Shown here piece by piece: positions 1-64,000 of a stretch of DNA of 64,000 bases. Numbering within the stretch: the stretch's first letter is position 1; the number at the start of each line of letters is the position of its first letter. The stretch spans positions 66,278,001 to 66,342,000 of the forward strand of contig CM069141.1 in the NCBI GenBank assembly GCA_035221665.1, written 5' to 3'. Both the position numbers and the translations under genes were made by a program. The notes beneath the pieces were generated by a model. It made no database searches. It was not told where the DNA came from and worked only from the letters and a program-made list of their open reading frames with translations. The stretch is from Okamejei kenojei (lineage: Eukaryota).

Positions 1-813
1 GAGGAAGCCGAGGATCTTGGAGAAAGCCCACGCAGGTCGCGGGGAGACATACACACAACTTCATTCACATCAAGATCCTTTTTGTTTTGATGCTCGTTTA
101 TTGAGCTGATGAAACTGCAATGTTACAGTTCAATCACAATCACGGGAAGCACAGAACACATTGTGAGCTTTCCAAACCTTGCTGCAACAAACAATGTGAA
201 ATCTAGAGGGTAATACAGAGAGTGACAGTAATAGTTCCAATCAGCACAATCTAAATCAAGACAGGATCAGCCTCCACACAGGGACTTTCCCACAGTCCGT
301 GTCTGCCCATCACCACCACCCCCGTGCCCCTGACGCTTTCTTGTCAATGTGTGTGTGTCAGAGAGATGGCACCAAATGCCCTGGACACCGCTCTGTACTG
401 CTGCACCTTTCAACTGTGATGCCCAACTGTTCCCGGTGGGATTTGAGGAAGGGCTCCAGCAGAATGGACAAGGAGGTGAGTCAGGTTAAAGGGGGCGGAC
501 TTGTCTGTTCTGAGCAGTCCCTGGGCTTCAGTCAAGGGTCAGTGTGTGGGGCAGTGCCCTGGAGTTACATCCTTTAGACATCCACCATGGTTCCCCGCTC
601 CCCGTCCCTCTCTCAATGTGTGACGGAGAATGGCCGAGAATATCACTGATTTCGCATCCAATCCTGTAAAATGTGAAGAGTTAAGATTGTCATATGTCAG
701 TTTAAAGTTGCAGCTTTACCATCTGGGATGGAGGACAAAGACACAGCTGAAATTTGGAAACGTCATCCCGTCGCCCATTCCTTCTCTCCAGAGATGCTGC
801 CTGCTCGCTGAGT

Positions 814-1116
814 TAAAGAGTGCCCACGGTAGACTCACGAATCACTAAGGTGAACACACGGGCCACTACGTTATTACAACGAGTTTAAATGTTTCAATTT
901 TTAACTTGAACAGTAAATTTGACTCGTGGAAAACCTCAAACATGTTTGAATTTTTTCAAGTTATCAAGTTTCACGGGTAACTGCCATTAGCGCCACGAGT
1001 CACTAAGTTGCGCACGCGAGTTCCGACGTTCACGCTACATTAATTGAACGTGATTACCGCGAGTGAAAACTCGGGGTCACTCGTCGGTCGACTCGCACCG
1101 TGAGACAGGGGTTTTA
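814..1116. mobile_element. Harbinger/PIF-type non-autonomous MITE (degenerate)
   Basis: Degenerate inverted ends (tgcccacggt / accgtgagacagggg) resemble the GGGCCTGTCCCAC termini of the MITEs at 16574 and 32950; TAA/TTA-like flanks. Confidence 0.45.
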
Positions 1117-1385
1117 CAGCACCAGGGACCCAGGTTCGATTCCGACTACTGGTGCTTGTCTGTACGGAGTTTGTACTTTCTCCCCGTGACCTGTGTGGGT
1201 TTTCTCTGAGATCTTCGGTTTCCCTCCACAATCCAAAAACCTACAGGTTTGTAGATTAATTGTCTTGGAATAAATGTAAAATTGTCTCTAGTGTGCGTTA
1301 GTGTGCAGGGATCGCTGGCCAGTGCGGACTCAGTGGGCCGAAGGGCCTGTTTCCGCGCTGTATCTCTAAACCAAAAAACTAAACC
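1113..1385 (+). mobile_element. HE1-type V-SINE (tRNA-derived), 5'-truncated
   Basis: B box ggttcgattcc; central ctccccgtgacctgtgtgggttttctc motif; 3' gggccgaagggcctgtttcc followed by a ctaaa tail; matches the copy at 28263. Confidence 0.85.
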
Positions 1386-2264
1386 CAAGGGAAATCCACA
1401 CGGTCAAGGAGAGAATGTGTAAACTGCGTACATACAGTGCCTGAGGTCAGGATTGAACCCAGGTCTCTGTCATTGCGAGGCATTGACTCTGTCATTGCGA
1501 GGCATTACGAGGCATTAACTCTACTAGCTTGCCACTAGCTTGCCACACTCTACTAGCTTGCTACTAGCTTGCCACACACAGCTTTGTGTGTGTTGTGAGA
1601 AATAAAGTGCTCCCTCTACATAATATACAGTATAAGCAAATGTGAACATGAGGTGGTCATTAGAGAGGAGGACGAACAATCCCTATTACTGAGGGTATAG
1701 TTCACTCATATCTAGGAAGGTTTAGGATTTGGGGTTGGGGGAAGCAGTCAGATGAATGGCCAGAGGTGTGGTAAAGTAAGGGGCTGTAAAGACTGGGGCC
1801 TCTAATGGGAATGTATGATATCGCTGAGTCAGAGTTCTGAACAGTCACATGCTGTAAGGAGGGTGGCAGCAGGTAGCTTTGGAGCGTTGGTTATTTGGGA
1901 CAGGGGGGGATAATTTGGGTGAATGCGGATTGGAGAAACATAGGTGATGGCTGGGATAGTGGAGTGTTAGCGCTCTACTGGAAGGAAGGATTCTGGAGGC
2001 AAATGAGTCCCAATTGGGTGCTAGATTATTAAACAAATGCATATGTCAGTTGGCAGGGTAAAATTGAAAATGGAAGGGATATTCAACGAGTCAGGGTATC
2101 ACACTTGGAGAGTGAAACAGAGTTGACATTCATTATCAGGAATGATTAATAGCCTTGTCGTTCTGAAAGAGGCCAACCAGAGTTCTTCTAGGAACAGCCT
2201 GGTCAATTTCCCCCAAACAGTGCCAAAAGGAATGTTGGATTGGGAATATGAACACAGAAGGCTT

Positions 2265-2790
2265 CCCGACGGGCCTCCGCCGTGGACCGGGAATGTGACC
2301 GGAGGCCTTTATCGAGGCCCCGCGGTCTGGATGCGTCCTGGATCGCCGCGTATAAGCCAGGGTCGGGTGAAGCGGCTGGTGGAGCCCGTGACTGGGGCCA
2401 CGGAGTCGTTAAGTGGGGCGTCGACAACGGCGAGGCCTCGGCCGGCAACGGTGAAGCCTCGCGACGATGGGGCCTTGGCGGTGGTGAAGCCTCGCGGCGG
2501 CGGCCATGCCTCGCGGGTCGACCCGTGGTCGACAGTCGATGAGAGCATGGAGAACCACCGTGAGGGAGGGAGGGAGGGGAAGAACAATGGACAATGGGGG
2601 GTGGGGGCAAAGGACAATGGGGACCCGGTGTGGGGGAACCGCTGTGGGTGGATGCGCGGATGCTGGAGAACACAATGGGGAGCCAGCGTGCTTTGTAACT
2701 TTGTCAGTGCCGTAGGTGGCTGCTGTTTGTATACATTGTGTATGAAAGCAAAGAATCTCACTGTGCCTAGTCACATGTATTCCTATTCCT
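2265..2790 (+). mobile_element. GC-rich interspersed repeat with LINE-like 3' tail (unclassified)
   Basis: CpG-rich body ending in aaagaatctcactgtgcctagtcacatgt, like other ...cacatgtgacaataaa tails in the window; related ggggacccggtgtg motif near 47960. Confidence 0.4.
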
Positions 2791-3574
2791 AAATATACAG
2801 ACATAAGAATGAGCAGGAGCTTGCTCAAACATTTAGTAACACTATGACTGATCTCTCTGTACCTCGAAATCCACATTCACTACTTCCTCAAGTAACCTCT
2901 CACCCCTTATTTATTAGATATTTATTTAACTCCACCTAAAATATGCTTAATGACTGCTTGCTCCACCCCATGAGGTAGAAAATTCCAAAACTTAAGATTC
3001 TCGGAGAGTAAATGTTTAGATTTTTTTAAATTGTTGTCTCCCCATTTTTAAATGGGGACATATCGGACCCGAGGATTAAGTCACATGTGGATACTAGGTG
3101 ACACAAATCAATCTGAACATGGCTATTACCACATATCATTGGGCATAAATCTTAATTACAATAAAATAACATTTAAAGACAATTGAATTTCAAGGCATTT
3201 GCATGCTATAGCCATGGAACGATTATTCACCTCATGACTGGCCATATTGTTAGTTGATCAATATTTCATCTACGTCAATCTGTTCTGTCAAGATTAGAAG
3301 GATATTAAAACAGTAAGAATGTATATTGCTATGAAGAATGTTTATTGTTCCTAAACACTGCCACGATGAAGAATGGCAATGTTTAATAATCTATATTACT
3401 CTCAAGTTCAGTAACACTTTCGAAGTCCTTTTTACACACTTGTTGCATTTATTGATTTAATAACATTACCAAAAAATAACTCTTCCTAGCTAATATCTTA
3501 ATGGGAACAGTGTACCTCATAAACAACAACTTCACTGACTATAGTACCATTTTCACCAATTGTCATATTAACCT

Positions 3575-4294
3575 ATGTCCCTCTACCTCCACCCCCCCCC
3601 CCCCCCATCCATTCCGTCCAAGGACCCTGACAGTCTTTTCAAGTGAGGCAGAGGTTCACTTGTACCTCCTCCGGCCTCATCTACTGTATCCGCTCTTCCA
3701 GGTGTGGACTCATATATATCGGCCAGACCTAGTGCAAGCGCGGCGATCATTTTGCTGAACACCTCCGCTCAGTCTGCCTAAGCCTACCTGATCTCCCAGC
3801 TGCTAAAACATTTTACTCTCACTCTCATTCCCACACTGACCTTTCTGTCCTAGGCCTCCTTCATTGTCAGAGTGAGGGCCAGTGCAAATTGGAGGAACAA
3901 CACCTCATATTTCGCCTGGGCAGCTTATACCCCAGCAGTATGAACATTGACTTCTTTAACTTCAAGTAACCTTTGCCTTTCCTCTCTCTCCATCTCTCCC
4001 CCTTTCCAGTTCTACAGCAAGTCTGACTGCCATCTTTTACATTTTATCTGTTTGCTTTGTTGTTACCTCCAAGCTAACAATGATCTATTTTACATTTTTC
4101 TTGATCTCCACCCCTTTTGTCTCAATTTCACACCTTACACTTCCTTAACTCTGCATCTCCCTCTCCCCTGATTCAGTCTGAAGAAGGGTCTTGACCTGAA
4201 ACATCACCCATTCCTTCTATCCAGAGATGCTGCCTGTCCCGCTGAGTTACACCCGCTATCTGGGTTTTAAACCAGCATCTGCAGTTCCTTGCTA
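3575..4294 (+). mobile_element. Penelope-like retroelement 3' portion (GIY-YIG endonuclease remnant, 3' UTR, hammerhead module, tail)
   Basis: 14-bp TSD tgtcatattaacct at 3561-3574 and 4295-4308; contains the GIY-YIG frame and a hammerhead-like core at 4178-4205. Confidence 0.88.
3619..3969 (+). pseudogene. GIY-YIG endonuclease C-terminus of a Penelope-like element, with in-frame stops
   Basis: Manual translation QGP*QSFQVRQRFTCTSSGLIYCIRSSRCGLIYIGQT*CKRGDHFAEHLRSV...KLEEQHLIFRLGSLYPSSMNIDF shows the IY...YIG motif and the catalytic E and N regions. Confidence 0.85.
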
Positions 4295-5349
4295 TGTCAT
4301 ATTAACCTTCCCAGCTTACATGGCTGTTTAGTACAGTAACTTTCTCAACCATTGACCTCCTTAACTAGGGGCATTGTTTAGTGCAGTAGCCTTCCTATCT
4401 TCCTAAAGGAAAAATTGAAGCACTGCCAGAATTCATCGGGTCAAGCACCATCCGCAGAGAGAGAAATACTCTAGACCCAATCTCTCTTTCCATCGATGCT
4501 GCTTGATTTCCAAAGTGCAGTCAACTATTTCTGTTTTCATTCACATTTGCAACTCACGCAGTTTTTAAAACGAAAATCACCCAATATTAGGCAAGAATAC
4601 CTTACTAAACAATCTTACTACTGACTCTACTAACCCAAAACACAGTTGGGCACAGTAACGTCCCTAGTTAATACCACTACTGCTCACAGTAACTTTCATA
4701 GACTTTGATTACATGTGTGCCACCTTCTGACCCATTATTGCTATTGGGCATAGAATCCTTTCCAATTATAACCAGTGGTGAATACAATGGTCTTCCTCAT
4801 CAACACTACTTGTGGGCCTTGAATTTTTTTTGATAAGTACGACTGTGAGTATTGTGAATTTCTTAACCAGTTCCACTATTTGAACAGGGAACTCTCTAAC
4901 CTATAGTACTGCTGGGCACACTTACTGTCCAAACCAGCTTTTGCTTTCCTGCAGTTTTGTTAGCTGACAATATCTGGCTATCTTGCAAATGAAAGAAACT
5001 CTTCTGTTTACACACAGGTACAAAGATATTGGTACCTTCATGCCAATAGTAGTAACATTGTTGCATTTTATCTTTTATGTGAATCATTTTGAAATCCATT
5101 CTGCTTTATGCCAGACTATGGTGCAAACAAAAGGCTGTTCACAAAACTGAAACCCATGGAACGAAGGGGCAGCATGAATGAGAAATTACCAACCACAGAA
5201 AGCTGAGTAAACTAATATTTTTAGTGAGCAATGATGTTCTTGGAGACACAAGAGACTGCAGATGTTGGAATCCTGAGCAAGTAACAAAGTGCTGGATGAT
5301 CTCAGTGGGTCAGGCAGCATCTGTGGACAGAAATGGACAGACAATGTTT

Positions 5350-5636
5350 AGAAACATAGAAAATAGGTGCAGGAGTAGGCCATTCGGCCCTTCGAGCCTG
5401 CACCGCCATTCAATATGATCATGGCTGATCATCCAACTCAGTATCCTGTACCTGCCTTCTCTCCATACCCCCTGATCCCTTTAGCCACAAGGGCCACATC
5501 TAACTCCCTCTTAAATATAGCCAACAAACTGGCCTCAACTATCTTCTGTGGCAGAGAATTCCACAGATTCACCACTCTCTGTGTGAAAAATTATTTTCTC
5601 ATCTCGGTCCTAAAAGACTTCCCCCTTATCCTTAAA
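5350..5636 (-). mobile_element. HER1/CR1 LINE 3' fragment inserted into a PLE remnant
   Basis: ccattcggcccttcgagcc...tgatcatggctgatcatcc 3' end and RVVNLWNSLPQK-type coding tail on the minus strand. Confidence 0.85.
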
Positions 5637-5719
5637 GTTTCCCCTCAGACTGATGGAGAAGAGGGGAGAAAGCTGGAGGAAAGAGATGAGGGAAAGGGAT
5701 GTGGCAAGTGATAGGTGGA

Positions 5720-6200
5720 TAGACACAAAAAGCTCGAGTAACTCAGCGGGTCAGACAGCATCTGGAGCAAAGGAACAGGTGACGTTTTGGGTCAAGACCC
5801 TTCTTCAGACTGAGAGTCAAGGGAAAGGGAAACAAGAGATATACCTGTAGATGGTAATGAAGAGAGATATTCAACAAATGAATGAAAGATATGCAAAAAA
5901 GTAATGATGATAAAGGAAACGGGCCATTGTCAGCTGTGGGCTAGGTGAAAATGAGTTACAGACAATGAGACTCAACAAGATGACTTTAAACCTTGTGCAA
6001 AGACTTGGGTGGGGGAAGGATGGAGAGAGAGGATATGCAAAGGCCCCCATCCAAGTTGATATGTGAGGTTCAAAGTCATCTTGTTGAGTCTCATTGTGTG
6101 TAGGAAAGAACTGCAAATTCTGGTTTAAACCGATGATGGACACAAAAAAGCTGGAGTAACTCAGCAGAACCCGCTGAGTTACTCCAGTTTTTGTGTCTAT
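5720..6200 (-). mobile_element. PLE 3' UTR/hammerhead module with an adjacent short fold-back copy
   Basis: gacgttttgggtcaagacccttcttcag (minus-strand core) plus 3' UTR homologous to 18400-18520 and 31380-31520. Confidence 0.75.
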
Positions 6201-7204
6201 CCAAGTTTGTCCAATCTCTGCATATAGCCAATACCCTCTAATCCAGGCAGCACTCTGCTGGAGCCTCTCCAAAGCCTCCACACTCTTCCAGAACCAGAAC
6301 TGAACGCAATACTCCAAATGCTTCCGAACCAAAGTTTCAGAAAGCTGCAAAATCTCACCGTGAAGGTCGCAGACAGAAACAGATGTACGTGCCACCAATG
6401 GGTGGTTTGTTGCAATTCTCAAAATCTAGCCCCCTCACTGCCATTTTTATAATATGATTGAAATGAGTAAAAATATAGGTCATGATTTGTAAGTTCTCTG
6501 CTATGTTGCAACAATGGCCGGACTTTGTTTGCCGACTCTTCTGTCTTTTAGGAACTACAGGAAGGATATGAAAGCAACAGAGAGAGTGCAGAGGAGATTC
6601 ACCAGGATCTATAATATTCTGACAGGATGAATGTGAGCTTGCTATGGCCACAGCTCTGCACTTGACCATCTGAATCTAAAGAGAGTAGGACTAGTCCATC
6701 ATAGGCTTGTCATGTCCTTCTATCCAGCCCATCTTCATGGTGCATTGCCTCAGGGAGGCAGGAAGTATTGTCAAGGATGGCTGCCACCCCAGTCATTCCC
6801 TTTTCACCCTTCTGGGAGAAGATGCAAGAGTTTGAAAGCTGAGACGTCCAGACTTAAGAACAGCTTCCCATCCACTGCTGCCTGAGGCAGTAGGTTAATT
6901 GACTTGGGATAAATATAATTTGCCCCTAATGTGTGTAGGGTAGTGTTAATGTGTGGGGATCACAGGTCAGTGAGGACTCTGTTGGCCTAAGGGCCTGTTT
7001 AAAACGCTGTTTCTCTAAACTAAACTAAACTACTCCTGAACCAATGACCTCTTTCACACGCCTTCCTTCATACTCCTCCTGTTAACTCTAACTCACTTGG
7101 TAAATTCATTATTATACGTCAATATTCTTTTGACGACACAGATTTTGCACCTCAATCCTGACCCCCTTCTGCTTTTTGCAATCGTCACTGTATTACTTGT
7201 TGCA

Positions 7205-7490
7205 TTCTTCTTCTTGCGTTTGAGGCAGCAGAAAGTTATTGAGCGCCCTCCAGCCGCTGCAGCCAGTTAGGCCTTCCGCATCCAGCTGCAGCCGGGTGAT
7301 GCCGTCCGGTGCGACATCCGTGGGTGCCCACGCCCTAAAAAGGGCGCATGCTCCGGGTTGGCGCCAAGCCGCGGCGACTGAGGCTGCATTTGGGCTGCCG
7401 CTGCCTTGTTGTCTTTCGCCTGACTGAGCTCAGTTGACAGGGCTCACCACGGGTGGGGGAGGGGGGGGGGGGTCGACAACATGAGCCCCC
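7205..7490 (-). mobile_element. Non-LTR retroelement 3' fragment with (AAG)n tail
   Basis: Minus strand ends caaacgcaagaagaagaa; GC-rich body; a similar tail occurs at 8571-8655; clade uncertain. Confidence 0.4.
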
Positions 7491-8654
7491 TTGTTATTTA
7501 TCATTACTGTGGGCATTACTCAACGAGCTTCATGCGAATGAGAAATTTCAGTGCACCCTGGTGCATATGACACTAAACTAATCTGAATGCAGTCCACTAA
7601 TCTAAATATTTACCCATGGACACACACTTCCCTGGAGATTGTTTCTGGACCACAGTGTGACTCAACAACCTTCACTAGTCATTTATGCTTGAAGCCAATT
7701 TGAATGCTTTTCAACCTTGGCACCTAAAGATAAGCCACATCGAAGTGCACTGAAATTCCAAGAATTAAACAATGTAGGCCATTGTATGATATAGGACACT
7801 TTGCTATCATATGCTCCTCATTATAATGTACATATTGCTTGGCACACAAGGACCTTGTTATAATGAGGGTGGAAGTAAATAAATCAATGCCACCATCTCT
7901 TAAAACTTTCTATTTAAATATTGTGATAAATGTACGGGCTTCAAATGAGGTTCAAGATCTGGGTAAATCTGATTTCTTATTTTTAATACGATGGGTAGCC
8001 TGACCTAAATAATTTATGGCTCCCAATGTAAGAACTCCTCAGAAGGGTTTTATCTCACTTTGATTCATTTTGTGTTGTAGATAAATGTAGCATGTTACAA
8101 CTCACGTTGCAAATTCCGACTGTATTTATAATTTGAGGACGAGTAGATAATAAAGGACATGGAACATAAAACAGCACAGCACAGGAACAGGCGGTGTAGC
8201 CCGCGATGTAAGTGCCGAACATATTGCCAAGATAGACTAGTCTCATCCCCCGCACATGATCTACATCCCCCAATTCCCTGCATATCCATGTACCTATCTA
8301 ACAGCCTCTTAAACACCGCTATCATATCCACCCACATCCCTGGCAATGCATTCCAGGCACCCACCACTCTCTGTGACATTTCCACTGGGAAAAGGGTTCT
8401 GCCTATTTACCTGTCTGTGCTTTTGATAATTTTATCAGGTCTCGACTCAATTTCCGGCACTCCAGAGAAAACAACCCATGTCTGTCCAACTCTCCTTGTG
8501 GCAAACACCCCCTCATCCAGGCAATGTTTTGGCTAAAAAAAGACACAAGGTGCTGGAGTAAATGAGGGGGTCTTCTTCTTGCATATGGCGTGCACAGCCT
8601 AAAGTTGTAAGACAACTTGTTCTGTTTGATCTCCTGTTTGTGCACGCCAGGTTG

Positions 8655-9025
8655 ATATAGACAATAGACAATAGACTATAGGTGCAGGAGTAGGCCATTC
8701 GGCCCTTCGAGCCAGCACCACCATTCAATGTGATCATGGCTGATCATCCCAATCAGTACCCCGTTCCTGCCTTCTCCCCATATCCCCTGACTCCACTATT
8801 TTTAAGAGCCCTATCTAGCTCTCTCTTGAAAGCATCCAGAGAACCGGCCTCCACCGCCCTCTGAAGCAGAGAATTCCACAGACTCACCACGCTCTGTGAG
8901 AAAAAGTATTTCCTCATCTCTGTTCTAAATGGCTTACTCCTTATTCTTAAACTGTGGCCCCTGGTTTTGGACTCCCCCAACATCGGGGACATGTTTCCTG
9001 CCCCTAGCGTGTCCAAGCCCTTAAT
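8655..9025 (-). mobile_element. HER1/CR1 LINE 3' fragment
   Basis: ORF 8753-9055 contains TRGHSLRIRSKPFRTEMRKYFFSQSVVSLWNSL; ctattgt tandem tail. Confidence 0.9.
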
Positions 9026-10735
9026 TTTTGCATTTGTCAAAACAGGGTGAACCACGTGAAGGTTGCAATCTGCCCACCCACAATGAAGGTGTCAGGTAGC
9101 GTCTCTGGAGAACATGGGTAGGTGACGTTTTGGGCCGGGGTCCTTCTTCAGACTAGCTTACCATATGTCTTTGTTTTCTTTTTTAAACCAGCATCTGCAG
9201 TTCCTTGTGTCAGCATTCTGGCAAACATTTACTGCACACTCTCCAAAAAACCTCCACATCCTCCATGTAACAGGGAGACCAGAACAGCACCCAATCCTCC
9301 AAATATAGAACTAATCAGAATTTCATAGAGGTGCATCATGACTTCCTGACTCAATGAAGGCAAGCCTACCGCATGCTGGAAGATGATATATTTTACATGC
9401 TTCAGGTCTGAGTTTACACTTCCCAATATCATCAATTCCAGACCCTCACCCACGACCTCAACTCCCACCTCCAATGTAGTTCAAGCATTTTGCTTTCTTT
9501 GATCGACCTGTGCTAAGATGGCGACTCTCACTGGCTTATGATTCATGAAGGATTGTCTATCCTTCAATAACTTTCTCTGTTCATCCGTGAGGCTCTTCAC
9601 CTCTGAGTAATTCGTTATCAACAGAATGATGTGCGCAGGCTGCTAAGAGTGAGAGCCAATGCAACACAGGCCCAAGTGCTGCCCACTCATCACGCAGTTA
9701 CAAACATCTCTGCACAGCCTTTCCATCAGAGGGGATGGCTTTCTGTAGCATAGCTGATATTTGCTCAGAGCCGGCCTTAGGAGGTGCGGGGCCCAATTGG
9801 GAACAATTTTCATAGAAATATAAATAAATAATTATAAATGAGTTACGTGTCGTGAGTAATATGACAGTCAGTCGGCTTTAAAAAAATCTTAAACTGCGCC
9901 TGCGCAGATTGTTCTCCGTAAAAATAAAAATAAAAATAAATAAAGTAACAATTCAATTTGCCCAAGGCTTCCAGATCTCCTTTTTTCTGAATTACTGAAT
10001 GGGTGGGGGGTGGAGGGTGACGGCAAGTGGAAAGATGGTGGGAAAAACGGGAGCACACCGGGACAATTTGAATCAGTTGTCATCTTATTGAATGACTATA
10101 CTAGTTCACGGGACCAATTGGGGGGAGAGATCCTTTCACAGCGTGTGGGGAGTCTAGCCAGGGGTAAAGTTGTGGGGAGAGCGGGAGCGTTGATAAGGAG
10201 GGGGTTGGGTTCATGCCAGTAACCCACCCACTCACCGCTGTCGCGGCACTCTGGGCGCGGAATCACCGCATTGTGGCCGGGGACGGAAGCAGCTCGCGTG
10301 GCTACGAGCGTCCGCCATCATCGGACAGCGGAACCGACTGCCTTCTCAGCGCCTTCTGCCGGCCCGCTCACCTCTGGCAGTGCTCTCCATCTGAACAGTG
10401 AGGGGACCAGCTTAAGAGCAAAGATCATAGAGCGGAGTGGGTCAGCGGGCGATGGATAACATCACAGTGGGCTTTGGAGCTTACTCCTGTGTCAGCGCAA
10501 ACAAGGGATCAATTGGGGTTACTCGCACTGACATATGCAGTAAGCTCCACCGCCCACTGTCCTGTTATCTCCGACCGCCTCCTTCTCAACGCTCCTGCCC
10601 TCCCCGCAACTTTACCCCTGAACAGACTACCCACACGCTGTGAAAGGAACACTCCCCCCCCCCCCCAGCGGCGCTGTCCTTTTACAGCCGCTTCCCACTT
10701 TACAGCCGCTTCCCATCAGCTGCTAGCAATGAGGA

Positions 10736-10807
10736 ATAGACTTGGCTATACCTCAGTACAGCAACATTGTTCTTGATGTTGCTGTACTGAGGGATAACGA
10801 AGTCTAT
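10736..10807. repeat. Inverted repeat, 32-bp arms and 8-nt loop
   Basis: atagacttggctatacctcagtacagcaacat / atgttgctgtactgagggataacgaagtctat, 3 mismatches. Confidence 0.9.
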
Positions 10808-10863
10808 CTTTCTTGGCTAACAACTAACCTTCGGCCTCCAAGATGCAGGTACATTTTCTAACA

Positions 10864-11814
10864 ATGTTACACCATTTTGAGATTTAAAAAATCAAGTCTG
10901 CAATTTATCCCATCAGATAAAGCATAATAAGAAGTTTAATTTGACACCGAATTCACTTTCACATCTTCAGTATTAAAAACGTTATGGCCATTTGCATACT
11001 CGGAAATTAGCATCTTGTTCCCTATTGCTTTTCCATTGACTTAACACAAAAGCTGTGATCGAGGACAGTCAAAAGCCCATCTTTCTTAAAAATTAAGAGA
11101 ACTGAATGAAATTTTTAGTTATTGTAGATTGCAGCATTCTGAAACAAATATAAAACATCTTACTTGGATGACCTGAAATTAAAGCATATAATTAGTTACT
11201 TACCTAATTGTAGCTAATTACAAAATTGACCGTTGTGACGGAAATAGTAATAAACACCCAGACTGCCTTGAAAATTTAAAAATGTGATATTCTCAAGATC
11301 AGAACTTTAATACTATTGTATTATATGCTGTGTCCTTAACAGATAGGTAAATAAATTACAATTTCTAGCAATAAACCAGGTCTTTATGGAGAATATCAGT
11401 TGCTAGCTCGTACATTGGCATACCATAATTAGTAGCATCATCATACTCCTCAGATTGTAACCAATAAACAACTCTGTACACCTTGTTTTTCCTCAACTTC
11501 AATTTTGGCATCGTAAGCTTTTGCTCTTCAAACCACGCATGACATGCCTTTCAGCCCACTACTTTCTCATTAAGAATGTCCTGTAGATTCCATCTTTTAA
11601 GAAAAGGATAATTTTAAAAAAGAACCTAAGTATCCAAATAACAAACTAATCCCATTCACACAATAATTCACAATATAACATGATTTTTAAATCTCACTAT
11701 CATGAATTTATATACCCAATGGAAGGAATTTAATGTTTAATTCCCATAAATTAATCTAGAACATCCACTCAATATAATCAAAATCTCTGTAGAACCTGCA
11801 ATGTGGTGTTACAT
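10864..11814. mobile_element. AT-rich non-autonomous DNA-transposon-like repeat nested in the hAT element
   Basis: Imperfect TIR atgttacacca / tggtgttacat; homologous in reverse complement to about 59100-59768. Confidence 0.6.
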
Positions 11815-12329
11815 ATATATTGCAAACAGTGATGGAAATGGGTTTTAGGAACTAGGAATACGCTAAGGTCCGTGATGCTGAGGTTGGGAAGGAAGGGGTG
11901 GGGGGGGGGGGGGGGTTAGACACTATAAGCCCCGCATGAGAAATGTTATTTAACTCTGAAATTGAGGTTAGACAAAAGCTGGAGTAGCTCAGCAGGACAG
12001 GCAGCGTGCGGCTCTGGAGAGAAGACCCTTCTTCAGACTGAACTGAACTCTCGTCGGTGAGAGTACTTGTGATTGTCTGAAGAAGAGTCTCGACCAGAAA
12101 CTCAACCCTTTCCCCAGAGCCCCTGCCCGTCCCGCTGAGTCACCACAGACAGGGAGTTGAAGATAGACACAGAGGGGTCCACCTTCAACTTCAGAGCCAA
12201 ACAAAAAACACAGAGTGCTGGAGGAACTCAGCAGGCAAGGCAGAGGGAATATATCACTTATCAGGAGCCACCACGGGCCAGGACTCTTCCCCCCCCAACA
12301 GAAAGAAACCGCAGATGCAGCCGTCACCA

Positions 12330-12537
12330 CAAAGAAGGAACTGCAGATGCTGGAAAATCGAAGGTAGACAAAAATGCTGGAGAAACTCAGCGGGTGAGGC
12401 AGCATCTATGGAGCAAAGGAAATAGCCAACATTTCGGGCCGGCTCTGAAGAAGGGTTTCGACCCGAAACGTTGCCTATTTCCTTTGCTCCATAGATGCTA
12501 CCTCACCCGCTGAGTTTCTCCAGTATTTTTGTCTACC
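12330..12537. mobile_element. Fold-back mini-PLE hammerhead module
   Basis: Minus arm with tail plus a plus arm containing ctgaagaagggtttcgacccgaaacgtt; flanking accacaaa duplication. Confidence 0.8.
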
Positions 12538-12757
12538 ACAAAACGTCAATGATTCCGGGAATGCCGAGAGAGCTAGAGAGAGACGAGATGGGGAGTGGGA
12601 GAGAGAGAGAGAGAGCGCGCGCGCAAGAGAGAGCGGGAGGGAGAGAGCGAAAGACAGAGAGACACAACGTGGGTTAGTATGTAAATTGAATGACTAACCT
12701 GCTGCTCACCAAGAAGAAGCCCTCAATCATGATGGTGAGTTTTAAGAAATTCTCAAT

Positions 12758-12922
12758 GTGTCATCAATGCATCGACCTACATTCCTCAGTAAATGTAATT
12801 GTGTTTTGAACAAGTATTAATGACGCCGCGTCAATTGTATTCAAAGGAACGCAGCGTCATTAGTACTTGTTCAAAACACAATTACATTTACTGAGGAATG
12901 TGGATCAATGCATTGATGACAC
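12758..12922. repeat. Long inverted repeat, arms of about 74 bp
   Basis: gtgtcatcaatgcat...aatgacgccgcgt / acgcagcgtcatt...atgcattgatgacac with few mismatches. Confidence 0.92.
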
Positions 12923-13314
12923 TGTATAACTACTTGTTAACTACTGGCTGTTAATAAGTGCTACAGTGGTAGTTAACAAATCGTTTGTGTCTGATGGCCG
13001 TGAAGTGGTTGTTATCCATGTTCGTTTTGTAAAAAAATCCGTATGGCAAATGTTTTAAAAAAATATTTATTTAGCAAAGTGAATTTGTATTTCCGTACAA
13101 ACTACGGAAAATTAACGCGCCCCCCCCCCCCCCCCCCCCTAGGCGTGGGGCCCAATTGGGAGAAATCGGTCCAATCGGCTTAAGGCCAGCCCTGTATTTG
13201 CCCATAATTAGTTACACTTTTTGTGTTCTTTAGCAAAGATGTGTTTGCTCCATTGGACCTCAGAGTCTAATTCTCAGTCTATAGCCTGGATGGAGTGTCT
13301 TGATTGGCATAAGG

Positions 13315-13625
13315 TCAGAAGTTCATAAGTGATGGGAGCAGAATTAGGCAATTTGGCCCATCAAGTCCACTCCGTCATTTACTCATGGCTGATCTCAACC
13401 CCATTCTCCCCAAAACCCCATACAAATCAGGAATCTATCTATCTCTCCCTAAAAGATGTCCATTGCCACCTTCTGTGGCAATGAATTCTGCAGATTCACC
13501 ATCCTCTGTCTAAAGAAATTTCTCCTCGTCTCTTTCTAAAGGAATGTCCTTTAATTCTGAGGCTATTATCTCTGGTCCTAAACTCTTCCACTGGTGGAAC
13601 CATCCTCTCCACATCCACCCTATCC
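13315..13625 (-). mobile_element. CR1/HER1-like LINE 3' fragment
   Basis: ggcccatcaagtccactcc 3' end; minus-strand RGHSLRIKG-like coding remnant. Confidence 0.75.
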
Positions 13626-13671
13626 TTGGAGGAGTTGGGCCGAAGGGCCTATATCCCTGCCGTATGTCTAT

Positions 13672-13848
13672 GAGTAGGAAGGAACTGCACATGCTGGCTT
13701 AAACCAAAGATAGAAACAAAATGCTGCAGTTGCTCAACGGGACAGGCAGCATCTCTGGAGAGAAGGAATAGGTGACATTTCCGGTCGAGACCCTTCATCA
13801 GACTGGAGAACCGCTGAGTTACTCCAGCTTTTTGTGTCTGTCTTCGGT
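13672..13848. mobile_element. Fold-back mini-PLE hammerhead module
   Basis: Minus arm with tail and core gacatttccggtcgagacccttcatcag, then a short plus arm ending gtgtctgtcttc. Confidence 0.78.
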
Positions 13849-16573
13849 AACACATTATGACTCTGAGTCTGGCTCAGACTAATCACTGACGTGGTCTGGT
13901 TCTTCACGGTGCATGTTTCATTTGTCTTATAATGTTGGCTGCTTTGTATCATGGATAAGTATAAGAGCATGGGAAATAAAACCACTTTCAAATGTTTGTC
14001 ATTGCCAGTCCTCACCTAGCCCAGAAAAGAAATGAGCAAGAGGAGCCTTGACTTAACCAACGATCGATCCCTGCTCTGTGGTACAGAGTGCTGTTCTTGT
14101 TGAGTGCTCTCTTACTCTACACCACAAACTAATTGCAAAGCAGCCACAAAGAACTATTATTTCATTACTTAACAGCCTCAATTAGAAGTGGTTGTTTTCC
14201 TAGGATCAGTGATGATATTTGAGAAAGTGGGTATAAATTCAGAGTCATAAGGTCATACAGCATGGAATCAGGCCCTTCAGCCCATGCCAATCAAAATACC
14301 CATCTAAGCTCATTCACCGGCGAAGTCTCATTTGCTTGCGTTTATCCCAGATCTCTCAAAACTGTTCATGTCGATGAAGCTGCCCAAGTGTCTATGAAAT
14401 GTTGTTATTTTAACAGATGAAGTATTAGTGATCAAGAGCAAGCTGCTTTATTGCACAATGTTCAGCTCATAGGATCTTGGCATCAGCTACTGTGCAGTGA
14501 TATCTGAAGGTTAATGTTGATGCTGAAGTGGTATGCATTTGTTGGATATATCAGTTTTCCAACCGATTCAGAGAATATAGTTGCATTAGTTGGCATGTGT
14601 TCATGACTTTGGCCATTTTAGAGGTGACTCAACAATAGAATTAATAACATAATACCATCCACTGCAGTGTAGTTTAAAGGAACATGACCTGGGGTCCAGG
14701 CTCTCACCTGCATTGGTAGGCCACTCGACCCTCACGTCCGCCCCATAATACAGCATGATCATGGCTGATCAAGGCTGGCCTCAACTACTCTTCCGTGCCG
14801 CTGTGCTGAAACTCTCAAGTTCTCAATCTTTCAAAAATATTTATTAATTAGGCCACCCTGCAACAGCTAGGTGACCAAGTGGATGAGCATGGAGTGATGG
14901 TGGAACCAGCTAAGGGCATTGTGCCAGGCCAGGTTGACTCCATCCTTCATCGATCCAGTCCCACCAGGATTCCGAGCCCCAAAGATAAGAAATTGCACAT
15001 CACCTTGTTGCAAAATGTGACTTTCTGAGACATTAAAGTTTCAAGTTGGCACCGTAACATGGCGACACTCTATGTGCTATTCCAGAAGAGGATCTATTGT
15101 AACCAATGCTTATTATGGTTTGAAATGCGTGCTGAAATACTGTTGTACACGTGACAATAAATAAACTAATATCTTGGCCATTCACATATAGTTTTTCTTC
15201 CCAGCCGCCAGGCTTGTGGGATCATCATCATCTGAAAGTTCCCTTCTACGTCAAACAGCATCACAACTTGGAAACATAATTGTCCCTTCATCAAAATCCT
15301 GGAACCTTTCTACTTAATAACATCTGCTTAATGAGGCACATCAATAATTGCACAATCGAAAGCAGAAAATGGTGGAAATGCTCAGCAGGTCAGACAGCAT
15401 GGGGTGGAAAGCAGAGTGAATGTTTTTGGTCTGCAGCCCTTCTGTGGAACCAGCAAAGAGAGAAAACCAGTCAGCAGCAGAACAGTTGTCTTATCTCATT
15501 CCCTGTTTTGACGAAGGGTCTTAAATCTGAAACCTTCACTCTGTTTCCCATTCCACAAACGCAGCCTGACCTGCTGAGTGTTTCAGATAGTTTCTAGGTT
15601 TTTTAAATTTCAGATTTATACCATGTGCAGTTATGTTGTTTTTGAACAACTTCTCAATGGTAGTTAGGGAGACAGGCGTAAATGCCATAATATCAGTTAT
15701 CCCACATCCTGCCAATGTAGAAAATGTGCATTCCACACTTGATGAAATCTTATTCAAGACGCTTTCTGAATCAGCCTTAGCTGCAATTACTGGGGGTGTG
15801 ATCAACATAAACTTCTGATGATCATCTGAATGTCATTAGCAAAAAGCAAAGGCAGTATCTGTGGTTGGAATGGACAGACAAAGTTTCAGGCCGGGACCTT
15901 TCTTCAGACTGAGTTTTATTCCATGCTCTTTGTTCTATGCACATTCTACATATATGACATTTTGCATTCAGTTATCTTTTATTTTTGTTGAGGTTATTAC
16001 GGCATTTCCCAAGGCTATGTGCTTCCCATATGTTTAGCAATAGTTTTCACACTCTTAGTTAAGAACAGAGGTTGTTTCTTCACCCAACCAAACAGTAATT
16101 CCCTGCCAGAGCAGTAATAAAAACTAGCCTATTAGTTTAGTTTAGTTTAGAGAAATAGCACGGAAACAGGCCCTTCGGCCCACCGAGTCTGCGTCGACCA
16201 GCGATCCCCACACACTAACACTATTCTACATACTAGGGATCCTACAATCCATTTGCATATAGGTGCAGGCAGTTGGGAAATGCTCAGTGCTTCTCTCTAT
16301 TGATTGAGAGATTGGCAGATGACCAGTCATGGTCACCATCTGGTGACCAAGCCCTCAATGGTGTAGTGAAAATGGCGTGATGGTCAACATGACTACAAAT
16401 GTAATCACATTAATTTGCTTTTATTCCAGTAGTCCAAAATTCTAACTTTGCAGGGACTGGGAACGTTTTGATACTGGTACTAAATGAATCCTTCAATACA
16501 TAAATCATAAGTAATAATCACCTTGAAAAATGGCCAGGCCAAAACTGATATTTATTAAGCCAGTCTAGGCAAA

Positions 16574-16927
16574 AGAGCCTGTCCCACTGTATGAGGCAAT
16601 TCAAGAGTTCTCCCGAGTTTTCCCCTGATTCGAACTCGGAGAATGTTCGTAGTGGCTCCGTAGGAGTTCATGGATGTCTCGTAGCGGCTCGTACGAGTAA
16701 CGGTAGGTACTCGGGAAATCGGGTAAACTCGTGACGTTTTTTCAACACTGTGAAAAATGTCCACAAGTAAAAAAATACTCGTGATGAAAAAAATTGGTAT
16801 TTACTCGTACGAGCCGCTACAAGACATCCACGAACTCCTACGGACCATCTAGGGACATTCTCCAAGTGCAAATCAGGGGAAAGCGCGGGAGAACTCTTGA
16901 ATTACCTCGTACAGTGGAACAGGCCCT
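16574..16927. mobile_element. Harbinger/PIF-type MITE with TIRs of about 125 bp
   Basis: agagcctgtcccactgtatgagg... / ...cctcgtacagtggaacaggccct; AAA/TAA flanks consistent with a TWA TSD. Confidence 0.75.
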
Positions 16928-17446
16928 TAAAGAGGTCACTCACTTCCAAGTTTGAAGGACATGATGTCAAGGGGATTCCAATGGCTTCTCCAATCTACTT
17001 TAGTGGGGTGGTGAGGGAGTGTTGCCTTGTTAGGGGCTAACAGCTATAAACTACATGCAAAACTCCAGCTCAAAATGCCCTTTCAGGTGCTAATTAAAAT
17101 CTGCTTGTGCAATTTGAATGAAAAAGGCACAGGATTTTTTCTGTTGACCTTTTGTCAATGAGCAGCGCAAATAAATAGATTTTGCCGCCATTTATATTTG
17201 TGCTGTCTGCAGGGCCATGCTGTGTATACATTTCTTACATTACAGTCTTGACTAGGTTCTAAAGGAATCTACGTTATTAGTCATAGGACACTTAGTAACA
17301 GAATGCAGCCATAGAAGATACAATACAAATGAAAGATTTACTTTTTATTTTGATGTCTAATCATTGTTTTCTGAATTATTCAGGTGCATTGTCTGAAAAA
17401 TAAAATTCTGCACAAAAATATTCTGTGGGGCCACAGATTTTTTCGG

Positions 17447-17836
17447 TGTGGGAAGGAACTGCAGTTGCTGGTTTTCACCGAAGATAGACACAAAAAGATG
17501 GAGCAACTCAGTGGGTCAGGTGGCATTTCTGGAGAAAAGGAATATATGATGTTTTGGGTCGTGTCCCTTTATTGGACCTAATACGCCGTTTCGGGTCGAG
17601 ACCCTTCAAGAGACCATTTAGCATCCACTGCCTCTCCTATCTTCACCGCCTTCCCAGCCGATCCCAGGCCTAGACCACCAAAACTTCCACAGCCACCGAC
17701 CCTCACCGCCTCGCTGGAGCCACAGCTGCTTCTGCCGTTGTCAGATCTGATGAAGGGTCTTGACCTGAAACGCCACCTACTCCATTTTTCCATAGATGCT
17801 TCCTGACCCGCTGAGTTACTCCAGCATGTCTATCTT
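17447..17836. mobile_element. Fold-back mini-PLE with a 140-bp GC-rich insert between the arms
   Basis: Minus arm with tail; non-PLE segment 17608-17746; plus arm ctgatgaagggtcttgacctgaaacgcc. Confidence 0.75.
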
Positions 17837-18164
17837 GATTGGTGTCTTGGTTTGAATCTCAGCTGCCTAGTTCTGGTGGGGAAGACATCACATTGAAAAT
17901 ATGAACACATAATTTGTATCTGAATACTTCATTTCAGTGTTTTGCAACACATTGTTGCCCATCACACAGGGTCCTTCATCTGCCAACAGTAATTATGGGA
18001 AATGGTCACGATTCTCCTTTTTATTGTATCAATCCTGCAGAATTAATATTTCACTAATACTCGAAACTGAAAATGCTGGAAATACCCGTCAGCTCAGGGT
18101 GCATCTCTGGAAGAAGAAACAGTAAGTGTTTCAGATCTGAACTGGGAAAGAGAGAAGATCTCCA

Positions 18165-18662
18165 GGTTGCTGGACACTTTAATTCTCCTTCCCAAACCCA
18201 CAAAAACCCTTTCTGTCCTAGGACTCCTCCATTGTCAGAGTGAGGCTAGATGTAAATTATAGGAACAGCATCTCATATTTCGCTTGGGCAGTTTACAGCT
18301 TAGTGATATGAATATTGATTTCTCTAACTTCAGGTAGACCTGGCATTCCCTCTCTCTCTATCCCTCCCCCACCCAAGTCGTTCCAGCTTCTCGTTTTCAC
18401 CCTACAAATAGCTGTGAATCGACTGTTTCCTTCATCATCATTACTTTATTGCATATTTTTCATTCATTGTTCTTTATCCCTCTCCATCATTATCTATAGC
18501 TCTCGTTTCCCTTATCCCTAACTTGTCTGAGGAAGGGTCTCAGGTTTCTCAGTCTCACGTTTCAGGTCAAGTCTGAAGAAGGGTCTCGACCCGAAACGTC
18601 TCCCATTCCTTCTCTCCAGAGATGCTGCCTGTCCCACTGAGTTACTCCAGCTTTTTGTGTCT
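18165..18662 (+). mobile_element. PLE 3' fragment (GIY-YIG end, 3' UTR, hammerhead)
   Basis: LSVLGLLHCQSEARCKL*EQHLIFRLGSLQ remnant; consensus core at 18573-18600. Confidence 0.85.
18573..18600 (+). ncRNA. Minimal type-I hammerhead ribozyme motif (PLE-associated)
   Basis: CTGAAGA-A-GGGTCTCGACCC-GAAAC-GTC: CUGANGA, stem II, GAAA, palindromic ACGU helix III and GUC site; helix I is very short, so activity is unproven. Confidence 0.7.
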
Positions 18663-19264
18663 AAGAGAGAAAACAAGTTAGTTTTAAGTTGAAGTTGGGG
18701 AGGGATAGATAGGCCAAAATAAATGGACACCTGTGATAGGGTGAGGCTAGCCTTTGCCAGTCTTGTGAAATCAATAGAAATTTCAAAAAATTCCCCTTTG
18801 CCCACAGGGTAATCTCAGTAACAAAAAACATTGCTTTGGAGAGTTTGTCGGATATGTGCAGTATCTCTTTAAGAACAAGATCTTCTACAAAATCAAAACA
18901 ATATTAATAATCAGGTTTACTTCAGAAGATCGTGCTTTGAAAATTGGCACTGGTACGGTAAATATGACAGGATTATTGAAGACAAAATATCTTTTTTATT
19001 TTAATTATTTTAGTAACATTGCGATGTATCCAGCTAAATAAACTGCAGCAGGATTGGAAATCTACTAAACAAGACTCAAGCTCATCTCTTTTTTAATATA
19101 AAATAGAAGCTGGCTTCATTAAAGAAAATTACCACAGTTATCCCAGCTCACTGTGAAATAACAAAACTTGCAGAAAACAATACTTACGTCATTACTTAAA
19201 TATTTATAATTATTTGCATTATTGTATGATTACATTATTGAGATGTTATGAAATTATACAGTGA

Positions 19265-19377
19265 AGGGCATGTCCCACATGGGCGGCCTTATCCGCAAGT
19301 TCTGGCAAGTTTGCCCTCGACTCATACTCGCAGCATGGTCGACACGAGGTCGTAGGAGGTCAGTAGGGACAGCCTCT
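19265..19377. mobile_element. Short internally deleted Harbinger-type MITE
   Basis: agggcatgtcccac ... gtagggacagcctct ends; internal gtttgccctcgactcatactcgcagcatgg shared with the 32950 element. Confidence 0.6.
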
Positions 19378-19599
19378 TTAGAATGGAAAATAGTTTTCCC
19401 CATTTTCATTGCAACATTGATTATTGCCTTTTATTTAAAGGAATATCCATGAATCTTTGGCAATAATAACTCATTTATGCATTTGCATTTTAACATGAAT
19501 CCCACGTCAACCTATTTATAATGAAAAATTAAGCTTAATTGTGAATTAATTTGTTTATTATATAAGATATTTTGATCCTGTACATCTACTTTTGAATTC

Positions 19600-19884
19600 A
19601 ATAGGTCTTATCCCCCTGTCATGGGTACCATGTAATCCCTTACTACTTGCTCCATGGTTGGATAGTTGGCGACTAAACCGTCTCCCCACCTGGTTTGCCA
19701 GGTGAGGAGGGGGCTGTGGACCCCAGCAGGACCAAAAACAAGATCTGTCAAAGGGCGGATGGGCTTCTAGCGAGCCAACGGTCATCCACACTTCAGTAGA
19801 AGTTGCGATCACTGTCATACATAGCATTGTAAGGCACCGTGCCCATTAATGTTTTCAATGATGTTGATCATGATGATGATGATT
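19600..19884 (+). mobile_element. RTE-related SINE-like element with (GAT)n tail
   Basis: Ends in tgatgatgatgatt; body resembles RTE 5'-UTR-derived non-autonomous elements. Confidence 0.4.
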
Positions 19885-19945
19885 ACTGGTCGTGTCCTTG
19901 GAGGTCAACAAACCTCTGTCATGAATGGACAAAAGAGGAATAAAT

Positions 19946-20158
19946 GTGTAGGATAGAACTGCAGATGCTGGTTTAAATCGAAGGTAGACACGAAATGCTG
20001 GAATAACTCAACAGGACAGGCAGCGACTCTGGAGAGAAGGAATGGGTGACGTTTCAGTTCAAGTCTGAAGAAGAATCTCGACCCGAAATGTCACCCATTC
20101 CTTCTCTCCAGAGATGCTGCCTGTCCCGCTGAGTTACTCCAGCATTTTGTGTCTACCT
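19946..20158. mobile_element. Fold-back mini-PLE hammerhead module with TSD
   Basis: 14-bp TSD aaagaggaataaat at 19932-19945 and 20159-20172. Confidence 0.88.
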
Positions 20159-20187
20159 AAAGAGGAATAAATCTGTATTCATGTTGT

Positions 20188-20500
20188 TTAGTCCAGTTTG
20201 GTTTCAAGATACAGTGCGGAAGCAGGCCCTTCAGCCCACTGTGTCCGCACCGACCAGCGATCCCCGTACACTTACACTATCCTACACAGGTAGAGTTGCT
20301 GCCTTGCAGCACCAGAGACCCGGGTTCAATCCTGACTATGGGTGCTTGTCTGTACGGAGTTTGTACTTCTCCCCGTGACCTGAATGGGTTTTCCCCAGGT
20401 GCTCTGGTTTCCTCCTACACTCCAAAGATGTACAGGTTTGTAGGCTAATTGGCTTGGTATAAATGTAAATTGCCTCTAGTGTGTGTAGGATAGTGTGTAG
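20188..20500. mobile_element. HE1 V-SINE with internal inversion
   Basis: 3' part on minus (20188-20288), head and body on plus (20289-20500). Confidence 0.8.
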
Positions 20501-20879
20501 GACATGTAGCCTAGACGTGATGGGTAACATCCGATACAAGATAGATCTTTTGCTAATACTTCTGCTCCATCATTCTATTCATTCCTTGCCCTTGACAACT
20601 TCTACTTTTATTTTTTGATTTCATAGCCAGAACATTGCCTCAATAACTTTTCCATCCAGTCTGGCATCTTGGAGAAACCCTAGATTCTATGCATTCTTTC
20701 TTTTACTTCTCACTGATACTTTAGTTTCAACAAGCAGAAGCCCAACATTGAGGTCCAAGTGCATTCTGACAACATCTCCACCTTTCTGGACCTCCATCTC
20801 ATCTGGTTTGTCACACTGTATAATATCCAGTCTTGAATGAACAACTATTACCATCAAATAAATGTTGGATAGACTGAAG

Positions 20880-21470
20880 CCACACTCGCCTCCATTTCTA
20901 TCTCTCATCCTGACAGTTGTCAACACCTTTGATCCTGAGTTGAATTTCTTACCTAATATTCACCCCATATCAAGACCACTATCCCCACCTCCCTAACATT
21001 GTCAGATACCCACCTTGACTCAGCTCAACTACTACTGAGGCCTGGACCCATGTCTGTGTTACCTCCAGAAGTAAGTGTTTCTGATTGGGTTCTATTCTTC
21101 ATAATTCTTCCTACATAAGACTTAACTAATCCAAACTCCTCTCTTTGTATCTTAACTTGCACATCTACAACTATTCACACTTTGGCTCATAGTGCACCAG
21201 TATTAAAATGTCCACATTTGTTTCAAGATCTCTTTCCAATTCCTATGGACTTCCGAGCAGTAAAGATATATGTAATATTTGACCTCAGGTATTACTTCAG
21301 GTATTAATTGTAATAATTCCCATAACCTTTCAACTGCCTTGTTCCAGGGTTTTCAATACCTCTATATAAGTCTCTCATTCTAGATTTTTCCACATACACC
21401 TCTCCATATCGCCACCTCTCTCTCCTCATTTAAGAATCTCTTTAAAACATGCTCTTCTGAACAAGTCATT
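20880..21470 (+). mobile_element. Ancient L2-like LINE remnant
   Basis: Degenerate match to the L2 RT C-terminal region (hLrNIarl...lihafvtsrldy-like) near 20980-21070. Confidence 0.45.
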
Positions 21471-21562
21471 CATCATTGGTTCTGATATCTTGCTAAGTAG
21501 CTTGACACTGAATTTTGCACAAGAACATTCTCATGAAATGCCTCGAGACATTTTTCAGGTCA

Positions 21563-21925
21563 TGTCATAAGTGATTGGAGCAGAATTAGGCCATTCGGCC
21601 CATCAAGTCTACTCCACCATTCAATCATAGCTGATCTATCTCTCCCTACTAACCCCATTCTCCTACCTTCTCCCCATTACCCCTGACACCTGTACTAATC
21701 AAGAACCTATCTATCTCTGCATTAAATATATCCATTGACTTGTCCTCCACAGCCTTCTGTGGAAAATAATTCCACAGATTCACCTCCCTCTGATTAAAGA
21801 AATTCCTCGATAGACACAAAACAGGCAGTATTACTGGAGAGAAGGAATGGGTGATGTCTTGGGTTGAGACCCTCCTTCAGACTACAATTCGGGTCGAGAC
21901 CCTTCTTCAGACTGAAATTCCTCCC
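21563..21925 (-). mobile_element. CR1 3' fragment interrupted by a mini-PLE with tandem hammerhead cores
   Basis: gaaattcctc duplication at 21800-21809 and 21914-21923; two minus-strand core copies at about 21853-21912. Confidence 0.75.
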
Positions 21926-22180
21926 TACTATCCAATACATGCTGCTGTTATTGAAAATTTATTTGTGATCACATACTTCAATAACAGTAACTCATAGTGA
22001 ATTGAGAATGGTCAGCTTGTTATATTATCAGTGGAAATGGAAAATGTTTAAATGTAGCTGGACTGTTTTGAACCTTGAAGATGAAAGACATTGTCCTCAA
22101 AGCCCAGTGATTGTTTATTGTTAATCAATTTGTAACAAAAATCGATAGATAATATATGGGACAGGAATGGCAAAAAATAG

Positions 22181-22474
22181 TAAGATGAAACGAGAACTTA
22201 CCAGTTCGAAGTTTGATTCTTATTTGATGAGGAGTTACGATGAGGGATTACGTGAAGAAGCCCCGCCAAGTGCACGCGCGTCATACTTTAAAGCAGCTGC
22301 GTGAAAACACAGCATATGATAGCCAAAGTAACATAGTAAGGCTTTAGAAGACTAGAACTACCAGATGATCCTTTCGATTATGTGGGCTGGGAGCGGAGAG
22401 CACGTAATCCCTCATCGTAACTCCTCATAAAATAAGGTTCAAACTTCGAACTGGTAAATTCTCGTTTAATCTTA
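22181..22474. repeat. DIRS terminal repeat / internal complementary region pair
   Basis: 22181-22254 is the reverse complement of 22401-22474 (74 bp, about 5 mismatches). Confidence 0.88.
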
Positions 22475-22729
22475 GTACGTGAGTGACTGTGAAGATTTCA
22501 AAGCTCTGTGATTTCATGCCGTGGATCCACTCCATACGACACACTGCTTCAGTTGACACAGTAGCGAATAAATAATGTATTGAACATTGCTTCAAATTAT
22601 CCAATAATCATTTTTAAAATAACAATACAGTAATAACCCCTCTATCCCATGGGAAATTACAAATGAAATTTATAAAGACAAAGCAAATCAAATCAAACAG
22701 AACCCAAAAACAGAATGCCCAAACCCTGG

Positions 22730-23590
22730 CACTGTCAGGACAGCTTTATCATAATTTTAGAAAAGTTGATTCCGTAGATCATCGTGCGGCCTTGCTGCGG
22801 ATGTTGATGCCGCCCTGGTGTGATTTAAATACCTAAGTGTCTACTTCAGCGGAATCCAAAACCTGTTTTACCATCTAGAAATAGTTTATACTGACACCTT
22901 TTATGATGTTTTTTGTGACTGATGAGCATTGCTGTCTCAGAGCCTCTGGGACTCTTAGTTACATCGATATATTGACTCGGGTGCTTAACTACTCATAACA
23001 TTTGGTCAACAGGGTATGCTTTAAAACTTACTTTGGTTCCGGCCATTCCTGGCCTGCTTTGTTTGATTAAGCCATATACATAAAACGTAATGTTATTTGC
23101 ATAAGAATACATGCTATCTAGTCGTAGCTGTCGCAATGTTTGCACTCTTTGCGCTGATACTAGCGCCATGAGAACCACTTTAAGTGTTAACTTCTGAAAG
23201 ACAATGATGTAATTGGAGCCCATTGCCGAAGCAGTGTGAGAATTATACTGATATCCCAGATTTCTGTATATCTAGGTTTAGGAGGATTTTTGTTACAAAA
23301 TTCCTCTCATGAATCGGGACACTAATGGATGAGACCCGATAGGTTGTTGTTCTGAAACTGCCCTAAATAGGAGGTCAAAGCACTCCAAGCACTATTAAAG
23401 GCACTATAACTCAAGTGTTCATCAAAAATGCAACATAGCAAGGAACTCCAATACATCTGGTATGCTCGCAGTATGATAAAATATATCTGACTGTAAACAA
23501 AACATCTCCCATTTCTTAATATGACACACATATTGTTTCTTAGTGCTATCTCTGCAGGCTGCAGTTATGACATCCATGGTCCTATTTGAC
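22730..23590 (-). pseudogene. DIRS tyrosine recombinase remnant
   Basis: KLTLKVVLMALVSAQRVQTL (catalytic R region), LIKQSRPG, frameshifted HxxR and STESTF motifs. Confidence 0.82.
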
Positions 23591-23615
23591 AGTCCAAAGC
23601 CTTGGAACGGTCTGG

Positions 23616-23990
23616 TCAGAACCTGCAGATCAACAAATTAATATGATCATGTAACAGATGACTTTCTCCTGTTACCGGATGCACCAACAAATTACTACAT
23701 TTGGGGACAGTCATGAATGGCTGAGTCATTATTTTGAGCAGCAATGGGAACCATGGCTGTGTAGTCCAGTCCAGAATCACCAAAATGCCTGAGGCGGAGT
23801 CCTGCTCTATTTTGGTGAGACATTGCCTAATCAGGCAGAATGGGGGAAACGTAAAAGAATGCACGTCCCCAATGTAGCGAGAATACATCCACCGCTACTG
23901 CTCCTGGATCTAATTCCCATGAAACATATTTAGGCAACTGGTGATTTAGCCTGGATGCAACAGATCAATATCTGGCAACCGGTAGCGGCT
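23616..23990 (-). pseudogene. DIRS N6-adenine methyltransferase-like domain remnant
   Basis: FTFPPFCLIRQCLTKIEQDSASGILVILDWTTQPWFP. Confidence 0.8.
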
Positions 23991-24008
23991 GACAATCATT
24001 TTAAAACT

Positions 24009-25055
24009 TCAGGATTTAGTCATCCATTCTATGTAGTGATTGAACTTTTGTGATCTGTTGTCTGCCACCACATTGTCTCTATCTGGTAGGTAGATAGCTG
24101 AGACCCAGATGTTTCTGGAAATACACCAGTGCCCCATGACGTTAGCCAGATTATCACATGATACTGACCTTATTCCTGCCATGGGATTGATATATGGCAC
24201 AGCCGTGGTATTATCAATCTGGAGTTGAACATGAAAATTATTCATTGTTGAACAATAAACTTTTAATCCATAGAATGCACCCAGCAATTCTAAGTAATTT
24301 ATACCATGCCTGTGCAGGATTCAATCCTCTTGAATACTCCATCTACCACCACAGCTAGACTCGCTGTCCGTAGCTCCCCATCCGGCAGCACTCACGTACG
24401 TCTGTAAAAGCACTGAAGGTTGCTGAACCAAAATGTTTTTGGTAGTTTGTACAATATTGATAATCCACCATTGTAATCGAGCTATGGCTCTGGTTGGTAA
24501 CTGCATAGGTCTATCAAAATGACCTGTATGTTCTTTAAGTGCTAGTTCTCTAGCTTGTTGCAGACTTTGATAGTGCAGTGGTATAAACTGCACTGCAGAG
24601 AAAGCTGCCACCAATTTACCAATAACAGTAGCTACTTCCCGGATGGAGGGATATTGTTTTTCAGTGAGCCTGGTACAGACCTCTCTGATCTCCACAGACT
24701 TGGCTGTCGGCAAAGTCACTGGCATATCAACTGAATCAATGACAAATCCCAAATAATCAATTTTTTAGGATGGCTCTAACTTGGATTTGGTTGGATGGAC
24801 CAGGAACCCTACTGTTTCAAACAGGTATTTGGTTGCTGAAACCGATTCCTCAGCTGTCTCCTGAGTGTTGATTATGATTGAAATATCATCTAGATAAGCC
24901 ATTACCATGTGACTCTGGGCCCAAAGTAGTGCCAGCACTGGTTTCAACAATTTCTTGAATAGCCTAGGAACTGAGATTAACTCATTGGATAATGCTTTAA
25001 ATTGCCACAGCTGTCCCATCCAACTAAATTTCAAGAAACTTCGGGCCTCACTCAC
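24009..25055 (-). pseudogene. DIRS reverse transcriptase / RNase H remnant
   Basis: FLKFSWMGQLWQFKAL...PRLFKKLLKP...YLDD...KSKLEPS; YVSAAGWGA; DNTTAV; broken by stops and frameshifts. Confidence 0.9.
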
Positions 25056-25159
25056 CCAGACCTACAATGGAGCCCAGCAGTCTGAAGAAGGGTTTTGGTC
25101 CGAAACATTGCCTATTTCCTTCGCTCCATAGATGAGTTTCTCCAGCACTTTTGTCCACC

Positions 25160-25440
25160 AACACGGAAACAGGCCCTTCGGCCCACTGAGTCCGCACCGA
25201 CCAGCGATCCCCGCACATTAATTCTACACACGAGGTACAATTTTAAATTTTTACCAAGATGTATGTCTTTGGAGTGTGTGAGGAAACTGAAGATCTTGGA
25301 AAAAACACACGCGGTCATGGGGGGAGAATGCCCAAACTCTGTACAGACCGCACACGTAGTCGGGATCGAACCCGCGACTCTGATGGTGAAAGCGCTGTAA
25401 GGTAGAAACTCTACCGCTGCACCACCGTGCCACCGTGCCG
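25160..25440 (-). mobile_element. HE1 V-SINE, near full length
   Basis: Minus strand ggcacggtggtgcagcggtagag (A box) and ggttcgatcc (B box); 3' gggccgaagggcctgtttcc. Confidence 0.85.
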
Positions 25441-26344
25441 TAATATTGAAAGGACTGGCAGAATAGTTTTTGGTGCTGGAATAGCCTATAGTGAGGACGA
25501 GAGAGACAAGTCCACAAAGTGACTTCAGGAAAGAAATAAGTAGTTTAGAGTTGAAGTAATGAGATGTACTTATCCAACATCGTAACATAGCCAGATTATC
25601 AGATCAACCAAATATTTCAATGATTATACAACTGTATGTCCAAGAAGGAATCGGTTACACAGTGCTTTCTCAGAACTCATTCAGTGAACCACTTTGAATT
25701 GTAGTCACCCTTATGACAGAGGCGAGTGTTGACAAATCACAGGAAGAAAAATAAATTAAACAAAATGGCAAAGTGCCTTCCCAAAGGTTTCCAGGAATTT
25801 CTGATAGAAACTGAATAGGCAGTAGTCCAGTAGTTAGCCAGTTTTTAGTAAGGGATATATAATTCTAATTAATCTGCAGCCAAAAGAGAGAGGATTAATG
25901 TCTAATTTATATTTTATAAACCTCTAGAGATAAATGTGAAGAAAGCTTTCCCAAGGATTCAGCAGCGAATGAAATTGTGAATTCCATGCATAAAATGTAA
26001 CGATTTGTGGTTGAACATTTCAATTTTGATTCTAGTAGGTTATTAATACTTTATCCCGAGCTTTTAACATGATTGTCTCAGAACTGTATTCCTGCAGTTT
26101 AGGGCATTCAGACATTGTATCTGCAAACTGCAAGAGTTCTAAAATAACTAATCTCCTGTTCTAAATCCCCAATTTCCTTTTTACGCCACAGTTGATAACT
26201 ATTGCCTTCCCCTACCTCTGTGTCTCAAAACATGATCACAAAGTATACTTTGGGCAAATAAATTTATAGATACACGAGAATTTACTGCCCAATAGGCCAC
26301 AAAGTCCTCATTATTTGTTCAAAGACATCAATCGGATAAAGCTC

Positions 26345-26700
26345 ATAAAGTTCGTAAATTCATGTGATAGGAGCGGAATCAGGCCATTCGGCCCATCTAC
26401 TTCGCCATTCAATCGTGGCTGATCTATCTTTCCCTCAACCCCATTCTCCTGCCTTCTCCCCATAACCCTTAGCATCCGTACTATTCAAGAATCTATCTAT
26501 CTCTGCCTTACAAATGTCCATTGACTTGGCCTCCACACCCTTCTGTGGCAATGAATTCCACAGATTCACCACCATCTGACTAAAGACATTTCTCTTCATC
26601 TCCTTCCTAAAATAACCTCCTCTAATTCTGAAGCTATGACCTCTGGTCTTAGACTCTCCCACAAGTGGAAACGTTTTCTCCATATCTACTCTATCCCGTC
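26345..26700 (-). mobile_element. CR1/HER1-like LINE 3' fragment
   Basis: ORF 26435-26683 TRGHSFRIRGGYFRKEMKRNVFSQMVVNLWNSLPQK. Confidence 0.88.
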
Positions 26701-27787
26701 TGAATTAAAAAAAACATTACTGTGTGTGATTTCCAACCAATCACCTCTGCATTTCCTGAGAAGTTATTTTTATCTAAGTACAAGAATTGGTTATTGTTAG
26801 ATAATTTCTACTTTAGCTTTAGAATGAAATGTAGCTGGCTGTGACCCTGTTACAGAGAGTTGTTTCATTCTAACTATGTAGTTATTCAACAGACCCTTTG
26901 CATTTTCTATATGGGTGGAGGCCTTGAATTATGTGTACGGGCTCAGTGTTGGAAATACTTTCCATTTGGTTTCACCATTAGTGTTGCTTGTAACATAACC
27001 ATCGGTTTGGCATTAGATGTAGGTTTGACATTGCCAAGTATTATGGGATTACAATTACTTGAAGACAGGGTGGGCTTCTGTTCTTCTTGCTTTCCAACCT
27101 TCAAGTGAATGACCTCAGTGGAATCTAAGTTTGAATTTATGTTTTGCGTTGCTGCGGCAACCACGTTAGCTGAGCATGTGACTCAAGTTTTCTTGGCCAA
27201 GAGGCCCAAATTTGCAAAGGGTGAAGTGGAACAATTGCAGCATGTAATCGAGACTAGATTTCAACTTGGCCAAGTCAATGGATATTTGCACTGGTGAGCA
27301 GCCACAACTCAGGATTGTAACATGATGCTGTTGCTGATTTTGTGCCAAATGTCACCGACTAGCATTATGAGGGGTTTACGTATCAATAGTGGTAACAGAG
27401 TGTGGAAGTAGGTAACTGCATCCAATTTTATAGACTAATGAGAATAATGCCCAATAGGAACCATCTTCACCTCATGTTCTCCAGAAGAAATACTTGATGC
27501 TCCAAGTAAAGAATTTTTTAGCATTTTTATTTATCTGAGAGTAAATATTATAAGAAATGCAACGTATGAATACAAGAAAATGGTTTTATAGTTGCATGGA
27601 TAGGTTTGTTACAGTTTTGTTATACATTATATTCAAAATATAATAAAAATATTATTCATAATGTCATAGTATCACATTGCATGGAAACAGATCTTTCGGT
27701 CCAACTTGTCTGAGCGACCAAGATTGCCATCTATGCTAATCCCATTTGACTGTGTTTGACCCATATCTCACAATGCCTTTCCCCTAC

Positions 27788-27965
27788 CTTTCAAGAGAGA
27801 GCTTGATAGGGCTCTTAAAGATAGCGGAGTCAGGGGATATGGGGAGAAGGCAGGAGCGGGGTACTGATTGGGGATGATCAGCCATGATCACATTGAATGG
27901 CGGTGCTGGCTCGAAGGGCCAAATGGACTACTCCTGCACCTGTTGTCTATTGTCTATTGTCTATC
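27788..27965 (+). mobile_element. HER1/CR1 3' end
   Basis: gatcagccatgatcacattgaatggcggtgctggctcgaagggcc with ctattgt tail. Confidence 0.85.
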
Positions 27966-28262
27966 TGTGTACTGTCCAAATATCTTTTAAAGTGTTTTCA
28001 ATGTTGTTATTTGACCAAATGTATTTTAAATGTTATGAAAATGTTGTTATGAAAATGACTCTGTGTAAAAGATTGAAAATCATTTTGAGAAAGTGAAACT
28101 AGCCTCTAAAATCTAAGCAAAATATACTTCAATAGAATCATATGGCCATATAGCATAGAAATAGGCTCAAGATGGCATAAAATGCTGGAGTAACTCAGCG
28201 GGTCAGGCAGCATCTCTGGAGTAAAGGAATAGATGATGTTTCGGGTCGAGACCCTTCTTTGA

Positions 28263-28578
28263 GGGTAGCACGGTGGCACAGCGGTAGACCTACTGCCTTA
28301 CAGCACCAGAGACCCCGGTTCAATCCTGACTACGGGTGCTGTCTGTACGGAGTTTGTACGTTCTCCCCATGACCTGCGTGGGTTTTCTCCAAGATCTTCG
28401 GTTTCCTCCACACTTCAAAGACGTACAGGTTTGTAGGTTAATTGGCTTGGTAGAAATGTAAAATTGTCCCTAGTGTGCGTAGGGTAGTGTTAATATGCGG
28501 GGATCGCTGGTTGGTGTGGACACGGTGGGCCAAAAGGCCTGTTTCCACACTGTATCTTCAACCTAAATTAAACTAAAT
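28263..28578 (+). mobile_element. HE1 V-SINE, full length (tRNA-derived, Pol III A/B boxes)
   Basis: A box tggcacagcgg, B box ggttcaatcc, V-domain, LINE-like 3' end and ctaaa tail. Confidence 0.9.
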
Positions 28579-29379
28579 AAAATTGAGTAGTCAAGAAAAA
28601 CAATAAGGGAGTAATATAGCAAAAAAACATGAAAACAGATTATCTATACATAAGGCGAAAATACAAAAATATAGCAAAAGTTAATTTGAGTCCCTTAGCG
28701 ACTGGGACTGGAGAAATTATATTGGGGAATAAAGAAATAACAGAGAAATTAATCAAATATTTGATGTCACTTTTCATAGAATTGTATTGGAAGCTAATAA
28801 ATCCTCACTCTTATACCTTTAGAATGATTAAATAGATTTAAAATGATTCCATAAATGTTTGAATTCACAATTCCATAATTCTCATTCACCCCTTTCTTTT
28901 CTTATCTCTCTGCCTTTTGTCTCTTTTCCACATCCTATCTTAATTACTTAACANNNNNNNNNNNNNNNNNNNNNNNNNNNNNNNNNNNNNNNNNNNNNNN
29001 NNNNNNNNNNNNNNNNNNNNNNNNNNNNNNNNNNNNNNNNNNNNNNNNNNNNNNNNNNNNNNNNNNNNNNNNNNNNNNNNNNNNNNNNNNNNNNNNNNNN
29101 NNNNNNNNNNNNNNNNNNNNNNNNNNNNNNNNNNNNNNNNNNNNNNNNNNNNNNNNNNNNNNNNNNNCAATTGCCTGACTTTTCCCCATTTCTCTTTTCC
29201 AGCTTTCTCCCCCCCCCACTCCATCAGTCTGAGGAAGGGCCCCGACCCGAAACATCTTCTGTCTATACCCGCTACAGATGCTGCCTGACCTGCTGAGTTC
29301 CTCCAGTCTTTTTTTTTGCTTAAGATTCCGGCATCTGCATTCTCTTGTGTCTCTACCAATTCTTGTATAGTTTTCACAG

Positions 29380-30290
29380 ATTCTAAAGTACTTATGGAAA
29401 GAGAGATAATGGGGAACTAAAAGGTTGCCCGGACATCAGTTGGGAAAATGCTGAGTTCTATTCTTAAGAAAGCGGTATAATGCCACTTTGAAACTATTAA
29501 TAGGACTACGCTGAATCTAAATTAATTTATAAAAGGTGACTCAGCTTTGATAAATCTTGAAAAGTCTTTTGTTACCAGCAGAACCAATAAAGTGGGACCA
29601 TTGATCCACAATAAAGTGGAACCATCCAATCGATGTGTATTTGGAATTTGGATAAGGCATTGCACAAGAGGCTATAAAATAAAATTAGGGAACATTGGAT
29701 TGGGGGGAGGGGAATACATTAGTGTTGATTGAGTAGGAAGGAACTGCAGATGCTGGTTTACACCAAAGATAGACATAGAATGCTGGAGTAGCTCAGTGGG
29801 ACAGGCAGCATCTCTGGATAGAAGGAATGGGTGATGTTTCAGGTTGAGACCCTTCTTCAGAAGAGATCTGAAGACTCAAGTCTGACGTCACAAAGGGACT
29901 TTGACATCAGAACAGATCGGAACACACTCGCGGTTTGGAGTTCCGAGTAAGTCATCTCATTGAATCGTACAACAATCTGAAGGGAATTAACATGGTTGAT
30001 GTTTCCCTGGTGTCTTGGACTCAAAATAAGGGATCACTCATTCAAGACTGAAAAAATGTGATGTAGTGAGTCTTAGGAATTTTCTATCCAACAGGGGTGT
30101 GATGATTCAGCTAGATATATTTAAGCCAGAGACTGATAGAACTTTAGATATTCCGTGGATCAAGGTACATGAGGTGAATACGTGAAAGTGGTACTGAGAC
30201 TAAAAAAACGGCCAAGATCTTATTGAATGGCAGTGTGAGTGTGAAGGACTGAATGACCTCTCCCAATTCTATATTTTATGTCTAATATGT
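29380..30290 (+). mobile_element. Old CR1 LINE RT/3' remnant with nested mini-PLE (29732-29860)
   Basis: Degenerate LTSVVGKML / NLLEFF / DVYLDF-like coding and CR1 3' end. Confidence 0.55.
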
Positions 30291-31279
30291 GATTGATTAT
30301 GGCCCAAAAGCAATTTTATCAAAACTGGAGGAATTATGCAGTTCCGTGGATTAGAATGCTGTCTTATCACCTATGGGACTTGGATTTAAATCTAGCTGAG
30401 ACAAATAAGGTCTGTTCTATTTCTAATGGTTGTTAAGAGTCCTAAGTAAAATGAGTTTGGGCAGACTGAAACCAGGCTCCCAATGGATGCAAGCCCGCAT
30501 AATAAAACTGTCCACAATTCAGCACTAATTGGTCCAGAGACACAATAAAACTATACAAAATACCACACTGAAGTAATAGACATGTTTTACTGGGGTGTTT
30601 TGCCTCCTCTATGTTCGAGCTTCAGTAAGGCTAATCAACCAGTGTGCTCTGCCACTGCTGGTGAAAGGAGGGGAAATGTTTTATTCTCCATCATTATCAT
30701 TCCTCATCTTGATGCAGTTCCTTGCCCCAGCCCTTCTCCCCAGCCAAAAGAGCAATGTAACCTGTACACCCAGATTAATGCTTCTGAAATGGTTGCACAA
30801 AGTATGTTCCTTTACCCTCCTGATGCTGCACGATCATTTGTAACAAAGCTCTCCGTCATTGCCGTAAAAATGAAATCCAGGACACAGAAAGTACATCTTG
30901 TGACTCATAGTTATTTTGGGGATTTCAAATTACCTTCAAAAATATTACATTCGCTATTAACAAGAGACCTAATGAGCAAGCAGTTGAAAGAATATAATGC
31001 CATCTTGCAGAACAAAAATTGATTTATTACCACATAGGTTTCTGAGCTGCATTGTAATAGGTTTAATAAAAGAAGTACTCATTTGTTCAAAGTAAAGCTG
31101 ACTCGTTTTTTGTCGCGCTGCCTTTGTTTTGCTTTGTCTCGTTGAAAGCTATTTGTCTCCGCTGGTCCCCTGCAAACCCCAATTATGATTGTTGTTTGGG
31201 GGTAATCATTTGGAAGGAGTGGGGTGGAAGAGTTTGTTAACTCACCATTGATGATACCAGTGTTTCTGAGTCTTCTGGA

Positions 31280-31670
31280 AGGTAGACACAAAATGCTGGA
31301 CATTCAGCGGGCCAGGCAGCATCTCTGGAGAGATGGAATGGGTGACGTTTCGGGTCGAGACCCTTCTTCAGCCTGAAAGTTACGGGAAAGGGAAGAGGGA
31401 GATATAGACAATGACATAGAGAGATACAGAACAAATTAATGAAAGATATGCAAAAATAAAGTAACAATGATGAAGGAAACAGGCCATTGTTAGCTGTGTG
31501 CTAGGTGAGAACAAAATGCTGGTGTAACATGGGTGGGTGAGGCAATGGAGAGGGACAGATTGCAGGGGTTACTTGAAGTTAGAGAAATCAAAATTCATAC
31601 CCCTGGGTTATAAGCTGCCGAAGTGAAATATGAGATGCTGTTCCAATTTGCTGTTCCTCCAATTTGCATC
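31280..31670 (-). mobile_element. PLE 3' fragment with consensus hammerhead core (31344-31371)
   Basis: Minus strand EQHLIFHFGSL remnant, 3' UTR, gacgtttcgggtcgagacccttcttcag. Confidence 0.85.
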
Positions 31671-32454
31671 AATTTACTGTCTGATGGGTGCAACATACCC
31701 AATGACAAGTATGTCAAAAATGATGTCTTCCTCTGTTCCTTGAAACTTTGACGGTGTTAAGCCATGCTTTCACATGTGCCATTGTGTACATGTGAAATGG
31801 ATCCAGCCTTCAAAATAAATTCACAAAAAATTGCAAACACGCTGGTTACTAAGATCATATGGTCTGAATTCAAAGTATTTTTTTAATCTCAAACATTTCC
31901 ACTGGTTAAAATTTTATCCCTTGAGATGTAACCAAGAAAACCAATCTGTCAAAAATCCAATTTTAGTCTTAATTTTGAATAATCTCTGTTTTTAACCTTT
32001 CAAACAATAATCCAGGCCCACGTGCTTCCCCTGGGCAAACTGCTGCTGCAGTAAAATATGTAAACATTCTTGGTTTGATCACAATCAAAGATCAGGAAAT
32101 TATTAGGCAAAGAGCAGTAGGTTATCAGATTAAAATTAATGAGCGGAGATCAGAGCAGGCTGTAAATGAAGCACAGTGATCTCTGCTCCCAACATCTGCT
32201 CATGTTGTGGGAAGTCTGTGGTAGAGCGGCCAAATTGGAAACATTTATCCTTTTCCATTTTGACCAGGTAAATTTGGGCCCCACTGCACCAGTGTGCTTT
32301 TTTTGAAGCCTGAAAAACTGTAACGTCCAGGTTCAGGAGCAGCTTCTTCCCTACAGCCATTAGGCGATTCATCCAACAACCTCAAATAAGTATTAAACTA
32401 CAACAACTATTATTGTTTTGATTGCACTATTATTGTTTGTTTGTTTTTTATGTG

Positions 32455-32470
32455 TACACACGTGTGCATG

Positions 32471-32509
<39 letters not shown>

Positions 32510-32555
32510 TTATTGTCTATATATATGTGTATATGTGAGTATGTGTATATATACT
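32455..32555. repeat. (TG)n/(TA)n microsatellite
   Basis: Direct inspection. Confidence 0.9.
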
Positions 32556-32617
32556 GTACACACACTGAACTTTTTATTTATTTATTGTTTTCTCTGTACT
32601 ATGTTTACATATTCTGT

Positions 32618-32751
32618 AGGTCTGAAAAAAGGTCTCGACCTGAAACGTCACCCATTCCTTCTCTCCAGAGATACTGCCTGTCCCGCTGAGTTACTTCAGC
32701 ATTTTGTGTCTACCTTCGATTTAAACCAGCATCTGCAGTTCCTTCCTACGC
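32618..32751 (+). mobile_element. Monomeric mini-PLE hammerhead module with 17-bp TSD
   Basis: TSD atgtttacatattctgt at 32601-32617 and 32752-32768. Confidence 0.88.
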
Positions 32752-32949
32752 ATGTTTACATATTCTGTTGTGCTACTGCAAGAATTTCATTGTTCTACCT
32801 GAGACGTATGACAATAAAACACTCTCGACAATAAAACACATGGGACTCTTGACTTTTTCCCTCTTCCACCAGTCATTTTAATCGATTTAATTCATGCTGA
32901 TTTGTTCTAAACTGCGGATCAGGTTTCTCCACTGAGAGTATCACTGTTA

Positions 32950-33470
32950 AGGGCCTGCCCCACTGCGGCGACCTAATTGGCGAGTTTAGAAGAGTTTTCC
33001 CTCGACTCATACTCGCATCATGGTTGACACAAGGTCCTAGGAGGTCTTTGTAACTCTCCTTCATGCTTGAGAGTAGTCCCCGTGTACTCGAGGCCTCAGC
33101 TAAGTTGCGGCGTATTTTTCAACATGCTGAAAAATGCTCACGAGTAAAAATAGGTAGCCACGGAAAAAAATCGATTTTTATTTTCTCTCGTAGGTTTAGT
33201 CGAAGTACGTCATAGTAGGTCGGCATGTTATTCGTAAGTAACCGAGGGTAGTCGAAGGTAATCGAAGGTAGTCGTAGATAGTCTTCAACATAGTCGAAGG
33301 AGATCGAAGGAGGTCGTCTTCACTCTCCACTATTCGGTGTCCAATTTTCCCGAAGCTAGTCGAAGCTAGTCTTCAACATAGTCGAAGGATGTCTTCAACA
33401 TGACACTTTTTCAAACTCTCCTAAACTCTTCTAAACTCGCCAATTAGGTTGCCGCAGTGGGACAGCCCCT
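32950..33470. mobile_element. Harbinger/PIF-type MITE
   Basis: TIR agggcctgccccactgcggcgacctaattggcgagtttagaagagttt and its inverse; TTA/TAA flanks; internal gtcgaag repeats. Confidence 0.78.
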
Positions 33471-33473
33471 TAA

Positions 33474-34170
33474 AGGGGTTTCCCACTGCGGCGACATAAT
33501 CTGTGAGTTTAGAAGAGTTTGCCCTCGACTCAAACTCACAACATGGTCGATACGTGGTCCCACGAGGTCCCATGAGGTCACTGGAACTCTTCTTCATGCT
33601 CGAGGGAGGTTCCCGCATACTCGCGGCCTCAGTTTGTTCAAGGAGGTTTTCTCAGCATGTTGAAAATTTTCCGCGAGTAAATATTGGTCGGCATGGTTCT
33701 TTTGAACTCATAGTGCAGTGGGGTGGTGTCGCTAGATTGTTATAGGCAGTCGAGGGCAGCCGTAGGCAATCTCCTTCGCTGACTGGGCATTATAATTGGC
33801 TCATTGGAGTTTTCAGGACCAAGGAAAACCAACCGGTAGGTAAAATGCCCGCTAAACTTTATTATAAGTTATCTGGCTTCTTAAAAGTGTCTCCACTGCA
33901 TCCCCCCCCCCTTCTCCCCCCCTTCTCCCCCCCCCTTCTCCCCCCCCTTCTCCCCCCCCTTCTCCCCCCCCTTCTCCCCCCTTCTCCCCCCCCTTCTGCC
34001 CCCCCTTCTCCCCCCCCCTTCCCTTCTCTCCCCCCCTCCCCGCTCTCTGCCCTCTAAAGGACTTACCGTACACTGTGCAGCCATCTTTTACCTTCCTGTT
34101 CATCACGGATGTGAGTTTCAGACAGCGCTCCCCCACTTTCCCTGGCCCCTGCTTTTGCGATCGGACTTCT
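33474..34170. mobile_element. Second related Harbinger-type element abutting the first, with C-rich repeat (33900-34045)
   Basis: Starts aggggtttcccactgcggcgac directly after TAA; right end not found. Confidence 0.55.
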
Positions 34171-35314
34171 GATTCCTTTGAACTGCACTGGATTTGAACT
34201 CTTTTGCCAGATCTGGAAATTGTATGTACCACGCGATGTACTGCTTGATCCCCAGTCATTACGACATGTTGCACATTTCTGTCACTGTATCTACATTTAA
34301 TACACACTGATGTAAATCCAGAACATGTTGGAAGTACTCAGTAGGTCAGGCAGTATCTATGAAGAGAGAAGTAGAGTTAATATTTCAGGCTAAGGACCCG
34401 AGGTCTTGGGTTGTAAGGGGAACAGTGATTGAGAAATGTTGCAATACTGTGGATGTCAGTATTGGTGGATGGATCTGAAATATGAAAGGTGGAATCCACG
34501 TATGCAAAAGGGAATTTGATTTGTTCGATGTCCAGCATCTGTTTTTTAATCTGCAGCGTATCACCAGGGACTTGTTCAATGTCCGTGGGGTGTAAGCAAT
34601 AGCAATGTGAGGGTGAGGTGGTGCATTGGAAGGAGAAGAGGGCTTTGACGTTAGCGAGAGAACTGGGGAAGAGATCGGGCAGACATTCTGGGGTTGGATG
34701 CGCACCCAGACTCGATGAATCCTCCCTCCACTGTCCTCCACCCCATCATCTGCTCGATCAACTGACCTAAAATGCTGGCTGAATCCTCTTGACAATCTGC
34801 CTGTATGACCATCAACACCTTCATTACAACCATCCATCCACTATCATTATTACCACTCGCCATCCCCTCTTAAACACATCACTGCCACACCTACAACCAC
34901 CGCCACCACCCACAGGCACCACCATTACCATCAACCCCGACTAGCATCATCCCCATCCACCCACGTGCATGGCTTAAGTGGACACACCGCATAGTTTGCG
35001 AACCTCTGTCCTGCAGTGCTGAATTTCATGGGAGATTTTGTTCCTTTTATAGCCATCATTCCTGAAGTGAGATCATGAGACAGCAGTGGCTATTGTTAAA
35101 ATGACTGCTAATATGATGCAGGTAATTTTCACTATTTTGATGTCAACTGTTCCGCCACAACTAGTCTCCATCAGCTCAGAAATGACACCCATCTTTCTCC
35201 TCAAATGACTCTGGCTTAGTTGGGCTTCAAATGTTCTCCAAAATTTATTTGCAACATTAGAAAATCTTCAGTGATCAACACAGTTGGGAAGCATAATGGA
35301 GCATAACCATTTCA

Positions 35315-36135
35315 TATAAGATTATTAAGGGATTGGACACGCTAGGGGCAGGAAACACGTTCCCGATGTTGGGGGAGTGCTAAACCAGCGGCCACAGTTT
35401 AAGAATGAGGGGTAGGCCAATTAGAACGGAGACGAGGAAAAACGTTTTCACCCAGAGAGTTGTGAATCTGTGCAATTCTCTGCCTCACGGCAGTGGATGC
35501 TGATTCCCTGGATGCTTTCAAAAGTGAGTTAGATAGTGCTCTTAAAGATAGCAGAGTCAAGGGATATGGGAAGAAGGCAGGAACGGGGTTCTGATTGTGG
35601 ATGGTCAGCCATGATCACAATGAATGGCGGTGATGGCTTGAAAGGCCGATTGGCCTATTGTCTATTGTCATAAGATCATAAGTGATAGGAATGGAATAAG
35701 GCCATTCAGCCCATAAAGTCTACTCCGCCATTCAATCATGGTTGATCTATCTCTCCCTCCTAAACCCATTCTCCTGCCTTCTCCCCATAATCTCTGAACA
35801 CTGCACTAATCAAGAATCCATCTATTTCTTCCTTAAAAACATCCGCTGACTTGGCCTCCACAGCTTTATGTGGCAGAATTCCACAGATTCACCGCCCTTG
35901 GACTCAAGAAATGTCTCCTCATCTCTTCCTAAAAGAATGTCCTTTAATTCTGAGGCCATGACATCTAGTCCTAGACTCTCCTAATTGTGGAAACATCCTC
36001 TCCCCATCCACTCTCTCCGAGCCTTTCACTGTACTGTATGATTCAATGAGGTCCGCCCTCATTTTTCTAAACTCCAGTGAGCACAGGCCCAGTTCCGACA
36101 AACGCTCATCATACGTTAACCTACTCATTCCTGGG
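35315..36135. mobile_element. Two CR1/HER1 3' fragments tail-to-tail (+ 35315-35668; - 35670-36135)
   Basis: KIIKGLDTLGAG...RVVNL on plus; YDERLSELGLCSLEFRKMRADLIE on minus. Confidence 0.85.
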
Positions 36136-36514
36136 ATCCTGTTGGATGCCTATTCCTTTCCTGATTTTTCACCACACCTGACTTGGCACAGAGGAAGCAC
36201 CGTGTTTCATTACAACTCTTAGTTTACTTTAATGTCACATGTATCGGGGTAGAGTGAAAAGCTTTTGTTGCGTGCTCTCCAGTCAGCGGAAAGACAACAC
36301 ACGATTACAATCGAGCTGTTGTCGGAGGTCTACTTGTTTAATGGTGTTGGTAACCATTGCTGTTATGAATCAACTGATCCATTTTACCACATCCAGAGAG
36401 CAGTGCTGAACTACTATCTACCTCTTTGGTGACCCTTGGACTTTCCTTGATCGGACTTTGCTGGCTTTAACTTGCACTAAACACAGTAACACACTAAACA
36501 CACTTGCACTTACA

Positions 36515-37076
36515 CAGTATTGCGCACAGTTTTGGTCTCCTAATCTGAGGAAAGACATTCTTGCCATAGAGGGAGTACCGAGAAGGGTCACCAGACTGAT
36601 TCCTGGGATGGCAGGACTTCCATATGAAGAAAGACTGGATAGGCTCGGCTTGTACTCGCTGGAATTTAGGAGAATGAGGGGGGATCTTATAGAGACTTAC
36701 AAAATTCTTAAGGGGTTCGACAGGCTAGATGCAGGAAGATTGTTCCCGATGTTGGGGAACTCCAGAACAAGGGGTCACAGTTTAAGGATAAGGGGGAAGT
36801 CTTTTAGGACCGAGATGAGAAGATCATTTTTCATACAGAGAGTGGTGAATCTGTAGAATTCTCTGCCATAGAAAGTAGTTCAGGCCAGTTCATTGGCTAT
36901 ATTTAAGAGGGAGTTAGATGTGGCCCTTGTGGCTAAAGTGAACAGGGGGTATGGAGAGAAGGCAGGTACAGGATACTGAGTTGGATGATCAGCCATGATC
37001 ATATTGAATGGCAGTGCAGGCTCGAAGGGCCGAATGGCCTACTCCTGCACCTATTTTCTATGATTCTATGATTCTA
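36515..37076 (+). mobile_element. HER1/CR1 LINE 3' region
   Basis: YCAQFWSPNLRKDILAIEGVPRRVTRLIPGM...YSLEFRRMRGDLIETYKILKG; (attctatg)n tail. Confidence 0.92.
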
Positions 37077-37489
37077 AACATTATTCCTTTGTACTATACT
37101 GTAAATGTACTGTTACACTGTAAATACAATGTATGGCTCGATTTTAATCATGTATGGTCTTTCTGCGGATCAGATAGCATGCAACAAAAGGTGTTCACTG
37201 TACCTCAGTACATGTGACAATAAACTAAACTGAACTGAACTGGTGGAGCGGTGAAATTTGTGCTCTCCATCCTGTCTAGGTGAGTGCAAAGGCCAAAGAC
37301 CGATACCTTGTGCAATGAGGCAAGGGTAGGTTGCATCCAAGGCAATCTTCCCATTATTTAGAGACTGTCTGCATGTTATCCTGAACTACCTCCTTCCTAA
37401 GTCGCAAAGGCCAATGCTGGCATTACAACCATTAAGTATTGCCTTCCCACTGCACTTTTGAACAACTTTCAAACATCACACCAGACAGG

Positions 37490-38140
37490 AGATAGAATCA
37501 AAATGCTGGAGTAACTCAGCGGGTCAGGCAGCATCTCCGGAGAAAAGGAATAGGTGATGTTTCGGGTCGAGACCCTTCTTCAGACATCTTCTGCTGCGCC
37601 ATCGAGAGTATCCTTACTAACTGTATCACAGTATGATATGGCAACTGCTCTGTCTCCGACCGGAAAGCACTGCAGAGGGTGGTGAAAACTTCCCAACGTA
37701 TCACCGGTTCCTCACTCCCCCCCACTGAGTCTGTCCAGAGCAGGCGATGTCTGCGAAGGGCGGGCAGCATCGTCAAGGACTGCTCTCACCCCAACCACAG
37801 ACTGTTTACCCTCCTCCCATCTGGGGGGCGCTACAGGTCTCTCCATTCCCGGTCCAGCAGGTTCAGGAACAGCTTCTTCCCTGTGGCTGTTACCCAACTT
37901 AACTCTGCACCTTGGTGATTGCCAGTCACCCCCCTCGGACACTCCTTCCCCATTGCCATACCACACTGTGATACAGTTAGTAAGGATACTCTCGATGGCA
38001 TAGCGGAAGAAGTCTGAAGAAGGGTCTTGACCCAAAACATCACCTATTCCTTTTCTCCAGAGATGCTCTCTGACCTACTGAGTTTCTCCAGCTTTTTCTG
38101 TCTATCTTCTGTTTAAACCAGCATCTGGTGTTCCTTCCTA
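37490..38140. mobile_element. Fold-back mini-PLE carrying a Rex1/Babar LINE fragment
   Basis: PLE arms 37490-37585 and 38011-38140; cargo AIESILTNCITV...RRAGSIVKDCSHPNHRLFTLLPSGGRYRS; imperfect TSD cacaccagacagg / cacacctgactgg. Confidence 0.8.
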
Positions 38141-38671
38141 CACACCTGACTGGTCTAGGTGCAAACAATGGGAACAGGATTAGATTGATGAGCCCCTCAA
38201 GCCTGCTTTTCACTCAGATCCTGGATGATTTACACCTGAAATGTATTTTCCTGCTTATGCTCCAAGGCTTCACTTAACCCAGAATCAATAGGGCTCTGTG
38301 GGAGAGCATATTTCCTAACTCTTTCCAATGGCTTTGCTTGAATTTCATGGTTACATTCCTGGGCTTTCCGTAAAATAAAGTTATCTTTTATATCAGCAAC
38401 TAAGCGAGACTTCCATTTTCTCTACTGCTTATATGATTATCAATAAAGGCAGCAAAAACATTGTGAGATCATATTGTGATTAAGTTTTGCTTTGGAGATT
38501 AATTTTCTTTGCAAGCCTTCAACTGATGTGGATTAAGCTGAAACTGTGTTAATATATATATTTAGCCAATCTGAAAACTGCCCTTGTATATCTCTGGAAT
38601 GGTGAAGTCCATACTAAATGCACTTTATTGTTTTATTTGTTTGCTTTTGTGTGTACGTATTGTGTGTGTGT

Positions 38672-38950
38672 GTAGTGGGAAGGAACTGCAGATCCTGGTT
38701 TAAACCAAAGATTGACACAAAAAGCTGGAGTAACTCAGCGGGGACAGGCAGCATCTCTGGAGAGAAGGAATGGGTGACGTTTCGGGTCGAGACCTTTCTT
38801 CAGACTGAAAGTCATGGGAAAGGGAAATGAGAGATACAGATGATGATGTAGAGAGATATAGAACAATGAATGAAAGAGTGCAAAAAAGTAACAATGATAA
38901 AGGAAACAGGTCTTTGTTAGCTGCTTGTTGGGTGAAAATTAGAAGCTGGA
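38672..38950 (-). mobile_element. PLE 3' UTR + hammerhead + tail
   Basis: Core gacgtttcgggtcgagacctttcttcag near 38776-38803. Confidence 0.82.
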
Positions 38951-40092
38951 CCATATATATATACGATCTATATATAGGGTATATGTGTATTTGTGAGTAT
39001 GTGTACTGTTTATATACACACGTTGAACTTGTTTTTTCTCTCTCTCGTTTATAATATTTACAGTGTACTATGTTTACATATTCTGCTGTGCTGCTGTAAG
39101 TAAGAATGTCATTGTTCTATCTGGGACATATGACAATACAACACTCTTGACTCTTGACACTTATTGTTTCACTCCCAATGCCTAAGTTCCACTGTTGTGA
39201 TGCTTCAGAGGTTCTTGATTTAAGTAAGTCATTCAGTGTCGAGCGCAAGTTAATTGAAACCGATGTGCTTTATTGGTGAATAATGCATGATAGGATTGGT
39301 TTGGGCACAAGGCCATCCATAATTGTTCATACACACCAGTGAGCTGAGTTTTGCTGTTGCATAATTCCTATGAGCATACAACATCAGGTTATGAAAAAAT
39401 TAATAGGCAAAGTTTAAATGATTGATGATTATCACAATTCTGCTATATGCATTTAGTAACTGTGCAACCCATTCATCTTACTGCTGCCCAAAAGCAATTT
39501 ATTATTTATTAATAATTTACATAAGGCACCAGAGTGTCACTGGTACTTAATGACATTCACTTAAAGGACCCTGTTGGTGTGACTTATTAAGTGCCAGAAA
39601 AATATATATTTACTTATTGAACCACCTCGTTGGTAATTAATTCTGCATTAATAGTGTGTCATGGACATGCGCATTAAAAAAGTTGAAAGCATATAGCTTT
39701 TGTCTCTATAATTTTGTTTCGTGCTTTGTGTTTTATGGGAGAATTACTGTATTTTCTGCCGAGAGATACCTATTATCGTGCCCCATTTTAGCAAAGGAGT
39801 AAGTGGCTGGAATACTTTCTGTAGAAATCAATCAATAATCATAGTGGAATATTGATCAATAACTGAAAGAAGAAAAACATACATTTGTATTATTTGCATT
39901 CTCTGGGCCCGTCTTATGAAATCTTCCTGACAGGCAGTCATTATTGGGAATAGGATATCCCACAAATATTCAATTAAATGGGCAGTCCTGCTCTATCCCC
40001 AAGTCAATAAAATACATGAAATGGATGGTCCTCTCTTCTCCTTCCTCGCTGCTAGTAATGCTTCTCTTCTTCCCATATAATATATTAAATGG

Positions 40093-40222
40093 GGGGTTAC
40101 ACAAAAAGCTGGAGAAACTCAGCGGGTGCAGCAGCATCTAAGGAGCGAAGGAGATAGGCGACGTTTCGGGTCGAGACCCTTCTTCAGACAGGTCAGGGAT
40201 CAGGGAAACGAGAGATATAGAG
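40093..40222 (-). mobile_element. Mini-PLE hammerhead module with 13-bp TSD
   Basis: TSD atatattaaatgg at 40080-40092 and 40223-40235; core 40160-40187. Confidence 0.85.
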
Positions 40223-40747
40223 ATATATTAAATGGTTCACTTCCCACCCCAGACATGATGTTGAATTGGCAGCTCGCTCCCCATGTGAGATATCAATTGG
40301 ACAGCTTCCCTCGGCAAGCATTGAATGGATGACCCAACTGTTTGGCTTCCCGCCACATGTTCTTGGAAACTGTTACAAAACTGCACATTGATCCAAGCCA
40401 TTTCCTCTGTTCTCCTGTTTCCATTTTTATTGTAGTTACTCTGCTAAGTGGGATGACTCTCCCACTAGAAAATGTCCACTGTTCTGGATCTCACCTACAG
40501 TTAAGATACTTTGAAAGTTTAATGATTAGTTGACTCAACACAGATTTCAAAGTAGAAAATAATTTATACTTAATTCATGGTTCCTTTATTTTTGAGGGAT
40601 AGATCTTTGGGCAGTAACATAAGGAGCAGAATTGGCAGCCTTCTTAAACCTTCTGGTTGTACGTAAGTGGAGGCAAATAAGGGAATAGACATTCCATTCT
40701 TTCTTGCGTGCTATAAATGTGTAATGTAATGAAGTAGGCAGATGTAA

Positions 40748-41020
40748 CTTCTTAGGCCCCCTTCGGTCATGGCTGACCATGGGTGTCTCCAGAGTGCTAT
40801 TCCCTATATGGAGGACGCCTGTGCGTGACTTTGTTTAACGTGGGGAGACTGGTGCACAGCCAGACACCCCACGGTTCTTGACAGATTTGGGTCAGGATCC
40901 AGTGGCATGGAGTCCAAGACGACCGGAGACACTTTCTGCTGCAGCCTTCACTTGCCTCCCAGCCGTTGTGACGCTCCACTAAGATGTAACTGTACTTCTG
41001 ATATTCAGCTCCACTCAACC
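40748..41020 (-). mobile_element. RTE-type non-autonomous element
   Basis: Minus 3' end gaccgaagggggcctaagaag; body resembles RTE 5'-UTR. Confidence 0.45.
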
Positions 41021-42084
41021 TTTAACTAAGGCTCAATGCTGAACCTACATTTAGCACATGCCAGGAGCTTCAGTTTCTATTTCAGACAGTTCTGTAAACT
41101 GGGTTTCTAATTCATTATCTCCTCATTTACAACAAAGAACAAAATCTTACTTCTACTTTCTTTAGTTTAGTTTAGTTTAGTTTAGTTTTGTTTAGTTGAG
41201 AGATTCTCTTTTTTAAAACCTATTTTGCTCTTTTTCTCTCCCAGAAATGTGTTAACATTTTGAGTTCCTTGGTTCTTGTCGGGACAGTAAACTCATTGTT
41301 CGTGTAGCAACGAAGCTTTGACAGATGGATTTTTACACTATTGAATGTAATATTGAAGCTGCTGTTTGTGTACATGTATTTATTACTGAAGGTATCATAA
41401 TAAAGGTACAAAACATGTCTTTGGCACCATCAGAACTGCCTTTAATCTATTTATCAGTTTAATTGCTAGTAGTTTATATAATGTCAGACTAGTTACTATT
41501 GAATGCTTTTTTAAAAGGGGGAAATGATGACAGTTTTGGCTCATAGTTTTGATTTATAGTATGAATTGCTTTCTAAATGTCAGCTCGTCGGATCAGCCCA
41601 ATAACAAATGTGGCTTTAGTGCAAAGGTCTTTTGGATCTCCTATGTTTTCAGTGCAGTTACTAATCAAGCAGAACATTTGTCTGAATGAGCTGTATGCAT
41701 ATCTACATACCAGGAAGGGTGAATGGTATGTCTGGGAGGATGGTATCCAGGAAAGTTACACATAGAGGATACGAAAGTCATAACACACCTGCCCAGTTTG
41801 CATCTTTGGTACTTAGTTCTAGTTTTCTGATAATTACTCTACCCTTCATAAGTTCGTAAGTGAATCGAGCAGAATTATGCCATTCATCCCAAGTCTATTC
41901 CGGCATTCAATCATGGCTGATCTATCTCTCATTGCCTAAGGCAGAGATAGATAGAGTCTTGATAGATAGATACATTCTCCTGCCTAAGGCAGATATAGAT
42001 AGATTCTTGATTAGTTCGGGTGTCAGGGGTTATGGGGGTAGGAGAATGGGGTTAAGAGGGAGAGATAGATCAGCCACGGTTGAA

Positions 42085-42660
42085 TGAATGAATAAGTTTA
42101 TTGGCCAAGTATTCACATACAAAGAATTTGCCTTGTTGCTCTGCCCGCAAGTGACAACATGATATACAGTGATAGTTAGGAATGACACATTAAACATTAA
42201 ACATTAATAATAAAACATTATGAATTAAATAAAATACCAGAGCAAAAGGAGGCTTCAGATTTTTGGTTATTGAGTAGAGCTACTACTTGTGTAAAAACTC
42301 TGTTTTTATGTCTGGCTGTGGCAGCTTTGACAGTCCGGAGTCGCCTTCCAGCGGGAAGTGATTCAAAGAGTTTGTGGCCAGGGTGAGAGGGGTCAGAGAT
42401 GATCTTGCCCGCTTGCTTCCTGGCCTTTGCATTGTACAGTTCATCAATGGAGGGAAGGTTGCAGCCAATAACCTTCCCTGCTGATCGGACGATTCGCTGC
42501 AGCCTCCAGGTGTCGTGCTTGGTGGCTGAGCCGAACCAGACCATGATGGAGAAGGTGAGGACAGACTCTACGATGACCGTCATTGCCTGTGGCAGATTGT
42601 GCTTCCTCAGCTGCCGCAGGAAGTACATCCTCTGTAGTGCCTTTTGGTGGAGTAGACTTG
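42085..42660 (-). mobile_element. Rex1/Babar LINE 3' fragment
   Basis: ORF 42218-42628 YFLRQLRK...ESVLTFSIMVWFGSA...LQRIVRSA...IISDPSHPGHKLFESLPAGRR; aataaa followed by a ttca tail. Confidence 0.88.
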
Positions 42661-43444
42661 AGGTTGTCCATCCTCAGCTCCAGTTCTATAACGCGATCTG
42701 TAGGAACTGCAGAGAGATCCAAAGTGCTGGAGTAACTCGGCGGGTTAGGCAGCATTAGGAGCTGGATGCACCTCCCACAGATGTAGTGCGCAGGGACACT
42801 GGAAGCCGCCAGGATTTCCCAAATCTTGCAACTTCAGCAAACAAGTAACTCAACAGGAAACATATATGATTGTAAATTAATTTAATACACAAAATAAATA
42901 AATGTTTTTGACCAGTTCAGTGCCACCCCCGAGTATAGTGAAGGTCGTAGTGGAAAAAAAAAACTTGGCTGTGAACAGATTAAAGATTATGTATTATGTA
43001 TTATGATTTATTTTCTTATAAATCATATTACATACAAATAATATTTTAAAAATGTTTTAGGTACACGATAATGCCACTTGTCTATAGTCTGATCTATAGT
43101 GTATTCAACATGGTTCAGTATGGGTGCAGCCTACCCCAGCATTGAGAGCACCTGCTTGAGACACTGCTTCAGTAAGATGGTAGCTAGTATCTTCAAGGAT
43201 CCCCACCATCTGAACCATGTACTCTCCCCTCTGTTGTCACCCCACTGACCTGCACACCAATAATCCGAACTCAGCGATGCAGGCAGCCTCTTGCCCCACC
43301 ATGGATTTGTTTTCTAATTGTGTTTTTGCACTCGTGTCATGTTTATTTATATTTTCCTTTTCACCGTCTTGCTCAGTTTTGTGTATCTTTTGTTAATGCT
43401 TCTTCTCTGAGTCTTTGTGTCTGGGATGCTACTTCAAGTGAGAT

Positions 43445-43760
43445 TTTCTTTTAGATTTACTTTAGACTCAGCGCAGAAACAGGCCCCTTGGCCCAGCGAG
43501 TCCGCACCGACCAGCGATCCCCGCACATTAACACTATCCTACACACACTGGGGACAATTTTACATTTATACAGAGTCAATTAACCTACAAACCTGTACGT
43601 CTTTGGTGTGTGGGAGGAAACCGAAGATCTTGGAGAAAACCCACGCAGGTCGGGGGAGAACATTACAAACTCCATATAGACAGCACCCGTAGTCAGGATC
43701 TAATCCAAGTCTCTGGTGCTGTAAGGCAGCAACTCTACCGCTGCACCATCATGCCGCCCC
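43445..43760 (-). mobile_element. HE1 V-SINE, full length
   Basis: Minus ggggcggcatgatggtgcagcggtagagttgctgcc through ggcctgtttctgcgctg. Confidence 0.88.
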
Positions 43761-44105
43761 TTCTTTATACCTGTATCTTACCAGAGTTCTTTTTATGACA
43801 ATAAACACAATTTGACTTGAATGTATCCTGTAATCTGAATAACTTAGTCATGTGGAATTTTGGCTGGAGATCTTTACCTGTCCATGTTCAAACAGGACAT
43901 TTTCATGGACTTCAACCTTTGGATTCCCAGCTTGGAAGCTGTTGGTCTCACTTTCAGTTTAGTTTACTGTCACATGTACCGAGGTACAGTGAAAAGCTTT
44001 TGTTGCGTGCTATACAGTCAGCAGCCAGTATTGACCATCTCTGCTGCAAGGCATGAGGGAAGATATTCCTGATCTCTGATAAAAACATGCAAGTTTTTTT
44101 GATGT

Positions 44106-44274
44106 GTCGGAAAGAATTGCAGATGCTGGTTTAAATTGAATGAATGGTTGCCATTTCGGGTCGAGACCCTTCCTCAGTCTGAAGAAGGGTCTCGACCCGA
44201 AACGTCAACCATTCTTTCTCTCCAGAGATGCTGCCTGTCCCACTGATTTACTCCAGCATTTTGTGTCTAGCCAG
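44106..44274. mobile_element. Fold-back mini-PLE with head-to-head hammerhead cores
   Basis: TSD gtttttttgatgt at 44093-44105 and 44275-44287; plus core 44179-44206. Confidence 0.88.
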
Positions 44275-44596
44275 GTTTTTTTGATGTAAGGTTCTGGTGA
44301 ATTTGTGTCCCTCCTGATGTTCCAGGTTTAGTGAGGGACCATCATTATTGCATTCTGTCCATGTGTGGCTTTCTTACAGGTATCATCAGCAGGAAAGTAA
44401 AATGGCCATTTAATTATCTGTCCTAATCAATAAGCCAATCGTGACTAATTGCTCAGTTCATTCCCTCGTACAGAAAAATAATAGCGGGTCTCCATACAGA
44501 GAGGGTGGTAGACATCAGAGGGTTGTGGATGCTGGATCATTGAGGATATTTAAAGAGGAAGCAAATACATTTTGGAACTGTCAGGGAATTGAGGGA

Positions 44597-44781
44597 TAGA
44601 CACAAAATGCTAGATTCACTCAGCGGAACAAGCAAAACGAACGGGTGACGTTTCACACGGTCTCGACCCAAAATGTCACCGATTCCTTCTATCCAGAGTT
44701 GCTGCCTGTTCCGCTAAATTAATCCAGCATTTTGTGTACATCTTCTGTGTAAACCAGCATCTGCAGCTCCTTTCTACAAAT
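44597..44781. mobile_element. Fold-back mini-PLE
   Basis: TSD agggaattgaggga at 44583-44596 and 44782-44795. Confidence 0.85.
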
Positions 44782-45750
44782 AGGGAATTGAGGGAGACTG
44801 GAACAGACACAGAAGAGGAGATGAGCATAGAATAGATCAACTACCATCATATAGCTATATGGACGGGAAAGGAATGGAGGGTTATGGCCTGAGTGCAGGT
44901 AGATGGGACTAGATGAGAATAAGTGTTTGGCACGTACTAGAAGGGCCGAGATGGCCTGTTTCCGTGCAGTAATTGTTATATGGTTATATGGAAAGATAGG
45001 GCAGGTTTGAGGGGCGAAGCAGCCTAAACCTGCTCCTTTTATTACATTCTTTCCAGGTGTTAACACAGCTAGTCGTAGATAATGTATTGTATTTTGAGTA
45101 TTGTAACATAGAGGAACACAATAGACTGTCACCATCTTAATGCACAGATCCAAGACACATTAGACCGGCAAAATTAATTATCAGTATGGTAGCTGAATAT
45201 GTAAATATATGTTTTCTGGGATTTAATAAACTGTGACGGCAGAGTCCTTAATGTTAAACACTATGAATCCCATGTGATGGTCTGCTTCCGTCAGGCAGAA
45301 GGGTGAGTTTGTTGGGACTGAATGCTCTCTGTGAAGGCAGCTTCATTCCTGATTCTCTTAATCGATTAACTACTGTTTTTCACACAGCTGTTCTGCAGAT
45401 ATTCAGCATGAGCCAGCTGGGGTCATTGTAGAATTTACCGTGAGCTTTGTAAACAACATCCTGCTGCTGAGCATTTGCCATTTGCTACAAAGTTGGCTAA
45501 AGGCGACAGATTTATCAGGAAAACAATCTTTTCTGTTTTAGTAATTTTATTTCTATTATTGACCCAAAGTGCTGCACTTATTGTGCCACTGCTGGTTGTA
45601 ACTTTACTTAATCACCTTTATGAAGGCCTGCACAAACGGAGAGTAGAGATTCTTATCATTTTTTTAATCTGACCCTAGTCTTGGGTGTCGTCTGACCAGC
45701 TTGTGTGGAAGGGCTTGCGATCAGTAAGAAAATGAAGATGAGTAGACTGT

Positions 45751-45962
45751 CGGTGTAGGAAGGAACTGCAGATGCTGGTTTACCCCGAAGATAAACACAA
45801 AATGCTGGAGTAACTCAGCGGGACAGTCAGCATCTCTGGAGAGAAGGAATGCATGACGTTTTGGGTCGAGACCCTTCTTCAGACTGTCAACATCACCCGT
45901 TCCTTCTCTCCAGACATGCTGCTTGTCCCGCTGAGTTACTCCAGCATTTTGTGCCTATCTTC
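45751..45962. mobile_element. Fold-back mini-PLE
   Basis: TSD gagtagactgt / gagtatactgt at 45740-45750 and 45963-45973. Confidence 0.85.
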
Positions 45963-46719
45963 GAGTATACTGTATGTTGGGTCCATTAATTCCGCCTCTG
46001 CCAACAGGCTACAGGGAACCGCCAGCAAGTAGGAATAATATCAATGAGCACTCGAGGCTAGCATCGACATGGTGTGCTGAAGGGCTGAAGGGCCTGTTGT
46101 GTGCTCTATCACTTTGTGTATCTACCTCGTATCTAACTTTGTAGACTTTCTAGTTGAACCACTGTTGGTCCCTGTTTGATGTGGACATCTCTGCTTGGTA
46201 CCTGTGGAAGCTTTAATGCTTGATTGTACATCTCAACATTTGCTTAGGATTTTAAATTACGGACACTATCAGAGACAATCATGATCAAAAATGAGACCTG
46301 TTGCTCACCTCAAAATCCATGTTCCTTTGCATAAAATGAGTGCAATAATTGTACTGTCATTTTCCATGAACATTTCAGGCTGCTGCAAGGAAAATTGCTT
46401 ACAATTTTGTTGTAAATTTTGTTACAAAATGGCAACAAAGCTTTGGAGTAAACCTTTTATTCTGATCAGCTAAATCAAAGTGAGTGAATGAGGACGTTGA
46501 GTTTCACGTGACATGTGACAGAAGGCTCAGGATTGTACACATATCATGAGGTGTCACGATCCAATGCAGCTATCATCGGCACGGAACTGGCTGCCTGTTT
46601 CACTTCAACTTGTTTCCACATCACTACATTTAATTCTGGTGTTTTGATGAAAGGTTTTCAACCTGAAACCTTACCTCCAGATTCCTTCACGCAGATGTTG
46701 CATGACATGCTCAGTGTTT

Positions 46720-47246
46720 AGGAAGGGACTGCAGATGCTGGTTTAAACCGAAGATAGAAACAAATTGCTGGAGTAACCCCTGAAGCTGAGCACCTTCACT
46801 CAGTCCGTCTGGACCTACATGATCTCCCAGGTAGCCAAACACTTTAATTCCCCTTCCCATTCCCACACTGACCTTTCTGTCCTGGGCCTCCTCCATTGTC
46901 AGGGTGAGGCCAAATGCAAATTGGAGGAACAGCACCTCATATGTAGCTTGGGCAGTTTACAAGCTAGTGGTGTGAATATTGATTTCTCTAACTTCAAGTC
47001 ACCCTTGCAAGTTATACTAGCTTCAAAGTTGTCTTGTTGAGTCAAATTGTCAGCAACTCAGCTGTGTTTTCAATTAGCTCACAGCTAGCAATGGCCTGTT
47101 TCCCTGATCATCGTTACTTTTTTTTCATATCTTTCATTCATTTGTTCTATATCTCTCTATATCACCATCTATATCTCTTGTTTCCCTTTTCCCCTGACTC
47201 TCAGTCTGAAGAAGGGTCTTGACCGAAAACGTCACCTATTCCTTGC
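46720..47246 (+). mobile_element. PLE 3' fragment with inverted tail arm, nested in an older PLE module
   Basis: ORF 46819-47040 VAKHFNSPSHSHTDLSVLGLLHCQGEAKCKLEEQHLI; flanking cagtgttt duplication. Confidence 0.82.
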
Positions 47247-48072
47247 CCAGTGTTTCCAGTGTCATAGAGTCATAGAGTCACAGAGTGATACAGTTTGTAT
47301 CAAACTTCGGCCCAACTTGCCCACACCAGCCAACATGTCCGAGCTACACTAGTCCCACCTGCTCGCATTTGGTCCATGTCCCTCCAAACCTGCCCTAACC
47401 AGTTTTTTGGTGTTATTTCACATTTCCAGCATCTGCAGGTTTTTTGATCTTCACTAACATCCTGTAAATCATGCAAGAAATAGATGAGACCTGTTTCATT
47501 GATGCTCGTGGATGAAGGGGCAGTAGAGCGTGGTGGGGCAGGAGGATTACAATGTTTTGGCTCTTGGCACCTGAAGGCACAGCCACCAGTGTGGAGCTAA
47601 TAAATCAGGGATGCTTAAATGGGAAGAATTAGAGTAATAGAAATAAGATGGAAGGTTGTGTTGCTGAAAGAGATAACAGAGAGAGAATATAGAGGCCATG
47701 TAACGATGAGAAGATAGTATTGGGAATGTGGGATGGAGAGTCTGCCTGGCTTGATTTAAATGTAGTGAATTTGCAATTTGTTTAACCTATTGAATCAATA
47801 TGAATGAAAAACTGGGCAGTATCCAAAAAGGGCAGCCTATATATCTTGAGACAAACTTCAGGCAGTCGGGGACCTTATGTCTCTATGTTTCTATGTTTCT
47901 CCAGGTTAGAGTCCCGGCGGTTGGGCCAAAGTGGACGGGCCATGTTGCTGAGAACCAAGGGGGACCCGGTGTGTGGGGGGGGGGGGGGAGGAGGGTGGGG
48001 GGACGGGGGGGGGGGAGACGATGACACAAGGAGAGGATCCAACGTTATTTAGATAACATTTTGTATCTCTAA

Positions 48073-48300
48073 TGAGAGGGTGGCGAATTGGTAGAATTCT
48101 TTGCCACAGAAGGCTGTGGAGGCCAAGTCAGTGGATATTTTTAAGACAAAAATAAATAGATTCTTGATAAGTAAGGGTGTCGAGGGTTATGGGGAGAAGG
48201 CAGGAGAATGGGGTTCGGAGGGAGAGATAGATTGAATGGCGGGGTAGACTTGTTGGGCCGAATGGCCTAATTGTGCTCCTATCACTTATGAGCTTATGAC
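48073..48300 (+). mobile_element. CR1/HER1-like 3' fragment
   Basis: aattctttgccacagaaggctgtggaggcc...gggccgaatggcctaatt. Confidence 0.8.
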
Positions 48301-50549
48301 CTTTACTAAGTGCCACTGGTATCACAACAGGCTAGCAACACAAATGCTTGTACATGGCAGCAGTTAATATCTAGGCTTGCATATAAAGGGTGAATACCTA
48401 ACCAAGGTAATGAGTGGTGGTCAAGGTCTACATTCGAGATAATGAGAACTTAATGAGAAATTAAAGATAGGGAAAATAAAAAGATCTGGGTTCATTGTCC
48501 TTCACTTTGCATTTCTAAGTATAAAATAAATAACTAATTGAAATAATTGACTGAACTTGAGCTTGCAATGTACTTTGCAAGGTAATATAGAAAGAAAAAG
48601 TGCTTGTCTTTGGAAATGAGCAGAAGAGCTTGTTTAGAGCAGTGTCATGCATGTCAAGGACAATACATCAATAAGCACCAAGCTGAGATGCTTCAGACGT
48701 AATTTTGTTTGCGTCCTGTTATCCGGGAACTGGACACGAAACCAATAAATTGGTTCTCCAGGTCTTGGTCCCAGTGGGAGCCCAAGGCCCATGTTTTAAC
48801 GGGGATGTGCTTGGCATTGAGTTTTCTGAAGCTGTTTTAAAAGAAAAAAATTGAAATGGGAAAGAAAGGGACCGCTGACAGCATCATTGTGATTTTGGAC
48901 AGTTTAATTTATTGATGCCGGGAGGCATACGAATGATTGTAAAAGCAATGGTTAACAGCTGGAGTGTGGATGGGAGCCTGGAGATCACAGGTTGAGATTG
49001 GCTCTCAGCTTGGTTTTAAAGAGAAAGATGGAAATAAAAAATGATGTTCATGAGCGAAATAGTATAACCTGACCCCGAACAGGAGTGGCACTGCTTTCTG
49101 ACTGATTTGCTCTCAAAACACATTTTCCCAGGGAGAGTGGAAAGCACTTTTCTCAAAAGTAGGCTGAGGTGGCGGATTTTTATTCTTAAATTTTCTGCTG
49201 CTGTTGATTTCGGTCTCGGGTATTGTTATTAATGTTAACTCTCTGCTTCCAGCTGAGCAATGTGCCTTGCAGTATATTAAAAATATATATGCTTACACCT
49301 TGACACACTATTATTTTCAAACCTTGTTGCTCGATTGGAAACAATCAAAAAATAAAATTGTGTGGACGCATCCAACATAATTACCTTTAAACACATCCCA
49401 AACTATTGTCACTTGATCTGAGAAGTTTTCTGTGAAAGATTTGTTGAAACGCTTCAAGGTTGATTTAATTGGTTCTGATACAAAGTAAAAAGTCTCCTAA
49501 TTGCATCGCAATTATGATCTTTGATTAAATTATCTAGAACACTCAATTCATTAAAAGGCTGGTGTATACATGAAAGGGAATAGGCTGCAGATTTGGATTC
49601 AGTGATCCAAGCTTTATTAAGTGCAAGAAAGGAATACTTAATGTGATGCTATGATTTTGATTAATTCCTTTTTATGGTTAACTCTTTCGTAGAGGAACCT
49701 AATTTCCTTGCTAAATTTCTCTATGACAATTTTACTTTCAAGTGCCAAACTTTGAGCTAGTTGGCTTGTTTCCACTGATGTAACTCTTCTAATAGTTTCC
49801 CCCACATAAAACCTAGAGAAACAGGCACTAGAAATTTTAAACTGGACAAAAGGGGTTAAAATATTTTATACCGTTGACATGACTGCTTGGGACTCATGAC
49901 TGACTGGGTTTCAGTCTATCTTTCTTAATTTTTCCTGTAAGCTGCAATTGGCATTTTAATTTCGAAATTTGGATAATTCAAGGATTAGATCACCAACTGT
50001 TTTGGGGACCTGATAAACACTGAATGAGGTGGGATGCTGTAATCCAGGCTGGAAAAAGGGAAGCCAAAGAGACCGTGGAAAGCTGAACGGCAGAAGAGAA
50101 AATCAGTAGTTAAGTGGGGTCTGCTTGTAATACTAGAAATTCATTCTTAGTCAGACTTCCAGATGCAGAGTACAATGCTCTCCCCATATAGCATTCTTAC
50201 CTAATTGTCTTTTAAGTCTTGGGGCACATTGGCCTTCAGCCAGGTTTTGGGGATCTTGTGAAGTACAACACTGGAACAGGCCCTTCAGCCCATCGTGTCC
50301 GTGCTCATCAGCCATGATGCCTATTTAAACTAATCCCATGCCCCTCAATTCCCCACTTGTGCATGAATCTGTCAAAATGCCTCATAAATGCCACTATCAT
50401 ACCTCTTTCTATAGCCTTACCTGGCAGTGATTTCCAGTCACCAACCACTCTTGGTATAAACATTTCCTTTAGCATCTCCGTTGTCACCTTAACAAAGGTA
50501 TTTAACATTTCCATCCTGAGACAGAGACTCTAATTATTTACCCTATCTG

Positions 50550-51331
50550 TGTAAACATGCTCTTCGCAAGCTTACACCCCAGTCTACTTCAGTCAAAAAC
50601 CACCGAGTCAAGCACTGGAACAACTAAACTTTAATTTTGGATTGAACAACAAATTCCCCTATACAATACCTACACCACCACGGGTTCGATCCTTGTATCT
50701 GCCTGGCCAAGCCCTTCAGCCTCGTGCAAGCCGAAACACTTCAAAAAGTCACAAAGTCCCAAGCGAGCTTCCAGAAGATCGACTTTGATCTAAGATGGAG
50801 CCACCTTTTATAGGTCCACGAACATTGAGGGACCGAACTACATAGGGGTGGTCTCTTTACAATCCAATCAAAATTATGAATTACATCAGTACATGGTTGA
50901 CAGTTCCCCAAACCAATTACAGAGTCTCCCATACATTGTTTCTAGGAGAAGCTTCTGGAAGGAAGCTAACTTAATTGAATAATGCAAAATTTGCCCTGGA
51001 ATTCAAACAAACCTGCCAGCACTTAACACTTTTAACCAATCAACAAGCAGCAAGGTAACTGTCTCGCAACTTTATTTATGCTATTTACAATTAGTTTGCA
51101 GTAATCCAATCACATTAATGCATTTGTTTGTTTGCAGAGTTTTTATACGTTTTATCAATCCAGGGGAAATGAGGAGAACACCTGGATCTTTCACCCTTAC
51201 ATATCAATCTGATGCTCAGACTGGTCGGCGCCATCCACAGCCTGTAAATTTCCACAGAGAAAGGTTAAACAATTCTGACAAATGCAGGGATCCTCCATTT
51301 TATGGTGTCTTTAATTTGGTCAATATTAACA
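50550..51331 (-). mobile_element. Probable solo LTR inserted in a CR1 remnant
   Basis: TG...CA ends (tgtaaac / attaaca); tctg/tttg 4-bp flanks; minus-strand TATAAAA near 50810 and ATTAAA near 50632; CR1-like sequence resumes after it. Confidence 0.5.
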
Positions 51332-54300
51332 TTTGCACCTTTCATCATTTAATATAGTTGCTTTAAGTTGTCCCGTAGTCTCTGATGCTCCAGAGAAATG
51401 TACAATTGAATAAGTTAATATGTTAAAATGTAACATAACTCCTTTCAATATCAACTTGATTTCCTGCCCTATTATCTTGAAGTTAAAGGGATCGTGCCAG
51501 CTATTTTCAAACAGCTGCTGCTTCTGGGTGGCTGAGCTGTTAGTGGATGAGGTCCAATCACTTATAGACTCATAGAGTTATAGACACATTTAATTCAGAA
51601 TCAGGCCCTTTGGCTGTGCCGACCACCAGCCAACCAGTTACTCAGTTCCAACTTTAATCCCAGTTTTTATATTCTCCCCACATTCTCATCGAATCTGCTC
51701 GGATTCTACCCTTCAGTTATACACAAGTGGTAATTTACAGAGACCAACTAACCTACCATTCTGCATGTCTTTGGTATGTGGGAGGAGACTGGAGCACTCA
51801 GGAAGGAAAAGCAATATGATAGGTCTCCAGTGAAGTTGGCCACCCTGCTTCTCAAAGCAATTTCGTGATGACTTTGCTGAGGAGATTCCCGGCCAGCTTT
51901 CCAGACACAAATACTCTGTGCTTCCATTTTCACCTTAATGTGGAAACAGTCCCAAGTAAAAGACCCTCACTTCTGCCAGCTCATCAACCCTTAAAACTCC
52001 CCTGGTGAATTTCTTGCAATCTAAAAATGCATTTGTAGATAGAAATCAGTGCATGTGACAATAATAATTCTATACTTAAACCTAAACCATACTCATCAAC
52101 TCTCCTATATTCTACCATTCACCTACACCTGGGGCAATTTAAATTATCAAGGTAAGCCGCCAATCCATTATTGTACTGTCCTAAAGTGTAAATGGCTCGA
52201 TTGTAATCATGTATTGTTCTTCAGCGGACTGGATAGCATGCAACAAAAAGCTTTTTGCTGTACTTCAGTACACGGGACAATAAACTAAACTAAAACTAAA
52301 ACAATCCACACATCTTTGGGATGTGAGATGAAACTGGAACACCTGTAGGAAACCCACGCGGGCCACAGGGAAAATGGGCAAACTCCACACAGACAGCTCC
52401 AAAGGTCAGGGCTGAACCTGGGCCTCTGGCACTGAATCGGCAACTCTATTAGCTCCATCCTTGTGACTTCCTAACACAGCCCTTAGTAAGAAGTAGTTTT
52501 CTTGCCCCACCCCCCAAGACCCCATGAAATGTTAAGAGTTCAACAAGAGGAAGGTGAAGTGTTTGAGCTGGTCTCTTATTCACAAACTTGACTGTTATGG
52601 ATATGCTTTTCTGTAGACAGAGTAAGAAAATATAAAAAGCACTGATGGGAAGTTACAGGTCAAACAATTGTCGCAGCATAATTTATTTACCTTGAAATGT
52701 ATGGAAATTTATCCTAGATAAAGAATAATTTCAAAATCGTATGAGGTTGTATACTGGACCATTTTATGTTGCATGAAAGGAAAGATATATATTTTCCTGA
52801 GCAAATGAATTCCATCACAGACTGAGAGATAAATTCATGCCATGTGTTCATAATTATTTGTGACTCACATTAGCCCTGTCTCATATACACCCTGATCTAG
52901 AGGGGGTGTTTTAATAATGTGCCGCTTAGGGAAACAAGCTCTCCCTCCTACTCTTTCAGAAGATAGAGAAGGAGACCTTGAAAGAGAAGAATCATGCTTG
53001 ACCCAGCTGCGACAGTTCAGGAGGCAATCAGTATGTTTGCAACGGTCAAATTACCAGCTTCGCAGCTGTTCAAGAGAGGGGGAAAAAAAGCCCAAAGGCT
53101 TCTTGAATTAAAGGAATGAGTATGCAGACTGGAGAGGGTTTTAATGCAGCACCATAATGATGGGCTGTGTCAAGACATAGTGAGAGAAAAAAAAGAACCG
53201 AATATTTTGCTTACAGTTGAGGGGGGAATTCATCATTCCTTGCCTGTGGAAAAGAAGTAGGAAGAGCATAATAAAGTGTGCAGCCCAGTAGCTCAGTGAT
53301 CGGAGAACTTTAAAGAAGTGAGTTGTGAAATAGGTTAACATATTATTGGCCCACGAGTGTTCAAATATGATCCAAACTAATCAGTCGAAAGCTTTTGCTG
53401 TTCCGTTGGGTACATAGGTCTGGAGACCTTAAGATGAAATTACTTGCGGGCAGATTTGACCCATTTCTTGGTGCTCTGAACACAACTTGTTACGAGTATC
53501 GTTGAGTCATTTTGATAAGCTATAACATCAACTTTCATAGTTTCAGGTTCCTTAAAAAAGTTGTTCCCCCTTTTGGTGATTGATCTGGACTCCCTAAGGA
53601 CGAGCTATACACCCTGCAAAATGTCACAAGCATATTCCAATTTATTGTAGAATAATAATTTAATTTACTTGACAAAACTGCACTGGAAACTACATGTATT
53701 CCCAATATCTGTCAAAATATTTGAAAATGAAATTGAATGTTTGGGATTTAACTCACTATTCATATCCAGACGACTTTAAAATAAATTCATGCAGCAACAT
53801 TAAATGCCTTTGATAGAAATCAGCCATTTTTTGCTTAATAATATATTGTTCACTAATTGCTACCTCAGCAGTATTTTTCATTTTTTGAGTCATTCCTCTA
53901 TTAGTATACAAAGCCTGGGGTTTTGTTACTGAGTACTTCATTTTAATATGCTCAGGGTTGGCAAGGACTTTAACGCTTTCCTGCTTTAACACTTTGCCCT
54001 TTGAAGTCAAAGTTATACCCCACACTTGAGTGAATTGATCGTATATTGACCATATTATTTTTAATACGTCCTTTTAAGATTTGTCTGTGATTTATGTGAT
54101 AAATTGTAGGGATAAATTGCTGTGCATTTCTGAAAAGGAGTATCTATTTTTTAAATGCAACTGTACTAACAGCCTGCTGTATGCGCGGAACTCGATTAGT
54201 TCAGCATCTATCTGATGGTTTGGGAATCCAGATGGTCCAGAGTCCATCAACTGTGCTTTGTATTCTTTGCCAAGCAAAAAAATGTTATTTTTGTCACAAA

Positions 54301-54815
54301 ACTGTTATAGCACAGGAATAAATTATTGGAAAAATTGCCCAGGCACTGCTAACTTCTTCAGGGAATGGGGTATCTAAATAACTTTCAGCAACATCAAAGG
54401 AGAAATACCCAAGTAACACAGCATAGCTCTGCCCTTAAAATAACACCATCAGTTCATCCATTGCCCATGAAACAGCCCATTATATATTTTTCTGTACCAT
54501 AAATATATTGTAAGGTAAATGCAGTAAAGATAAATATTTTGTGATATTGTGTTTACATCAGAGTAGAGGAATAGAATAGTTATTAAGTCATCGTGCCACT
54601 TTGATTTAGCCCACTTCAGTGCATCAGACACAGCAATCAGTGGACTGAAGATCACTGTTAGAGGAAATGTGTAATTCATAGCCTAGGTACCTGCAAATTG
54701 TTAGGAGGCTGCACTGCGCTGAAGGCAGATTTACTGATGAGAGGAAGTAAGTTTGCAGATTTGGGAATGCTGCGCTCTTGCATTAGTCTGACGGAGTTAA
54801 AAAAGGCACATAACA

Positions 54816-56017
54816 TCTATACAACTAAAAGTCTCATCTTGACTACTTCCTGTCTGCGCTGTATATTGATTTTAGAAAAAACGCTACCCCATATCGCTAT
54901 GATTTTTGGCCACCTTACTCACAGTCCTCCTCCACTGAGGCAGTCCCGAGGATTTTTCCGATAGATGAAAAATATAAAAGTTATGAGTGTTTAAGAAATC
55001 TTAAGATCAGCGATTGGTCCTCTCGCCTGTCAATCACCATGATGAAGGTAACGCCCTTTCCCGGAGGGTGTGGTGGCAGGACTATAAAACCCTGGATGCC
55101 TGGACGTGAGTCAGTCACTCTGGAAGATCGCGAGGGAGAGGCCACAACTGTGATTCTAAGCTGTGAATCAACTGAACTGTGAGTCTGCCATGTACTTGCA
55201 ATAAATGATTTGTTAGCCCTTAATGAACAAGGGCTAACGAGTTGCAATAAATGATTTGTTAGCCCTTTTACTGAGAGGTAAAACTCAGAGGTTTTAAACT
55301 GAGAGGTTTTAACTCAGATTTTTTTAAGATCCCCTTCGGCCCCTCAGGCCTGTACTAGCCCAGGAGGAGTCACTTTTGCCCATCAGTAATTATTCCCCTG
55401 CAAGTATTAAACCTCACCCCAGTATTTTTCTCCATCCCTTCATTGGCTCCCTGTGAGATCCAGGCCAGGCTGGACTTTCCTCCTTCATTGCTGTGATCTG
55501 CAGAAAAAGATGAAAAATGTCTAAAATTGATTCTCCACCCTCTCCCACTTCTCTCTCACACGGTCTCTCACCTGTTTTGGGCAAAATTTCTGGCCATTTC
55601 TGAGCTGCCAGCCCACTAGTCCTGAGTGACTGAGCCTCCAGCCCACCAGCCCTGAGTGACTGAGCTGCCAGCCCACCATGCCAGAGTGACTGAGCTGCCA
55701 GCCCAGGCAGGCCTGAGTGACTGAGCTGCCAGCCCACCAGGCCTGCGTGATTGAGCTGCCAACCCACCAGGCCTGAGTGACTGAGCTGCCAGCCCACCAG
55801 GCCTGAGTGACTGAGCTGCCAGCCCAAGAATCCATTCAGCCCAAAATGTCCATACTAGCCCTCTGGAAACCCGTCCCTTCGGCCCACAACACCCATACTA
55901 GCGCTCCAGAAAGCCCCCCCCCACCACTGGCCACCAATATTGGAATTAGTGGAGAGGTGAAATATAGCGTTGCCCTCCCATGTGAACATGGGACCCAACG
56001 GGTCCCACTTAGCCTAG
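54816..56017 (+). mobile_element. Non-autonomous Helitron
   Basis: A|TCTATAC 5' end; 3' hairpin tgggaccc-aac-gggtccca (55989-56007) followed by CTAG|T; no TSD. Confidence 0.75.
55600..55826. repeat. 30-bp minisatellite (about 7.5 units) inside the Helitron
   Basis: ctgagctgccagcccaccaggcctgagtga repeated in tandem. Confidence 0.95.
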
Positions 56018-56967
56018 TGATCTTTATATGCACGTTTCACAATGTTTCTTTGCTTCGACAGTGCATGCCGGACCTCATTTAAAGCCAGTTAGTCAATATA
56101 GAAAGTAGAGCATAGGGCATAAGAAAAAGTTCTTCACCCCACACTATCTGTGCCAGAAATGATGCCGTTCAATAAATCTCCTCTGCCTGCATGTGATCCT
56201 TCCATTTCCTGCATATACACGTGTCTACCGAAAAAACCCTGAAATGTCACTATTGTATCTGCTTGCACCACCACCCTTTGCAATGAGTTGCAGACATCCA
56301 CCACACTGTGTAAAAAAAAAAAAGTTGCCCACACTATTGGTTATGAGATTGGAGGGAGATATAGATCAGCCATAACTGAATGGTGGATTAGACTTGATGG
56401 GCCGAATGGGCTAATTCTACTTCTATTCCTTATGACCTTATGAATTTTAAATTTAAATTTAAATCTTCTATAATCTAGCCTGCCAAACCTCTTCCTACAG
56501 CTCAAGCCCTTGTGTCCTGGCAACATCCTCGTAAATCATTTTTGTACACTTTCCAGCTTAATGGCATCCATTCCATAGTCGGCTGACTAAAACTGAACAC
56601 ACTGTTTCAAGTGCAGCCTCACCAAAGTGTTGTACAACGGTTTCATAATGTTCCAACTTCACTACTCAGTTCCATGACTGTTGAAGGTCAATGTGCCAAA
56701 ACCATGTCTATCTGCGCACCACCTTCAGGGAACTATGCACAAACTCCTAGATCCCTCTCCCCTGCAACACTCGCCAGGGGTTACTGTTGGCTGTGAAGTC
56801 CTGCCCTGGTTTGACTTCCCAAAATTTAACACCTCGCACTTATCTAAATTCAACTCTCATTCAACGCCTTTCCTCAGCCCCTGATCCCTCTGTGAAGCTA
56901 TCCATGAAGCACAGAATGAGCAGCAATCAATAAATTACAGATTAGCATTAATAAGTAGCATAGGATT

Positions 56968-57386
56968 GTACACACTGGAGTTTAGAAGGATGAGGGGGCA
57001 TCTTATAGAAACATATGTAATGATAAAAGGACTGGACAAACTAGATGCAGGAAAAATGTTCTGAATGTTGGGCTAGTCCAGTACCAGGGGCCACAGTCTT
57101 AGAATAAAGGGGAGGTCATTTAAGACTGAGGTGAGAAAAAACTTTTTCACCCAGAGAGTTGTGAATGTATGGAATTCCCTGCCACAGAGGGCAGTGGAGG
57201 CCAAATCACTGGATGGATTTAAGAGAGAGTTAGATAGAGCTCTAGGGGCTAGTGGAGTCAAGGGATATGGGGAGAAGGCAGGCACGGGTTATTGATAGGG
57301 GACGATCAGCCATGATGACAATGAATGGCAGTGCAGGCTCGAAGGGCCGAATGGCCTCCTCCTGCACCTTTTTTCTATGTTTCTAT
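56968..57386 (+). mobile_element. HER1/CR1 LINE 3' fragment
   Basis: YTLEFRRMRGHLIETY...TRGHSLRIKGRSFKTEVRKNFFTQRVVNVWNSLPQRAVEA. Confidence 0.9.
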
Positions 57387-57688
57387 AATGTTACTTGTGT
57401 TGCTATCTCAGCTTCAGCAGCTCAGGTCTGCTCTCTGCATAAAGCTACATGATCTCCATGTGACAACCTATATTTCCCTTTGGGTGCTCCTGTTTGGTTC
57501 CTGGTAAATAGCCCCTTGTGCAGTGTCTATGGTAGAATTGACGGGAATATGGGGAGAATAGGTTATAACAAAGACTTAAGGGGCCAAAAGGGTCTCCTTG
57601 AACGTCATAATATGAAAAAGAATTACTTTGGCAATCCATGAAATGATGCAACAGTAATGCCCTTGGAGAACAAGGCTATGTGGAGAAG

Positions 57689-57889
57689 AGAGACACAAAA
57701 TGCTGGAGTAACTCAGCACGACAGGCATCTCTGGATAGAAGGAATCGGTGACTCTTTGGGTCGAGACCCTATTTCAGACCCGAAGCGTCGCCCATTCCTT
57801 CGATTCAGAGATGCTGCCTATCCCGCTGAGTTACTCCAGCATTTGGTGTTTGTCTTTGGTGTAAACCAGCATCTGCAGTTCCTTCCTAC
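57689..57889. mobile_element. Fold-back mini-PLE
   Basis: TSD acaaggctatg(tg/ca)gagaag at 57670-57688 and 57890-57908. Confidence 0.85.
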
Positions 57890-58537
57890 ACAAGGCTATG
57901 CAGAGAAGCCATACCACCCTACTGCAGGATTCCAAATGTAATTGGACACCTGCATGGAAGTTTGGACAGTACTGAACATCAGAACTGCTCTTATTTTTTA
58001 TCCAATGCACCCCCATGTGCAAATGCTTGTAATCTTTGCCGATACAGGTACCTGCTGAGCATTGGTGTATCAATGAGGTAACGGGTGGCTTAGTTAACAG
58101 TGTTAACAACAAAATTACTTTCCTTTGAGATCAGCAATGCCAGCATGGAAGGGTTGTATATCTCTACAAGTCTGCCAGCATCTGAAAAAAACATGTCGCT
58201 TTTCATGCCCGAATATCACCATTCGCCTTCTGTTAATAACAGTCGCAGTTGGTGTATATTTAGGTTTTATTTGTTGCCTTAAATGGCATTTTGTGAAAAG
58301 GTGCCAAGGTGTGGATTAGGAGATGGGTGACGGAGAAAAGGGAGGTGGTGGGGATCGCTGAGAGCACCGGAGCATTAGCTGGAGTTGGCTGAAGGGGAGC
58401 AGGTGGATAGAATGGCAGGAACGCTTGGGATAGGTGAGGTTGAGGGAGGGAAAGCTTGAGAAACACTGGCTAGTTGATGAAGAAGAGGTTTATAATTCCC
58501 TATGACAGGGGTGGATGCAAGATGGATGGAAAAAATA

Positions 58538-58618
58538 TGAGTGAGTGAGTGAGTGAGTGAGTGAATGAGTGAATGAGTGAATGAGTGAATGAGTGAGTGA
58601 GTGAGTGAGTGAGTGAGT
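58538..58618. repeat. (GAGT/GAAT)n microsatellite
   Basis: Direct inspection. Confidence 0.95.
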
Positions 58619-59768
58619 TAGGTATGTTACAAAACTTACCTTCAGCGGCGCTGCAGTTCTGTCACTGCCCGTGTGCGCGACTTTGGCGCCTTTGAGAGGG
58701 GGGCGGGTTTAAAATGCCATTTTCTCCAGCCTGTTCAAATCGATCTTTGTCAGTCTGTTTGGTTGCTGAAGAAAAATCACTCTGACGTACGTTCTCTGAA
58801 GTTTTTTTTAAACTACACTGGATAATTTAATAGCAGGAGTAAATTAAAAGGCGTCTTCTAAAGCCGTCAATGCCGACAACAGGACGGATCTCACGTACGG
58901 GACAAAGCAAGGTACGCCGTTTATTTTTACATATAAACATGCTTCTTAGGATGCCTTTAATCAAAATTTCATGTTGCGAAAAGGTGACAGGCCCCATACG
59001 AACCGGCAGTATTTTTCCTGCCGATATGGGGTTTAAATGCAACACAAATGCAACGTTCCAAACGACCGCGTTCCACAAAATCCCACGATTTAAATGGCCA
59101 TTCATTTACGGGAATTAAACACTAAATTCCTTCCATTTGGCCTATAAATTCATGACAATGAGATTTAAAAATCATGTCCCTGTGTGAATGTTATTTGGAC
59201 ACTTAGGCTATTTAAAAATGTTAACCTTTTCTTAAGAAATGGATAGATATTTAGATCTAGTAATTGAATTTTGTAATTAGCTACAATTAGGTAACTAACT
59301 AATTATATGCTTTACTTTCAGGTCATCCAAGTAAGATTGTTTCATTTCTGAAGAAGGGTTTCGGCCCGAAGCGTTGCCTATCTCCTTCGCTCCATGGATG
59401 CTGCTGCACCCGCTGAGTTTCTCCAGCATTTTGTGTAAACCCTCGATTTTCCAGCATCTGCAGTTCCTTCTTTAACAAGATTGTTTCATATTTGTTTCAA
59501 AATGCTTCAATCTATAATAACTGAACATTTCCTTCAGTTCTCTTAATTTTTAATAAAGTTAGGGGCTTTTGACTGTCCTTGATCACAGCTTTTGAGTTAA
59601 GTCAATGGAAAAGCAATAGGGAACAAGGTGCTAATTTCCGAGTTTGAACATGGCTATAACTTTTTTAATACTGAAGATATGAAAGTGAATTAGGTATCAA
59701 ATTGAACTTATTTTTATGCTTTATCTGATGGGATAAATTGCAGACTTGATTTTTAAAATCTCAAAATG
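58618..59768. mobile_element. Non-autonomous DNA-transposon-like element (same family as 10864-11814), running into the gap; mini-PLE nested at 59346-59476
   Basis: Reverse-complement homology to 10870-11760; nested insert TSD aagattgtttcat at 59333-59345 and 59477-59489. Confidence 0.65.
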
Positions 59769-60831
59769 NNNNNNNNNNNNNNNNNNNNNNNNNNNNNNNN
59801 NNNNNNNNNNNNNNNNNNNNNNNNNNNNNNNNNNNNNNNNNNNNNNNNNNNNNNNNNNNNNNNNNNNNNNNNNNNNNNNNNNNNNNNNNNNNNNNNNNNN
59901 NNNNNNNNNNNNNNNNAAGCTTTATTGGAATTCCTTTTTGTCACATATCACGGGTCCATTGTTCTACCCCTCCCCCCTCCCGGTGGTTCCCCCGCACCCT
60001 CATTGACGGCCGACCGTGGGTTGACCCGTGAGACTTCACCGCCGTTGGCAGCATGGCCCCACTGCCGCCTCACAACCCAGGCAGCTCAAGTGTCGCAACA
60101 TGCTGGTGCCGGCAAAGTTACAAAAGTACCGATCGGTGTCGACACTACTGTGCAGTTCAGCTTTGGGGGAGCCAGTGATTATGTCGCTTGATCAGAGAAT
60201 TTTGGCATATTTATGAGATCAGCCTCTGATTTGACCTGCTTTGAGCCATCTCAACTGGGAAGACGTGTTTTCCCGTTTGTGGGAAATCTGGCAGCTGAAG
60301 TAAGACAAGGAAATATTCTGGAAGAAGGTAATTTCCTTCACAACACTGGTTGGATAAGAAGGACTACGTCCCCGTCTCCCACATCCGAGCTTTACTTCCT
60401 CTATGAGGGATCCATTATAAAATCAGGATTGGGCCACCATCAATTCTATGGGTTGACAACTTTGGAATAGGGGATCATCCTTCTGGTCCAACAGAATTGG
60501 GAATCAGAAGTACAGCTAGCCCTCGTCCAGAATCAGGGTTTGGACTTTAGGCTCCGTGATCAGGGGAAAATGGAGGAGGACTGGCCAAATGTTGTGCCTT
60601 CCACCACAGTGATGAATGCTGTGGTGGATGTTTGTGTTAAATTTTTATTTTTATTGTGTATTGTGTGTTCTTTATCATTGTACCGCTGCAGGCAAATTCA
60701 TTTCACTTGCAACTTTATGTGCAATGTGACGAATAAAACCATATTGTATTGTATTGTATTGTATTGTATTGGGAAGCTAAAGCTGGTTCTGGAACTTCCC
60801 CACTCACTAGGGAAACAAATCTGACAATCAG

Positions 60832-61069
60832 AAGATAGACACAAAAAGCTGGAGTAACTCAACGGGTCAGACGGCATCTCTGGAGAAAAGGAATGGATGA
60901 CCTTTCAGGTTGAGACCCTTCGTCTTCACCATCATCTGATGAAAGGTCTCGACCTGAAACGTCACCTATTCCTTTTCTCCAGAGATGCTATCTGACCTGT
61001 TGAATTACTCTAGCATTTTGTGTCTATCTTCAGTCTAAACCAGCATCTGCAGTTCATTGTTATACAAAG
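60832..61069. mobile_element. Fold-back mini-PLE
   Basis: TSD tctgacaatcag / tctgacaaccag; core ctgatgaaaggtctcgacctgaaacgtc at 60936-60963. Confidence 0.85.
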
Positions 61070-61754
61070 TCTGACAACCAGCTTGACTTCCCACTGCAGT
61101 ATTAAACTCCACCCGATGTGGAGGCCAGATTATACATCCATAATCCCGTTTCCCTGTTTACAAAACCGGACATGTATTATCCAGTTTAATTATAACCAAG
61201 CCCAATATCACAGTAATGGAAAGGAGACCTGGATTTGGCACGGTTTTCCAGTTGAGGTGATCGATAACTGGATCAAGTACCTTCCGGTTACTCTAGCTCC
61301 TGAACTCTGGAATCCTGTGTTGTTCACCTCACCCCAATGTTCAATGGATAACTGTTGGCCATATGTTACATCAGCACACTCTCTAAAAATTGTCTAACAA
61401 CTAGGAAGCCATGGAATGAGGAATCAACCAAATTCTAAGTATAATGATGAGGAATTTACAGTATGCCCATTGATCTAAAATTAACGATGCTCTGGCTTTG
61501 GTTCAAGATATCCATTTATCTAGAGCAGCTCCATTTAATAGACTTGTCATTCAGATCTCCTGAGGGACTTTCACAAACTATCTACACCTCTCATTACAGT
61601 CTATGATCTGTCCACTGTAGAGGTTTATTCCAACCAAAGACAAATATGTCCGTGAGATTTTCCCAGCAGCAGATTGTTGGAATCCTCAGAGAAATGTCAC
61701 AGCAGCTAGGAACTGTCACTTATGCCATTTCTCTCTAGTTAAGTCGTACAATAG

Positions 61755-62085
61755 GTCATAAGGTCATAAGGAATAGGAGTAGAATTAGGCCATTCGGCCC
61801 ATCAAGTCTACTCCACCAATCATGGCCGAAGAAGGGTCTTAACCCAAAACATTGCCAATTCCTTCTCTCCATAGATGCTGCCTCACCCGCTGTTTCTCCA
61901 GCATTTTGTGTCCACCTTCAATTTTACCAGCATCCGCAGTTCTTTCTTAAATGGCTGATCTATCTCTCCCTCCTAACCCCATCCTCCTGCCTTCTCCCCA
62001 TAACCTCTGACACCTGTACTAATCAAGTGTCCATCCATCTCTGCCTTAAAATTATCCACTGACTTGGCCTCCACAGCTTTCTGCC
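61755..62085 (-). mobile_element. CR1 3' fragment interrupted by a mini-PLE (about 61829-61951)
   Basis: CR1 3' end split at atggc. Confidence 0.78.
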
Positions 62086-63417
62086 ATTAGCTTAACATTA
62101 GCCAAATCTAGCTTGCACTCGTACCATCACTGAGTCCCCGACTATTCTCTCTGCCCACATTATGCCAGTGTTCACTTCCCATCCAGTGCTCGGACAACCA
62201 AGAGCTTTGTTATTCTGACTTTAAAAAGCAACCCATTTTTTCCAAATAGGCACATACTTTTAAGTTGTCGTGAAATCAAACTAACAAATTCATGCTGTCA
62301 CCTCCAAGTTGTCTTTCCCTAGTGAAAAAAAATCAACATTCATATAAATCATTTTATTTTATTTATTCACTACTTTGAACTATTTTCAACTATTCATCAT
62401 TGTGGTTCTGATCCAATAGCTTCTGGAAGTAAAAAAAAACAATGAGGAAGAACATCACAAGCTCAGGAGCAGGCCAGTTCACCCTTCGGCCCACCACCAT
62501 TCAATGTTTTCACCCATTCTCCTCTCATCCCTTGGCTTCCTTGTGGTTGAAATATCTTCCAATCTCTACCTTGAACATGTATACATGTTACTCATGTACA
62601 CTATGATTGGATTGGATAAACCAATACCAATAACAATATGGTTAACAATTCTGCCTCCACAAATCTCTGGAGTTATGAATTCCGGAGATTCATGAATCCT
62701 TAAATCAGAAATTCCTCTTCATGTCCTTCTGGGAGAAGAACTCCTCCTCATCCCCATATGAAATGGTTGATCTCTTAGTCTGAAACCGTTCCCCCTAGTT
62801 CTAGAAATCCCATGAAAGTATCTCAGTATCAACAATGCTAACCCCCCCCCCCTTCGGAATATAATATGTTTAATAAACTCATCGCTCAGCTTCTAAACTC
62901 CAATGAATATAACAACTCCCGTCAATCTGTTCAACCTTACTTCATCTGCCAACCCTTTCATTCCAAGAATCAATCCAGCGAACCTTCTCTGCACTGCCTC
63001 CAAAATGAATGCAGCCATAGCTCTGAACATTACTTTGGTGATTATTACAAGCTTACTGTCCGGTTGGCAAACTCATGGAAATGTTCTTGCCTAATATTGC
63101 TAAGATATATATTTGTATTTGCCACATTGTCATGCAGATGTCAGCCTTGGATAATTAGCAAGATATGTTGGTTCAGAAGTACAGTCCTTCAGGCAGCATG
63201 TTCATGGTTTAAAAACCTTTACTGTATCCAATGCTCTCTAATATCATTATAGTGCCTACATCAACGATCTCTTCTGGCAGCTTGTTCCATATACCCGCCA
63301 CAGTCAATGTGAAAAAGTTGCCCCTTAGGTTCCAAGTAAACCTTTCCCCTCTCACCTTAAAACTATATCCTCTGCGTTTTGATTCCCCTACTCTGGGTAA
63401 TAGATCCTATGCATTCA

Positions 63418-63565
63418 GAAGATAGACATAGAATGCAGTATCTCTGGATAGAAGGAATGAGTGAAATTTCAGGTCGAGACCCTTCTTCAGATTGAAGAAG
63501 GGTCTCGACCCGAAACGCCACCCATCCATTCTATCTGAAGATGCAGCTTGTCCCGCTGAGTTACT
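63418..63565. mobile_element. Fold-back mini-PLE with head-to-head cores
   Basis: ggtcgagacccttcttcagattgaagaagggtctcgacccgaaacgcc. Confidence 0.78.
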
Positions 63566-64000
63566 TGCATAGCTACATGGATAGGTACATGGATAATTTG
63601 GATAGGTTCATGGATAGTAAGGTTCAGTAAAATGTGGGCTAAACGCAGGCAGTTGGGATTAGCATAGATGGGGCATGTTGGTCAGCGTGGACTAGTTGGC
63701 CTGTGTATGTGCTGTATGTCGCTCTGACTATGACTAACTCAAATTAGCTGAAAGATGGATTTTGTTTGTGGGGAGTTTTGGAGGAAGCTGGGTTTCATAA
63801 AGATATTTCTGTTGGCTAAAGATGTTTGAGAAACCTCCAACCTTATCTTTGGAGAAGGACAGATGTCTCAGAAGGTTTTAAGCAAGAGGTTGCAGACTAG
63901 CGGTGGGACAAATCCATGGAGGGATCAGCCAACATAGATGATCATTTTTAAAACAAGTAATTACTTGCCTTGGATCAAACATATTTCTACGAAGAAATGG

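Follow-up and report, generated by a model that had tools for sequence, protein, structure and literature searches.

The window, by which we mean the whole stretch of 64,000 nucleotides of Okamejei kenojei DNA analysed here, contains 49 matches to a short repeated module at 39 loci according to a profile HMM (another count gave 50), and further copies could be hidden in two masked stretches, together 362 bases. Ten of the loci are head-to-head pairs. The module ends, or lies beside, several fragments of a Penelope-like element (PLE). The features are these (a dot stands in place of the strand for inverted pairs):

769..815, +, module fragment without core start (profile)
3561..3574, +, left 14-bp TSD of the PLE fragment at 3575..4294, identical to 4295-4308
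3575..4294, +, 5'-truncated PLE fragment, Neptune-type by its layout: GIY-YIG C-terminal part, 3' UTR, long-tail module from 4174
3631-3966, +, GIY-YIG C-terminal fragment with one in-frame stop, within 3575..4294
4178..4205, +, minimal hammerhead core of the same fragment, G16.2 decayed
4295..4308, +, right 14-bp TSD of the same fragment
5248..5332, -, coreless module fragment
5718..6043, -, short-tail module at 5718-5812 and, upstream of it, about 235 nt of PLE 3' UTR
6095..6208,., small inverted pair formed by coreless 3' parts of the module
9079..9154, -, decayed solo module
11959..12146,., decayed head-to-head pair
12334..12537,., head-to-head pair, long (-) and short (+) arm, + core intact
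13669..13848,., head-to-head pair, long (-) arm and truncated short (+) arm
15509..15632, +, old divergent module
15848..15911, -, old module, core and partial body
17445..17570, -, long-tail module without core start
17746..17836, +, short-tail solo module, N7=T
18066..18138, -, inverted module fragment immediately upstream of the 18157 PLE fragment
18157..18664, +, 5'-truncated PLE: EN end, 3' UTR, short-tail module 18570-18664, core intact
19943..20159,., head-to-head pair, long (-) and short (+) arm, 14-bp TSD
21820..21914, -, module with locally duplicated core
25078..25155, +, GUU-subfamily module
28170..28259, -, short-tail solo module
29225..29346, +, old long-tail module, N7=G
29729..29861, -, long-tail solo module, starts at core
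31278..31651, -, 5'-truncated PLE: EN end, 3' UTR, short-tail module 31278-31374, core intact
32620..32754, +, long-tail solo module, 17-19 bp TSD, start 2-4 nt before core
34310..34395, -, decayed module
37486..37585, -, short-tail module
38011..38144, +, long-tail module
38675..38807, -, long-tail module and, upstream of it, about 146 nt of PLE 3' UTR
40098..40222, -, youngest-subfamily short-tail module, about 35 nt of 3' UTR, 13-bp TSD, core intact
42705..42755, -, coreless module fragment
44136..44275,., head-to-head pair whose arms overlap at the TCAG/CTGA micro-palindrome, + core intact
44595..44782,., head-to-head pair, short (-) and long (+) arm, 14-bp TSD, both cores truncated
45752..45965,., head-to-head pair, long (-) and short (+) arm
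46714..46779, -, inverted long-tail fragment next to the PLE fragment at 46785
46785..47310, +, 5'-truncated PLE: EN end, 3' UTR, module from 47202
57685..57894,., head-to-head pair, short (-) and long (+) arm, 11-bp TSD
59347..59478, +, long-tail solo starting at core, 13-15 bp TSD, U.G stem variant, A15.1 lost
60829..61067,., head-to-head pair, short (-) and long (+) arm
61825..61952, +, long-tail solo module
63434..63565,., head-to-head pair, both arms 3'-short

An earlier note on this DNA supposed a very high copy number, and indeed the 2.76-Gb genome has 50,628 exact matches to the 28-nt motif and none to the reversed control; a rough extrapolation puts the module total at about a million matches. 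The repeat is real, and the five copies that the note called clean lie where, and on the strands on which, it had placed them. However, all core letters together with a 4-bp stem II are found in only 12 of the 49 window matches, the palindromic CG is additionally kept in 6 of the 49, and in the copy at 60936 two positions of the stem do not match the motif.

The module, 95-135 nt long, is the terminal repeat of a Neptune-type PLE and stands at both ends of full-length copies. EN-bearing long copies terminate in it, as the note had observed for the GIY-YIG fragment at 3575-4294, which is 5'-truncated and bounded by a perfect 14-bp TSD; its view that the modules derive from a PLE is borne out by their identity with PLE ends. 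On the 5' side the module continues into the ORF in seven long copies (L153, L154, L162, L166, L171, L172, L179). Since L166, L162, L179 and L154 have sequence upstream, only L153, L171, L172 and L302 begin at the core. L302, an approximately 4.1-kb copy on a small, indel-rich contig, has its start no more than 3 nt from the core, its end at the short 3' site, and a 13-bp TSD. Genome-wide, exact matches that continue into the ORF number 117 versus 24,921 long-tail ends (the two patterns differ in length). In the youngest subfamily the RT region has 37 matches genome-wide, and one of the nine long copies checked is full-length.

A single ORF carries RT along with a GIY-YIG at the C terminus, which is what defines an EN+ PLE. 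In the 701-residue frame of L276, RVT_1 (E=4e-6) and GIY-YIG (E=7e-4) both fall just under Pfam's cut-off; the two PLE pieces of the window, taken alone, gave no Pfam domain match. The PLE translations contain a YIDD motif, a linker finger CX2-5CxxC and a CCHH with two Cys between GIY and YIG, the finger and CCHH being as defined for EN+ PLEs in the consulted part of PMC8557442. The skate PLE also has a pseudo-LTR, inverted truncated copies, a one-sided 30-40 bp tail and TSDs of variable length. The label Neptune-type is probably correct on domain layout and structure, though the element may instead belong to Nematis; the part of bioRxiv 10.64898/2026.07.22.740005 that we draw on reports only Neptune and Poseidon among vertebrate PLEs.

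Stand-alone insertion of the module is confirmed by TSDs of 10-17 bp. An exact TSD of at least 10 bp flanks 22 of 108 solos versus 5 of 1069 shuffled ones, and 24 of 101 head-to-head units have a TSD versus none of 1000 controls, which supports the suggestion that many modules were inserted on their own through the PLE machinery. The note ascribed TSDs of 11-19 bp to many copies; they are far above chance, but an exact one of at least 11 bp is found at only 7 of the 39 window loci. Nor are all modules independent, as it had it, for many are not free-standing: among 362 non-array core-start matches, 128 have at least 20 nt of upstream homology, mostly to PLE 3' UTR or EN. Palindrome arms account for 109, and solos and palindrome arms together for 234 of the 362, where the solo class may include copies whose 3' UTR types are absent from the reference library.

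Counting the first core base as +1, there are two fixed 3' ends, at about +92-96 and +130, some 35 nt apart, and the short one is the commonest among single copies (130 versus 98 long). The 5' ends, which are scattered over about 10 nt, cluster just ahead of the core, at about -6 to +4. In 165 unbiased non-palindromic copies the 5' end hazard is 0.035 per nt at +4 to -19, about 7-fold raised over the 0.003-0.006 per nt found upstream, and is 0.009 inside the core. When solos are delimited by their TSDs, 14 of 22 begin at -6 to +4, and the remaining 8 have 11-43 extra bases at the 5' junction. Among 125 solos the bases before the core are T-1 in 96, G-2 in 75, A-3 in 75 and C-4 in 46, with values near background from -6; differing 3' UTR types converge at this CAGT.

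Arms could be classified in 81 of 101 head-to-head pairs, and 72 combine a long and a short arm versus 40 expected (p about 1e-13), 7 being short with short and 2 long with long. Many junctions have spacers or deletions, and several pairs, for example 44136-44275 and 63434-63565, overlap exactly at the TCAG/CTGA micro-palindrome. Either arm may be the more complete one at the junction (32 versus 19, with 21 equal). Three features had escaped the earlier note: the pair of fixed 3' ends, the accumulation of 5' ends before the core, and the joining of a long to a short arm in the palindromes.

In our opinion, the stand-alone and mirror-image copies are probably short cDNAs made by the PLE's own enzyme, which would begin at either of two fixed sites inside an uncut RNA and copy back to its 5' end; the hammerhead is likely a passenger. 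The A of the conserved TCAGT, 3 nt before the core, would be the start of the RNA or lie close to it, in a sequence which we take to be Inr-like. Because the repeat is present at both RNA ends, copying could be primed in either of them: from the 3' repeat it would yield the usual series of 5'-truncated copies, from the 5' repeat a strong-stop-like stub. The target strands would both be nicked by the endonuclease, about 14 bp apart; where both nicked 3' ends are extended, one from each start site, head-to-head fusion of the two stubs would give a palindrome that has a long arm and a short one. The template may be mRNA transcribed from autonomous masters, or else read-through RNA of truncated copies in which the promoter survives.

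An unlikely alternative is that the 5' pile-up marks RT stopping or jumping immediately beyond a folded or protein-bound hammerhead, so that the stubs are extreme 5' truncations copied from the 3' repeat of an RNA that extends further upstream. The coincidence of the 5' boundary with the core start agrees with this, as do the mildly raised hazard inside the core, the scatter of the ends over several bases and the microhomology offered by TCAG/CTGA at the boundary. However, the near-full-length copies L153, L171, L172 and L302 start at the same point, as an RNA 5' end would, and RT usually stops on the 3' side of a structure. Stem II is moreover not favoured in the predicted folds of all three copies folded (pair probability at most 0.07).

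The note's own hypothesis, an independent non-autonomous family that resembles retrozymes, is processed by its hammerhead as dimers or circles and is mobilised by a PLE in trans, seems to us very unlikely. Its premise of a minimal type-I hammerhead of the PLE type holds, since the motif agrees with the published min-HHR pattern. The subfamily consensuses have CUGANGA and GAAA, an NUH site, an extra base after A9, the G10.1-C11.1 pair and the palindromic 15.2-16.2, as do published PLE min-HHRs, which also lie in the pLTR and for the most part occur as dispersed single motifs "probably related to truncated PLEs", with some opposite-strand pairs. Unlike typical min-HHRs (helix II 7-8 bp, helix I 4-5 bp), the skate motif has a helix II of 4 bp and a helix I of 2 bp (U-A or U.G plus G-C); a variant with a 2-bp helix I is described for D. 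virilis. An Rfam hammerhead search of the window with E up to 1 gave no match, and two published supplementary files contain no shark or skate min-HHR entry. N7 is variable, as had been noticed (13/135 versus 49/1190 in the rest of the core, p=0.008), and is the most variable non-CpG core position.

The stem II changes to which the note pointed are not confirmed as retained pairing. Its G-C to A-U swap is seen in 4 cases versus 3.7 expected from independent decay. Of its G-U pairs, the one at 12445 involves a T that, with a stem II of 4 bp, belongs to the tetraloop; the other, U.G at 59348, marks a subfamily, and that copy has lost A15.1. Stem II shows one subfamily-level U-A to U.G change besides loop changes, and no compensatory pairs above chance were found among copies and subfamily consensuses. 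Catalytic G12 is lost in 40 of 161 unbiased copies, at the rate of other CpGs, and none of the 165 5' ends falls at the predicted cleavage site, which speaks against retrozyme-like processing. Non-CpG core positions diverge by 4.1% versus 6.6% at invariant body positions (p=0.001); this may be ascertainment, but weak selection on re-transposing solos would have the same effect. Across the six subfamily consensuses 0 of 11 core positions change versus 17 of 63 in the body (p=0.06), which together with the stand-alone insertions, the copy number and a few core-bearing tandem arrays speaks for the retrozyme view.

Animal retrozymes are, in the consulted part of bioRxiv 10.64898/2026.07.22.740005, derived from pLTRs, and that part and the corresponding part of PMC7229834 describe non-LTR retrozymes which, like the skate module, are non-coding, pLTR-related dispersed monomers with a type-I hammerhead, but which occur as head-to-tail tandem units, with a hammerhead in each, and as circular RNA. 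The skate ribozyme is minimal rather than canonical and its tandem cores are rare: same-strand core pairs within 450 bp number 29 versus 28 expected, so that head-to-tail cores are at chance locally, and only 93 tandem cores at 96-126 nt spacing occur genome-wide versus more than 50,000 single ones. Nor did we find a family independent of the PLE. Among 324 aligned copies, 264 of which were clustered, none of the six subfamilies is specific to solos; five contain solo, palindromic, mid and long truncated copies alike, and the sixth is without only the long class. The classes have the same divergence (in the youngest subfamily a median of 0-1.3% in every class; chi-square p=0.22). These shared subfamilies and ages speak against independence. 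The opposite-strand cores of a palindrome are unable to dimerise and are sequestered in a hairpin (the pair at 19943..20159 is predicted to fold as one long hairpin of -138.6 kcal/mol), and by analogy with Anolis, where some 55 nt downstream of the RT start were required in the template (PMC11167929, part consulted), stubs would lack a required region.

It is highly unlikely, in our view, that palindromes arise by fold-back, in which the cDNA reaches the 5' end, primes itself at TCAG/CTGA and copies itself, even though several junctions overlap exactly there and the consulted part of PMC3846280 proposes self-priming for rotifer PLE palindromes. A self-copied arm has no cause to halt at a second fixed site, as it would have to in the long-plus-short pairs, and among single copies, too, most 3' ends are of the short kind; the frequent spacers and deletions and the fact that either arm can be the more complete one count against it as well. 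That solos, in the manner of solo LTRs, result from recombination between the two direct repeats at the ends of a full-length copy is barely credible: such a solo would have exactly the observed ends and retain its TSD, and L302 has the repeat at both ends and a TSD, but the repeats are only 95-130 bp, full-length copies of the youngest subfamily are very rare versus its 14 solos in 1.26 Mb, and palindromes are left unaccounted for.

Priming from two internal sites on an uncut RNA, which we prefer, has a close parallel. According to the consulted part of Frangieh et al. 2024 (PMC11167929), the Poseidon protein of Anolis carolinensis (PAc) nicks and extends both strands in vitro and starts RT internally at two adjacent sites that match, and so define, the tail, in AC-rich sequence about 100-130 nt downstream of the hammerhead; hammerhead cleavage was unnecessary for RT in vitro. 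The skate would share the two start sites, the extension of both strands and the uncleaved template, as far as its genome suggests. However, Poseidon belongs to another clade, and that biochemical work shows no strand difference in start site, whereas the skate pairs are strongly long plus short. With EN+ Neptune-clade PLEs, as given in parts of PMC8557442 and PMC3846280, the skate element shares an RT followed by a CX4CxxC linker and, at the C terminus, by GIY-YIG with CCHH, strong 5' truncation, inverted copies placed head to head, an optional tail at one end and TSDs of about 10-17 bp. It differs in that stubs of the terminal repeat dominate and have their 5' boundary in common with full-length copies.

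A broader reading, which we offer tentatively and would judge a little short of evenly balanced, is that PLE integration is twin-primed by design, with the strong-stop stub as its commonest product, and that the conserved 'hammerhead' is also the downstream part of the element's internal promoter. One enzyme dimer would extend both staggered nicks, each from one fixed RNA start site, and the stub would be commonest because the uncut mRNA contains these start sites in its 5' repeat as well. If this is true, a single by-product accounts for a few percent of the genome.

As a class the finding is ordinary, since minimal hammerheads at PLE ends have already been published, and so have the inverted copies and the tails. 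The useful part is the stub statistics, for hundreds of thousands of stubs mark where copying starts and ends. The predominance of long-plus-short pairs favours priming from two sites at both nicks as the origin of the tail and the inverted repeat, and the empty cleavage site bears on whether the PLE ribozyme cuts its template; the very young subfamily makes biochemical testing practical. For annotation it means that hammerhead counts in such genomes mostly tally dead PLE stubs, not retrozymes.

The modules, repeats of 95-135 nt that carry a minimal hammerhead motif, are, judged by their sequence, terminal-repeat stubs of a Neptune-type Penelope-like element (PLE), that is, copies made of its terminal repeat alone. 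The layout of PLE terminal repeats is already known in print. Literature searches for an earlier description in cartilaginous fish brought up no paper about this family; Dfam or Repbase may well list it. The earlier note regarded some 30 modules as an independent retrozyme-like family mobilised in trans by a PLE. We agree with most of what it observed, and with the derivation of the modules from a PLE, but not with their independence.

Indeed, the hammerhead motif positions listed there were matched when the window was inspected again. A profile HMM, built from an alignment of nine long-tail copies, finds 49 module matches at 39 loci of the window, 10 of these loci being head-to-head pairs; a complete core and stem II are kept in only 12 of the 49. 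The hammerhead families of Rfam gave no match in the window at E up to 1, and its miRNA-family matches there were rejected as hairpin artefacts from palindromes and simple repeats. Further abundant interspersed repeats lie at 5349-5630 and 1090-1370, possibly CR1-like LINE ends and a cartilaginous-fish SINE, which they resemble. Throughout the 2.76-Gb genome the exact 28-nt motif occurs 50,628 times (reversed control, 0). Forty stretches of 10 kb at regular coordinates contain 154 module matches covering 15.5 kb out of 400 kb, which at face value means about a million matches and 4% of the genome, an extrapolation that is only rough because half of the stretches lay on smaller chromosomes.

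The fragment at 3575-4294, previously described as a GIY-YIG-encoding PLE, does encode the C-terminal part of that domain, with one stop, and has a 14-bp target-site duplication (TSD) around it. Walking 5' from it through the genome revealed a truncation ladder: as the probe was moved step by step towards the 5' end, the first-look candidates fell from 9464 to 5724, 2209 and finally 891. In the translations, YIDD marks a reverse transcriptase (RT), which is accompanied by a CX4CxxC linker and a GIY-YIG domain of the CCHH type; by the definitions in PMC8557442, the element is, on these protein motifs, a Neptune or Nematis PLE. At the 3' ends of long copies the module stops at about +92-96 (short tail) or about +130 (long tail), +1 being the first core base. 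Seven long copies also have it at their 5' side, continuing into the ORF; three begin at the core and four with upstream sequence. Locus L302 holds a 4.1-kb member of the youngest subfamily, which has its 5' end at most 3 nt from the core, its 3' end at the short site, and a 13-bp TSD. Since long copies end, and some begin, with the module, it is the terminal direct repeat of the PLE (end of the pseudo-LTR, pLTR, plus tail).

L302 holds the only full-length young copy found; its contig (G000:C916) is 44 kb long, rich in indels, and carries a second copy of that 3' end and flank. In the largest subfamily the frame from the core CTG meets no stop within the module and leads directly to the ORF ATG at about +165 in the same frame (L153:1025-1230, window 4178-4294); in other subfamilies it is interrupted by TGA or a 1-nt insertion. 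A splice-donor-like AAG|GTATGT overlaps this ATG.

Whether the modules are a family of their own, as the earlier note proposed, was examined through their descent and their arrangement. We clustered 324 aligned copies at 21 variable positions, which placed 264 in six subfamilies and left out 60. All four copy classes occur in five of the six, the sixth being without only those copies that have at least 200 nt upstream; class proportions are alike across subfamilies (p=0.22), and inside each subfamily divergence is equal between classes. The youngest comprises solo (stand-alone) modules, palindromes and a smooth ladder of 31 to 1463 nt. Retrozymes are defined, in PMC7229834 and bioRxiv 10.64898/2026.07.22.740005, by head-to-tail tandems, whereas tandem cores of the modules are locally at chance level: 29 same-strand core pairs lie less than 450 bp apart against 28 expected. 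With subfamilies and ages common to all classes, and tandems locally no commoner than chance, we see no support for an independent family.

Genome-wide, 93 matches to tandem cores spaced 96-126 nt were found, some inside short core-only minisatellites. Rare arrays of 39-60 bp units with a hammerhead core in each (G000:C2:52296769, C472:6718-7314, C21:47491673, C7:5127437) would be labelled retrozymes by a tandem-repeat pipeline. One subfamily also seeded a 54-bp minisatellite (+41..+95, without the ribozyme core), its unit bounded by a TCCATG direct repeat, at dozens of loci with dissimilar flanks and up to 20 units. It is clustered near a chromosome end (L184-L240 on G000:C1, mostly 1.87-3.0 Mb, e.g. 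L229:7613-8703 and L223:99-1109; also L111:8301-8548).

The anatomy of the copies was studied in 1.264 Mb (664 kb picked irrespective of the motif, 600 kb centred on exact matches) containing 868 module matches, from which 270 tandem-array members were excluded. Among 362 non-array core-start matches with 400 nt upstream, 125 are solos without upstream homology, another 109 form the arms of palindromes, and in the other 128 the homology continues upstream for 20 to >400 nt, mostly as PLE 3' UTR. Stand-alone insertion, claimed earlier, is borne out by the solo TSDs, 22/108 against 5/1069 by chance (length 10-17, mode 14). Some stubs sit within older copies of the same PLE, in part with clean TSDs (L059, L065, L193:8956, L233:4439).

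In 165 unbiased non-palindromic copies the probability of a 5' end per base is 0.035 at +4..-19, 0.009 within the core and 0.003-0.006 elsewhere, and none of them starts directly after the predicted hammerhead cleavage site. A splice acceptor (pyrimidine tract, then CAG) was rejected as the 5' boundary, since TSDs abut the core in 14/22 solos, which leaves no space for an upstream exon. The 24 RNA runs considered all consist of contigs; in the four that were aligned, module depth exceeds RT depth, with loose ends at the core start, but we discount these because two sets are probably DNA and the boundary coincides with the divergence of 3' UTR types. The last large step in base composition upstream of the core is A(-3), and it is there that all 3' UTR types converge at CAGT. 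At this place TCAGT is similar to an initiator consensus. The D. virilis Penelope pLTR has an internal TATA-less promoter (PMC2377424) and one rotifer pLTR an Inr-like TCACT (PMC3846280).

Of 101 head-to-head pairs, 81 were classifiable: 72 long+short, 7 short+short and 2 long+long, with 40 long+short expected under arm independence (p about 1e-13; unbiased subset, 43/47). TSDs surround 24/101 palindromic units (control, 0/1000). Inverted pLTRs with a one-sided tail are already in print (PMC8557442, PMC3846280), and in PMC11167929 the Poseidon protein of Anolis is reported to nick each of the two target strands and extend it, using two adjacent internal start sites which define the tail. The simplest account of the palindromes, we infer, is that both nicks would be primed, one per RT start site. 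Most of 30 copies in L241-L270 that extend beyond the long tail stop 50-250 nt later, which suggests rarer RT start sites further downstream.

As for the hammerhead itself, the motif fits the minimal pattern, as given in PMC4209133, apart from its 2-bp helix I; inspection by eye for distal pairing that would lengthen helix I found none. The core is identical in all subfamily consensuses (H17 being C or U), against 17/63 variable body positions (p=0.06), and the sole change in stem II is U-A to U.G; the core invariance would be compatible with selection acting on the masters. Position N7, noted earlier as variable, does vary more than the remaining core among unbiased copies (p=0.008). The same copies lack G12 in 40/161 cases and retain stem II no better than the body, and the G-C to A-U swap, earlier taken for kept pairing, occurs at chance frequency and was rejected as CpG decay; these patterns would count against ribozyme activity in the copies. 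Predicted folds of three single copies did not favour the hammerhead, and the consensus fold of 12 copies has only a weak body stem; both results concern monomers. Non-CpG divergence is lower in the core than at invariant body positions (4.1% against 6.6%, p=0.001), which cuts against the hammerhead being a mere passenger but is possibly ascertainment, because inclusion demanded alignment from the core. In our opinion the stubs were probably written from uncut RNA, and the minimal hammerhead they carry is probably a passenger.
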